Shown: positions 1-64,000 of the stretch, one piece after another
Position numbering within the stretch: the stretch's first letter is position 1
Layout of the letters: each line of letters opens with the position of its first letter
From: Mytilus californianus
Lineage: Eukaryota
DNA length: 64,000 bases
Direction of reading: 5' to 3'
Assembly (NCBI RefSeq): GCF_021869535.1
Contig: NW_026262593.1
Span: 21,266,001 to 21,330,000 of the forward strand
The notes under the pieces: generated by a model
What the model was told of the DNA's origin: nothing
The model's database searches: none
What the model saw: only the letters and a program-made list of their open reading frames with translations
Position numbers and translations under genes: made by a program

Positions 1-630
1 CCTTAGTCATGGTCTATAGACTTTGAAAATTTTGCTAAGTTAACATGTATTAGTTTGTGATTAGGTCAGTTCAAGGGGAACCATTAGTGGTAGACGAATG
101 TTAATTGGTGTTCAGTTGTAGAAGCATTAGCACATCTCATTTCCATGGAGAATATTTGGCCCCGCCCCCTCAGTCATGGTCTATTTACTTTGAAACTTTT
201 GCTTAGTTTACATGTATTAGTTTGTGATTAGATCAGTTTAAGATGAACTGCTAATGTTAAGTCAATGATATTTGGTATGCAAATTTATTGACATTTGCAA
301 GTATTGTTTCCATGGAGATTATATAGCCCCACCCCTGATCATGGTTCATTGACTTTGAAACTTTTACATAGTTTACAAGTTAATGTTAATGTTTGTGTTT
401 AGGTTTGTTTAAAAGGAACGACTTATAATAAGTCAATGGTATTTTGTATGCAGTTGTATTAGCATTGGCACATCTCATTCCATGGAGATTGTTTAGCCAT
501 GTACCTTCAGTCATGGTTCATCGACTTTGAATATTTGCATAACTTACATGTTAAAGTATTGCATTTTAATTTCAACATTTGCATTATCAAAATTACAAAA
601 AGGCGAGACATATCTCTGTGATAACAGTTT
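1..630. mobile_element. 3' part of an interspersed element with ~168-bp internal tandem repeats
   Basis: 'agtcatggt..actttgaa' recurs at about 4, 171, 337 and 508; ends '..aggcgagacatatc..' like the element at 28515-28915. Confidence 0.55.
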
Positions 631-849
631 ATTTAATATATACAAATTATTTTGGAAAAAAACTAATCCATTTTATATAGAAGCCTTATGGAATTATTAT
701 TTGGTTAAAGTTAAGATCAACACTGATAAGTGAAGTATTTTGTAAGATTTTGAGGTATTTTGTAATAAATGAAAATGTATCTGGACTCATGTCATATAAT
801 TTCAACTCATATTTGTCTTGTGTACTTACAGTATAAATCCATGTCATAT

Positions 850-966
850 CTATTTCTTTTTTTCAGTTTTGTTGTAGACGATTTATCAGCAGATAAATTA
901 TATGTCGTTACTATGAATATATCAGTATGTCTAGACTCAGGAGGGGTGTGAGAAGTGTTTACCAAT
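850..966 (+). repeat. Partial duplicate of the acceptor and 5' half of exon 1022-1185 (pseudo-exon from 867)
   Basis: Near-identical to 1015-1120; reads FVVDDLSADKLYVVTMNISVCLDSGGV then TGA at 949-951. Confidence 0.85.
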
Positions 967-1021
967 AAAAGCAATCTTGACCCTCAGTTATTACAAGCAC
1001 TTTGATTATATCTAATTTCAG

Positions 1022-1185
1022 TTTTGTGGTAGATGATTTAACAGCAGATAAAGTATATGTTGTTACTATGAATATATCAGTATGTCTAGAATCAGGAGGG
1101 GCATGTGAAGTGTTTACCAATGTATTCCAGGATCACAGGTTACCCAAAGCTGAATGTGATTATGATTCACAGTTTGTCATTTCTG
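1022..1185 (+). CDS. Host gene exon, type D
   Basis: ttcag|...|gtaag; phase 2-1; FVVDDLTADKVYVVTMNISVCLESGGACEV..LPKAECDY. Confidence 0.88.
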
Positions 1186-4100
1186 GTAAGTAGATCTGAG
1201 CAATCCTTACATAAATAATGTGCCCAAAATATATTTACCCAAAACAGATTCACAGTAATGTAAAAAAAGAGTTCTTAAATACTTTTCATAAACATTTTGA
1301 AGTACATGTATTTCTCAGAAAAACATTTCAGTTTTAAGGACAATTTTTGGCAGATGCATTAGAAAATTTATTATTTTTCAGAATTTAGTCTGAGTGAGTA
1401 CTTAGATGAGAAGAGTGTACCTACTAACACTGTACCTCTGGATGTCCACACTATTGCCCAATTGCTGCATGATACAGCTCTCGCACCATACATGATGGAT
1501 GATATATGTGACCAAACTGTCATACCATATTATCCCAATGATAACGGATGGAACAGAGGTAAGAGTATAGTATGTGGTTATCACATGATCATCATGTGAC
1601 CAAACTATAATACCATATTATCCCAATAATAAAAGATGGAACAGAGGTAAGAGTATAGTATGTGGTTATCACAGGATTGTCATGTGATCAAACTGTTATA
1701 CCATACTTTCCCAAAAATAAAGAATGGAACAGAGGTAAGAATACAGTTTGTGGTTTCCACATGATAGTCATGTGACCAAACTGTAATACCATACTATGCC
1801 AATGATAAAGGATGGAATACAGGTAAGAATAGTTTGTGGTTATCACATGATTGTCATGTGATCAAACTTTATCATTATAATATGTATTGTTATAAAACCA
1901 TGGTGATGAAGGATGGAACAGATAAAAATAAATATTGCAGTTAGATCAGACTATATGATTAACTTATTTCTGATTTTTGTCCCCAGTGTAACACGTTGTG
2001 GGGTGGCATAGAAATACCAGGTGCCTGTCTGTGCGTGTGTCTTTCCATTCTTGTAAGCACTCTCACATGTACAATTCTAACCAGATTTTTATCAAACTTA
2101 TATCATAGGTTTATATCAGCAATGTCACAGACAAGTTTGAAAATCATTGCTGATGAATTATTTTTAAAAGAGTTATGCCCTTTGAAATATTAATAAGATG
2201 GAAAATTGCATTGTAAGCACTCTCAAGCCTACATTTCTTGAAGAACTGTTATGAAATTAAATTTGAAGATTCAACTCAGCAATGTATGGGACAAGTTTGA
2301 AAATCAGTCCTGATGAAGTATTTTATAGGAGTTATGTCCCTAAGAAATGTAAATTCTATAGAAAATTGCATTGTAAGCACTCTAATGTGTACAATCTTGC
2401 CAGATATTTATGAAATTTATATCAAAGGTTTATATCAGCAATGTCTCGGTCAATTTTCTAAATTAGTGCTGATTAACTATTTTATATAAATATAATAATG
2501 CCCTCGGACAGATAAATACCCTTTGGACAGATGAAATATGTGCAATGCGGGGAAGATTTGTAATTATTCAGCATAATAAAAAAAAGATATGGTACCAGCT
2601 CCTCCTCATGCATTGGTCATATTAGATATTAGGCCACGCCAAATTAATACCTCGTTCGTCGGATTTCCCGCGTGTTGTGAAAATCTGATGCCTTGTGTAA
2701 GGAGAGTGCAAAACTCTTTGCGCATTAAAAACCCTTGCTACAACTCTGAGGGGTTAGTAGGAGGCCTGTTGCAAGGCTGAATTTCTGTCCCTGTCCAATG
2801 TACAATGTACCCTCATTTTCCCGTAGTGGTCCAAATTTCACTGACCTTTGTCCCAGACTGCCTCTGTTGCAGGACCTACCCATTTTGTTTATTGTTAATT
2901 TTTTCTTGTCCTGAAGATGCATGAAATATTTGCCATTGGATGTTAAGCAACCAACAATCAATTAATCATATTAAATTCTTCAGCAAAGCATGACTATTAC
3001 GTGGAATGCATTGAAATGTTTCTTTTGTTTAATTAATTAGTATATATATAGCATCTGGTGTGATGTATTTGAATACGTAATAGTATAAATTGATGTAGTT
3101 TTCGAAGGACAGTCCTTAATAAATTTTCATCTTGTTGTATACACAAATATGTATAGTTGTATATAAAAGCTTTATACATGCTTTGTATACCTTTATTTGA
3201 AACAACATACCATTCTATATGTGCCTGTCCCAAGTCAGGAGCCTGTAGTTCACTTGTTGTTGGTTCATGTCTGTCAAATTTGTTTTTCATAAATAGTTTT
3301 GTTATGAATTAGGCCGTTAGTTTTTTCAAATGAATTGTTTCATATTTTTCATGTTGGGGCCTTTCATAGCCGACTATACGGTATGGTTTTTCTCATTCTT
3401 GAAGGCTGTATGGTTGCATATAATTGTAAATATCAATTTCATTTGAACTTGGGAAGATATTTGTTTCATTAGCAATCATACATCTCCTTATTATACGACC
3501 GCAAAAAAATTTTGTGGTCGTATATTGGTATGACGTTGGCGGCGTCGTCGTCGTCGTCGTCGTCGTCCGGCGTCGTCGTCCGAATACATATTGGTTTTTG
3601 CACTCTAACTTTAGTTTAAGTGAATGGATCTTTTTGAAATTTGACCATAAGGTTAAATACCACAAAAGGAAGGCTGGGATTGATTTTGGGGGTTATGGTA
3701 CCAACAGTTAAGGAATTAGGGGCCAAAAAGGGGCCAAAAATGAGCATTTTCTAGTTTCCAGACAATAACTGTGGAACGGTGTATGGATCTCTCTGAAATT
3801 ATACTACAAGTTTCCATACCACAAAGGGATGGTTAGGATTTGCTTTGGGGGGTTATGGCTCAAACCGTTTAGGAATTAGGGGAAAAACAAGGTTGTCCTG
3901 GTTAATGGACAAATACTTTAGTACAAAACATAATTTAAAGCAGTGTAAGGGAGATAAATCAAATACATCATTGAAATTATCTCCCTTACACTGCTTTTAA
4001 ATTATGTATAAAGTAATGGTTAATGAACAATAAAGATAATCTAAAACAGTGTAAGGGAGGTAATCCAAATACAACGTTTTGGTTACTTCCCTTACACTGC

Positions 4101-7100
4101 TTTTAAATTATGTTTAAAGAAATGCATATTTATAAAGGAAGACCAGTAAAAATATCTGCAAATGTTTTCATCTTTTTTTTTTACAAAAAAATCCATATGA
4201 AAGATTTGACACTATATTTTTATTAATTCTATTATAAAATAGATTAAGTTAGCACTATGGTAAATTTAAATGGGTAATTATGGTTGCCAACTCCATTGGA
4301 AATTTGAATTGAGATTATGACCATATCTTGAGGGAAAGAATTTTTTTGGGGGAAAAAGGGGGGGGGGGGGGGGGATAAAAAGAAATTGTGGGGGGCCAAT
4401 TTTTTCTCATTTCAGATTTCAGAAATTAAAAAGAATTATTCTTCAAATATTATTTTTTTTTCAAATTTCAAGAAGTAATCTTTAATTGCACAGTATGGCG
4501 CATTAGATTTGTAAAATCTTTGATCACATTTATTTATTTGTTATGCCGAATCTAACAGTGTATTTAGATTTTTAATTTTGGGTCCAGTTTTCAAATTGGT
4601 CTACATTAATGTCCAAAGGGTCCAAAATTAAACTTTGTTTGATTTTAGCAAAAATTGAATATATGAGGTTCTTTGATATGCTGAATCTAAACATGTATTT
4701 AGATTTTTGATTTTTGGCCCAGTTTTCAAGTTGGTCCAAATTGGGGTCCAAAATTAAACTTTGTTTGATTTCAACAAAAATTGAATATATGGGGTTCTTT
4801 GATATGCTGAATCTAACCATGTATTTAGATTTTTTATTTGTGGACCCCGTTATCTAATTGGTTCATATTGAGGTCAAAAGGGTCCAAAATTAAACTTTGT
4901 TTGATTTCATCTAAAATTGAATTATTGGGGTTCTTTGATATTCCAAATCTAACCGTGTATTTAGGTTTTTAATTTTGGGTCCTGTTTTTTAAATTGGTCT
5001 ACATTGAGGTCCAAAGGGTCCAAAATTAAACTTAGTTTGATTTTAACAAAAATTGAATTCTTGGGGTTCTTTGATTTGCTGAATCTAAACATGTGTTTAG
5101 ATTTTTGATTATGGGCCCAGTTTTCAAGTTGGTCCAAGATAGGGTCCAGTATTTAAACTTTGTTTGATTTCAACAAAAATTGAATATATGGGGTTCTTTG
5201 ATATGCTGAATCTAAACATGTATTTAGATTTTTGATTATGGGCCCAGTTTTCAAGTTGGTCCAAATTGGGGTCCAAAATTAAACTTTGTTTGATTTCAAC
5301 AAAAATTGAATATATGAGGTTCTTTGATATGCTGAATCTAACCATGTATTTAGATTTTTTATTTGTAGGCCCCGCTATCAAATTGGTTCATATTGAGGTC
5401 AAAAGGGTCCAAAATTAAACTTTGTTTGATTTCATCGATAATTGAATTATTGGGGTTCTTTGATATGCCAAATCTAACCGTGTTTTTAGATTTTTAATTT
5501 GGGTCCCGTTTTTTAAATTGGTCTTCATTGAGGTCCAAAGGGTCCAAAATTAAACTTAGTTTGATTTTAACAAAAATTGAATTCTTGGGGTTCTTTGATA
5601 TGCTGAATCTAAACATGTGTTTAGATTTTTGATTATGGGCCCAGTTTTCAAGTTGGTCCAAGTTGGGGTCCAAAATTAAACTTTTTTTGATTTCAACAAA
5701 AATTGAATATATGGGGTTCTTTGATATGCTGAATCTAACCATGAATTTAGAATTTTTATTTGTGGGCCCCGCTATCAAATTGGTTCATATTGAGGTCAAA
5801 AGGGTCCAAAATTAAACTTTGTTTGATTTCATCAAAAATTGAATTATTGGGGTTCTATGATATTCCAAATCTAACCGTGTATTTAGATTTTTAATTTTAA
5901 GTCCCGTTTTTTAAATTGGTCTACATTAAGGTCCAAAGGGTCCAAAATTAAACTTAGTTTGATTTTTAGCAAAAATTGAATTCTTGGGGTACTTTGATAT
6001 GCTGAATCTTAACATGTGTTTAGATTTTTGATTATGGGACCAGTTTTCAAGTTTGTCCAAGTTGGGGTCCAAAATTAAACTTTGTTTGATTTTAACAAAA
6101 ATTGAATATATGGGGTTCTTTGATATGCTGAATCTAACCATGTATTTTGATTTTGGACATTGGACCATAATAGGTAAATTAAAAAAATTCAAGTTCTTAG
6201 ACCACATTCTTTCTGTGTCAGAAACTTATGCTGTGTCAAATATTTAATAACAATCCAAATTCAGAGCTGTATCAAGCTTGAATGTTGTGTCCATACTTGC
6301 CCCAACTGTTCAGGGTTCGACCTCTGCGGTCGTATCAAGCTGCGCCCCAGCGAAGCATTTTATTTTTATAATGCATCAATTATAACTGTCATCAAACATG
6401 GATGTGTACCTGTTCAATGCTGTTGTACTATTTCATGTGCAGCTGGATCTTTATTTGAGCAGACTACATGAAGTTGTCTACACTTTGCTACTAGTTAACC
6501 ATTTGTGTACTAGAAATGTTGGTAAAAGATTCAACAGGGTATCTGAGAACATATTAAGAAGCAAAGTAGGGTAATATAAAAAGTAGGATATAAGATATAT
6601 AAAAACATGAAGCACCAAAACTGTGTAAATTTCTGATCGCTCGCTTGCATAAAATGCTTTTCATAGATTTTTTTTTAATATTTCAAAAATAATATCGCTC
6701 GCTAGTAAAAAAACCTTTCGCCTGCCAAAAAATGAAACTTTGAAAAAAAAACAAATAAAAAAATTTCGCTCTCTCGCTACCTTTTTTTACAGAAAGTGTC
6801 CGAAGAACTAGAAATTAATTTGTTGTGGCCTTATAAAGAAATTAATTTTCTGTTTTTTACTTCTGCAGCTTGTGAAGAATATGTAGATTTACCAGTGCTG
6901 CAATCTGGTACTATCTGTCATCTGTACAGTTCGTGTACTGGTGTCACTTGTTGTAGCAGCTTCCCAAGGATCAATAGGAATGTTAACACACAGTTAAAAC
7001 TGGATCCCTGTAACAGTAAAATGATCATTGGTATTGAGAAGTTTGAGATTACCATCAGCTTGTTTGGATATACATATGGGGAAGTCAAAAATGTAAAATT

Positions 7101-10100
7101 GCATGGAGTGATTGGTCTTGAGTAAGTACATATAGTACAGGAGAAATAGAGTTGTTTGATTCAGCTAGATAACTTTTTCAACATTTCATTCTGTTCCAGT
7201 ATTTCATGAGCATTCATAGTCAATATACTATTAGTAGCATCTTAGTTATATAGGGACAGATCACACAAATGCCAATAGATGGAACTTTTAAAGGTAAAAT
7301 TCAGATCCAGAATCCCTTAGCGGAAATAGGAGAGAATATATAGTAAATATATCACTTTTGAGGTACAATGGATAGGTTCTTCTTTGTAAATACAGCTGTT
7401 TCACAAACCATGCCTCTTTTGGGGAGATATATAATACTTTTGTTTACCTACTGGTTCCCAGCTATGATCTCTATGTTTCATCTTGGAGAGACATAACTTT
7501 GGAATGTTTCCAGTATAACTATACATGCATAGCAGTCATATTGAAATCTGTGGAAGACCCAAAGTGAAGGGAGGGGTAGTACAGAATTTTAGTATAAGTT
7601 AAATTCTGGGCATATAAATGTTGAAAATATGACGCCCAGCCCTATATTTTGACCTTTGAAAAAAAAAGGAGTGCATATGTGCTTTCCATTCTAGGATATA
7701 ATTTTTTAAGAAACTTCATAGAAAAAGTGGTAGTTTTAGCCAGAAAAGGAGTTCCTATGGGAAATTGCATTATCTATATTTACAGAATTGCAACCTATGT
7801 ATCAGAAAAATGCATTTTAAGTTTCTTTCACTAAAGAACCTTCAGCATTGACTGAATTGTTTAAGCATCTGAAAGCTTGGCCTGTATAAATGATATGCAA
7901 AGAATAAAGAAGAAAATGAAGAAAATATCAGTTTTTTTATCAATACAGTATACAAATATTTTTTTTCGTTGTGCATAAATGTTTCAAAATTTTGTTTTTG
8001 GTTTCAGATTCAAGATTGAAAACCTTGAGGAAGAAAGGAAATTTATAGTTGACCTAGAGATGAGTATATGTATGGAGACAAATGGAACATGTGAAATAAC
8101 TATCCCTGTCTTGATAAGTACAGCCCTACCAAAGGCACCATGTGATTGGAAGAATGATTATGTTCAATCAGGTAAGTGGAAATGAGGATGATTAAGCATA
8201 GAAAGTAAAAAATAAATGATATCAATTTCTGTGAACATGACACATGCTTCTGGAATAACTCTCATTACGACATATAAGGTCAAAGAATTGGAAAACAAAA
8301 TATTATAAAGTGTTTTAGAACATATGAAAAACAAAAAGGGCATAAGAAATAATAGCCAATAAATTAATTATTTGACTTCTCAACCCAAGGAAAATGTTTA
8401 AAAAGATCCAGATATTTAAAATTGTTTTTGCAATTTGCATCTCAAAGTGAGGTTAAAGGTTTTTTTAAATAATGCCTTATAATATATAAGAAATTATTTG
8501 TGATGCAGTAGAAAAGAAAAAAAAAAAAATGACAAAGCAGAGCTGTTACCAAGAGAAAACCTTTTAGTTTTTACTCAGTCATTGTTGTTTGAAAGTTATA
8601 ATTTCCTGTTAATGAATGAATCTATTTTTGTTTCAGATTTTTCATTCCTTGGTTTCCTGAATGAGAAAGGTATAGATGTTAATGATAATCTGGATACCAA
8701 TCAACTGTCTGCCTTGATAGAGAGGTTAGCCATTGGAGATTTCTTGATGGACACACAATGTAGTAGTTCTGCATCTCCCTACAGCGGACATTCAGACGGA
8801 TGGACTAATTGTAAGTTAGCCTGTGAATATTTACATTTTAGAAGTGTTTATAGAATGTTATATTGGCCTTTATATTATTTTTTTCCTGCTTTACATAATA
8901 TGTAATTTGTTGATATTACTTACTTGTGTCTGTTTATATCAATATTTTGATGTAGCTTTCTGGAATTTTAACAAAGAATTCTGCTGAAAGCTGTGCTAAG
9001 GAATGTCTTTTAACTGGCAAAAATTGGTACAAATTGGGGCAAAATTGCCCCTTTAATGAAATATATTTCAAATTTTCTCTGATTTTTAGAATCAAATGTT
9101 GAATCTTTGTACTTTGATAATAAAACATTGCAGTTTTGGTTTGAAATATATCCTTTTTATGGGTTATTCATCCAAGAATGACAATAATTTCAGTAAAATA
9201 GAAAAATTATACAAAATCTTGACTATTTATTTTACTTGTACATTCTAAGAAATAATATACTGCACAACTGTTCGCCAAAAAGATATTTAAACAGTTAGTG
9301 TATTTTGCGTTTATCTATGCACTTGCGACCAAGTCTGAAAAATCTCACTTATGATGTCATTTTAATGATGCCACTGTCAAATTGTGTCATCAAGGTTAGG
9401 ATAATATTCATATTGTCTGAATGCTTTTCTTCTGATGCTTAAGAATTGTGTTTAGCAGTTGTATCATACAAGGCCAAACAAACCCAGAATTGTACTTAGC
9501 AAAAATAAACTGCTCACAAAAATAAACCTCACTTTCCAGTGTAACATGTAATAATCACTGGTGATTGGATTATCATATATTCATAATCATATAATTACAT
9601 TACATGTATGTTTCATAATAACACATTTTTATACGCCCGTTTACGGGACGTATTATGGTATACCGTTGTTTTGATTGGCTGACAGCAATCTCGCGTAATT
9701 CTGAAAATAACCTTCTTTTCAAAATGAAATGTAACAATAAAGTACACAGGTGAATAAAGAAAACCTTGATAGAAATCGTGTTTTCATGATCCTAGTAAAA
9801 AAATGTAATTATAAGTATTGAATGCTTCTTTTAGTAATTTTATAGGGTTGTAAAAGCATTGACCGTGCGCACATTTTTAAAATGAAGCGCTTCTGCGCTT
9901 CATACAACATGTACTTCAGTCAATGCTTTTACACCCCAATGAATTTACAAAAAGAAGCATTCAATTCTTAAATATATTTTAGAGGCTAATTTTGTCTTTT
10001 TATATTGACAGTATGTGGACAGTTTATGGCAACTCTTCCCACTGTATCAGGCACTGTATGTAATGTTGGCAGTGATTGTACAACTGTCTACTGTTGTTTG

Positions 10101-13100
10101 CCAGACACCAGAATCGGCAAAAGTTTTGAGACATTTGTGAAGTTTGAACCATGTCTATTCAGACTTAGTGTTGGAATAGACAAACTAACATTCAGTACAC
10201 TCTTATTTGATTATGAATGGGGTCAGCTGACTGAAGTTTGGTTTTTTGGATATGTCAGAATGGAGTAAGTATATACTCTATAATAAAACATTGTAAATTA
10301 AAAACTATCTCAATTTAACATTGTGTTCTTGTCCTGAATTTGTGTGAAATTGTTGCCACTGGATGTTAAGCAATCAACAATTAACCAATCAATTACACAC
10401 TGTGCAAATCATAATATTGAGCTGTTGTTTAGGGTATAACAATAAATGTTCTTCAGTATTTTAACATGTTTACATCAGACAACTATGTAAAACAGTCAAA
10501 CTTGTGTTAGTATAATTTAGCTAAATGATCCTAGTAATAACAAAAATTTCATTAATCTGTTAAATTTCTTTAATTTTCAATAACAGAAAATGCTTTGCAC
10601 ATGCACAATCATATTTAAGTTGACAGCTTCAACAAAAAATATTTGTTTTCTATAAATTAAGAGAGCTTTTTATTGCTAAAAAAATACTGTGTCTTTAAAC
10701 TCATATCATAAACATACACATGATTAAATTGAAATTTATTTTTAAATAGGTTCACAGTAAGAGACTTAGAGATGGAGGGAGATTATTTGATTGATATGAA
10801 ACTTCAGATTTGTCGTGAGTCAGATACAGAAACAACACCATGTGGAGTTGATATTATAATCTTTGACAAATACAGACTTCCCAAATTGTCATGTGACTGG
10901 AATTCAGGACTATATTCAGGTAGAAATTAGTATTTTTATTGAAAACTTTTACATAAATTGGATGACAGTACAAAAGAAAGATAAGGGTATTTGGCAATTT
11001 TGACAAAGTAGCAGAAGCTCGACTTAGGCATGCTGTTTCTTGTGAAAAGGGCTGACAACTCTTCAGAGAATACCGTTTGACTTTGATATTTAAACCAGTT
11101 TTTTCCCTAAAAATGCAGATTAGAGGCCTATATTGTTTTATTATGATGGAATATACCTATGTTTTGAAATTTTAAAATAATCATTAACTATCTTACTTCT
11201 AAAATTATGTAATAAAGTCTATTTGAATTAGGCATCAAGATCCGATACGACCAAAAATAACATTTCAATTTTTTTTCTAAGAATTCCAAGGATTGACAAC
11301 ATGGCTGACAGACAACAGTGTAACCAAGACAGAACCTCTGAGGGGATCAGAAACATCCAAATTAATGTCTGACTCTGGCATAGCATCTTATCTGTATGAA
11401 CCATCATGTGATCAACAGGGTAGTATGTACTCTGGAAATGTGGGAGGTGTCAAGAATGGTAAGGTTTTTGTACTAGATGTCTGTGGTATAGTTTAGGTTC
11501 CGTCAAATGTACTCCTGTGTGTTAGGTGTATTTATATCATATTTGTTGACAGGTTTTTCCGATGGAGGCATTGTTCATATTTGTTGAAATGAACTTATAC
11601 AATTCATTCACACATTTACCAAGATAAAGCATAAAGCAACTTTTTGGTAATGTTTTTTGAAACAATATTAATTTGTTTATCTTATCTAAATGTAGCTTTA
11701 AAGCACTCTTATTTGAATTTCAATTTGTATTTGACCCCAAAAATATATTTTTAATTAATTACAGATTGTGGAACACCTGTTTCTGTCCCTGTTCTACCAT
11801 CAGGAGTTGTTTGTACTGTTTCCGCTGATACATGTACTGGTCTGGACTGCTGTATCACCATTCCACTAACAAACAAGACGATGAACTTCCGTATTAACAT
11901 AAACCATTGTTACCAGGACATTACTGTTGGATTGGAATCAATGTACAGAGAATACAAATTACTGGATTACACTTTTGGAACTATGGAACATTTCAACCTG
12001 AGAGGAGTTGGAAAAATGGAGTAAGTTTTTGTTCTAAATGGTAGGAATTTTTGTAAACCCTGAAATAATACAGTCAATTTCGAAATTTTATGATGTTTTT
12101 ATTATTGTGAATATTATGATTAGATAAGTCACGCAAAAATAAAAATTTGCATTATACAGGACAAGGTACGATAAGGCCTGATTTTGGCCCCCCTATTTTC
12201 TCATTTTTTAAATTTTGTTTTGGAAAGCTACATATCACGTTAAAATATTACCTTAGGTTTGAAGTTTGTTTGGATGAACTTCAAAACCATTAATTTCAGA
12301 AAATGGGTGAGGTGAGGGGGGTAAAAGGGCATAAAAAACGCCAAAAGAAGGAAAAAGTACGATTTTTGGCCATTGTTTCTAAAGATTTAATAGCGTGCGC
12401 CTACGTGACCCGGTGAAAGTTATGGCGATTTAGACACCAAAAACAATTCTCATGACCTTGGAATAAAAATAATCCTGGGTCACGTTGGCACAGGCACTAA
12501 AAAACTAAAAATTAGTTGTACGGAACACCTGCAAAGTGAATAATAATTACAATATTTGAATAATAACAGAAAGTTTACCCCCCTCACCTCACCCAGTTGC
12601 TAAAATTAGTGGTTTTGAAGTTCATCCAAACAAACTTCAAACCTCAGGGAATATTTTAACATAATAAGTAGCTTTCCAAAACAGAATTTAAAAAATGAGA
12701 AAATAGGGGGGCCAGAAAACAGGCCTTATCGTACCTTGTCCTTTTAATATCATATTTTGTATGCACTAGTGTTGAAAATCACAATAATAAATCTTGTATT
12801 TCAGTCAATTGTTCAACAATCACAAAAAATAAATGCACACTAACATTTCTGAGTTTACAGTATATCTTTACCATGTTGAAATTTATTGTGAAAAAGACAA
12901 TATCTAGAATGCGGGTATACGAAGCAGATATGATAGTTCAGATACATAATAAAAGTGTCTGGAGAATTGTTCTTATTTCTGTTTAATGTAAGTAACTGAC
13001 TCATCAGACACTTAAAATATGGAGAGAAATGAATGTTTAAATCTTAAGAAATGTCGAAAATAACACAGGGATTAATGGGTTAAATATTTTAATACATTGA

Positions 13101-16100
13101 CTTCAAAAGTCCAGAGGAGTTTAAAGATATTAAGGAAATGTTAAAAATGTGTAAATCTGAGATCCTTTAATAAAGTAGGATAGTGCAACAGATTTGATAT
13201 TTCATTTTCAGATACAAAATAGAGGACTTCATTGGTGAGGGAGCTTACTTGATAGACATCAGCTTTTCATTCTGTTTAGAGACAGGAAGTTGTGAATTTA
13301 CAGAAACTATCATCCAGGGTGTCAAGTTCCCTAAAAAGATATGTACATGGGATGATACATATAGGGTGAAAGGTAAAGATAATTTATAGACTATCATCCA
13401 GGGTGTCAAGTTCCCTAAAAAGAAATGTACATGGGATGATACATATAGGCTGAAAGGTAAAGATAATTTATAGAGACTATCATCCAGGGTGTCAAGTTCC
13501 CTAAAAAGAAATGTACATGGGATGATACATATAGGCTGAAAGGTAAAGATAATTTATAGAGACTAGCATCCAGGGTGTCAAGTTCCCTAAAAAGAAATTT
13601 ACATGGGATGATACATATAGGGTGAAAGGTAAAGATAATTTACAGACCATCATTCAGGGTGTCAAGTTCCCTAAAAAGAAATTTACATGGGATGATACAT
13701 ATAGAGTGAAAGGTAAAGATAATTTATAGAGATTATCATCCAGGGTGTCAAGTTCCCTAAAAAGAAATGTACATGGGATGATACATATAGGGTGAAAGGT
13801 AAAGATAATTTATAGAGACAATCATCCAGGGTGTCAAGTTCCCTAAAAAGATATGTACATGGGATGATACATATAGGCTGAAAGGTAAAGATAATTTATA
13901 GAGACTATCATCCAGGGTGTCAAGTTCCCTAAAAAGAAATGTACATGGGATGATACATATAGGCTGTAAGGTAAAGATAATTTATAGACTATCATCCAGG
14001 GTGTCAAGTTCCCTAAAAAGAAATGTACATGGGATGATACATATAGGGTGAATGGTAAAAATAATTTACAGAGACTAGCATCCAGGGTGTCAAGTTCCCT
14101 AAAAAGAAATGTACATGGGATGATACATATAGGGTGAAAGGTAAAAATAATTTACAGAGACTATCATCCAGGGTGTCAAGTTCCCTAAAAAGACATGTAC
14201 ATGGGATGATACATATAGGCTGAAAGGTAAAGATAATTTATAGAGACAATCATCCAGGGTGTCAAGTTCCCTAAAAAGAAATGTACATGGGATGATACAT
14301 ATAGGGTGAAAGGTAACGATAATTTATAGAGACTAGCATCCAGGGTGTCAAGTTCCCTAAAAAGAAATGTACATGGGATGATACATATAGGGTGAAAGGT
14401 AAAGATAATTTATAGAGACAATCATCCAGGGTGTCAAGTTCCCTAAAAAGATATGTACATGGGATGATACATATAGGCTGAAAGGTAAAGATAATTTATA
14501 GACTATCATCCAGGGTGTCAAGTTCCCTAAAAAGAAATGTACATGGGATGATACATATAGGGTGAATGGTAAAAATAATTTACAGAGACTAGCATCCAGG
14601 GTGTCAAGTTCCCTAAAAAGAAATGTACATGGGATGATACATATAGGGTGAAAGGTAAAAATAATTTACAGAGACTATCATCCAGGGTGTCAAGTTCCCT
14701 AAAAAGACATGTACATGGGATGATACATATAGGCTGAAAGGTAAAGATAATTTATAGAGACAATCATCCAGGGTGTCAAGTTCCCTAAAAAGAAATGTAC
14801 ATGGGATGATACATATAGGGTGAAAGGTAACGATAATTTATAGAGACTATCATCCAGGGTGTCAAGTTCCCTAAAAAAGAAATGTACATGGGATGATACA
14901 TATAGGGTGAAAGGTAAAGATAATTTATAGACTATCATCCAGGGTGTCAAGTTCCCTAAAAAGAAATGTACATGGGATGATACATATAGGCTGAAAGGTA
15001 AAGATAATTTATAGAGACTAGCATCCAGGGTGTCAAGTTCCCTAAAAAGGAATGTACATTGGATGATACATATAGGCTGAAAGGTAAAGATAATTTATAG
15101 AGACTAGCATCCAGGGTGTCAAGTTCCCTAAAAAGAAATGTACATGGGATGATACATATAGGCTGAAAGGTAAAGATAATTTATAGAGACTATCATCCAG
15201 GGTGTCAAGTTCCCTAAAAAGAAATTTACATGGGATGATACATATAGGGTGAAAGGTAAAGATAATTTATAGACTATCATCCAGGGTGTCAAGTTCCCTA
15301 AAAAGAAATGTACATGGGATGATACATATAGGGTGAAAGGTAAAGATAATTTATAGAGACTATCATCCAGGATGTCAAGTTCCCTAAAAAGATATGTACA
15401 TGGGATGATACATATAGGGTGAAAGGTAAAGATAATTTATAGACTATCATCCAGGGTGTCAAGTTCCCTAAAAAGAAATGTACATGGGATGATACATATA
15501 GGCTGAAAGGTAAAGATAATTTATAGAGACTGTCATCCAGGGTGTCAAGTTCCCTAAAAAGAAATGTACATTGGATGATACATATAGGGTGAAAGGTAAA
15601 GATAATTTATTGTAATGAAATATCAGACTGTTTGCCATTGAGACACTGTTAATGCTTAAGGGGCGGACCTGTATCCTCTATATATTTTTTGGATTTAATA
15701 GATATAAGGATATAAAATGTTGTTGAAAAAACTTCTAAATCTGCAGTGAACTATTTGAAACATCCTCAATTGAAACTCTGATGTCAGATAATTGTTTCAT
15801 CTAGTTGGATGAAAGGAATTTATGTTCAGCCCGCCCTCCATGTAATTTAGAGCTTGATTTTATGTCACTTATCAGTTGTTGAAACCATATGTTTAATCTT
15901 TAAATGTTTTTTTCTGTTCTTTTGTGTTGTTTGGTTGATTTCTTATTGACATTAATCACACATTCATTTATGTATTTATACAGAATGTATGAATGATTGT
16001 TTGAATTAGGATTCTGACTCTTACTGTTGGTAATTTCCAAACCTTGTCAACCACTGTGGCAAGTTAACTATGTGACAGAGGAGAGAACCAAACTTGAAAG

Positions 16101-19100
16101 GAAGACACATTCTATCAAAGAATATTTCTGTGTAACTGTTGTCCCAAATGAGCAACTTTGTGATTAGATGTCATATTTCATAGTTTAAAATGTTTTTTGG
16201 TGGATGTTGACAACAGATCTCTGTTTGTTTCTGTTAAAAGACATGGTGTGATAAGGTCCTTATTTGGCCTTATATTTTACTCAATTTTGATTGAAAATTT
16301 CCTTGTTTTTCTGCTTTTAAGTTGCACTTGTTTCTTGACTGACTGAACAAATTATGATACTTAGATTGTTTCTTCTAAACATGTTATTAAGTAAAAGAAA
16401 ATCAGTTAGTAATTTAAAATTCAACAATAATTGATAGTATTTTTACATGTGATATTTGATTTCAGACTTTTCACTGGATCAATGGAGTAGGGAGAGATCT
16501 ATTGATACAACCCAAGTTTACCCAGCTTATTACATCTCAGAACTTCTACAGAACTTGGACTTAACCAGATACTTTCAATTACCACAATGTAACCGATCTT
16601 CTGCTACATATGATTCACCAATCAATGGCTGGATAAAAGGTAAGACGATTTTGGCAGCGATGAGTCATAACAATAAAGCGCTTTTTGCATCTGTAAGTAG
16701 ACACCTTCTTCCTGTTTTCCAAAACTTTGAATTAGGAATGGTGGTATGCTTAGCACAACAATGTGTGCATTCTTATTTTTAGTATGTTTGTTTTGTTTCA
16801 AATTTTGCAAAGTAAATAATTTTCACACTTTCAAGGGACCTTGGACATGTAAAACATTTAAGCATGGCATTTGCAAATTGTTGATATATGATTTGCCTTA
16901 AAACAATGTCCTTAATATGTCTGAAATACTTTTGACTGGAATTAAAGCATCCATCTATAAAATTCTAAAAATGATTGAACAAAAAAAAAATCAACTTGAA
17001 GAAAAGAAGGGTGGTGATAAAAGGTAGTAAAATTCTCAATGACTCATTCGTAACAGATTCATGATGTAAAGAATTGATTTAGGTGTTTATTGAGTTTGAA
17101 TGTGGTATGATTGCCAATGAGACAACTATCCACCAAATTACAAAAGTAGTGGATGTAAGCATCAGACAATCGATATGTAGCAGGATTTTCCACTTGAATA
17201 GCAAGAAATTTTAACACATGAGAGTACTCACAAGGTCAAAAGTGCATGTACAGCTTCCCATATTAGGTGTAATACCACCATTGATTTTCCCCTATTAGTC
17301 TTTGTTAAATTTGCACTTTTCAAAAAATTGTGCAGAATTTATCTTTGCTTCAATTAAAGAAATACTTGGCATGAGTAAAGTTTTATCCTGTCCAGTACTA
17401 TAGAAAAAATTTCACATAACATTTCATTGCATATAAGAAAACAACCATCACTGGAAATGAACCAATCAAATTTCCCCCTTTTATTAACCTGAGTACAAGC
17501 TTTAGTAACCATGTAACCTCAAGTTTCCAAAATATTCTATAGAAACCCCAAATAAAAAAATAATGGTGCTTTTAAATACCCAAGATACATGTATATGTTT
17601 ATGACCCAGAAATGTTTTACTGCAATGAAATGTAGGATTAATTACCTACAACTGTTAAATTCAAGGGAATATTTTTTTTCGACCTATTTTCGTATGCAAC
17701 CGGATGTGACGTACTATGATTTGGTGGTATTACACCTAAAGAAGACTTTTTTGTTGAATAAACTGAATGTGACTTTTTTCCTTTGTAATACTGGTTATTT
17801 CAAGCATTCCTGTCAAGTTTTGTCATAATCAGTTCAATAGTTTGAGAAAAATCTAGTATAATGTAAGATGACATCTACAGCGATTCGAGCAAAATTTCTT
17901 CGAAAGATCCAAACCAAGCCGCATCATGATAGAATATAGTGTGGACCAATAAATTATGAAATATTTATCTCATCTGCCTACAAACAGTTGAATATGGTAC
18001 AAACGATGACTTTAGGATGATAAATACCACTAATGGACCTCTTTGTCTTCCTTATAAGGTCTGTTTTGGTCCATTTATACCTCTCATTTCCTCAAAATTT
18101 CAACTTTTTAGGTCAATAAATTAAAATTTTGGGGTAACTTTCACTCATTTATGATAGAAATGTTATAATAAATGAATAATTAAAGTATTCAAGCTGAATG
18201 AACTATCAATATAAAAGTTTACAGTCTCCAAGGAGGTTTCAATAAGTCCTTACGTAAAACTTAAATTTACGCCATGTTCCAGAGAGGGACATAAAAGCTT
18301 CTCTTCTAGTGAATAATTTGTTGTTACTGCTTTAAAAATAATTTCATTTACTTATAACTATATATTTATTAAAGTATTTCTTAGGAAAAATTTTCTATTA
18401 TAGCAGAATATAAGAAATAAGGAGAAAAAGCTCCCCAAAACACTAAGTATGGCTTGTTCTGTCAACTAATATTCATGGTTGAGTCCTAGTTCAAGGAAAT
18501 TTTCTCATAAAATGTGTTTTGGAGACTTAATCCACTCAAAATATTTCATTTTTTGTAATATTCCACTTGAATAGCAAGAAATTTTAACACATGAGAGTAC
18601 TCACAAGGTCAAAAGTGCATGTACAGCTTCCCATATTAGGTGTAATACCAACATTGATTTTCCCCTATTAGTCTTTGTTAAATTTGCACTTTTCAAAAAA
18701 TTGTGCAAAATTTATCTTTGCTTCAAATAAAGAAATACTTGGCATGAGTAAAGTTTTATCCTGTCCAGTACTATAGAAAAAATTTCACATAACATTTCAT
18801 TGCATATAAGAAAATAACCATCACTGGAAATGAACCAATCAAATTTCCCCCTTTTATTAACCTGTGTACAAGCTTTAGTAACCATGTAACCTCAAGTTTC
18901 CAAAATATTCTATAGAAACCCCAAATAAAAAAATAATGGTGCTTTTAAATACCCAAGATACATGTATATGACCCAGAAATGTTTAACTGCAATGAAATGT
19001 AGGATTAATTACCTTCAACTGTTAAATTCAAGGGAATATTTTTTTTCAACCTATTTTCGTATGCAACCGGATGTGACGTACTATGATTTGGTGGTATTAC

Positions 19101-22100
19101 ACCTATAAACAAAATGATTTGATTTCAGATTGTAATGACACAGAAGTCGTACCTATTTCTACCAATCCAATGACATGTCGACTGAAGTCAGACTGTGCTG
19201 CTATCAGCTGTTGTTTAGATGAGAAATTTATCAGCAAGACCTTTGTAGTGGTCTTTGAGATAGATGACTGTGAGAGAAAGATATACATTGGAATAGAAAA
19301 ACTGAAGTTCTATATTCCTCTACATGACTTTGAATTTGGTAAGATTTGTGTGAATAAAAGAAGACACACATTTGGACTTTAGTATTATTATTCATAAATT
19401 TTTCCCCATTTTTTGTAAAAATTTTGTAAGGTGTTTAATGAATGATTTCAAAAATACCTCTCATGAAGTCAAATTTTGTTTTCTAAAATTTCTAAGATTT
19501 ATTGAAATAATCAATTTTAAAATCCAACCAAGCTTTTAAAATGACTTAGGTTATCAAGTATTCAGAAATAATTGGATCTAACCATAGTCTATAACCACCC
19601 AAGCCTATAGATTTTGATACTTGTGTCTACTTATTTTCTTACAGATACATGGCATGAATTCAGTTTAGTAAAGACAATCCGCATAAGGTGAGCTATAGGT
19701 AGTTACTGAAAATAGGTTGTTGACTCATTGATAAAGAAATCTGCATTTATTGATATTCTGTCATTGATGAATAGGAAAGAGAGCAATCAATTTCTAAAGA
19801 TAGCAAATTTCTGATAATAAAAAATTGGTTTCAGAAGAAATGTTTTTTTTTTGTGGATTTATTTTAAAATGATTTGTTCTCATGTTTTAATTTTCAAGAA
19901 TAAATATATTTAAGGAGATGTGGTATGTTAAATAATATTTTGACCACTTCCTTTGAGAATCAGAACCAGGTTTACATTAGACAGAAAAAAGTGGAAACAA
20001 GAATTTTAATGATAGAATGAATTTAACTTTAGGTACAATGTATATAATCTATGGAGTGAAGGAGTATATATGGTGTCCTTGGAGATATCGTCCTGCTGGG
20101 AGAGGTATGGTAGTTGTGCTTGGACCCAATCTGTACTGGACTATGCAAGGTTTAAAAAGCAGATGTGTGCTTCACAAATGGCATACCAGAATGCAGGTAT
20201 GAATTGACAATGGTATAATTACATAATACATATTTAGTAGTAATTTATTGGTAAAAAAAAATTGAAAACGAATTTGTATTACTTAGTTACTTTTTAAATG
20301 ACTTTGTACACATTATATTTGTTAATTAATTTTTTTTTTAAATGAACTGTGTGATTGTAATTTAGAAAATGATAAAAAAAAATCACCAACTAACAGTTGA
20401 TTCTTAATACGCTCAAAAATTAAAAGTTGTTTTGCTTAAGATGCCACATTATGTTTTGGTTTGTAGATGAATTTAAGTAATTTGAATGATTTCTAGTACA
20501 AGTGGCTACTTTATTTTACAAAGCTTCCCACTCTTTTTACATCAGATAATTTTCAAATATGAAAAAAAAATGTACCCAGACATGATTGCTGATCATTTGT
20601 GTAGGCAATTCCAAACATACAAATTAAGACTAGATGTATGAAGACAAATTTAATTTGATTTCAGGCTTCTCTCTGACAACATGGGCTACAAGTAGAAGCA
20701 TTGACAAGGATGCTATGACTAAAACGGACCTTACACGACTCTACGATGAACTGGACATTGCTTGGTATCTAAAGAACACATGTGACTTTGAAATGTCACC
20801 GTTTATAGCTAATGGATGGAATAATAGTAAGTATTAATTCCTTGTTTACAGTTTTATATATTAAATTTGATTGTAACACGTAGTTGGAAACACCTTTGAG
20901 GCCTGGCAATATGATTAAGATCTTCTATACTAGGACAAAAAATCTTATGGAGTGAAGTGAAAGGTCTGATTTTAAGATGTGAGAAGGGGGATGGGGAGAT
21001 AGATAAAATGTTTTCCAGCAAAGTTGTGAATGCATTGTATAGAACAATCTCTGATACTGGTTTGTTTAAAAATTTAAAGATTTGTAAACCAGAGATGTCT
21101 AGTCACTACACAGTATCTTCCAAAGATACTTTAAAATAATTAGCATATTTGTCTTACGTTATCTGCATTTTACATTATTATTGACACAATTTAGCATTAT
21201 TGCACTAAATGCTAGGTGACAATAACCAATTCTCCACTATTTTAATACCATTTGTTATGGTTTAACATCAAGAAGTTCGAGCTCTATGTCAGTTAAGTTT
21301 ATCAACATTATCTTGTGCTGAATTGCATAACATATATGTGTCCATGTTAATAAAAGAATCAATCACTTAATCATTGTATATGTATTTAAATTCTTAAAGG
21401 TTTTTTTTTCTTTATTTTGGCTGAACTTTTTCTTTTTTATAATAAGTCGCTAATAATATATTTTGTTTCAGCTTGTAGTTCAACCATTAACAACTTACCC
21501 ATGTTATCCAGTGGTACTTCATGTTATATATCTGATGTATGTACAGATGTAAGATGCTGTGTTTCTGTACCATTATTGGGTAACCATACATTTGATTTCT
21601 CACTTAATTTGGATGGATGTACACAGTTCATGGAGATAAGTTTGGAGAATTACAAGGAACAACTCATGTTGAGGGACTATACTTTTGGAGTGGAGAATTA
21701 TCTGTGGATTAAAGGAGTATTGAGACTCAAGTAGGTGTTTTTTCTAAAATAACTTCAAACCAAGCACAATAGCAAAAATTTGATTTTCCATGAAATTCCA
21801 TGAAAACTGATAAAATCCCATTTTGTTTTAGGACCAGAAATATAATGTGCATGCATTGCCAAAAAAGGTCTTCTAACATTATGTTTTTATAACAAATTAT
21901 TTATCTGATTGATTATTTAGTTTGTTGAACCCAGCTTTTTATGTTGCCTAGACCTAAATGTTGTTGAAATCTAGATGATTTTCTGGACTTTCACCAAAAT
22001 CCCTACTTTTGGCCTATATATGCAGTAAATGTTGAAGCTTAATAAGATGAGCTGACAATACCACTTCTATTTCTATTTCTTACATGTCTTTTCATCAATT

Positions 22101-25100
22101 TTAAACACCTGTTATTTTGAAATGATGGCCTTTCCAGGCAAATTACTAGTAAGACCACTACAGAACTTACTCCTTTGTGATCTTAATATATACTATTTAG
22201 ATTTTACAATTTTATTGTTACTGGAAAATCTAAACTTAAAAAAGTTATCAAAACCGATTGTAAGATGCATATGTATTGGCAGCTAAAGCCACTCTAACAG
22301 GATTAATTTATAAAGGATGACTGCAAGATACTTTAACACAGGATAAATGTTATGATTATTTTTCTATCCAGGTACACAATAGATGATTTGCCAGACCAGA
22401 ATCTGTACAGAGTATCTGTTATGTTTGAGGTGTGTACCACCAATGGTGCACCATGTGAGTACAGCCTCACAGTAATGGACAGCATTGAATTACCTAGACC
22501 ATCATGTCTCCCACATTGGAGTTATGGATATGCTGAAGTTGGTAGGTTTACTTACATCATTTTCATTGATATTCATTTGATGTCAGTCATATCAGAGTGG
22601 CGGTAAAAGGGGGTGTCCTCCCGAATTCCAGAAAAAATGAAGTATTCTTTCCCTTGATCCGAAAAATAAATCAATAATTCCTGAGTCACGATAGGTGTAA
22701 ATCCTAAATTCCGTTGAAAATATAGGCCCAATCCTGAATTCCTGCCAAAATAAAGGCCCAATCTAAACATCCTGAAAAAGGTCTTTCCGCCCCTGATTTT
22801 ATGCTACGTTTTGGGGTAAAGTATATATAATGGATTCTTCACATGTTTTACTTTTGTAAGATTTAGGGGAAAGCATGATAAGGACTTAAAAGGATGTGTC
22901 ACAATATTTCTATGATATTATTTATTTTGGTCAAAGAACCTTCAGGCCTCAATATTTAATGAAGAGTTTTTCGCTTTTTATGAAACTTGAAGGAAATAGA
23001 GATACAACAATTCCTCCTCTTTTCATGTGAATTAGTTAACCTTTCATTTGTTTCAGGTTTTACAAAGGAACAGTGGAAGACAAGCCGAGGCCTTGAAGAT
23101 GATGCTACACTAAACTCCTGGCAGATTTCCAAGTTATTGGAAGAAACAGAATTAGCTCTTTACCAAAACAAACCTCGCTGTAATCGTACAATGGGAGACT
23201 ACCAAGGATCTCAAGATGGCTGGGTTAACAGTAAATATCAAATAGTCCCATTATTTAATCAAGCTTGCAATATTATAAGTATGGAGGAAAAATTCTTCAA
23301 CAAAATGTAGAATAAAAGTAAGACTCCATGCTGAATGAAAGCTTATTTTTGTATTAAAGTGTTTTTTATGAAAAGATCTTTTCCCTTATTTTAAATGAAA
23401 AGAACTTTTTTTGCAAATAATCAAAAATGAATCACCATAAGTTTTACTCACTCAAGTAACCATAGTATGCAACAAATTTAAACACAAGATAAATTCAGGT
23501 TTCATCCTTTTTACAGTTGCTTTATTTAAAAAATGATGTAAAATAAGTCAATAACCAACAACAAAATAAGAAAAAAAAAGAGCAGGAATTCAAATTCATT
23601 ATTCATCAACCAGCCATATAGATTGCAAATAATTGTAAAATTGAAAATTAAAATTAGCTTAATTTCAAATGTAATTATGACATGTTTGTTTACAGACTGT
23701 ACATTAGGAGTATCCCCTGGTGTCTTGGATGGAGATATTGTTTGTTTAAAACCTTATATCTATGTTTGTTTACAGACAGTACACTAGGAGTATCCCCTGG
23801 TGTCTTGGATGGAGATATTGTTTGTTTAAAACCTTATGTCTATGTTTTTTTACAGACTGTACACTAGGAGTATCCCCTGGTGTCTTGGATGGAGATATTG
23901 TTTGTTTAAAACCTTATATCTATGTTTGTTTACAGACTGTACACTAGGAGTATCCCCTGGTGTCTTGGATGGAGATATTGTTTGTTTAAAACCTTATGTC
24001 TATGTTTGTTTACAGACAGTACACTAGGAGTATCCCCTGGTGTCTTGGATGGAGATATTGTTTGTTTAAAACCTTATGTCTATGTTTGTTTACAGACTGT
24101 ACACTAGGAGTATCCCCTGGTATCTTGGATGGAGATATTGTTTGTTTAAAACCTTATGTCTATGTTTGTTTACAGACTGTACACTAGGAGTATCCCCTGG
24201 TGTCTTGGATGGAGATATTGTTTGTTTAAAACCTTATGTCTATGTTTTTTTACAGACTGTACACTAGGAGTATCTCCTGGTGTCTTGGATGGAAATATTG
24301 TTTGTTTAAAACCTTATATCTATGTTTGTTTACAGACAGTACACTAGGAGTATCCCCTGGTGTCTTTGATGGAGATATTGTTTGTTTAAAACCTTATATC
24401 TATGTTTGTTTACAGACTGTACACTAGGAGTATCCCCTGGTGTCTTGGATGGAGATATTGTTTGTTTGATTGGTAGTAAATGTTCTGAAGTGTCCTGCTG
24501 TGTCAATGACCCTGAGACCATGAGTGACTTCAATGCCTACCTAAGTCTGGATCCATGTGAATTCACCTTACTAATTGGAGTAGAGAAATACAGCTTCGAA
24601 GTCTCTCTCATTGGTTTTGATTTTGGTGAGTATGGGTTACTGTTCTATATTTAATTGTTGATTATATTTCTTTATATTTAATGCATTGTAATCTATTGGT
24701 TTGCATTTGGAGAAATGTCTATATCCTTTGCCATTCAAAGTAGATTGTGAATATAGATTTACTCATGTTTATCGGATTTCATTATGTGAAAATTTGGTAT
24801 GGTCTCACATTTTTGTTATAAAGTAATGTTCTAGTCTTAGACTTCTAAATCCAAAGAAATAAAGAAAAGAAAAGATAACTTTTTATGTTCATTATTATTT
24901 ATTGAGATAAAAATATTTGTGTATTTTATACTTTCAGAGAAGAGTTATGAGCTGGACCTTGGTGGTATATACAGAGTTAGGTAATAAATTAGAATTAAAC
25001 AAATAAGCAAACCCATTGTGTCATGAAATTTAAAGCAACGATCTGCATAGCATAGCATATGCAATATTTTTGTATATATCTGTGAATGAAATTAATCTTT

Positions 25101-28100
25101 ACTTTTCAATGAAATTACCCTTTATTTTTTAATGAAACTGTTATTTATTTCTTGGAATTCTTCTAATTAAATATAAAAGGGCTTATTGTCAGGGCCTTTT
25201 ATAGCTGACTATATTGTAGGGTTTTTTCTCATTGTTGAAGGCAGTACGGTTGCCTATAATTGCTTACACCCACTTCATTTGAACTTTGGTGGATAGTTGT
25301 CTCATTGGCAATCATACCACATCTCCTTATTTTTTTATTACATATGTAGTAGTCAATGATTTGACTAATATATGGAAAAAAATCCAGAAGGAAGACGTTC
25401 CTTTTCTTTATTTAGTTTGCACAACACTTACTAATATCATATCCTAATTTACAATTTTGTTTTTGATTTTGCCATTCAACTGTTTTGAATCAAGCACCAT
25501 TGACAAGTCTTAAGCAGATGAAATGCGTGCCTAGCCTACCAACTTAAATGCCTGGTATCATTGATGAGTTTTTACACTTATTCAGCTAAAGCAGATGTAA
25601 TGGCGAGAATTGCTACTCTGCAAAAACTATTCTATTCTAATAGGCAAGTGTCAAAACAAAGGTTTATAGAATATTTTTGTTATGATTTAAGAAGCATGAT
25701 ATTTGTTTTATGCCTTTTATAAGAGACAAAATTCAAATATCTTGGATAATATAAAAATAAGGAGATGAGGTATGATTGCCAATGAGACAACTATCCACCA
25801 AAGTTCAAATGAAGTGGTTGAAAGCAATTATAGGCCACCCTACGGCCTTCAACAATAAGAAAAACCAATACTGTATAGTCGGCTATAAAAGACCCAGACA
25901 TAAAAAATATGAAACTTTTCAATTGAGAAAACTAACTGCCAAATTTATAACAAAACAATTATGAAAATTAAAGCATTCTTTTATCAGATGGTTTTGATAG
26001 TTTTGTACAGTAGATATTTTGTAAACTGGTTTTGATATTATTGGTTTGTTGACTCATTGGCATTTATCCTTTAATTCATATTTGAATAATTAAATGTAGA
26101 ATGTAAGGATATTGTAAAAGTCGCAAGGTTGAGATTTGAATATTTAAATGTAGTAAGTAACGATATGTGAAGGTCACTGTGTTAAGATTTGAATTGTTTC
26201 TGTAGGTTGCAGTCTTGTAATTGACTGCTCCGTAGGCTTACATGCAAAACAGCTGATCTTTGAAAATTTTTTAAAATAAAATGCTACGTACATAGAAAAT
26301 TTTTTTCATGTGCATATCATGTATGTAGTAATGTGAAATTGTGATTTAATCGAAAAAAAAGTGGGTCATGCCACAAAGAATAAAAAGTTATGTAACCCTG
26401 AAATCAAAACTATTTTTTTCTACTTTCTGTTTGCTGTTTTTACTAGGCCGCACCACTTCCAGTAAACATGATATCCTTCCACTTTCCTGGTTAGATATCC
26501 CCAAAAAGATGCAAGATTTTTTAAATCAACTCAGCATAAACTTTTAATCAAACAGAAAAAATTGAGTCCAGAAAAAAATTCAGAAAAAATGGACTATTTT
26601 ATTTCGCGCCATGTTTTGACATGCACCGGAAACTGGAGTTGTAATACAAGACTGGTACCTGTAGAATGATGCAACTTTCTGGTTATTTATAGCATATGTT
26701 TACCAATAAATCTTGCTAAAATTTGAAATATTCAAATGAGTTTGATTAAATATTTTCCAGTTTCTTACTTTCATTGTTATTATTCTTTTTACTTAATGTG
26801 ATTGTAATGATAATAGAATATAAATGATGTTTTATTAAAAAACGATTAGAAGCCATCCTCAAATTAACGGATTGTCACAATATTGATTGTAGTCTTTGAA
26901 AGTTTTTGCCACTTGATTAAATCTTGTGAATCAAAATGCTCATAAATGAACTTTTACTGCCATGTTTTTCATCAAAGGTATTTTCACTGGTATAATCTTG
27001 TCCTGTTTGAATCCAAACATGATCACCTTCATTCACTTGGCAAATAACAAACTGAGAAGTTTGAATGTACCCAGCTGCTGATCCTAAGTTTAGGATTTGC
27101 TCAGCTTTTACAACATTATCAACTCTGAGTTCTGTATCAATAATTTTCCCTTGGTATGTGCATATTGTCCAAGCGAACATAAAGACACCAGATACAGTTG
27201 ATACAAATACACCATCTCCAGAGTTGAAGTTTGCTCCTTCATCAAACTGAATCTCGTTGAATTTCACGATAGAATTTATGTTTAGTACAGTATCCGATGA
27301 CAAAGTCACATAAAACATTACATGTTCATCCTTCTTTCCTGAAAATAGCATAAAAAGAATATTTATATTAACATTAAAAATTCGTGAAGTTAAAAAATAC
27401 CATCAGTATTTTCAAATGCATAAACTAGTCTACAGCACTTTTCACCATAATTGTCACACCAAATGTGTTTGCATAGAATGAACATAAAACTACACTTGGA
27501 AAACAATTAGTCAAAATGAATGAACAAGGGAAAAAATGAACTTTTAAGTGTTGTAACAACATTATTTTTTATTTTACTGTTGAAAACTTTCTTGAGTTAC
27601 AGCATGTTTTTTTTCAACTTTTCTCAGAGCATGTCACAAAATTAATTTAGGCTAGACAATGAGTGCAGACAAATTTATCTCTGCCACATGTGACAAATTC
27701 TGCAGAAAATAAATTTATTACTGGCAAAACACACTATATGTGTTTATTCTTATTCATGTCTTCAGTCCTAGACATTAGTAAAGAAATATTAAGAAGCTGA
27801 AATGTTAGGTATATTATGTCATTGTGCCAGTGATTTAAAGACACAAAAGAAGAACTTACTTTTAGATAACTTTGTAACTTCATTGGTCAGATTTAAAATC
27901 CTCTGCTCCATTTTCTCCAAGGAGTTTTCCATTAAGTCCATTCTGCTATCAGCAACTGTTTCATTTTGAATAGACTTTGATGGAACTACTTTCAGTACTA
28001 CAAAAAAAAAACCATAACCTAAGAAGAAAATCCATCATTGTTCAAGCTTAGTTCATAAAACTATAAAAAAAAATGACTGAATTAAGTAAAATTAATATTG

Positions 28101-30217
28101 ATACTTGAAACTTTTTACAATCTTAAAGTATCTCACTTATAATGCTTATTGGAAATTCCCAGTGCATTGTACTTAACTTTCATCTTTATAAAGGGAGTGG
28201 ATATTAAGGAAACATATTGCATAAGATACCACTAAAATGATGGAAGTGAAGTATTTTGTTATTCAAACACAGGAAAATGCTTGAAGGAGTTTAGGTTTTC
28301 TTAAAATTAAGTGTTTTTGGAAATTTCGTGAGAAAAACTTCCTGGATCTGTCTGTTTATAAAACACCCTTTTTATTACATTTGATTTTGCAGAATAAAAT
28401 TCAAAAGTCTATTAAGTAAAGAATTGTGGATTAGCTGATACATGGTTAGAAGTCTTATAAATATTCTATTTTGTTAAGAATACATAAGAAAATAGAAATT
28501 TGCTTTTGATTCTTGTCTCGACATAGGAATCCTGAGGTAACGACTTAAACTTTTTGTATACAGCTTTATATTTGAGAAGGTAGAAGACCTTGATGATTCT
28601 TAATTTGTATACAGATGCCTTATGTTATGGAGTTTTGGTCTGTCATACTATCAATGTCTTTGACCTCATTTTCATGGTTCAGTGATTGCTTAAAAAATCT
28701 ATAGGTTTTTTATCATGTGAATTTCTCACTTATTATGAGAATAATTATAATTGCAAGGGTCTTTATTACTTTGACCTTATTTTCATGGATCTTGATAATG
28801 TCAATTTTATAAGATATCTGTAGTTAAAGCTTGATCTTAAAGACTTTTAACGTAAAATTCAACCATAATCAGAAAAGCAGGTGGTACATCTCAGTACATG
28901 TATATGCACTCTTGTGGATGTAGGCTTTGTTTGGAGAAGATATAAATTCTGTATACAAAATTCACTTTTGAAATTAAGATTTTAACCATTATAAGAGTAT
29001 TATGCTGATATTTGGTTTGTAATTGTAGAATTAGAAGTACATGTATCGAAGCATATCATATGTGTGTTTTAATCTGATTTATGTACTTTTGACTTTACGT
29101 CTAAGGAACATAGAAAATAAAAGTTTTCTTCCTTCAGTCTTTAGTGTAGATCATGTTACTGAAAGTTGTGAAACATTTCTGATGAAAGGGGAGGGGGAGA
29201 TTATTAAAATGCTAGTCTTTCATATTATTGAAATAAATTGAAATGAATGTTTGATAATTAGCAATACACATTCTGACTGTTGACAGATGTCTTTTTATAT
29301 ATAAAGTTCTATCTAGTTCTATCTAGTTTCCTAATTCAAGGATTCAAAATAGTAAGACATTTTCCAAAATCAAGGACTTTACAATTAAAATTTCATATTA
29401 GTTCCAGAGAACTCCTGCCAGGTCAAGTTTTGCTTATTGTTAATTATACTCTTACTAAAGGGATGGGTATACAGGTTTATCTCTGTCAATGCATCAATCT
29501 GTCTGTATCACTTTTCTGTTGCATTTTTCTCAGCAGCTATTTGTCATAGATTTTTAATAAATGACACCAAGCTTCATCTTTTTATTCAATTTCATGTGTC
29601 ACGTTTTTAGTTCCTTCGATGTTCTTCTTCCTGTATGCCGAAATTTTAAAATTTCATACACATATATATGAGATGAAATTTTATTCACAATTAGTCACCA
29701 ACATTGAATGGGGGTACAGAAGTACATAGTGTATTGTTATGAAATTCCTGGTTTGTGTACATTTTACTAAAAAATGTGAGAACAAAGAAGAACATTTTTT
29801 TTTCTTGTTAAAATGTAAAGTTCCTTCAAACTTTTTAAAAATTACTTTTATTTTAGAATTATCTTATTTTTAACCCCTGTATTTTTTCTGATATTTCTAG
29901 AATGATTCTAGACACAAAATGAAAACTTAAACCAATGTTGAATATTCTAGCTAGTATAACCCATTATACTTGATTTGTATTTATAGCTTCTCTGTGAATT
30001 ATCTGATGTACAGTGGAATGTATGTTGTCAACATGACTGTCAGTATATATATATATAATTGATTTGTATTGATAGCTTCTCTGTGGATCTTATGTATAGT
30101 GGAATGTAAGTGGTCCACATGACTGTCAGTACATATATATATAATTGATTTGTATTTATAGCTTCTCTGTGGATCTTATGTACAGTGGAATGTATGTTGT
30201 CAACATGACTGTCAGTA

Positions 30218-30250
<33 letters not shown>

Positions 30251-33200
30251 GATTTGTATTTATAACTTCTCTGTGGGTGACCTGATGCACCTCTGTGGAT
30301 GACCTGATGTACAATAGAATGTATGTGGTCAACATGACTGTCAGTATATATATATATATATTTTGTTTGCGGTATACTGTCTTTTTCGCCGAATGGCGGA
30401 CGCTCTATAGTGATCAGTCTGTCCGTCCATCTGTCCGTCTGTCCGTAACAAATTGTGTCCGCTCTATATCTAGAGAACCGTTATGATTTCAAAGTTAATA
30501 CTTGACATGTATATTAACCAATACCAGAGGGTGTGTCATAATGTATGTACAACTTCCTATGTCAAAGGTCAAGGTCAAAAACTTTTGTTTTAGTTGACAA
30601 CCCTATGTCCTATGGTAAAGATTGGTCCGATCTATATCTTGAGAACCGTTATGATTTCAAAGTTTATACTTGACATGTCTATAAACCATCACCAGAGGGT
30701 GTGTCAAAATTTATGTACAACTTCCTAGGTCAAAGGTCAAGGTCAAAAACTTTGGTTTCAGTTGACAACCCCATGTCCAATGATAAAGATACAAATTTTT
30801 TGCCACACATTATTCACAGCGGTACCCACAGAGATGGCTCCCATCTCAATGATATCTAGTTGTTTTTTGTTTGGTATTAAATTAATAGTTAAGATCCATT
30901 TTGTTACATCTGGTGATCCGTTTATTTGGCAATCGCCAATGGCAGTCAGGAGGGTTTAAGAACATCCGTTGTTCGACCTGCTAGTCAAATGCGTTTTGTT
31001 AAAATATACTTTTCCACTTTTTAGGTCTTTTGGAAAATGTTGTTTGTGCTGTATTTAGACCCCTCTACCAAGAAATTTGTTTTGCATGCACACGCATAAA
31101 AATTGCGATTTTAATTCAACGCAATTATAGGTTTGAATGTTGTTTTCAATTTAGACTTGTTTATATTTTTTCGTTTGGGCTTGTATTATGTTTGCCTTCA
31201 GGTTTATATGATCCGTTCATCCTATTTCGACTCTTCAAAATTCAAGAATCTATCCTAAATCGTGGTATATTATATGGCCTTCCAAATACCGCTTTGATTC
31301 CTAACATCACTGAAGAGACATTAATTGTCGAAATCAGGATATTGTGTACACATGTTTGCACCTTTTGTTTGCGGTATACCATCTTTTCCGCAAGTTTATT
31401 GTTTTCTGTTTGGTGTTAAATTAATAGTTAAGATCCATTTTGTTCAATTGGTGATCTGTTTATTTGACAATTGCCAATGGCAGTTAGCAGGGTTTAAAAA
31501 CATCCATTGTTAAACCTACTAGTCAAATGTGTTTTGTTAAAATATACTTTTTCACTTTTTAGGTCTTTTGGAAAATTTTGTTTGTGCTGTATTTAGACCC
31601 TTCTACCAAGAAATTTGTTTTGCATGCACACGTATAAAAATTGCGGTTTTTATCCAACGCAATCATAGGTTTGAACGTTTTCAATTTAGACTTGTTTATA
31701 TTTTTTCGTTTAGGCTTGTATTATATTTGCCTTCGGGTCTATATGATCCGTTCATCCTATTTTGACTCTTCAAAATACAAGAGTCTATCCTAAATTGAGG
31801 TAAATTATATGGCCTCCCAAATGCCGTTTCAATTCCTAACATCACTGAAGAGACATTAATTGTCGAAATCCGGATATGGTGTACTAAATTTTGCACCTGT
31901 TGATTGGGGTATACCATCTTTTCCGCAAGTTTATTGTTTTCTGTTTGGTATTAAATTAATAGTTAAGATCCATTTTGTTACATTTGGTGATCTGTTTATT
32001 TGACAATTGCCAATGGCAGTCAGCAGGGTTTAAAAACATCCGTTGTTCGACCTGCTAGTCAAATGTGTTTTGTTAAAATATACTTTTTCACTTTTTAGGT
32101 CTTTTGGAAAATGTTGTTTGTGCTGTATTTAGACCCTTCTACCAAGAAATTTTTTTGCATGCACAAGTATAAAAATTGCGGTTTTTACCCAACGCAATCA
32201 TAGGTTTGAACGTTGTTTTCAATTTAGACTTGTTTATATTTTTTCGTTTAGGCTTGTATTAAATTTGCCTTCGGGTTTATATGATCCGTATATATATATA
32301 TAACTGATTTGTTTTTATAGCTTCTCTGTGAATTATCTGATGTACAGTGGAATGTATGTAGTCAACATGACTGTCATTATATATATATATATAATTGATT
32401 TGTATTGATAGCTTCTCTGTGGATATGATGTATAGTGGAATGTATGTTGTCAACATGACTGTCAGTATATATATATATATATATATATAATTGATTTGTA
32501 TTGATAGCTTCTCTGTGGATGACCTGATGTACAGTGGAATGTATGTGGTCAACATGACGGTCAGTATCTGTTGGAGTAGTGGACAAGATTGTCAGTTTGT
32601 GTCACAAGTTTTCCAGAATACATTGTTACCTAAACATACATGTGATACACAGACAGATTTTGCTCAATCAGGTAACTAAAAAGACAACAATTGATTTCAC
32701 CTTAGTTAAAAGTACTCACAAGTAATGAACATTTCAGCTTAACTAACAATGGAATTCAATGGTAGGATTTTATTTTAAAACAAGCAGCAGGATTACAATC
32801 AAATAAATGAACTTATTGGGAAGTTTAACATGAAATTGGTTTCCTGACTTTATGAATTAAAAACTCTTGTAGGTTGATATGTTATGGATGCATGTCTGTC
32901 TTTGAAAACTATATTATGACTGTAAATTAACCATTTCTGTTTAAGTGTTACTTGGTTGCTGTCTCATTGACAAGTATATCTTTTTATTTGTATGAAATAT
33001 ATGACTGTTTAATTTTTTGTTAAGTACCTTGCAGACATATAATGTAAATTGTGTGGTAATTCAGACTAAACTGATTTGCTTTATTTGGTTTAAAGTGGTA
33101 AATTGTCACATAGTCCAAACCAGCTTTGTAACGACTTACATAGAGAAGTTTAACTCAAACAGTAAAAAAGAAAGAATAATTTAGAAATCTATATTGTTGA

Positions 33201-36200
33201 TCAATTACTCCTTTAAAAAATGGACTCAAAATAATCCAGTTCTTGTAATGGAATGTCAAAATAAAGGGAAAATAGATGGAAAGTTGTCAAGATGAACAGA
33301 AGGAGCATTTGACAGTACTATTTATACCTTTTTTCATTAGTATTTATTCAATATACCTCATCTTGTATGCCTGATGTGAAAAAGAAACTAATTGGTTTTA
33401 TCTGTATTTTTCAGGATTTAGTTATATCAGCTGGCTTAATGACACTGGATATACAGATGCCACACCACTGGTTAGTGATGCCTTAGATGACCTTGAAGAA
33501 GTCCTTGACATAGTCAAGTTCTATGAATCTACTGGTTATACTGTAGTTAATGTCAGTAGTAATGGCTGGAATGATGGTAAGTGCATACACATATGTTTCC
33601 ATAGGAATATCACATACTATATCAGAGTTATGTCCCCTGAACAAATAGATTAGAAGATTTTAAATTTATCAAGAGAACAGGCTTTTGTTTCACACTATTT
33701 GCTCCACTTGTGTATACAATGGTCAAGTTGTGGAAGTTGCTATTTGTTAGAAGTCTTTTTAATGTTTAATAAAAAGAGAGTGAAATAGGTCACTGTTCAT
33801 GCCCTCTTGGAAATTTGATTGTATGATGGAGAAGCTTTCATAAAGGATTTAAGAGTGCTTCAGACAGATTTTTACGCTCTAGATATCTAGATTCATCATT
33901 GCTTTTTACACGATTAAAGTTTTAGGTCATACCTTTGTTTACACTATGAATTGTTTGATTATTTTATAAAAGTCTTCATATTTAATGTTATACATTATAA
34001 GCAATTATATTTTAACAGTGAAATGAAAAATATGTTGAAATCCATTATATTTTTTCATAATTTCAGAATGTGAATTGGGCATGGTAGAGTTACCAGACAT
34101 TTCTCCTGCAGCAAATTGTACTCTTCAGCCACATTGTACTGCTATAGACTGTAGTATTTTCTCACCAAGACTTGGCAGGAGTTTCCATGCTGCTGTAGAT
34201 ATCGATCCTTGTCATGCTCGTATGATGGTGCAGATAGAAAAAATGAACTTCAATGTGGGACTTCTGGAAAAACAATATGGTAAGAAATGTAGAGCAAAAT
34301 GACTAAATACAGGAAGAATGCCAAAGTTACGGACTACACCAATTATTTTTTAATAATACATCACATTAAAATGCCATATTTTGATTGGCTAATACGAGAG
34401 TGTTAATTTACTCTATTACCCTTCATGGAGACTCTTGATCAAGTGTGCGGTTTATTAAATACGGATGGTTGTTATGTACAAGACGTCATAGTTTATAACT
34501 TTGAATTTGAAATTTAATCGACAGTAATAACAGAACATTCAGTATAATAAATTAAATAACACATATTTGAGGGGGTGATAGAGCAGATTGTTACCCCTCG
34601 AAAAGACTTTGTCAACCTTGGCTTCACCTCAGTTGACAATGTTTCTCTCGGGGTAACAATCTGATCTATCACCCTCTCAGCTATGTGTTATTTATATACT
34701 ACTGACTGGGAATGACTTAAACAGTTACATAATTAAGGGATCCTCTTTTAGGAGAGGATCAATTTTCACCAGCTACTGTTAATCAAATAAGTATTACCTT
34801 CTAAATAAATTTGTATTTGTTTTGTTTTGAATCCATTACATCTTTATTTGTTTGTAACGATTGCCATATCATTGTTATGTAAGTCGGATCATTGTAATTG
34901 ATGAAATTTTATGAAGTATAGTCTTGGAAAATTAGATTTACAAAGTCTGATATCTAAACTTGCAGTTAGTTTAGCTAGACCTGAAGTAAATGATATGAAC
35001 AATTAGACCTACAAACTGATTTTTTATCTAGAAAATGCAGCCAAATACTGTCATGTTATGTGTACCTCTGTGATACTGAAATCATGAAAAATAGGAATGT
35101 GCTTATGTTATATTAATAGAATATTAAAATTGTAAGTGTTTGGTTATGATATGGTATTGATATGCTCTTCATGTTTAAATTATATTTTAGGAGATTTGTG
35201 GCAAGTTTGGCTTAGAGGAATTGTTAGAATAGAGTAAGTTGTCTTTTTTTATCACTGTTTTGTAATTATTTTCCAATTTGTGAATGCATAATTACCTGAT
35301 TTTGAATAGGTCATGTAAACTGTATGTGCTAACTTTTTTGTTAGTTTATGACATTTTAACCAGCAAAATTTAAACTGAGATCGTCATTTTCACTATGCAA
35401 TGTCATCATCATACTATTAATTAACATGTAATCCTTTGACAAAATGATTTCATCAATACAAAATTATTGGCTTTGGGTGAAAATATATGAAATTTATATT
35501 TGATTTTTTATACATTTTAGCTTCACCATCAATAACTTACTGAGTGAGAACATGTACTTAGTAAACATGAACTTGAGTGTGTGTTTTGAGTCGTCAGGGG
35601 CATGTGAAGTTGGACCTGTGAACATATTTGTCAACACTTTACTGCCCAAGAAAACTTGTGATTTCTCCAGTGACTTTGTTGTAACAGGTATGCAGAAAAA
35701 ATATGCTTTACAGCCTAACCCATTCATGTGTTAACCAGGTTTCTTGCATGTGGTAAATCCTCTTTTTGATTTATTATGAATAAAAACAAAATAATTTCTA
35801 TCATTGAAACTGAATCTCAGATGGAATATGAAATTTTGATGAAGTTCTGTTGACGACCAATTTCAATGATGATTTAGAAGAAGCTCTTGATTAGATTAAG
35901 AATCAGACAATCAATTTAAGATCTGTATGGTATATATTGTATGAGGAAGGTTTACAATGGGAAAGAAAAATCAGTGAGCTAGAATGATAAGCTTTAGTTT
36001 GCAATGTAATCATGCATTTTGGATTGATTTATATCACTAATGCTAAGAAATGGTAATATTTATAAGTTTATAAGGATTTTTCAGTATACAGGAAATATGT
36101 GATAGGATTATAAAATAATAAAAAATGAATATTAAGTTCAACTGAAATATTTTTAAGAAATATTCAACAAAAGGACATAACTCATTGCAGTAACATTTTT

Positions 36201-39200
36201 TTTTCATTGATTTGGAAGTCATTTTTATACCACCACTAAATGAAAGTGTCTAAAGCATCATTATTGTCTATTTATAAGCCCAATTTTTAACCATATTTGT
36301 GTTAATCACAATTCTGTGTCCACAGTTGGTTTTACAAATGTTTAAGTGTCCTGTTTGACATAATGTGGTAGTATCATGTTGCACAATCATTATTGTTAGA
36401 GGAAATAAAGTCCATGTAGAAAGTCACCAACCTTGTGATATCATAAGGTTAATCGTGTGCAATTAATTCCATTGTTATTTTTTTAGGGTTCTCCTTGGAA
36501 GCAATGATACATACTTATCATTTAACTGAAGTTACCACACTACCTAGCTATTTTGTACAGCAGGTTTTGAACACAGCCAGTGTGTCACAGTATCTACTGG
36601 AGCAGTCTTGTAACAGATTGACTTCACCATTTGGTACGACTTACGACGGATGGATGAAAGGTAAAAGGTTTTTATTTAATTTTTTATTTTTGATCCCCTG
36701 TCAGGAAAGGCATTTTGTTTTAAAAATTTGTAGTGTCTACTAACATTTTACATTAATATTGAAACAAATTTAGCAAAGATGGCTGTTAAAAGAAAGGATT
36801 TTGAACTGACATAGTACAAAATTTTAATGCATTTACAAGTTAAACCTTATTTTTGATATTGTATGTACCTACCAATTTAATCTCATCAAATATTAAGGTT
36901 ACTAAATATTTCTTTATGCAAATTTTTTTTTATGTAGACAAATAAAAATTACATTTCTTTATTTCTTAAGGTTTTTTTTCACACATATTAAAAGTCTTAG
37001 AAAAAAAAGTAAAAATCTTAATAATCAAATCGAGAGAGGGAAATTTAGTGAAATGTTAAATTCTCCATTTCAGCCACTAAGGGCACACCAAAATGTTGTG
37101 ATTGGTCAACTACCTTTTAAATAATGGATATCAATCCAATATGGTAACTTTATTTTCACTTCTGTATATGATCACAGAAATCATCCATAATCCTTTAGAA
37201 TATGAAACAGTAAATGAATACAGTGAGACTGTTGATTGTAAATTCTGCTTTATATTGTTAATAGGTTGTACTACTCAGTCCTTGACACTGGAATATATTA
37301 AACCAACAGAGACAACCTGTTATACGTTACCAGATTGTACAGGGTTCCAGTGTTGTGTAGATGCCTCTGTCATTGGAAGGTCCTTCTTGTACAAAATATC
37401 TGTTGATGCTTGTAAATACAAATTGACTGTCGCCATTGAAGGGCTGGAATATGAACAGAATCTCTTGACTTACAAGTTTGGTGAGTTCAAATGACTGTTA
37501 GAAATAGGATTGATGAATAATTGAAAAATTAAATGATAAAAAGATATGCAAATGAATAAGCAAAAAGAGAAAGGCAGAATTTTTTCAGTTAATCAGGATT
37601 TCAAATGTGTATTTTATTATAAAACTATCTATCCCTACTTACAAACTTTGCCACACAAGCTATTTATAGAGATCAGTTTCTATATTAATTATGCTATAAT
37701 TCCTTTAATTGCAGTTTCTTTTTCAGTTAAGTAAACAGATGATATCTCCTGTATATATAAACGATGTTTCTTGATACATTTCAGGTACACAAGATAAGTT
37801 CTACATAAATGGTGTCTTCAAAATGGAGTAAGTTAACTTTTTTTGGTAAAAATATCATATTTTGCTAAAAGAAATGAAACTGCAACAAACATTTACAACA
37901 TGAACACAAAAGAGAAAGCTTTATCATAACATGAAATCTTTAATTTTATTAAGAAAGTATGGGTTTCTAATGCTATTAGATTGTTTGTTGAATGGGAATG
38001 TTACACCATGCTTGATGAAGATATATGTTTAAAGATGTGACATTCTAATGAGGGGGGAGAGTTTTTCATATAACAGCAATGAAGAAAAAATTACTTTCAC
38101 ATTTATACTTAAAGAGTTGTATGGGCTGTTTGAAATACATAGTAGAATATGATACTAAAAAAAGGAATTAGAAGAGTGTGGATACATATTAAAATTGTGT
38201 ACATTTCAGCTACCAGATAGAGGAATTACCAATAGATGGGTCATACTTGCTGACTGTAACACTGAGTGTATGTTTAGAGGCCAATGCTGATTGTGCTGTA
38301 CAGAGAGTAGTAGCTAGTAGTCTCAAGTTAGACAAACCTACATGTACATCTACTGGCCAGTTTGCCATTCCAGGTAATATATAAATTTATAGCGGGTAAA
38401 GTTGAATGGGCTGAGTTCTTTTTTAAAATCTGAAAGTGACTTAAGTGCAAATTTTGGAATTTTAATGATAAAAATACATTAATTTTTGTTGATTTACTTT
38501 TTCTTGTTGACTGCTATAGGGAAATATTGTACAAATGTCATATTTATTTCACCTATTGATTCACTTCTTCAATGAATGGTTGCAAGTAGTCTAAAGCTTA
38601 ACCAGCTTGTAGTTTGAAAGTTAATGAAAACGAACTTATTTCTGGAAGCTATTCATTTTCACAAGTGCAAAAATAATGCAATTATATTTGTCACGAAATT
38701 TATCAAATTTAGATTTTCATTTAAACAGTTATAAAATCTGGAAAATATATTATCAAAAAGCCACTAGGAATGACTAAACATGAAAAAATTTATCTGCAAA
38801 GTAAGTAGGTTTACTATATACAATGTACCGCAGTCAGTATGCAAAAAAGTAAAATAACAAAAATACTGAACCCCAAGGGAAATTCAAAACAGAAAGTCCT
38901 TTATAAAATGGCAAAATCAAAAGCTCAAACACATCTAACGAATGGCAAACAACTGTCATATTCCTGACTTGGTACAGACATTTCCTTTTGTAGAAAATTG
39001 TGGATTAAACCTGGTTTAATAGCTAGCTAAACCTCTGCAAGTAACACTGTGCTACAGCATAAATGCTTTGGATACTTGCCCCACATTGAAGGTCATATGA
39101 TGACCTTTTGATATAGAATTTTGGTTAAGTTGTGTTGTACTGGTTCACTATCTCTTGTGTCATTATCTTTTTATGAAAATTGTATTTCCAGGATTTTCAG

Positions 39201-42200
39201 TGACAGATTGGAAGGCTAGTAAAGGATTAGGTACATCAGATGAACTGCCAGAGTATGCTGCTTCTCTCCTCATGAGTGATATGAAGATAGCCAAGTACAT
39301 GAAGGAACCACAGTGTATCATTGCATCACCAGGCTGGCAATCAGGAGGTAAGTACATGAAGGAACCACAGTGTACCATTGCATCACCAGGCTGGCAATCA
39401 GGAGGTAATAACCTTAAGATGAAGAACAGTAATTTAAACCTACAAAATTCTCAAAATGAATCTTATTGCCTTCTTGATTCAGAAATACTGACACCATTGT
39501 TCTGAAATTAAGGAATGGTATGAAACAATAATTTTGAATAATAAGCTTTTGTAAAAATAAAATACTATACGTTTTTATCAAACTCTGTTAATGTGAATTC
39601 TTTGATATTCATGGGAATGCAATATATCTGGATTTCTTGAAAAGTTTATAATCACAAATTAGAATACACGACAAAATACTCATTAGCTCCCATCATAATA
39701 ACAAAATATGTGTATTTCTTCAAGCAAGGAAACAACAAAGTTACAAATTTTCTCAGATAATGAAAAGTGATATCAATGAAAATGAATAAATCCACTGAAT
39801 ATTAATCAATTTTCTTTCAATAGCAGTTTAACCGTTAATTTTCTGTTATGACCAACATCACATTTTGACATTTTTGACTTTTTAACAAAGTTTAACAACA
39901 CAATTAATGTTTTAAAACTATATCTTGTTTTGAAAATGTTTTTACAGGTTGTCCTTTGACCATTGACAAGCCAATGCTCCATGACAATGTAACCTGCCAA
40001 GTTACCAGTAGTTGTACTGGTGTTAAGTGTTGTTTGTACACAGAGGAACTTCACCGTAACATAGATGTGCACCTTCTTCTGAACCCATGTGACCAAAGTT
40101 TGTCTCTAACCATGGATTATCTCGAGTACAATAGAAGTTTGTTTGACTTTGACTTTGGTAAGTTAAATTAGTTGTATCGAGATGGATATAAAAGAACTTG
40201 AATGGAAACCTAAGATGAATTTAATTTGTAAACTTATGTAAACGAACAAAGATATTTAGCAGAAGTAATTTAATTTAAGGTTGATAGATAAAAGGTAAAA
40301 TAATAAAAATACCGAACTTCAAGGAAAATTCAAAACAGAAAGTCCCTCAACAAATGGCAAAATCAAAAGCTCAAACACATCAAAAGAATGGAAAACAACT
40401 GTCATATTCCTTACTTGGTACAGGCATTTCCTTATGTAGAAAATGGTGGATTAAACCTGGTTAATAGCTAGCTAAAACTCTCACTTGTTTGCTTAAAATC
40501 TAATGACTAAAATTTCAAGCATGCAGATTTAAGTTGAACAATGAATTAATTAGATAGGCTCAGAAAATGGTTCTTCTAGGATGGAGATTTGAAAAAATAG
40601 ATTAATTAATGCTAAAAATTCTTTACTTTAATGCAAAAGGGGACATTGAAGTGTTTCAAGTAAAAAATGAATGTACTAATTAATCTCAATTGAACAAGTA
40701 TGGTCTATAGAATGTTGTAATCCATTACAGGAAGTTTACAGAAGTTCTACATGGAAAATGTTGTACGAGTAGAGTGAGTATCATAATATGAACAAAAATT
40801 CAAAGAGAAATAATCTCTTAAAACCAAAGTGATTTTTGGATTTCTATATCAAAATGACTGAAATAATATATAAACAGACTTCAAATGAAATACTGCAACT
40901 GTTAAAAAAGAGAAATATTTTAATCAAACCTTTTCATGCAAATAAATATTTTTAATAAACATTTGGTTTTACTTTTATTTGTTTATTATTCACCATTACT
41001 ATATTTCCGTCATAAATGTATTTTGGTGTATATTTGTCTGTCTGTCCATCAACATTTTGTATGATAACTCAAATTTGCTTTTACCAATCTTCATAAAATT
41101 TTAACACAACATTAGGATTGTGTGAAGAAAGCTCCCTTTCTTTTTTGAAAATTTTTAGTTGTATTGTTCCAGAGTTACAGGAATTTACCCCTTAGATTTA
41201 AGGCAATTTTTTACACTTACACCTGTATGCTTGGATTGTTTTCCTCAAAACTTTACTCTATTGTTGAGATTGACAAAAAGAAGCTCCCTTTTAATTTGGA
41301 AAATTTCTTGTTTGTCATTCCAGAGTTATGGGACTTTAAATATCAGACTTAAGTAATTGTTTTCATATTTTGAACCATAACTTGAGTATGGTTGGATTGA
41401 TTTATAGGAAACTTTACTTAGTTGTTGGAGTTTGTGAAAGTAAGATACTGTTCATTTTTCTTATTCATCATTCTAGAGTTATTGGACCTTAACCATCAGA
41501 TTTAATAAAACAACAATTCTTTACATATCATGCACTAGCTCTATTATACTTGGATCAAATTACTACAAACTTTACTCTGTTGTTGGGAACAGTGAATGTA
41601 GACTCACTTTTGATTTTGAACATTTCTAGTTTGTATTTCCAGAGTAATGGGTCTTTTAACAGTCATATTTGATGCATTTTAATTGCCCTCCTATCCCCAT
41701 GCAATTTTTTCTACAGAGCCAATTTACAAACTTCTTATTAGATGCCTTCTTAATATTATAATTTATTCTCATTACAACTTCAATATATCATGCGCTCTTG
41801 ACACAGCTGTTTAATTTCTTTTCTTGTGACAATAGTAATTTCATTTTAAGATATATTATAATATTGTAACTTGCCATACTTTATATTATCAACCAATATT
41901 TCAGTTATGTGATATACGATCTGACCAACGAATTCAAGTACCTTGTTGACATGAATGTCAGTATCTGCTATGAGTCATCAGCACCATGTGAATTAGAATC
42001 AATGATTTTCCATAGTTCCGTCTTGTATAAAAAGCCTTGTCAGTGGAAAACAGGCTTCAGAGATCCTAGTAAGTTAATAATACTGTAAATTCAAAAATTA
42101 TTGCATGCATTTGTTATAGGGATTTTTGAAAAATGGACATAAATGCGAGATTAATTATTGCTAATTCAGGAAAATCTGCATACAGATATATGCATCAGAT

Positions 42201-45200
42201 ATCAGAATGCAAGTTCTTATTATTGTGATGCTCAACAAGTCGCATTAATCGCAATAATAAAAACCTCGCAATAATTTCTGAATTTACAGTACTCTGATTT
42301 CTATGATCTGATTTTTTCTTCTTGAACATTCATAAAATATTTGCCACTGGATGTTAAGAAACCAACAATTGTTATCTATGAATTGTCAGTTTTTGTCTTT
42401 ATCTGATTTATATGAATAAAATGAGACGTGGAAAATAGGTCGATGAATTTGAAACTTTAATAAAGACACTAAAAAACTAGAGGTCAACATCTTCACAGGT
42501 GTCTACCCAATATGTTTTTAAGTCTTATATATTTTATTTTTGACATGTTTAAATTTTGAAAAATTTCGGAAAATATAAAAAGTCAAGAAATATAATATTT
42601 TGCTTATGTGTGCATTAATTATGAAAAAAATTCAGTTCATATTGCCAGGAAAAATATTGATACAGAAGTTTCCATGCAGCTTTACAAATTTAAATTTAAA
42701 GAAGCAATCATGGTACATATTGTACTAGTATTTGCTATAATTATTTATGCTTGTCAGAAGATAAAAGGAATTAAGAAGACTTAAAGCCATTCAAAATATT
42801 TCTTGATGTAGAAAAAAAAATGAAAATTTACAAGAAATGTGACCTAAATATTTGGAAATAAAACTGATATTTTACAGATTTTTCTGAGTCTGGATGGAGA
42901 AATGAGATGAACATTACATCTGATGCCCAGCTGTTCCCTGTAGACATAGCCAGACTGACTGAGGCTCTATATGTTGGACCTTACCAGTCAGCCACACCTT
43001 GTCAGGGATACAATTCACCGTACACAGGAGCTATTAATGGATGGAAAGATGGTAGGTTTTATGCATAACATGAAGTGTTTTTATCTCCACTGCAATAAGT
43101 GGCAGAATAAAGACTTTGAGCGTGCACTTCAATGATTGTTAAAGTTTGTGAATGAATGACATATCTCTGTGTTAGCATAGTTTGGTAATCCAAATGTACT
43201 TAGATTGATTGATTGGTGCTTAATACCACTTTTAGCACTATTGGCAATTTTGTGGGGGTCAGTTTTTATTGGTGAAGGAATATGAAGTGCCCAGAGAAAA
43301 CCTCCAACCTTTGTCATGGAAAAGAAATGTACTTAGAATAGCTGTACAAAAATACATGGGGGTTGAAATGTCAACTTGACAAGCTCATCTTCAAGATTGT
43401 ATAGTTGTCTGATAATAACCCTATTCTGCAGTAGATTGGCTTAAATGTTAAAAGTTTGATAGGTTCAATGATATACATACTATCTTTATTTCAGAATGCT
43501 CAGCTTCTAATTTGGAGAATTTACCGTCAAATACAATGAAGTGCTACATTCCTGCCACTTGTAGCTTTATCAGGTGTTGTCATGAAGTTAGTTTGCTGGG
43601 TACACCAATGGAAACAGAGCTTGAAATTGACTCTTGTAACTTTGAGCTGTCTGTCAGGATTGAAAAACTGGAGTTCAAAGTTCCCTTCCATGACTACCAA
43701 TGGGGTAAGGTCTAGTTAGAAGTCAGTTCATTTGACACTAAGATTTCAATAATTCTATTCAAATGAGATATTTGTTTTTATTTTTTTTTAGGGGGGGGGG
43801 GGGTTATTAAAAGTAGATATTCAAATCATTTTGTTATAGTACATGTTGATGTTGAAAATTTAAATTCAAATTTAAATTGAGAAATTCAGGCTTTTTATGG
43901 TGATATATTTACACTGAAAATCTGTTAACTCAAGAAATATGCCAAAATGCGAAAATCAATTGGAAGAGGAAAATAAGTTTTTGGTTTATCATAGCCATAT
44001 TCTTTCCAAAGAAATGGTTGTTTCCAATCTTTTTCTTCCCTTGGAGTAAACTTGTACTTTCATCTTTATATTAACACAAGTTCTTTAAAATTTGTGATAT
44101 TATGAATTTGCATTTATATCTGACTCATACTAACAATGTCTTTCTCAATTTACAGGAGTTGTACAAAGTATGGACCTGTTTGGTTTGTTAACGATGGAGT
44201 AAGTACCAACTTATTTTAATTTATCAAAAAGTTCCATGCAATATTTCTACCAAAAGACCCTACTGTTGTATAATTTTAAAATTATTAGTTGATTTGAAAT
44301 CCTATTTGTAATTTGTTTTATTAGTAGCAGTAGACTTCAAGTTGTGAGTTTAAGTAATCACGTAAAATCAAAAGACATCAAGGGGCCAACAAAGGATCAT
44401 CAATAATAAACAAGTTTTTAAAAGCATACTAAGCTCTAAATTGTTACGAGTCTTAAAAATTTATAAATAAATTTGGTACACTACTTAGGAATGGTCAATC
44501 AAACCAATTTCCCTATAGGACAAACACACAGATATAATTAAAGGCATTCATTTATGAGGCTCATGATTTGAGATCTATTTACATACCTGCCAACCCTCCC
44601 GTTTTGAGCGGAAGTCTCACGTGCAAACGACCAAATTTGCTGGTTCTCTCCCACGCGGGAGTATAGAATCTCCCACTTTCGATATTTTTACCTGGAATAA
44701 CCCGTGTTCATAATTCTCTGGCTTTTTCATTACTTTCAATAGAAATAAATAAACAGGCCGTCATTTGAAAACTTTGATCAGTAGTTTTTATGTTCGATAC
44801 ATAAGTAATCGCAATTCATTTCTGCCAACTCCAACAAGATAGAGGTCTTTGTCTGGACCAAGCGACAGTATAAAAGGAAGAAATAGATAACTGCAAATAA
44901 AAATGTCAAGCAGATAATTTTGAATGAAAGATTTTCAATATTTATGACCAAGTTCACTGGGTAATGAATCTTTTTGCACATCATGTTCAATCAACTTTTC
45001 GATTTCTTCTGGTAGTCTGTACGATGTTTGAAAGCATGCTTAGTGCGAGACTCACATCAAAATCAAAATATGGAATGTTATGAGTTACGAGACTCAGAGG
45101 TACTGAAAAAGGTCAAATAAACCCCCACCTTGTATAGATTATAACCATGAATTGAAGAAATAAAGTATATTTATTAACTCTTTTTGATGGTTTGTTGATG

Positions 45201-48200
45201 AATACATAAACAGGTCATATATTTAACTTGAAAATGTCGTTCGCGCCAAATCTCCCCCTCAGCTGTCATAGCTGAGGGGGAGATCTCCCTCTTTGAAGGT
45301 TTCAGAGGTTGGCAGGTATGTATTTATGTGGCAGAGTTGGACTAGTTTTGCCTCAGCAGTTAACCCTCCAATTAATCTTGACTAGTGAAATAAAGAATCA
45401 AATAAATAAAAAAGAAAAAAATCAGTATCTGTATAGAAAAAGAAGCACTTGTGTTAATGATACTTTCTTGATAGACAGTGATAAACACAAGTGAAAATAT
45501 ACAATAAAATAACTACTTTTCCTACAGCTTTGCCATAGAGAATCTATATGAGTCCAGACAGTTCTTGGTTTCTATGAATCTGACATTATCTTATGAATCT
45601 GCTGGACCTGTTGAAGCAGCTAACATACTAATGGACAAGGTCCTTCTATCTAAGAAGCAATGTGATTGGAGCTCAGACTTCCATATATCTGGTTAGTATT
45701 TATATATGTATATCATCAACATTTATCAGTTAACTTGGAATAACTTAGAAATTACTCATTTTATGATATTTTTGATATAGCTCAGAGATCCCTTGTTTAC
45801 TTTTTTGTTTCATCTTTTTTTTCTTGACATTGCTAAAATTATATCTGTTCAACCTATCTTTTTACCTATAAGGAATTGTTATGAACATATCCTTATTTAC
45901 AGTAATACAGAAATAAGTTTCTGTTGTTTCAGGCATTAATGTATTGAAAAGCCATTTCAGGGTTCCAGTATTATAAAGGTCTTTGCATTTTTTTTTATAA
46001 TACTTTCATGATTTTGCTTTGAAATTCTTAAATGTTTGAAAAAATAGTTGTCAATTTTGTTGATTGAATTAAGATTATATTAAACCTGCTACTGTTTAGT
46101 GATTTATTGTATAGTTCAAATTTTTGTGATTTTACCTTCAATGCCAAAAAAAGAAGGGACTAATTTTCAGAAAATGATAAGTAGCTTGGGTATAAGTTCT
46201 TTTCAAGTCCATCCAAATACTATTTTGGATTCCAGATGATAAGTCAAAAACTTTATATCTAATTGCAACTTATCTTGGAAATATGATTACATATAATGAG
46301 AGAAAAAAGCCTATTCATTTTGAGGTCTCTGCTTCCAAGGCTGATCTATATTCACATATGACAAGAGGAAGTATCCTGGTGATTTTGAGGTCCTTGCCTC
46401 TAAGGTCAAGCTTAAAGTAACTAAAAATAGACTGAAAAGCATGCAGGAATTTGATATCCAGATACAAAATCAAATATTTGATTTCAGAATACAACCATAT
46501 TTTGATATGTGGTCACATCTAATAAGATGAGGATCCCTATTCATTTTGAAGTCACTTAGTCATAAGTCAAGGTCGTAGTTAATTAAAAAAATATTTTTGT
46601 TGGGCAAAATTACTGACTGAAATCATAACAGGAAAGAATCATACAGAAAAGTAAACAGAAAAAACTATGCTATTAGGTCAATATAAGCTCTTCTCTTTAT
46701 ATGAGGAGCATTTGGGTATGTGTGCTTGCCCCCTAAAGGTTCTTTATCAATATATAAGATTGTTAATTTTCATAAACTTTTGATAATATCACTTTGATAA
46801 TTTGAAAAAGTGTATTATTTTAGAAAAATATTTCAGGTTTTTCACTGAACACGTATTTGTTAAACAGAAACCACAGACCTACTGATCCTTTGACACCAAA
46901 CTTGTTACTACAGTTTATGGAAGATACCAACCTAGCACCATTCATGCAGGATGAAATGTGTAATCAAACTGGTGCCCTGTATAACAATCAATCATGGACA
47001 CAAGGTATAAAACAATTGTTTACTGTAAATTCAGAAATTGTTGCGAGCATTTATTATTGCGATTTTGTCATTTTAGACAAAAATGCGATTTTAATAATTG
47101 CGATATTGAGAAAAATCGAGTTTAATTCCCTTAGCGTGTTTAAATTATTGCAATTATAACCCTGTCGCATTTTTCGCAATAAGAAAAGCATCGCAATAAT
47201 TTCTGAATTTACAGTATCTTATTTCATATCGTCAACTTTTAAAACCTATAAAGTTTCAGATCTCCCTCTGAGGAATAAAATCATGCGAAATATGAAGTAG
47301 AACCTTTTATAGACATTTTATGGTATTTTGAAGTAATGGAAGTAATGTTCAAAAAGTTCTTAAAATGAACATTTAATTGAACCACAACATAAAATTACTA
47401 AAAGAATATGTCAGGTGACCTTGGTACTTTTTATAAGGTTAAGTAGTCTTTTGACAATAAATTGTAATTTTTACAAGACAAACCATCAAGAATAGAAAAA
47501 AAAATTGTAACAGATTGAAAAATTGAGAGATTTTTTATCTCAAAAGGGAGAACTTAATCTAAATATCAGAAGACAGGTCTTCAAAGTCATATGTTCATAG
47601 TTGCCAACCTCTGACAATGACAAATCATGTCATGACATGATATGGCATGTCAAAAAGCGTGTGAAAAAGCGTGACGTAGATGCGGACTTTTTAATATGAA
47701 CATTATACAAATGTGTTAATATAAAAAAACAATATTCTACTGTAAACTTTTATTGCATTCAACAGTGGCCTGTTTTGCTGCTTTCAAAACAACATAACTA
47801 GGTACATATTCAATTCAACTGCCAGTTTGGTTACATTTACATGATAACAAGGCACACAATATATCATTGTTGACTTCTGATCTGAATTCAGTGTTAATCT
47901 TCTTTATAATTGAAAATGCTCTCTCACAGTCAGAATTGCTTTTTGGCAGAACTAAAATAGCTTTAGCAAGCTTTGAAAGAATGTCATAACGTTTTTTTTG
48001 TCATTAAAAATGTCATCTGTGTCTGCCTTTGCTCCCCAAAAATAATTTGGCAGAATGTTGCTATTTCCTGATCAAACCTGGGTAGTTCATCAGGAGAAGA
48101 CATCTGTTACTCTGAGAACTGATCCAACAGTTCTGTGATATTTCCATCCCCTATGTCCTGTAGAAATCTGTTGGCTAGGTTAGAAACTGAAGAAGAAAAA

Positions 48201-51200
48201 TAATTTTATAATTTGAATACCATTGAATGCTTTATCAATTGAAGATGCATAATACTTTGAAAATGATAATCCCTTTATTGCCCTTTGATTAGGAAAATAA
48301 ATATCGATCACTTTTTTGATCCATTTAAACTCGGACTCTCAAGTTCAGCTTTTTTGGTAAGTACATACATATCTTTTTCGCTTAGCACTCGGTTCTTTAG
48401 ACGTCGGTACAGGTCCAGAAGGCGACCTCATTCTGTTGGACATTTCCCCAAAGTGAATTCGAATGAAAGAAAGACACAAAACCTTGAAACTACTTACAAA
48501 CTTACTAGAAGGGCTTTTGTTGTATGTCCATGAAAATAAACAATGGTGACTCAACAAATACTTCCAAATTTTCTGTATTTATCGTCTAATTATGAAAAAA
48601 ACCTGAGAATCGCTATATCACTAACGACCAAAAATTTAAAATAACGAAAAAGCGTGTAATGGCATGTAAAGTGTTGAAAAGCGTGTACATGCAATGTGAC
48701 AAAATCTTCGCGTGTAAACCATTGAAAAAGCATGCATTACACGCGAATATCATGTGAGTTGGCAACTATGTATGTTGAATGTTTAAAAAAAAATAGTGAA
48801 GCTCACAGTTATATTTGGAGAGTTGACTCTTGTGTTATTTGTAATTATTATACCTCAGTATGTTTTTTATACGACCGCAAAAACATTTTGCAGTCGTATA
48901 TTGGTATGACGTTGGCGTCGTCGTCGTCGTCCGAAGACACATTGGTTTTTTGCATTCTAACTTTAGTTTAAGTGAATGGATCTCTATGAAATTTTACCAT
49001 AAGGTTCAATACCACAAAAGGATGGTTGGGATTGATTTTGGGGGTTATGGTACCAACAGTTAAGGAATTAGGGGCCAAAAAGGAGCCAAAATAAGCATTT
49101 TTGTAACTTCCAGACATAACTTGTGTGTTAGTGTATGGATCTCTCTGACATTGTACCACAAGGTTCCATATCACAAAGGGAATGCTGGGATTGATGTTGG
49201 GGGTAATTGCCTCAAAATATTAGGAATTAGGGGCAAAAAACAAGCATTTTTCTAGTTTCAGGACAATAACTTCTGTGTACGTGTATGGATCTTTATGAAA
49301 TTGTACTACAAGGTTCCATATCACAAAGGGAAAGCTGGGTTTGAGTTTGGGGGTAATTGCCCTAAACGTTTAGGAATTTGGGGCCAAAAAGGGACCTAAA
49401 AACAAGCATTTTTCTAGTTTCCAGACAATAACTTGTGTTCAAGTGTATGGATCTCTCTGAAATTGTACTGCAAGGTACCATACCACAAAGGAAAGGCTGG
49501 GATTGAGTTTGGGGATGATGAATCATAAGGGGTTCAAAAAATTTGGGGGAGGGATTATTTTTCCTTTTTAGCTCACCTGGCCCGAAGGGCCAAGTGAGCT
49601 TTTCTCATCACTTGGCGTCCGGTGGTGGCGTTGTCGTCGTCCGTCGTCGTTAGCTTTTTACAAAAATCTTCTCCTCTGAAACCACTGGGCCAAATTTAAC
49701 CAAACTTGGCCACAATCATCATTAGGGTATTTAATTTAAAAAATGTGTCCGATGACCCTAGGAACCAACCAAGATGGCTGCCATGGCTAAAAATAGAACA
49801 TAGGGGTAAAATGTAGATTTTGGCTTATATCTCTGAAACCAAAGCATTTAGAGTAAATCTGACAGGGTTAAACTGATTATCAGGTCAAGATCTATCTGCC
49901 CTGAAATTTTCAGACAAATCTGACAACTTGTTGTTGGGTTGCTGCCCCTGAATTGGTAATTTTAAGGAAATTTTGCAGTTTTTGGTTATTATCTTGAATA
50001 TTATTATAGATAGAGATAAACTGTAAACAGCAATAATGTTCAGCAAGGTAAGATCTTCAAATAAGTTGTGATGACCAAAATTGTCAGTTGACCCCTTTAG
50101 GAGTTATTGCCCTTTATAAATTATAGTCAATTTTTTTCAATTTTTCATAAATTTTTGTAATCTTTTACAAAAATCTTCTTCTTTGAAACTACTGAGACAA
50201 ATTTAACCATACTTGGCCATAATCATTTTTAGGGTATTTAGTTTAAAAAATTTGTCCGATGACCCCGCCTTCCAACCATCATGACCAACTTGGTTAAAAA
50301 TAGAACATAGGGGTAAAATGTAGATTTTGGCTTATATCTCTGAAACCAAAGCATTTAGAGTAAATCTGACAGGGATAAAACTGATTATCAGGTCAAGATC
50401 TATCTGCCCTGAAATTTTCAGACAAATCTGACAACTTGTTGTTGGGTTGCTGCCCCTGAATGATAATTTTAAGGAAATTTTGCAGTTTTTGGTTATTATC
50501 TTGAATATTATTATAGATAGAGATAAACTGTAAACAGCAATAATGTTCAGCAAGGTAAGATCTACAAATAAGTTGTCATGACCAAAATGGTCAGTCGACC
50601 CCTTAAGGAGTTATTACCCTTAATAGTCAATTTTTTTCAATTTTTCATAAATTTTTGTAATCTTTTACAAAAATCTTCTTCTCTGAAACTATTTAGACAA
50701 ATTTAACCATACTTGGCCATAATCATTTTTAGGGTATTTAGTTTAAAAAAATTGTCCGATGACCCCGCCTTCCAACCATCATGACCAACTTGGTTAAAAA
50801 TAGAACATAGGGGTAAAATGCAGTTTTTGGTTTATATCTCTGAAACTAAAGCATTTAGAGCAAATCTGACAGGGGGCAAAAATGTTCATCAGATTTAGAT
50901 TTATCTGCCCTGAAATTTTCAGACGAATCCGACAACCCGTTGTTGGGTTGCTGCCCCTGAGTTATTAATTTTACATAAAATTTTGCATCTTTTTGTTATT
51001 ATCTTAGATATCATTATAATATCTAATATCTAATACTATTAATTATGATTTTAACCTTATTTTACATGATTTCCAAAGCATCAGTAAATACAGGTGAGCA
51101 ACACAGGCTCTTGAGAGCCTCTAGTTTTTTCCTTTTTTTTTCTTTAAAATTTTCCATTTTAAATTGGTTATTTCTGATTTATATATAAAAGCAAATAATA

Positions 51201-54200
51201 ATGATATGGTTTGAATAGGGAAATTAAAAATTTTTAAGTTCTTAGACCACATTCATTCTGTGTCAGAAACCTATACTGTGTCAAATATTTAATCACAATC
51301 CAAATTCAGTGCTGTATCAAGCTTGAATGTTGTGTCCATACTTGCCCCAACTGTTCAGGGTTCGACCTCTGCGGTCGTATCAAGCTGCGCCCAGCGGAGC
51401 ATTTTATTCTATATAAAAAAGAATTAAATATTTGTGTTATTTCATTCCACAGACTATTTGCCAGTCAATAGTTTCAAAGACTATTACCTTGGTCAATAGT
51501 TTGATAAACATATTTCCTGTACTTTTTCATACTAATTTTTCATTGGACAACTATAACGTTCTTGACTATTCTGCTTTGATTTGTGCAATGTTAAACTCTG
51601 AAATATTGTTAACGGTATAATCTGTATGTGTCTGTCGTCGTAATTTCAAATTAATATATTACTTACAGAAGCAATTAAAATAGAAAAAGAAAATATATGC
51701 CACATATTTGAAGAACTCAAACAAATGTATGGTATGGGTCTGTGTCATGGCAGAGCTCTTTATTTTTCTTTTAAATTCCTGGAGATGATTACTGCTTCCT
51801 GAATCAAAATATCTTTGGGTGTCAACTGATAGATGACTTTTTCACTGATTCCGAAAATATATGGTTTCTATGCATTTTTTGTGTATAAAGAGGACACAAT
51901 TGGATACTTCTACAAAATGCCACTTCTGGTGTCAAATGAAAGCTTACAATTTCTTAGTTATTATAGAAATATATGGTTTCTTGGTACTTTTACATTTAAT
52001 AAGTGCCAAAATAATAATTCCTGTTTAAATAATCTCACATCTGGTTGACCTTCCAACCTATAGCAAAAGATATAATCGATTTATCACCAGCATGAAGTTA
52101 TAGCAAAGATAAAAATCTTGATAATCAAATAGACCTTAGACCTTGACCTCTTGATCTTTCACATGTATGGTGAAGAAGTTATACTGATTTCAAATATATG
52201 AGGGGATAAACTCTTATTGAAGATCACAGAAACACTTTGATATAACTAATTTATTTTAATTATGGCTAATGTTTCTGTTGAATAAAAATAACATGTGAAG
52301 TTCAAAATTAAGAACATGACCTTGACCTCACTTTTCTCCTAATGGTCCAAGAACTACGTAAGATGTCATTGGATCACTTCTGTCTAATTTGACTGAAGCA
52401 TCCAAACAATTTGGAACAAAAAAATTAATTTCCTGTATGGTTACAAAAGAATAAAGAGAACAAGAAAAAGAAAGTGTTGGGAGATAAATCCTAGAGTAGG
52501 TGTTCAGCTAGGTAGAGTTAATGGTGATACCGTAATCCTTATGTCATTGGCCAAAAATCCTTTTGATGTGTCTTGAAATAAAACAACAATGTCTCAGACG
52601 CAGAAAAAAAATTATCAGGACAAATATAAAAGGTCTTTCCATGAAAAGTGGAAAGACCTAATAGAACAAAAAACAGAAGTTATCACTTTGATTTATTTGT
52701 AATTTTCATTTTACTAACTAAGCGATATAAACTGCTGAAAAATAGGAATGATTGTTTCCATAGGTTGTATATGAACCATGGCTTCTCACTGAAACTTGAT
52801 CTCCTTTCTCAAGGTCTAGCACAGGATTGGCAGTTTCAGTTCCCCCATGGATCTTTGGGCCGTACAAGTTCATGAGGTTAGCTCCATTTTTACTGATGGA
52901 AGCTCCTAAGGCAGTACCACCACTAGACATGACTGTTGCAGAAATAAGATATAGCCCTGCCTTTGTTGCTGTAAATATTCCTGTTTTAGGACTATATCCT
53001 TTACCTTGGTTCAAAATTACTGTGTCATATTTAATAGTAGCATCTTTAGATAAAGTTAAGTGGCTTTTCAGTGTTGCTGTAAAAGCGGGTCTGTCTTTTT
53101 CATTACTTGTCCCTAAAAAGATAAAATGGTTGTAAATTAGAGAAATTATATTGAGGGTGGTAAAGGGTTATTTTCGTGCAATGTTTTCTGCCTTTTTATT
53201 TCACGTGTTTTCGTGTTTTGATGTTTTATTTCTCGTTTTCTCGTGTTTGGTTCGATGTGCGTGCTTCGTGTTTCCCCTTATTTATTTTCCGTGTTTCATG
53301 TCGGTACTCTTAATTTCTCGTGCTTGTCCCGCATTTGACTAAAAAGTAAAACTTGTGTAATCTAATAGAACTTGATGTACATTGTTACCATTCTACTTTT
53401 GCAATTCTATTGTATATGTATGGTATGTAATAAAGTCCATCAAATTACTATGAATAATATTTTTTCAACTCAAATTCAACTAGCGGACGCTAAAAGGTGA
53501 CTGCAGGGTATTCATGTCCATTAATAATGACTGCATGATCTCTAAGAACGACTGAGTAATAACTTCTAGTACCTTTTTCCTTAATATTTACGATTTTATT
53601 TCTCGTGCTTCGTTTTTCTCCTTTTACCACCCTCTATATTATATGAAAATCATGAAAAACAAATGAATTACTTAGAGTTTTTTTTTAATTTCAAATCAGT
53701 GGAGTATGTCATGAGTTACTTTCTATATTTGTGGCAGACATAAACTTAGAGATGTTGACTAATATAAATGAAATTAACTATTTACCTGATATTTGAGATC
53801 CAGATTTAATGGCAACCATCATATCCACTAAGTTGTCAAATATCTTGTTTTCTGAAAATAAAAGTTCAAATTAAAATTTTATTTATTTTGAAGTAACCTT
53901 AAATGTATGTAATTAATCTTGAGTTTTCACATGTCAACACTCTAACACTCATTATAATAGAAAAAAAATCAAACTGGAATATACAATTTAGAGACTAGAG
54001 TGGGGTGTTTTAATAGGATGTCTGATCCTGAATTCCCTAGAAAAAATTCGTCTGTCCCTGAATTGAAGATTTAACTGGCTATTGCCGATTTCTGTGAATG
54101 AGGCATCTCAATTCTGAATTCTCCAAAAAGGTCCTTCTGATCCTCTAAAATAGACATGATTTAAAGTTTGAAATATTGTAAAGGCAGCTGTTTATTTTTG

Positions 54201-57200
54201 AAGACTGTATGTCTATCTGCTGCTGTCTATTGGTTTTTATTTGATTGCTGTTTTCCCTTATGATTATCCTACTTTCTGTCGAGTTTCAACCTTTGCATTT
54301 AATTTTAAATATTTTTGTTTTTATTGAATTTGAACTGAACACTAACAAAATAATTAGTTGACACATATAAGAGTTTTTACTATACATATGGAAACTTACC
54401 AAGTTTTGGGCATGATCCACTTTCCACTTCTTTGGCAAGCATTGAAGTCAACAGCAGACAGGTACTAAACACAAACATTTGTAAATTTATCATGTTGAGC
54501 TTTTGGAACTGTGATGTGAACCATGCAGTTTAGCTATATTATACTTTCAGAATTCCTGCTATTCTAGGTCATAATGATGATATTGCATGTTTAACATTTG
54601 AACATATGTTCGGTATTCATTACACCAGTAAATAAAGTATCGAGTTTCGTTTCACGTTTTGAAAAAGGAAAGATTGTTCATTTACATTTGGTTGAAATTG
54701 TACTTGTTTTAAGACATTTTTTTAAATGATTTTTATTTTTTTTTCTCTGTCTGTCTGTTTGTCTGTCTGTCTGTTTGTCTCCAAAAGTAAAGGTAGGACC
54801 CTGATGAGATTTTGAACAGTTGTTGCACATATTAACATGTTCAATTGACAAATGAAGTATGGAAAAAAATAGGTTTTTTTTATAAATCATTGATTTTTAT
54901 ACCTACTTTTATGTTATGGCAAATCTTCAAAAGTATGAGTATATAGTACTATATGAAAAATGCCTTTTCCAGCAATTTTGTTCTTTCAATCAATACTTTG
55001 AATTGCAAATGGGGTTACACGTAGAGTGAAAACACATGCAACTTCTTGTTTATCTGTCAATACTGAATATCCCAGATGTTCCCATGTCTTAAGAGAAAAT
55101 GTTTGATGCCACATAGCAAAACTTTCGTCTGAATGGAGTCAATGTTCATGTAATTGTTGTTAATACTTGGTTCAAGTTATGCAGATTTCAAAATAGTTAA
55201 AAAGAATATGAACTATTCCTTTCTTTTTTCAGATTGTGCTGCTAACCTTGCATTGCCAACTTTATCAGACAAAGTTAATGGCCACATAACTACTATGTGT
55301 ACAGGTGTGGAAGGTTGTATAGAGAATGATTTGATTAAGAGGTCAATCCAATTCTCCCTTCTACTGGATCCCTGTTCAAACAGACTCAGTATCAGTATAG
55401 AGAGAGCAAGATACAACAGAACACTCGATGATTTTGAATATGGTATGTGATATTTGAATTATTGAAATATTTGACAAAATATTTTTAAACAAATAATGAT
55501 AACACAGAATTTTTGAAAAAATATTGGAAACCTGTCTAAACCAAACTCTGCATTTATCTAAATCTCAGTGTAGTAAATATTTTTTGGGGTTCTTATAATG
55601 CTATGATGTTGTCGTCGTCGTCCGAAGATATATTTGGTTTCCGTACAATAATTTTAGTTAAAGTGAATGCATCTCTATTAAATTTTACAAGAAGGTTCAA
55701 TACCACAAAAGGAAGGTTGGGATTGGTTTTGGGGGTTATTGTACCAACCATTTAGGAATTAAAGGCCAAAAAGGGGCCAAAAATAAGTATTTTTGTAGTT
55801 TCTGGACAATTACTTGTCTGTAAGTGTATGGATCTCTCTGACATTGTACCACTATGTTCCATATCACAAAGGGAAGGCTTACATGCAGGAATTAGGGGCA
55901 AAAAAAGGGGCAAAACAAGCATTTTTCTAGTTTCCAGACAATAACTTGTGTTTAAGTGTACTGATCTCTCTAAAATTGTACTACAAGGTTCCATACTACA
56001 AAGGAAAGGCTGGGCTTGAGTTTTGGGGTAATTGCTTCAGGGGGGGGTCAAAAAGTTGGGGGGGGGGGGGGGGGAAATTTTTTTTCCAATTTAAATTTTT
56101 TTGAATAGATTTTTAAGATCTTTGACAACATTTATTTTGTCTCAGAAACCTTGATTATGTCGAAAATTTGATGACAATCCAAATTCAGACAGTATCAAGT
56201 TTGAATATTGTGTCAAAATTTGCTCCAACTGTTCAGGGTTCGACCTCTGCGGTCGTATCAGGCTGCGCTCAGCAAAGCATTTTATCTGATTCATGGAGAA
56301 TTTACCCTATGACAGGTGTTAACTTTAAGACAGGCACTCAAAAGGGAGTTTAATCATTCAGAATCATAGTATTGAAAACATTTAGGTTCTCTTGTCCTTA
56401 AAAACCAACATGCAAATATAGAGAAGTTGGTTGCTATACACCTTATCGCTATTTGTCCGCCATACCTTGACATCATACAGGTTCCTGTCAAAGTTTGAGG
56501 TCACAATAGAAAAATCTGAGGCAAAAATGAAAAAGTGATTGTTGTATGACGTCAAAATTTCAAGCGGCGCAGATTCTCAGAGCAACCGGGGCAGATTTCC
56601 AAATAGTAATAAGGAGTATTGTAAACTGAAATACAAGACATACACTGAAAATTCTATTATTTTCAAAACCAATGTGGCTAAGGTTTCTGGCAAATTAGAA
56701 TTTAAAGTCCTGAAGTGGTTTGATTTAAAAAGGTTTGGCTGTAATATTCAAATAAAACATTTACAAATAACTATTGTTTCTGTTTGCTTATATATTTTCG
56801 AATTATAAAAGGTTGGTATATGTTATTTTCATTCAAGCATAAGCCTGTGACAATTTTGTTCTATTCATTTAAAGACAGGTATTCAAAACTTGAATATTGT
56901 TGCAGAATATAATCAAAAATAAGAAAGATTTAGAGGTAGTGTTGTCCTTCCTAATCCAGAACGGTTGTTCATATGTTTTATTCTAATGTAATGGCTTATT
57001 CAAGAAAAGGGGTTTACCATGACCATATTTGTACAAAACCAGATGTATTATTATAAAACATAAAAAATAATGAATATATTTTTTAAGAATAAGTTAAAAT
57101 CGGAAAATATGTGAAGAAATAACAAGCAAGATTTTCTTTAGAAATGTTTACAACAGAATATTCCATAAAATAATGATAATTTCTTTTTTGAAAAATCAAG

Positions 57201-60200
57201 TGTAAAAATAATTCCATATACCGAGTAAATATTTGTTGTGACTTCATATTTCATGTTCAATCTTTTCTTTTTGTAGGGGAAGATCATTACTACAATCTAC
57301 AAGGAATTGTCCGTCTCAAGTAAGTGTGTAATATAATGATTTAGGAAAAGTGCTAGAAAAACAGGTTGATATATAATAACTCATCAAAGATACCAGGCTT
57401 ATAATTTGGTAGGCTATTTATGTCTTTGGGATAAAAAAATAGTTGTGTGTCAAATTATTTAACATTTCATAAACAGTTCATTTACAGGAAATGAATGTAT
57501 CAAGGTATTTTATATTTTTATGCATATATAAGTGCTGCATCACTATGCTGGTGTTACTCTCTGGGAGAAAATTTCCACCAGCAGTTGCATGGACCAATAT
57601 GGTTGTAACAAGTGGCATGGATCCAATGGTTGTAAAAACATCAAAGATATCATCCCTTTGATTTAGTACGCCAGACACATGTTTCGTCTCTATAAAACTC
57701 ATAAGTAGCAGTAGGAAAGCCAAATGAAACATAAGAAATTTATGACAATTGAAAACCACTAATACTGAAAAATTTTGCGAAATACAACCAAGGCTATTTA
57801 GGAGTGAGGGTAGAAAACTTTAAAGGGCATTTAGTGTTTGGTATTTACGCCCCTTTTGGTTTTTATGCTCTCAAACCTTTTATATTGGCTTTCTTCACTT
57901 TTAGACAAGAGTCTACTGGATGAAGATTACTGCAGACACATATACATGTGTTGTGCACACAGATGTCATTTGTGTCTTTTATAGCAAAATTAAAGAAAAT
58001 AGACAGAAATTTGTTTTGCTAGAAATAGATATGGTGTGTAGAATGAGAATCTAGGGCTTTGTTTTATTATGGCCTTACTTATGAAGAGAGGCTAAAGATA
58101 CCAAATGGACATTCAATCTCATTAGTCCAACATTAACTGACAATACCATGGCTAAAAAAGAAACAAAAAGACAAACAACAGTAAACAAAACACTATTTAG
58201 AAAACTGAGGGCGGTACTTTGACCTATGATTGTTTACTTTTAACTTATTGTGACTTGGATGGAGAGTTGTCTCATTGGCACTCATACCATTTCTTCTTAT
58301 TTATTTATATGTAAAAACGTTTAATCCCACTGCAAATGTTTGCACCTGTCCTAAGTCAGGAATCTGATGTACAGTAGTTGTCGTCTGTTTATGTAGTTCA
58401 TACTTGTTTCTTGTTTTTCGTTTTAATATAGATTAGACCGTTGGTTTTCCAGTTTGAATGGTTTTACACTAGTAATTTTTGGGGCCCTTTATAGCTTGCT
58501 GTTCAGTGTGAGCCAATGCTCCGTGTTGAAGGCCGTACCTTGACCTATAATGGTTTACTTTTATAAACTGTAACTTGTATGGAGAGTTGTCTCATTGGCA
58601 CTCATACCACATCTTCCTATGTCTATGAACAACATGAACCCCACCAAACACCAGGGGTAATTTTAGGTGCTCCAAAAGGGTAAGTAAATCCTGCTGCACA
58701 TGTTGCACCTATCTGTTGCACATATAAGTTCAAACCCAGTGATAAGTCTTAGCTTACAAAAGATCAGTCTGAAATATCTTGTATGTTCCAGCAGTGGTTC
58801 CCTAGTTCTGATGGCATTTACTAGACATTTGATCCAGTAATGTTGGAGTAACTGGATAAGCTAAAATGTTACTGGACTGAAAAAAAATTTAAAAATTCTA
58901 TTCCTTCTATCCATTTCACTTAACCATTGTTCACTATGTTCATCTTTTTCACATAACACAAAATCCATTTTTTTCACTGCCCCCTAGATGAATTTCAGAC
59001 CAAATATTGTTTATCTATGTGTGTGGCTCGTCATGTTTTTGTTTACATGGATCAATGTTAAAATCAGCACTTTCATCAGAATTAATCATTCTTCTTTAAA
59101 AGGGTGATGAGGATGCTGACAGTTACCCAGGCTTAATTTTTTCACTTTTCTACCTTAATTGTAGGTAGAAATGATGCAAGACACATCAATGTTTTTATTT
59201 TTGGACTGTCATCTGTCAGACCATTTGTAACCTATGCAATAAGACAAAATAAATAAAAAAAAAAAGTCTATTGACAGATTAATTTAGAATTATTTTATTG
59301 AAAAAATTTATAGTTTACACCTGGTCCAAGAAGCAACAGAAAATTAATGGACCAGTCCAAAAATAACCATACTTTTGCCAATGTCCAACATAACTTTGAA
59401 ATCTCTGATGTTCACATAAAACCTTTATTTCAGATATAATATAGAGGATCTGCATACAGAAGGTTATTATCTGTTAAATGTGGTTGTCTATTTTTCCTAT
59501 GAGACATATAGTTCCTATACACCTGAGAACACCTTTACAATCTTTGAGAACACCAAGTTACCTAAAAGAATATGTAGCTGGGATCAGGGATTCAAAACCT
59601 CAGGTATGGATACACCATTTAAACTATTTTGATTAACTTTTTTTTCAATATCTGTTTTTTGAAGAGGACTTTTGAAGTTGTAATATTCGCTGCTATTGTT
59701 GTAAATTTCAGACTGTGTATAAATATAGTTTGTATAAAGTGAGTAACCCCCTTAAGAACTTATAAGTGATATATGTTTAAATGAAAATGTAAGGGTCAAG
59801 GCAGGAACTAAATGAAGGTTTATATTTGTGAAATGTTAATCCAAAGTCATATATGATCAATTTGTATGATTTGCAAACTTATTTCCATTATTTTCAGGTT
59901 TCTCTAAGACCCAGTGGTATGCAGACAATGGAATACCAGACGGACAAGTTCTGCCTGACTGGGCAGCATCATCATTCCTGAATGACCTTCACATTGCTGC
60001 TTATTTACAGACAGAACAATGTGGTCAGACTGATCTTCAATATACAGATGGATGGAATCTTGGTGAGTTTTTGAATTTGTTTATTTTTATATACATTTGT
60101 CTATACTTCTAGAAAAGATCTAAACATAATTGTTTAGCCACAAAGACTCAGTGTTAATAACTTTTAGGAAAATATGGAGACTATAGAATTATAAATATTT

Positions 60201-63200
60201 TTTTAATGGTTTTCATTTGAAATATTTTACTGAAATTGATTGATGATATCTCACTATTGAAATTAGGACTACTCTGTATTCATTAATATCTGAGGATACC
60301 AATTTCATGGTTTTCGTCTATAAATTTTCTATTGGCTGTTATGCAGACTTTTGGAAATCACAAAATCAAATATCCATTTAAATTAATTTTTCCTCAATCC
60401 ATGAAAATTGGTAACCTTAAAAACAAATGATGGTTTTATCACAGCAAACTTGATTGATGATTGCTAAACATCAAAGAGGCTCCTCATGGGGGTGTCCAAG
60501 TAATCGCATAATCACAATTTTTTTGCCAATATAAACGTAATCATTAATTATTTTTTTAAATAAGATAATCAAATAATCAAAAATTCAGTCCAAGATTATC
60601 AAATAATCAAATAATCATGAAGTATTTGGTCTGGTTATCAAATAATCACTATAAGAACGGTCCAATAATCACATAATCAAAAACCCCATGAGGAGACTCA
60701 TCAAATCAAACTTGAATAAAAAAAAAACTAGTTAAGATTTATTGAATCATTGAATTATCAAAGTAGCTGTTTAACAGACAGATTTTGTCTCCAATGTCTT
60801 TAAATTTGGATGCCTCAAATCTAATGAGTACAGTTGTATATATGATACTTTTATTTAGCATTACCTTAACTCCTTACCTTGAAGTTTTCTGTAAGGTTTG
60901 AGGACCTTTATATGAGTAGAACCAAATATATTTGATATACAAATGTTTTGCAGGTTGTACAAAGACTGTCAGTTTACCTAACATCACAGATTCCACAAAA
61001 TGTCACCTGACCTCAGCTTGTACTGCAGTAGAATGTTGTACTGTAATCGACTTCCTTTCAAGGTCATTCAGGCTATATCTACATATTGACCCCTGTACAC
61101 AAATATTGTATCTTGAAATTGAACGTTTCAATAGAAATGTTTCTTTAATTGGTTACATGGATGGTAAGCACAATGATGTTATTTGTTCAGGGTAATATTG
61201 TAAATTCAGAAATTATTGGAGGTTTTATTTTATTTTTGTGAATAATGTGACTGGGTGAGTATGCAATTATAAGAACTTGCATTCTGATATCTGATACATA
61301 TATCTATATGCAGATTTTCCTGAAATCGCAATAACTAATATCGCTTTTTTGTCCAATCTTTAAAAATCACAATGATTTCTAAATTTACTGTAATTCACTG
61401 TGCCTTCTAAGTTGAATGTAATTGTCCCAATTCAGTTAACTTTATTTTTTCAAATTTTATAATTTGAATTTGAACTGTTGCCTTATTTTTCTAATGGAAT
61501 TGATTGCGATAAAAATCATGCAGAAGAAATACTTACTTAATGTCTTAGTTATTCACAGACAAGTTCATGATAGGTAATCAATGCTAAGCCTAATGATTAC
61601 AAACTTAAAATCAGAAAATCGTTTTTTGTAACTTACTTAATTCAATGTCAGTACTATCAATCACTTTGACTTTGCGAGGAACAACTGCAATAAATGCAGT
61701 GTTCCGTTGTCTTTAAATTTTTCAAGTACATGATATCATTTTTGTGTCATGAATTGATACACCATATGTTTTTTTTTTCCACATTTTATTACAATTCTAG
61801 ATAATTATAAGTAAAACATTGACATGTGTTTGTTTTAGGAACCAAGAAACAGTTTGCACTTGTTGGATCAGTTATGATTGAGTGAGTGTTGTGTTAAATT
61901 ATAACAATCTTTGTTGTTCACTACCATAAAAAAAGGCTGTTTTTACAAAAATTCATAGAAAACATGTTCTCTCTAAGGATCTGTTAGTGTTTTCTTGAAA
62001 ATTATGTTTTATTTGGTGTCTTTATAGACTTTTTTTTTTGTGTCTTTATAGACTTCTTTTGATTTAAGTCTCTAGTTTTGTTTAATATCAATTTACTATA
62101 CTTTCACTGACTCTTATATTTGATTCATGTTATAGAATATTTAAAAAATGGCTTTGAGGTATCATTTAATGATACATTTGTGTAATAAGTACTTAAATTT
62201 TACATCTCATTATATATTTCTAGCTACGTGATAGAAGATATACCAGGAGAGAGTATGTACCTGGTCAGTATGAATATATCTTACTGTTACGAGGATAGAC
62301 AGCCATGTTATATGGTCACTACAGTGTTTGACAATACCAGATTACCTAAAGATCTGTGTGAATGGAAAACTGACTACCATATTCCAAGTAAGTCAAATGT
62401 TAGGTGCTTACTGATTATTAATGTTAATCATTATGTACATTTTACAATATTTCATTCAACAAAATTATTGTCTCAGAATCGTAACAGAAAAGAATCATAT
62501 CTACAAATAGACTGAAAAACTATGCCAGCAAGTCACATTAAGATCCTCCCTTTAAATCTAGGGTAGGGAGTATGTGAGCTTGCTTACTAACGGTTTAATT
62601 CTTTAACTTATCAATATTTGGTGAATAGTTTATTTGGATTATACAGAGTTTTGTCACATTATAATTAGTATTGTAAAATTTTTATCCACTACATTTATTA
62701 TTTTTGTTTACAGATTTCTCATTTGAAACATGGCAAGGAGATCAAGGATTGATAATAGGTGACCCTTTGTCGATGTGGGCAGAACTTTTATTATACGAAC
62801 AAACTGGTCTGTCTCCTTATTTACAAGATAGTATGTTTCAATGTAGTAGAAACAGTGCCAAGTTTAACTCATCTATTGCTGGTGGATGGATTAATGGTAG
62901 GTGTTGTCATTTATATTTTAAGGTATCTGTTAAGTAATAAATGTCATGCCCTGTTGAACTTTTGATAGTAAACCCTTATAGGTAAAAGAAAATTTGATTG
63001 CTCCTTCAATATTTGAAAAAAATATAAAAGATACTATGTACCTTATGTGTAATAGAATAATTAATAATATATTTGGAAGAATAATTAACTTTTACATTTG
63101 TTTTAAATATCAGTCTGATCAAGAAGTATAGTAATTTCATCAACTTATTGAATTTACTTAGAATTGTATCCTTAGAATGTAAACTATTAGTTGGAGTTGT

Positions 63201-63678
63201 TTTGTGCACTACTTATTATACAAATATTAAAAAATAAAAAAAATATTAATAGATCATTTAATGAAATCCCTGTGAATGTTTAGGAAGAACATATAATAGT
63301 TTCACAACTTTTTATATGTTTTAATTTATGTGATGTGGGTCGTGTAATGGTCACTCTGTTATCACATTTTTCACATTAATGAAAACATCACACATGTTTC
63401 TGATTTTCTGGTACAGCAAAAATATGGCAGAATAAAATGATTGTGTTATTGTTTTTAAGAATGTAGCTTGGATACCACCATACAGGATCTACCTAGCAGT
63501 TACAGTGATATAACATGTCATGTGACATCAAGCTGTACGGAAATTGAGTGTTGTGTTGACTCTGTGAAACTTCGTAAACCTTTCCATGTGGTTGTCAAAT
63601 TAGATCCATGCAAGTTTGTCATCAATGTAGGAATCGAAAACTTTCAATTCATATTGGCCATGGCAGACTATACATTTG
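1022..63678 (+). CDS. Giant multi-exon gene (47 exons in window, open at both ends) encoding tandem ~195-aa cysteine-rich repeats; probably extracellular; function unknown
   Basis: 47 AG/GT-bounded exons join into one open frame (~7,643 nt). Exon types recur in the order B(-C)-D-A with constant phases (A|B 1, B|C 1, C|D 2, D|A 1). Recurring motifs: CxxxxxC..xCC..DPC..IGIEK..DYxFG, IEDL..Y.V.MN.S.C.E...C..LPK..CxW, FS...W...C...GW. Confidence 0.92.
1382..1558 (+). CDS. Host gene exon, type A
   Basis: ttcag|...|gtaag; phase 1-1; FSLSEYLDEK..MDDICDQ..DNGWNR. Confidence 0.88.
1506..1925 (+). repeat. 88-bp tandem array of exon end + donor (4 donors, 5th copy degenerate)
   Basis: Units start at 1506, 1594, 1682, 1770, 1856; AG|GTAAG after 1558, 1646, 1734, 1822. 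Confidence 0.9.
1977..2560. mobile_element. Non-autonomous element with ~158-bp internal repeats
   Basis: 'ttgtaagcactct' recurs at about 2052, 2210 and 2370; (CTGT/GTGT)-like head. Confidence 0.5.
3200..3490. mobile_element. Interspersed SINE/MITE-like repeat (relatives at ~17095-17160, 25185-25335, 25760-25970, 38850-39030, 40295-40485, 58335-58622)
   Basis: Shared blocks 'ggggcct..atagc.gactat', 'gttgtctcattggca.tcataccacatct' and 'cctgacttggtacag' in both orientations. Confidence 0.7.
3491..6357 (+). mobile_element. Helentron/HINE (DINE-1-like) non-autonomous element carrying a satellite
   Basis: 5' hairpin tatacgaccgcaaaa/tttgtggtcgtata, (CGT)n microsatellite, 3' subterminal tgcggtcgtat + GC hairpin, T-rich flanks; other copies at 48867-51401 and 55607-56280. 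Confidence 0.8.
4545..6150. repeat. Satellite of ~126/~136-bp units (~12 copies) inside the HINE
   Basis: 'ggtccaaaattaaactt' at about 4619, 4745, 4881, 5017, 5143, 5270, 5407, 5543, 5668, 5802, 5938, 6067. Confidence 0.9.
6869..7121 (+). CDS. Host gene exon, fused type B+C
   Basis: tgcag|...|gtaag; phase 1-2; CEEYVDLP..ICHLYSSCTGVTCC..DPCNSKMIIGIEK. Confidence 0.92.
8008..8171 (+). CDS. Host gene exon, type D
   Basis: ttcag|...|gtaag; phase 2-1; FKIENL..ICMETNGTCEI..LPKAPCDW. Confidence 0.92.
8637..8810 (+). CDS. Host gene exon, type A
   Basis: ttcag|...|gtaag; phase 1-1; FSFLGFLNEKG..DTQCSS..DGWTN. Confidence 0.92.
9812..9970. mobile_element. Palindromic MITE (~55-bp arms)
   Basis: taagtattgaatgcttcttt...aaagaagcattcaattctta and aaaagcattgacc...gtcaatgctttt. 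Confidence 0.75.
10012..10264 (+). CDS. Host gene exon, fused type B+C
   Basis: gacag|...|gtaag; phase 1-2; CGQFMATLP..VCNVGSDCTTVYCC..EPCLFRLSVGIDK..DYEWG. Confidence 0.92.
10750..10919 (+). CDS. Host gene exon, type D
   Basis: aatag|...|gtaga; phase 2-1; FTVRDL..ICRESDTETTPCGV..LPKLSCDW. Confidence 0.9.
11282..11458 (+). CDS. Host gene exon, type A
   Basis: ctaag| (AAG acceptor) ...|gtaag; phase 1-1; FQGLTTWL..EPSCDQ..GGVKN. Confidence 0.82.
11765..12020 (+). CDS. Host gene exon, fused type B+C
   Basis: tacag|...|gtaag; phase 1-2; CGTPVSVP..VCTVSADTCTGLDCC..NHCYQDITVGLE..DYTFG (absent from the ORF track). Confidence 0.92.
12069..12862. mobile_element. TA-flanked MITE (TIR tactgtaaattcagaaatt), interrupted by a foldback element
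   Basis: Degenerate left TIR tacagtcaatttcgaaatt (15/19) and right atttctgagtttacagta. Confidence 0.65.
12158..12742. mobile_element. Foldback MITE with ~165-bp terminal inverted repeats
   Basis: aggacaaggtacgataaggcct...ggtgaggtgagggggtaaa mirrored by tttacccccctcacctcacc...aggccttatcgtaccttgtcct. Confidence 0.88.
13212..13372 (+). CDS. Host gene exon, type D
   Basis: ttcag|...|gtaaag; phase 2-1; YKIEDF..FCLETGSCEF..FPKKICTW. Confidence 0.9.
13306..15610 (+). repeat. 27-copy 84/86-bp minisatellite made of exon end + splice donor
   Basis: Unit = last 67 nt of exon 13212-13372 + gtaaagataatttatag(ag); 27 unit starts counted from 13306 to 15529. Confidence 0.95.
16466..16639 (+). CDS. Host gene exon, type A
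   Basis: ttcag|...|gtaag; phase 1-1; FSLDQWS..LPQCNRS..NGWIK. Confidence 0.92.
17188..19105. repeat. ~550-bp direct duplication (17188-17738 and 18561-19105), each holding a TA-flanked MITE (17266-17736, 18639-19103)
   Basis: TIR ggtgtaataccacca/tggtggtattacacc in both copies; the same ~75-bp left flank precedes both. Confidence 0.85.
19129..19338 (+). CDS. Host gene exon, type B
   Basis: ttcag|...|gtaag; phase 1-1; CNDTEVVP..TCRLKSDCAAISCC..DDCERKIYIGIEK. Confidence 0.92.
19645..19687 (+). CDS. Host gene 43-nt exon, type C
   Basis: tacag|...|gtgag; phase 1-2; TWHEFSLVKTIRI. Confidence 0.85.
20033..20196 (+). CDS. Host gene exon, type D
   Basis: tttag|...|gtatg; phase 2-1; YNVYNL..SCWERYGSCAW..FKKQMCAS. 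Confidence 0.88.
20665..20826 (+). CDS. Host gene exon, type A
   Basis: ttcag|...|gtaag; phase 1-1; FSLTTWA..KNTCDF..NGWNN. Confidence 0.92.
21472..21730 (+). CDS. Host gene exon, fused type B+C
   Basis: ttcag|...|gtagg; phase 1-2; CSSTINNLP..SCYISDVCTDVRCC..DGC..DYTFG. Confidence 0.92.
22372..22541 (+). CDS. Host gene exon, type D
   Basis: tccag|...|gtagg; phase 2-1; YTIDDLP..VCTTNGAPCEY..LPRPSCLPHW. Confidence 0.92.
23057..23230 (+). CDS. Host gene exon, type A
   Basis: ttcag|...|gtaaat; phase 1-1; FTKEQWK..KPRCNR..DGWVN. Confidence 0.9.
23682..24470 (+). repeat. 10-copy 80-bp minisatellite made of splice acceptor + exon start
   Basis: ttacag|ac.gtacactagg at 23696, 23776 ... 24416 with exact 80-bp period. 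Confidence 0.95.
24416..24625 (+). CDS. Host gene exon, type B (uses the last acceptor of an 80-bp array)
   Basis: tacag|...|gtgag; phase 1-1; CTLGVSPG..VCLIGSKCSEVSCC..DPCEFTLLIGVEK. Confidence 0.9.
24938..24980 (+). CDS. Host gene 43-nt exon, type C
   Basis: ttcag|...|gtaata; phase 1-2; KSYELDLGGIYRV. Confidence 0.85.
26917..28167 (-). CDS. Nested antisense C1q domain-containing gene 1 (exons 28167-28137, 27997-27860, 27338-26917; ~196 aa; short coiled coil + globular C1q head)
   Basis: Last exon has gC1q motifs (VMFYVTL, VKFNEIQFDEGANFN..DGVF...SGVFMF, V.EGDHVWI, SSFMSILI*). Middle 138-nt phase 1-1 exon is heptad-like (MDLMENSLEKMEQRILNLTNEVTKL). First exon (MHWEFPISII) is tentative. AATAAA on - strand at 26836-26831. 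Confidence 0.85.
28515..28915. mobile_element. Degenerate non-autonomous interspersed element
   Basis: tgtctcgac..cctgag head and 'aagcaggtggtacatctcag..tgcactcttgt' tail; internal 'tttgacct.attttcatgg' repeats. Confidence 0.5.
30382..30860 (+). mobile_element. HINE/pearl-like non-autonomous element
   Basis: (GTCC/GTCT)n head, two 168-bp core repeats (30463, 30631), 3' hairpin gagatgg-ctc-ccatctc (30831-30847), then ctagt. Confidence 0.75.
30861..32289 (+). mobile_element. ~535-bp tandem repeat (2.6 copies) with hammerhead motifs; Penelope pLTR- or retrozyme-like
   Basis: 'ttggt.ttaaattaatagttaagatcc' at about 30870, 31410 and 31945; a unit fragment also at 30361-30381. Confidence 0.8.
31839..31882 (+). 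ncRNA. Minimal type I hammerhead ribozyme (intact); mutated copy at 31304-31347
   Basis: ACATCA-CTGAAGA-GACA(TTAAT)TGTC-GAA-ATCCGGAT-A-TGGTGT: stem I, CUGANGA core, stem II, GAAA, palindromic stem III, AUA cleavage triplet. Confidence 0.8.
32508..32671 (+). CDS. Host gene exon, type D (uses the last acceptor of a repeat array)
   Basis: gatag|...|gtaac; phase 2-1; FSVDDL..ICWSSGQDCQF..LPKHTCDT. Confidence 0.88.
33415..33576 (+). CDS. Host gene exon, type A (lacks its cysteine)
   Basis: ttcag|...|gtaag; phase 1-1; FSYISWLND..NGWND (absent from the ORF track). Confidence 0.88.
34067..34279 (+). CDS. Host gene exon, type B
   Basis: ttcag|...|gtaag; phase 1-1; CELGMVELP..NCTLQPHCTAIDCS..DPCHAR. 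Confidence 0.92.
34553..34694. repeat. Long hairpin (~65-bp arms)
   Basis: taaataacacata..gggtgatagagcagattgttacccc..ttgtcaac / gttgacaa..ggggtaacaatctgatctatcaccc..tatgtgttattta. Confidence 0.85.
35191..35233 (+). CDS. Host gene 43-nt exon, type C
   Basis: tttag|...|gtaag; phase 1-2; DLWQVWLRGIVRI. Confidence 0.88.
35521..35687 (+). CDS. Host gene exon, type D
   Basis: tttag|...|gtatg; phase 2-1; FTINNL..VCFESSGACEV..LPKKTCDF. Confidence 0.92.
36487..36660 (+). CDS. Host gene exon, type A
   Basis: tttag|...|gtaaa; phase 1-1; FSLEAMI..EQSCNR..DGWMK. Confidence 0.9.
37265..37480 (+). CDS. Host gene exon, type B
   Basis: aatag|...|gtgag; phase 1-1; CTTQS..TCYTLPDCTGFQCC..DACKYK. Confidence 0.92.
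37785..37827 (+). CDS. Host gene 43-nt exon, type C
   Basis: ttcag|...|gtaag; phase 1-2; TQDKFYINGVFKM. Confidence 0.88.
38210..38373 (+). CDS. Host gene exon, type D
   Basis: ttcag|...|gtaata; phase 2-1; YQIEELP..VCLEANADCAV..KPTCTS. Confidence 0.9.
39192..39347 (+). CDS. Host gene exon, type A (alternative in-frame end at 39404)
   Basis: tccag|...|gtaagt (or |gtaata after 39404); phase 1-1; FSVTDWK..EPQCII..GWQSG. Confidence 0.88.
39293..39406 (+). repeat. 57-bp tandem duplication across a donor site (in frame, 19 codons)
   Basis: aagtacatgaagg...tcaggaggt twice, one mismatch (ATC/ACC). Confidence 0.95.
39948..40157 (+). CDS. Host gene exon, type B
   Basis: tacag|...|gtaag; phase 1-1; CPLTID..TCQVTSSCTGVKCC..NPCDQS. 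Confidence 0.92.
40731..40773 (+). CDS. Host gene 43-nt exon, type C
   Basis: tacag|...|gtgag; phase 1-2; SLQKFYMENVVRV. Confidence 0.88.
41905..42068 (+). CDS. Host gene exon, type D
   Basis: ttcag|...|gtaag; phase 2-1; YVIYDL..ICYESSAPCEL..KKPCQW. Confidence 0.92.
42081..42291. mobile_element. TA-flanked (Tc1/mariner-type) MITE
   Basis: tactgtaaattcaaaaattattgc...gcaataatttctgaatttacagta. Confidence 0.85.
42878..43051 (+). CDS. Host gene exon, type A
   Basis: tacag|...|gtagg; phase 1-1; FSESGWR..ATPCQG..NGWKD. Confidence 0.92.
43495..43704 (+). CDS. Host gene exon, type B
   Basis: ttcag|...|gtaag; phase 1-1; CSASNLENLP..KCYIPATCSFIRCC..DSC..DYQWG. Confidence 0.92.
44156..44198 (+). CDS. 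Host gene 43-nt exon, type C
   Basis: tacag|...|gtaag; phase 1-2; VVQSMDLFGLLTM. Confidence 0.88.
44582..45320. mobile_element. Non-autonomous TIR element with 6-bp TSD TATTTA
   Basis: TIR catacctgccaacc/ggttggcaggtatg; TATTTA at 44576-44581 and 45321-45326. Confidence 0.88.
45528..45691 (+). CDS. Host gene exon, type D (lacks first two cysteines)
   Basis: tacag|...|gttag; phase 2-1; FAIENL..LSYESAGPVEA..KKQCDW. Confidence 0.88.
46837..47004 (+). CDS. Host gene exon, type A
   Basis: ttcag|...|gtataa; phase 1-1; FSLNTYL..DEMCNQ..QSWTQ. Confidence 0.88.
47021..47216. mobile_element. TA-flanked MITE, same family as 42081
   Basis: tactgtaaattcagaaattgttgc...gcaataatttctgaatttacagta. Confidence 0.88.
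47596..48770 (-). mobile_element. Internally deleted, decayed hAT transposon with 6-bp TSD TATGTT
   Basis: TIR catagttgccaac/gttggcaactatg. Minus strand encodes a hAT C-terminal dimerisation motif LSKLAKAILVLPKSNSDCERAFSIIKK (~47990-47900) and an N-terminal remnant KRKRYVCTYQKS* with stops. Confidence 0.88.
48867..51401 (+). mobile_element. HINE copy (same family as 3491-6357) with a second element inserted
   Basis: Same 5' hairpin, (CGT)n and 3' tgcggtcgtat + hairpin. Confidence 0.82.
49565..51125 (+). mobile_element. Second HINE-like family with ~503-bp tandem core repeats
   Basis: 5' gctcacct / 3' aggtgagc subterminal inverted repeat, 3' hairpin aggctc-ttga-gagcct, T-rich flanks; 'tacaaaaatcttct' at about 49659, 50166, 50666. 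Confidence 0.82.
52718..54493 (-). CDS. Nested antisense secreted globular-head C1q gene 2 (exons 54493-54400, 53851-53786, 53112-52718; 184 aa)
   Basis: Signal-peptide-like MINLQMFVFSTCLLLTSMLAKEVES; GT/AG phase-1 introns; gC1q motifs RPAFTATL, IKYDTVILNQGKGYSPKTGIFTATKAGLYLIS, LEKGDQVSV, SYFSAVYIA*; AATAAA on - strand at 52697-52692. Confidence 0.93.
53153..53634. mobile_element. MITE with 6-bp TSD TATATT in intron 2 of nested C1q gene 2
   Basis: TIR gagggtggtaaa/tttaccaccctc; internal (T)CGTG repeats; TATATT on both flanks. Confidence 0.82.
55233..55442 (+). CDS. Host gene exon, type B (two cysteines replaced by Gly)
   Basis: ttcag|...|gtatg; phase 1-1; CAANLALP..VNGHITTMCTGVEGCI..DPCSNR. 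Confidence 0.92.
55607..56280 (+). mobile_element. 5'-truncated HINE copy
   Basis: (GTC)n + body matching 3560-3860 and 48920-49540; same 3' end. Confidence 0.78.
56437..56618. mobile_element. Small TA-ended MITE
   Basis: tacaccttatcgctattt / aaatagtaataaggagta imperfect TIR. Confidence 0.5.
57277..57319 (+). CDS. Host gene 43-nt exon, type C
   Basis: tgtag|...|gtaag; phase 1-2; EDHYYNLQGIVRL. Confidence 0.88.
58085..58750 (-). mobile_element. Cluster of degenerate SINE-like fragments with nested insertions
   Basis: Minus-strand 'gcagcaggatttacttacccttttggagcacc' body at 58640-58740, tail at 58085-58205, interrupted by copies of the 3200-type repeat. Confidence 0.45.
59434..59603 (+). CDS. 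Host gene exon, type D (lacks first two cysteines)
   Basis: ttcag|...|gtatg; phase 2-1; YNIEDL..FSYETYSS..LPKRICSW. Confidence 0.9.
59898..60062 (+). CDS. Host gene exon, type A
   Basis: ttcag|...|gtgag; phase 1-1; FSKTQWY..TEQCGQ..DGWNL. Confidence 0.92.
60476..60699. mobile_element. MITE with 6-bp TSD ATCAAA and internal ATAATC repeats
   Basis: TIR gag(g/t)ctcctcatgggg, 15/16 match; ATCAAA at 60470-60475 and 60700-60705. Confidence 0.82.
60954..61163 (+). CDS. Host gene exon, type B
   Basis: tgcag|...|gtaag; phase 1-1; CTKTVSLP..KCHLTSACTAVECC..DPCTQI. Confidence 0.92.
61196..61392. mobile_element. Degenerate MITE, same family as 42081 and 47021
   Basis: tattgtaaattcagaaattattg...atttctaaatttactgta. 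Confidence 0.72.
61839..61881 (+). CDS. Host gene 43-nt exon, type C
   Basis: tttag|...|gtgag; phase 1-2; TKKQFALVGSVMI. Confidence 0.88.
62224..62387 (+). CDS. Host gene exon, type D
   Basis: tctag|...|gtaag; phase 2-1; YVIEDIP..YCYEDRQPCYM..LPKDLCEW. Confidence 0.92.
62714..62896 (+). CDS. Host gene exon, type A
   Basis: tacag|...|gtagg; phase 1-1; FSFETWQ..MFQCSR..GGWIN. Confidence 0.92.
63460..63678 (+). CDS. Host gene exon, type B (gene continues beyond the window)
   Basis: tttaag| (AAG acceptor needed for phase and first Cys) ...|gtaag; CSLDTT..TCHVTSSCTEIECC..DPCKFVINVGIE..DYTFG. Confidence 0.85.
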
Positions 63679-64000
63679 GTAAGTTGTTTCTAAATTTACA
63701 TTTTGAAATATCGTCTTTCAAATGCATAGAATATTTACCACTAGACTTTAAGCTAACAACAACCATTGAATCAATCTATCCTTTTAAAATACTGATATAT
63801 AAGCGAAATAGACAAAATTTAACTTATAATTGGTTGTTTATCTCCAACTTCTTGAAAATGGTGTGACAGAATTTAACTAAACTTGCACAGATTCTTCCAG
63901 ACTTGAATTGTACACCGGTATTTTAATTTTTGATCTGAATTATGTTTGGGGTTACCTGTGCCGAAACATGGACTCAGCCATTTTTGTTCAAATTATTAGA

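Follow-up and report, generated by a model that had tools for sequence, protein, structure and literature searches.

A ten-cysteine repeat family and the architecture of a giant, putatively membrane-anchored mussel protein

Here we describe the gene structure, the splicing of some of its junctions, the repeated but unnamed domain and the overall architecture of a giant gene of Mytilus californianus, whose middle fifth fills the 64-kb stretch of DNA analysed (hereafter, the window). The product, roughly 11-12 thousand residues long, would be a type I membrane protein that starts with a signal peptide, a module of the vitellogenin type (large lipid transfer protein, LLTP), an M23-peptidase-like region and a SAP motif. 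The middle of the protein would consist of some 34 copies, in tandem, of a ten-cysteine domain of ~195 residues; behind it would come about 3,600 residues with conservation as far as amphioxus, then EGF-like modules and a single transmembrane helix. We propose that the repeats form a long, stiff and covalently linked stalk, on the order of 100 nm or more, which may position a lipid- or pattern-binding head, along with the remaining modules, well away from the cell surface. The function is what we infer, and this stalk reading of a giant membrane-anchored protein seems to us the best explanation, with a probability of about 0.55.

The window has a G+C content of 31% and contains zero N. Hidden Markov models built per class of coding piece (one each for the A, C and D types) were run against all six frames and found 13 A-type, 13 C-type and 13 D-type pieces, on the + strand only and in the order C D, (A C D)x12, A. 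The A-type piece contains six cysteines and has the C-terminal end IGIEK..DY.FG; the C-type piece is recognized by the motif Y.IEDL...Y.V.MN.S.C...C...LPK..C.W, and the D-type piece by FS...W...LL...YL...C...GW. Between A and C lies the 43-nt B exon with the motif ....F.L.G..., which is joined to A in repeats 1, 2, 3 and 5 and is a stand-alone exon in the remaining eight repeats. Placement of the splice sites yielded 47 exons on the + strand, from 1022 to 63678, all 47 of them bordered by AG upstream and GT downstream, with intron phases that are consistent throughout (phase 1 ahead of A and at the A/B and C/D introns, phase 2 at B/C). Together the exons encode 2,544 aa in 7,634 nt, with the frame open throughout, and make up 12 full and 2 partial repeats of the form A-(B)-C-D:

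1022-1185 and 1382-1558, + strand: exons C and D of partial repeat 0 (gene repeat 17); HMM matches, AG/GT borders, phases 2 and 1.
6869-7121, 8008-8171 and 8637-8810, + strand: fused exon A+B, C and D of repeat 1; HMM and splice borders, ten cysteines.
10012-10264, 10750-10919 and 11291-11458, + strand: A+B, C and D of repeat 2; HMM and splice borders.
11765-12020, 13212-13372 and 16466-16639, + strand: A+B, C and D of repeat 3; HMM and splice borders.
19129-19338, 19645-19687, 20033-20196 and 20665-20826, + strand: A, B, C and D of repeat 4; HMM and splice borders.
21472-21730, 22372-22541 and 23057-23230, + strand: A+B, C and D of repeat 5; HMM and splice borders.
24416-24625, 24938-24980, 32508-32671 and 33415-33576, + strand: A, B, C and D of repeat 6, exon D without cysteine 10; HMM and splice borders.
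34067-34279, 35191-35233, 35521-35687 and 36487-36660, + strand: A, B, C and D of repeat 7, exon A without cysteine 5; HMM and splice borders, and contig ends in run X8 (see below).
37265-37480, 37785-37827, 38210-38373 and 39192-39347, + strand: A, B, C and D of repeat 8; HMM and splice borders, and a spliced X8 contig.
39948-40157, 40731-40773, 41905-42068 and 42878-43051, + strand: A, B, C and D of repeat 9; HMM and splice borders, and the X8 contig.
43495-43704, 44156-44198, 45528-45691 and 46837-47004, + strand: A, B, C and D of repeat 10, without cysteines 7 and 8; HMM and splice borders.
55233-55442, 57277-57319, 59434-59603 and 59898-60062, + strand: A, B, C and D of repeat 11, without cysteines 2+4 and 7+8, both as pairs; HMM and splice borders.
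60954-61163, 61839-61881, 62224-62387 and 62714-62896, + strand: A, B, C and D of repeat 12; HMM and splice borders.
63460-63678, + strand: exon A of partial repeat 13 (gene repeat 30); HMM and splice borders.

The same 47 exons, with 12 complete and 2 partial repeats in an intact frame, had been assembled in the preliminary description, and HMMs, AG/GT borders and phases reproduce them exactly; it had also noticed that neither a start nor a stop of the gene lies inside the 64-kb window, which is borne out on the spliced frame of 2,544 aa. The array runs past both edges: the exon A belonging to partial repeat 0 is 1,126 nt upstream of the window, and the C and D exons that complete partial repeat 13 are just beyond it, at +64,736 and +65,904. 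Repeats of the window share 22-48% pairwise identity and retain the ten cysteines, and neighbouring units are spaced by linkers of just 2-3 residues. Since both ends of the repeat cassette are in phase 1, it can be duplicated without breaking the frame, and this phase 1-1 exon cassette may be what permitted the multiplication of the repeat. A scan of the whole window against Rfam gave no family at the gathering score, and for 30800-32400 there was no match even at E<=1.

The ten-cysteine domain belongs to a large family. A profile of the 13 A exons of the window, searched against a library of 1.84 billion proteins (representatives, clustered at 50% identity), matched 751 proteins at E<=1e-3, the best of them at 3e-239 with 14 matched stretches, and these include spliced models carrying up to 14 repeats; because the A-exon profile alone retrieves 751 proteins, the pattern is not due to chance. 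Orthologs and homologs occur in nine genera and four phyla: the bivalves include Mytilus edulis, M. galloprovincialis, M. coruscus, Potamilus, Sinanodonta, Mya and Argopecten, and further relatives were found in Patella (limpet), Lineus (nemertean), Macrostomum (flatworm) and Branchiostoma (amphioxus); no echinoderm turned up among the relatives examined. From 15 relatives we excised 81 full units, 61 of which have exactly ten cysteines, and an alignment and profile (A4) was made of 60 full units from database relatives, in which each of the ten cysteines is conserved in 92-100% of the units. A search of proteomes with an HMM had been suggested in the preliminary description; the relatives looked up from it are designated 'uncharacterized' or 'hypothetical' by the sources.

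Sequence comparison with known families was negative. Ten single exons of the window had no Pfam match at E<=1, whole spliced relatives had no Pfam family over the repeat region, and the Pfam models of VWD, ZP-N, EGF, TSP1, VWC, LDLa, Sushi/CCP and WAP had no match within the repeat. At E<=1 the 60 full units matched 20 Pfam families, each in one unit and none common to two, which we regard as noise; the scattered matches in relatives and units are all single, with E above 0.01. PDB sequences searched with profile A4 gave nothing at E<=10, a word-indexed protein search with A4, the length filter of which hides long relatives, returned one 101-residue fragment, and a literature search found no paper on this family. 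There is neither a Pfam model nor a structure for the ~195-residue ten-cysteine domain, nor any paper on it, and the initial impression that it cannot be matched to known families stands, with nothing from Pfam or the PDB profile search and no usable match from Foldseek.

The nearest named family, both by protein-language-model features and by predicted shape, is DUF4773 (PF15998), which like this repeat is an animal family of unknown function. The repeat could then be a very divergent member of a named family, with DUF4773 as the likeliest candidate and a FAIM-like or VWD-like sandwich as the other options, and the domain would not be new. The feature scores for DUF4773 are 0.77 for exon A+B and 0.78 and 0.75 for the full unit, and a shape search of the ESM Atlas gave TM 0.38/0.40 over 102 aligned residues at an rmsd of 4.3, all of them under the threshold of trust. 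The DUF4773 HMM (gathering score 27 bits) matched 0 of the 60 full units at E<=1 and none of the whole relatives. In a six-frame scan of the M. californianus genome the same HMM gave 10 matches, all on contigs C143 and C2; the mussel's own DUF4773 genes thus sit at other loci, none in the gene family of the repeat, and membership in DUF4773 is not supported by sequence. In addition, DUF4773 proteins in the atlas clusters have about 190-214 residues and are not arrays, in contrast to the ~34-copy array described here. These proteins are small, secreted and mostly from arthropods, and have also been annotated in oyster and octopus (PMC12064177, PMC11431876). As for FAIM (PDB 3mx7 / 2kw1), no sequence similarity was seen, the search of PDB with A4 being empty at E<=10, and FAIM families are absent from the Pfam matches of the 60 units. 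A distant link of the repeat to DUF4773 is possible, and we consider it unlikely that the repeat is a divergent member of this or another named family.

Structure prediction was carried out on full units taken from database proteins, the M. edulis ortholog and a paralog. The M. edulis counterpart of window repeat 2 (P0005:835-1033), modelled with alignment A4, gave a mean pLDDT of 84.6 and a pTM of 0.66, with nine strands (residues 15-129) followed by three short helices (146-179). Two successive units of an M. californianus paralog (P0002, residues 292-687) were modelled with pLDDT 90.3 and pTM 0.63, and the stretch that spans the unit border has a pLDDT of ~90. Each repeat is thus predicted to be a nine-stranded beta sandwich with short helices behind it. 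For both models Foldseek against PDB yielded no usable TM-score; the matches of the di-repeat are beta propellers at a TM of 0.15 or less.

Various disulfides can be tentatively assigned from the way in which cysteines disappear. Of 258 A-type pieces, 19 lack both C2 and C4 and 6 lack one of the two; of 181 C-type pieces, 9 lack both C7 and C8 and 8 lack one of them. C6 and C9 are missing jointly in one case and singly in none; within the window C7+C8 are missing in repeats 10 and 11, and C2+C4 in repeat 11 as well. Loss in pairs points to disulfide partners, and the probable intra-repeat bonds are therefore C2-C4, C6-C9 and C7-C8, with C1-C3 assigned by elimination. The two remaining cysteines behave differently from a pair within one unit, where C10 and C5 show 10 discordant cases and zero joint losses. 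C10 is missing in exon D of repeat 6 (33415-33576) and C5 in exon A of the following repeat 7 (34067-34279), and this joint loss of C10(n) and C5(n+1) occurs twice, the second case being upstream in the gene. Most simply, a disulfide would connect the helical tail of a unit with the sandwich of its downstream neighbour, and C10 appears to be bonded to C5 of the following repeat, judging from two cases in mutually related units. Such a bond would mean either that neighbours are covalently chained or that the structural domain begins with exon D.

Four sequencing runs (X5-X8) were compared with positions 34050-40049 of the window. Runs X5 and X6 were rejected as RNA evidence, since they cover introns and are thus genomic DNA. 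Run X7, the sole RNA run of raw reads (~6% sampled), has almost no reads on exons, and this suggests that expression may be low or limited to certain tissues. Run X8, an RNA-type run from the same species, has coverage in bins with exons and none in intron-only bins. One X8 contig of 1,849 nt has consecutive parts on 38210-38367, 39186-39345 and 39946-40049, and links exons C and D of repeat 8 to each other and to exon A of repeat 9; the 6- and 2-nt offsets between contig and modelled borders are TTCCAG and AG, nucleotides that can be assigned to either exon at the junction. Other X8 contigs terminate where exon A of repeat 7 begins or ends. From the exon-only coverage and the joined contig it follows that the gene is transcribed, with at least the 8C-8D-9A junctions spliced as modelled. 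Confirmation of junctions by RNA had been named at the outset as a check of the model, and the spliced contig provides it for 8C-8D and 8D-9A; the remaining junctions are supported by sequence and by the M. edulis protein model CAG2252210.1 (P0005).

These observations bear on whether the pattern could belong to a non-working gene, that is, a decaying array, a family of open reading frames borne by transposons or an artefact of selecting for open frames. Such a view can appeal to the tandem copies of exon fragments in several introns and to the fact that RefSeq cuts the paralogs into small models, but it is contradicted by 47 of 47 exons with open frames, canonical splice sites and matching phases, by the spliced RNA contig in X8, and by relatives in nine genera of four phyla with cysteines kept in 92-100% of 60 units. 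We regard it as close to refuted and give it hardly any weight.

The gene as a whole was traced in 200 kb of DNA upstream and 100 kb downstream of the window (positions are relative to the first base of the window). It spans ~320 kb, from an ATG at -162,625 to at least +157,282, and has 34 A-type exons on the + strand between -91,745 and +78,861, with C and D exons interspersed. Exons from -162,595 to -83,542 are collinear with residues 8-1599 of Potamilus streckersoni P0004 at 31-63% identity. The first upstream exon, with the ATG at -162,625, reads as a signal peptide, the product beginning MDQLRSLYGIVCVILWTFVLNEA, and after the signal peptide comes KFIRFKSGYEYEYKF, a type of start that is seen in vitellogenin-type proteins and in P0004. 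Vitellogenin_N (PF01347; Pfam cut-off 24 bits) scores 34 bits in the Potamilus protein P0004 and 44.9 bits in Branchiostoma P0155 (XP_078664147.1), and the order in P0004, as likewise in P0155, is Vitellogenin_N, M23-peptidase-like stretch, SAP, repeats. The M. californianus exons collinear with P0004 residues 8-1176 lie upstream on the same strand and singly have no Pfam match. The suggestion in the preliminary description that some proteins with similar repeats have vitellogenin-like N-termini is supported by Vitellogenin_N in the Potamilus and Branchiostoma relatives and by the collinear exons upstream in the mussel gene. VWD and DUF1943 were not seen alongside the vitellogenin-type head.

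The M23-peptidase-like stretch and the SAP motif (L001:2017-2196, L002:6315-6458, upstream of the window) lie between the lipid-transfer head and the repeats, and this placement is conserved in Potamilus and Branchiostoma. To our knowledge, neither motif is expected in an extracellular protein.

Downstream of the repeats, exons from +78,840 to +155,886 are collinear with residues 3201-6861 of Sinanodonta woodiana P0151 at 35-70% identity, and also with the C-terminal half of amphioxus P0012; the counterpart of this part in the relatives has Laminin_G_3, PAN, fn3 and cadherin-like matches. A further exon, at +156,896..+157,282, contains two EGF-like cysteine patterns (sub-threshold in Pfam, E about 1e-3) and a hydrophobic helix of 22 residues followed by RWKRRE. 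A signal peptide and one C-terminal transmembrane helix, recognized by eye and by a hydropathy scan, are the features of a type I membrane protein. The length estimate of about 11-12 thousand residues is obtained as 1,600 + 33 x 197 + 3,700. That a single gene would join head, repeats and tail rests on overlapping collinear relatives and an unbroken run of same-strand exons, rather than on a single transcript or model spanning all of them. Extension beyond the window in search of the termini, as originally advised, thus led to an ATG with signal peptide on one side and a transmembrane exon on the other. The view of the product as extracellular and disulfide-bonded also gains from the signal peptide, the EGF-like modules with the transmembrane helix, and the paired loss of cysteines.

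Between M. californianus and M. edulis the array is conserved: M. edulis CAG2252210.1 (P0005) tracks the exons of the window at 85-95% identity, and window repeat 2 is 86-93% identical to its residues 836-1034. Between Mytilus and freshwater mussels the first six or so repeats correspond one-to-one and in order, with 43-57% identity, and the later repeats have no clear freshwater-mussel partner, which indicates that the array contains an old portion and another that either diverged too far to be recognized or was multiplied independently. Within the genome (1.65 Gb, 175 contigs) a search with exon A of repeat 1 found more than 413 candidate places at about 15 loci on four contigs (C13, C132, C143, C88), some of them 7-11% diverged. 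Two close copies of window repeat 1, at 93% and 89% identity, are on the same chromosome. Neighbouring paralog loci occupy 20.92-20.96 Mb (- strand) and 21.77-21.90 Mb (+ strand) of C13; with 89-93% identity and one locus inverted, they point to a recent segmental duplication around the gene. The preliminary description had taken the amplification to be old and under constraint, in agreement with the low inter-repeat identity, the intact frames and splice sites and the 85-95% identity to M. edulis, the one-to-one correspondence being limited to approximately the first six repeats.

The same data admit another interpretation of the array, in which the repeats have diversified as binding units that serve adhesion or immune or pattern recognition, and the protein is a multivalent cell-surface receptor with ~34 surfaces. 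An identity of 22-48% on a retained scaffold is what such units would show, and so is the expansion of the family, with more than 413 exon A candidates at about 15 loci and some copies 7-11% diverged; moreover, the companion modules (LLTP head, M23-like, LamG, PAN) are binding modules in other proteins, and the later repeats are not one-to-one between mussel orders. However, the repeats of M. californianus keep 85-95% identity to those of M. edulis, and the linkers of 2-3 residues together with the confidently modelled unit junction favour a rod. We consider the binding-unit interpretation doubtful and prefer the stalk.

Going further, the family may comprise membrane-anchored giants of 6,000-12,000 residues in molluscs, nemerteans, flatworms and amphioxus, each with a lipid- or microbe-binding head on a covalently chained rod built from a new domain, and the set expanded in mussels may be a main part of the cell coat or of immune sensing at the surface; this broader proposal is tentative, and we would sooner expect it to fail than to hold.

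Among the LLTPs, vitellogenin, apolipoprotein B, apolipophorin II/I and MTP are secreted or reside in the ER lumen and reach about 4,500 residues at most; we know of none described with a membrane anchor or this ten-cysteine repeat. The mussel protein shares with them the signal peptide followed by an F-x-x-G-x-E-Y-x-Y start, and its relatives from Potamilus and Branchiostoma have Vitellogenin_N above the Pfam cut-off; it differs by some 10,000 additional residues, by the ~34-copy array of an unnamed domain and by its transmembrane helix. Giant modular disulfide-rich surface proteins are a familiar general kind. In contrast to the VWD-C8-TIL giants (MUC2, FCGBP, VWF), however, the mussel protein has no sequence match to VWD, C8 or TIL, its cysteine pattern is different, and its cassette is a fixed unit of 3-4 exons with phase 1-1 borders.

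If the architecture holds, the product would be among the largest animal proteins and, as far as we know, the first vitellogenin/apoB-like protein of the lipid-transfer type with a membrane anchor. The domain family itself has at least 751 database proteins (clusters at 50% identity) in several phyla, and a named model would correct annotation, as RefSeq and other pipelines now give small 'uncharacterized' pieces. The gene is also a clean case of a phase 1-1 exon cassette multiplied ~34 times in one gene, with several hundred copies per genome, and for mussel biology it is a pointer to an unstudied and expanded family of giant surface proteins.

Several minor observations concern annotation. 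RefSeq and GenBank models (P0002, P0020, P0159, P0010, P0030) fragment the giant genes into 'uncharacterized' proteins of 229-1,753 residues, and the M. galloprovincialis fragment P0031 has been named after TDRD9. The RefSeq models P0002 (XP_052081234.1), P0020 and P0159 were considered as models of the window locus, and all of them proved to be paralogs.

Other observations concern the introns, five segments of which (1506-1868, 13295-15610, 23675-24467, 29965-30229 and 32319-32469) are minisatellites made of an exon edge with its splice site. One has four copies of 88 bp, containing the end of an exon D plus donor. Another, at 13295-15610, has 27 copies of 86 bp at 94% identity, each carrying the donor and the final 78 nt of exon C from repeat 3; this array starts within that exon and occupies the C/D intron of repeat 3. 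A third, at 23675-24467, has ten copies of 80 bp with the acceptor and first 52 nt of exon A of repeat 6, this exon being the final copy of the tandem array, and further intronic tandem copies derive from the beginning of exon C in repeat 6. Every minisatellite copy includes a splice site that might act as a decoy, and the M. edulis model P0005 renders such copies as protein (residues 61-775). Directly past the donor of exon D of repeat 8, at 39347-39403, there is an in-frame second copy of the last ~19 codons of that exon (KYMKEPQC.IASPGWQSGG), a small tandem duplication that provides a second donor. Finally, the intronic segments 34250-34850 and 38650-39050 reach a word depth of up to 1.8 million in the DNA runs, and reads of the RNA run fall on them too. 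They resemble dispersed repeats of high copy number and are apparently transcribed as well.
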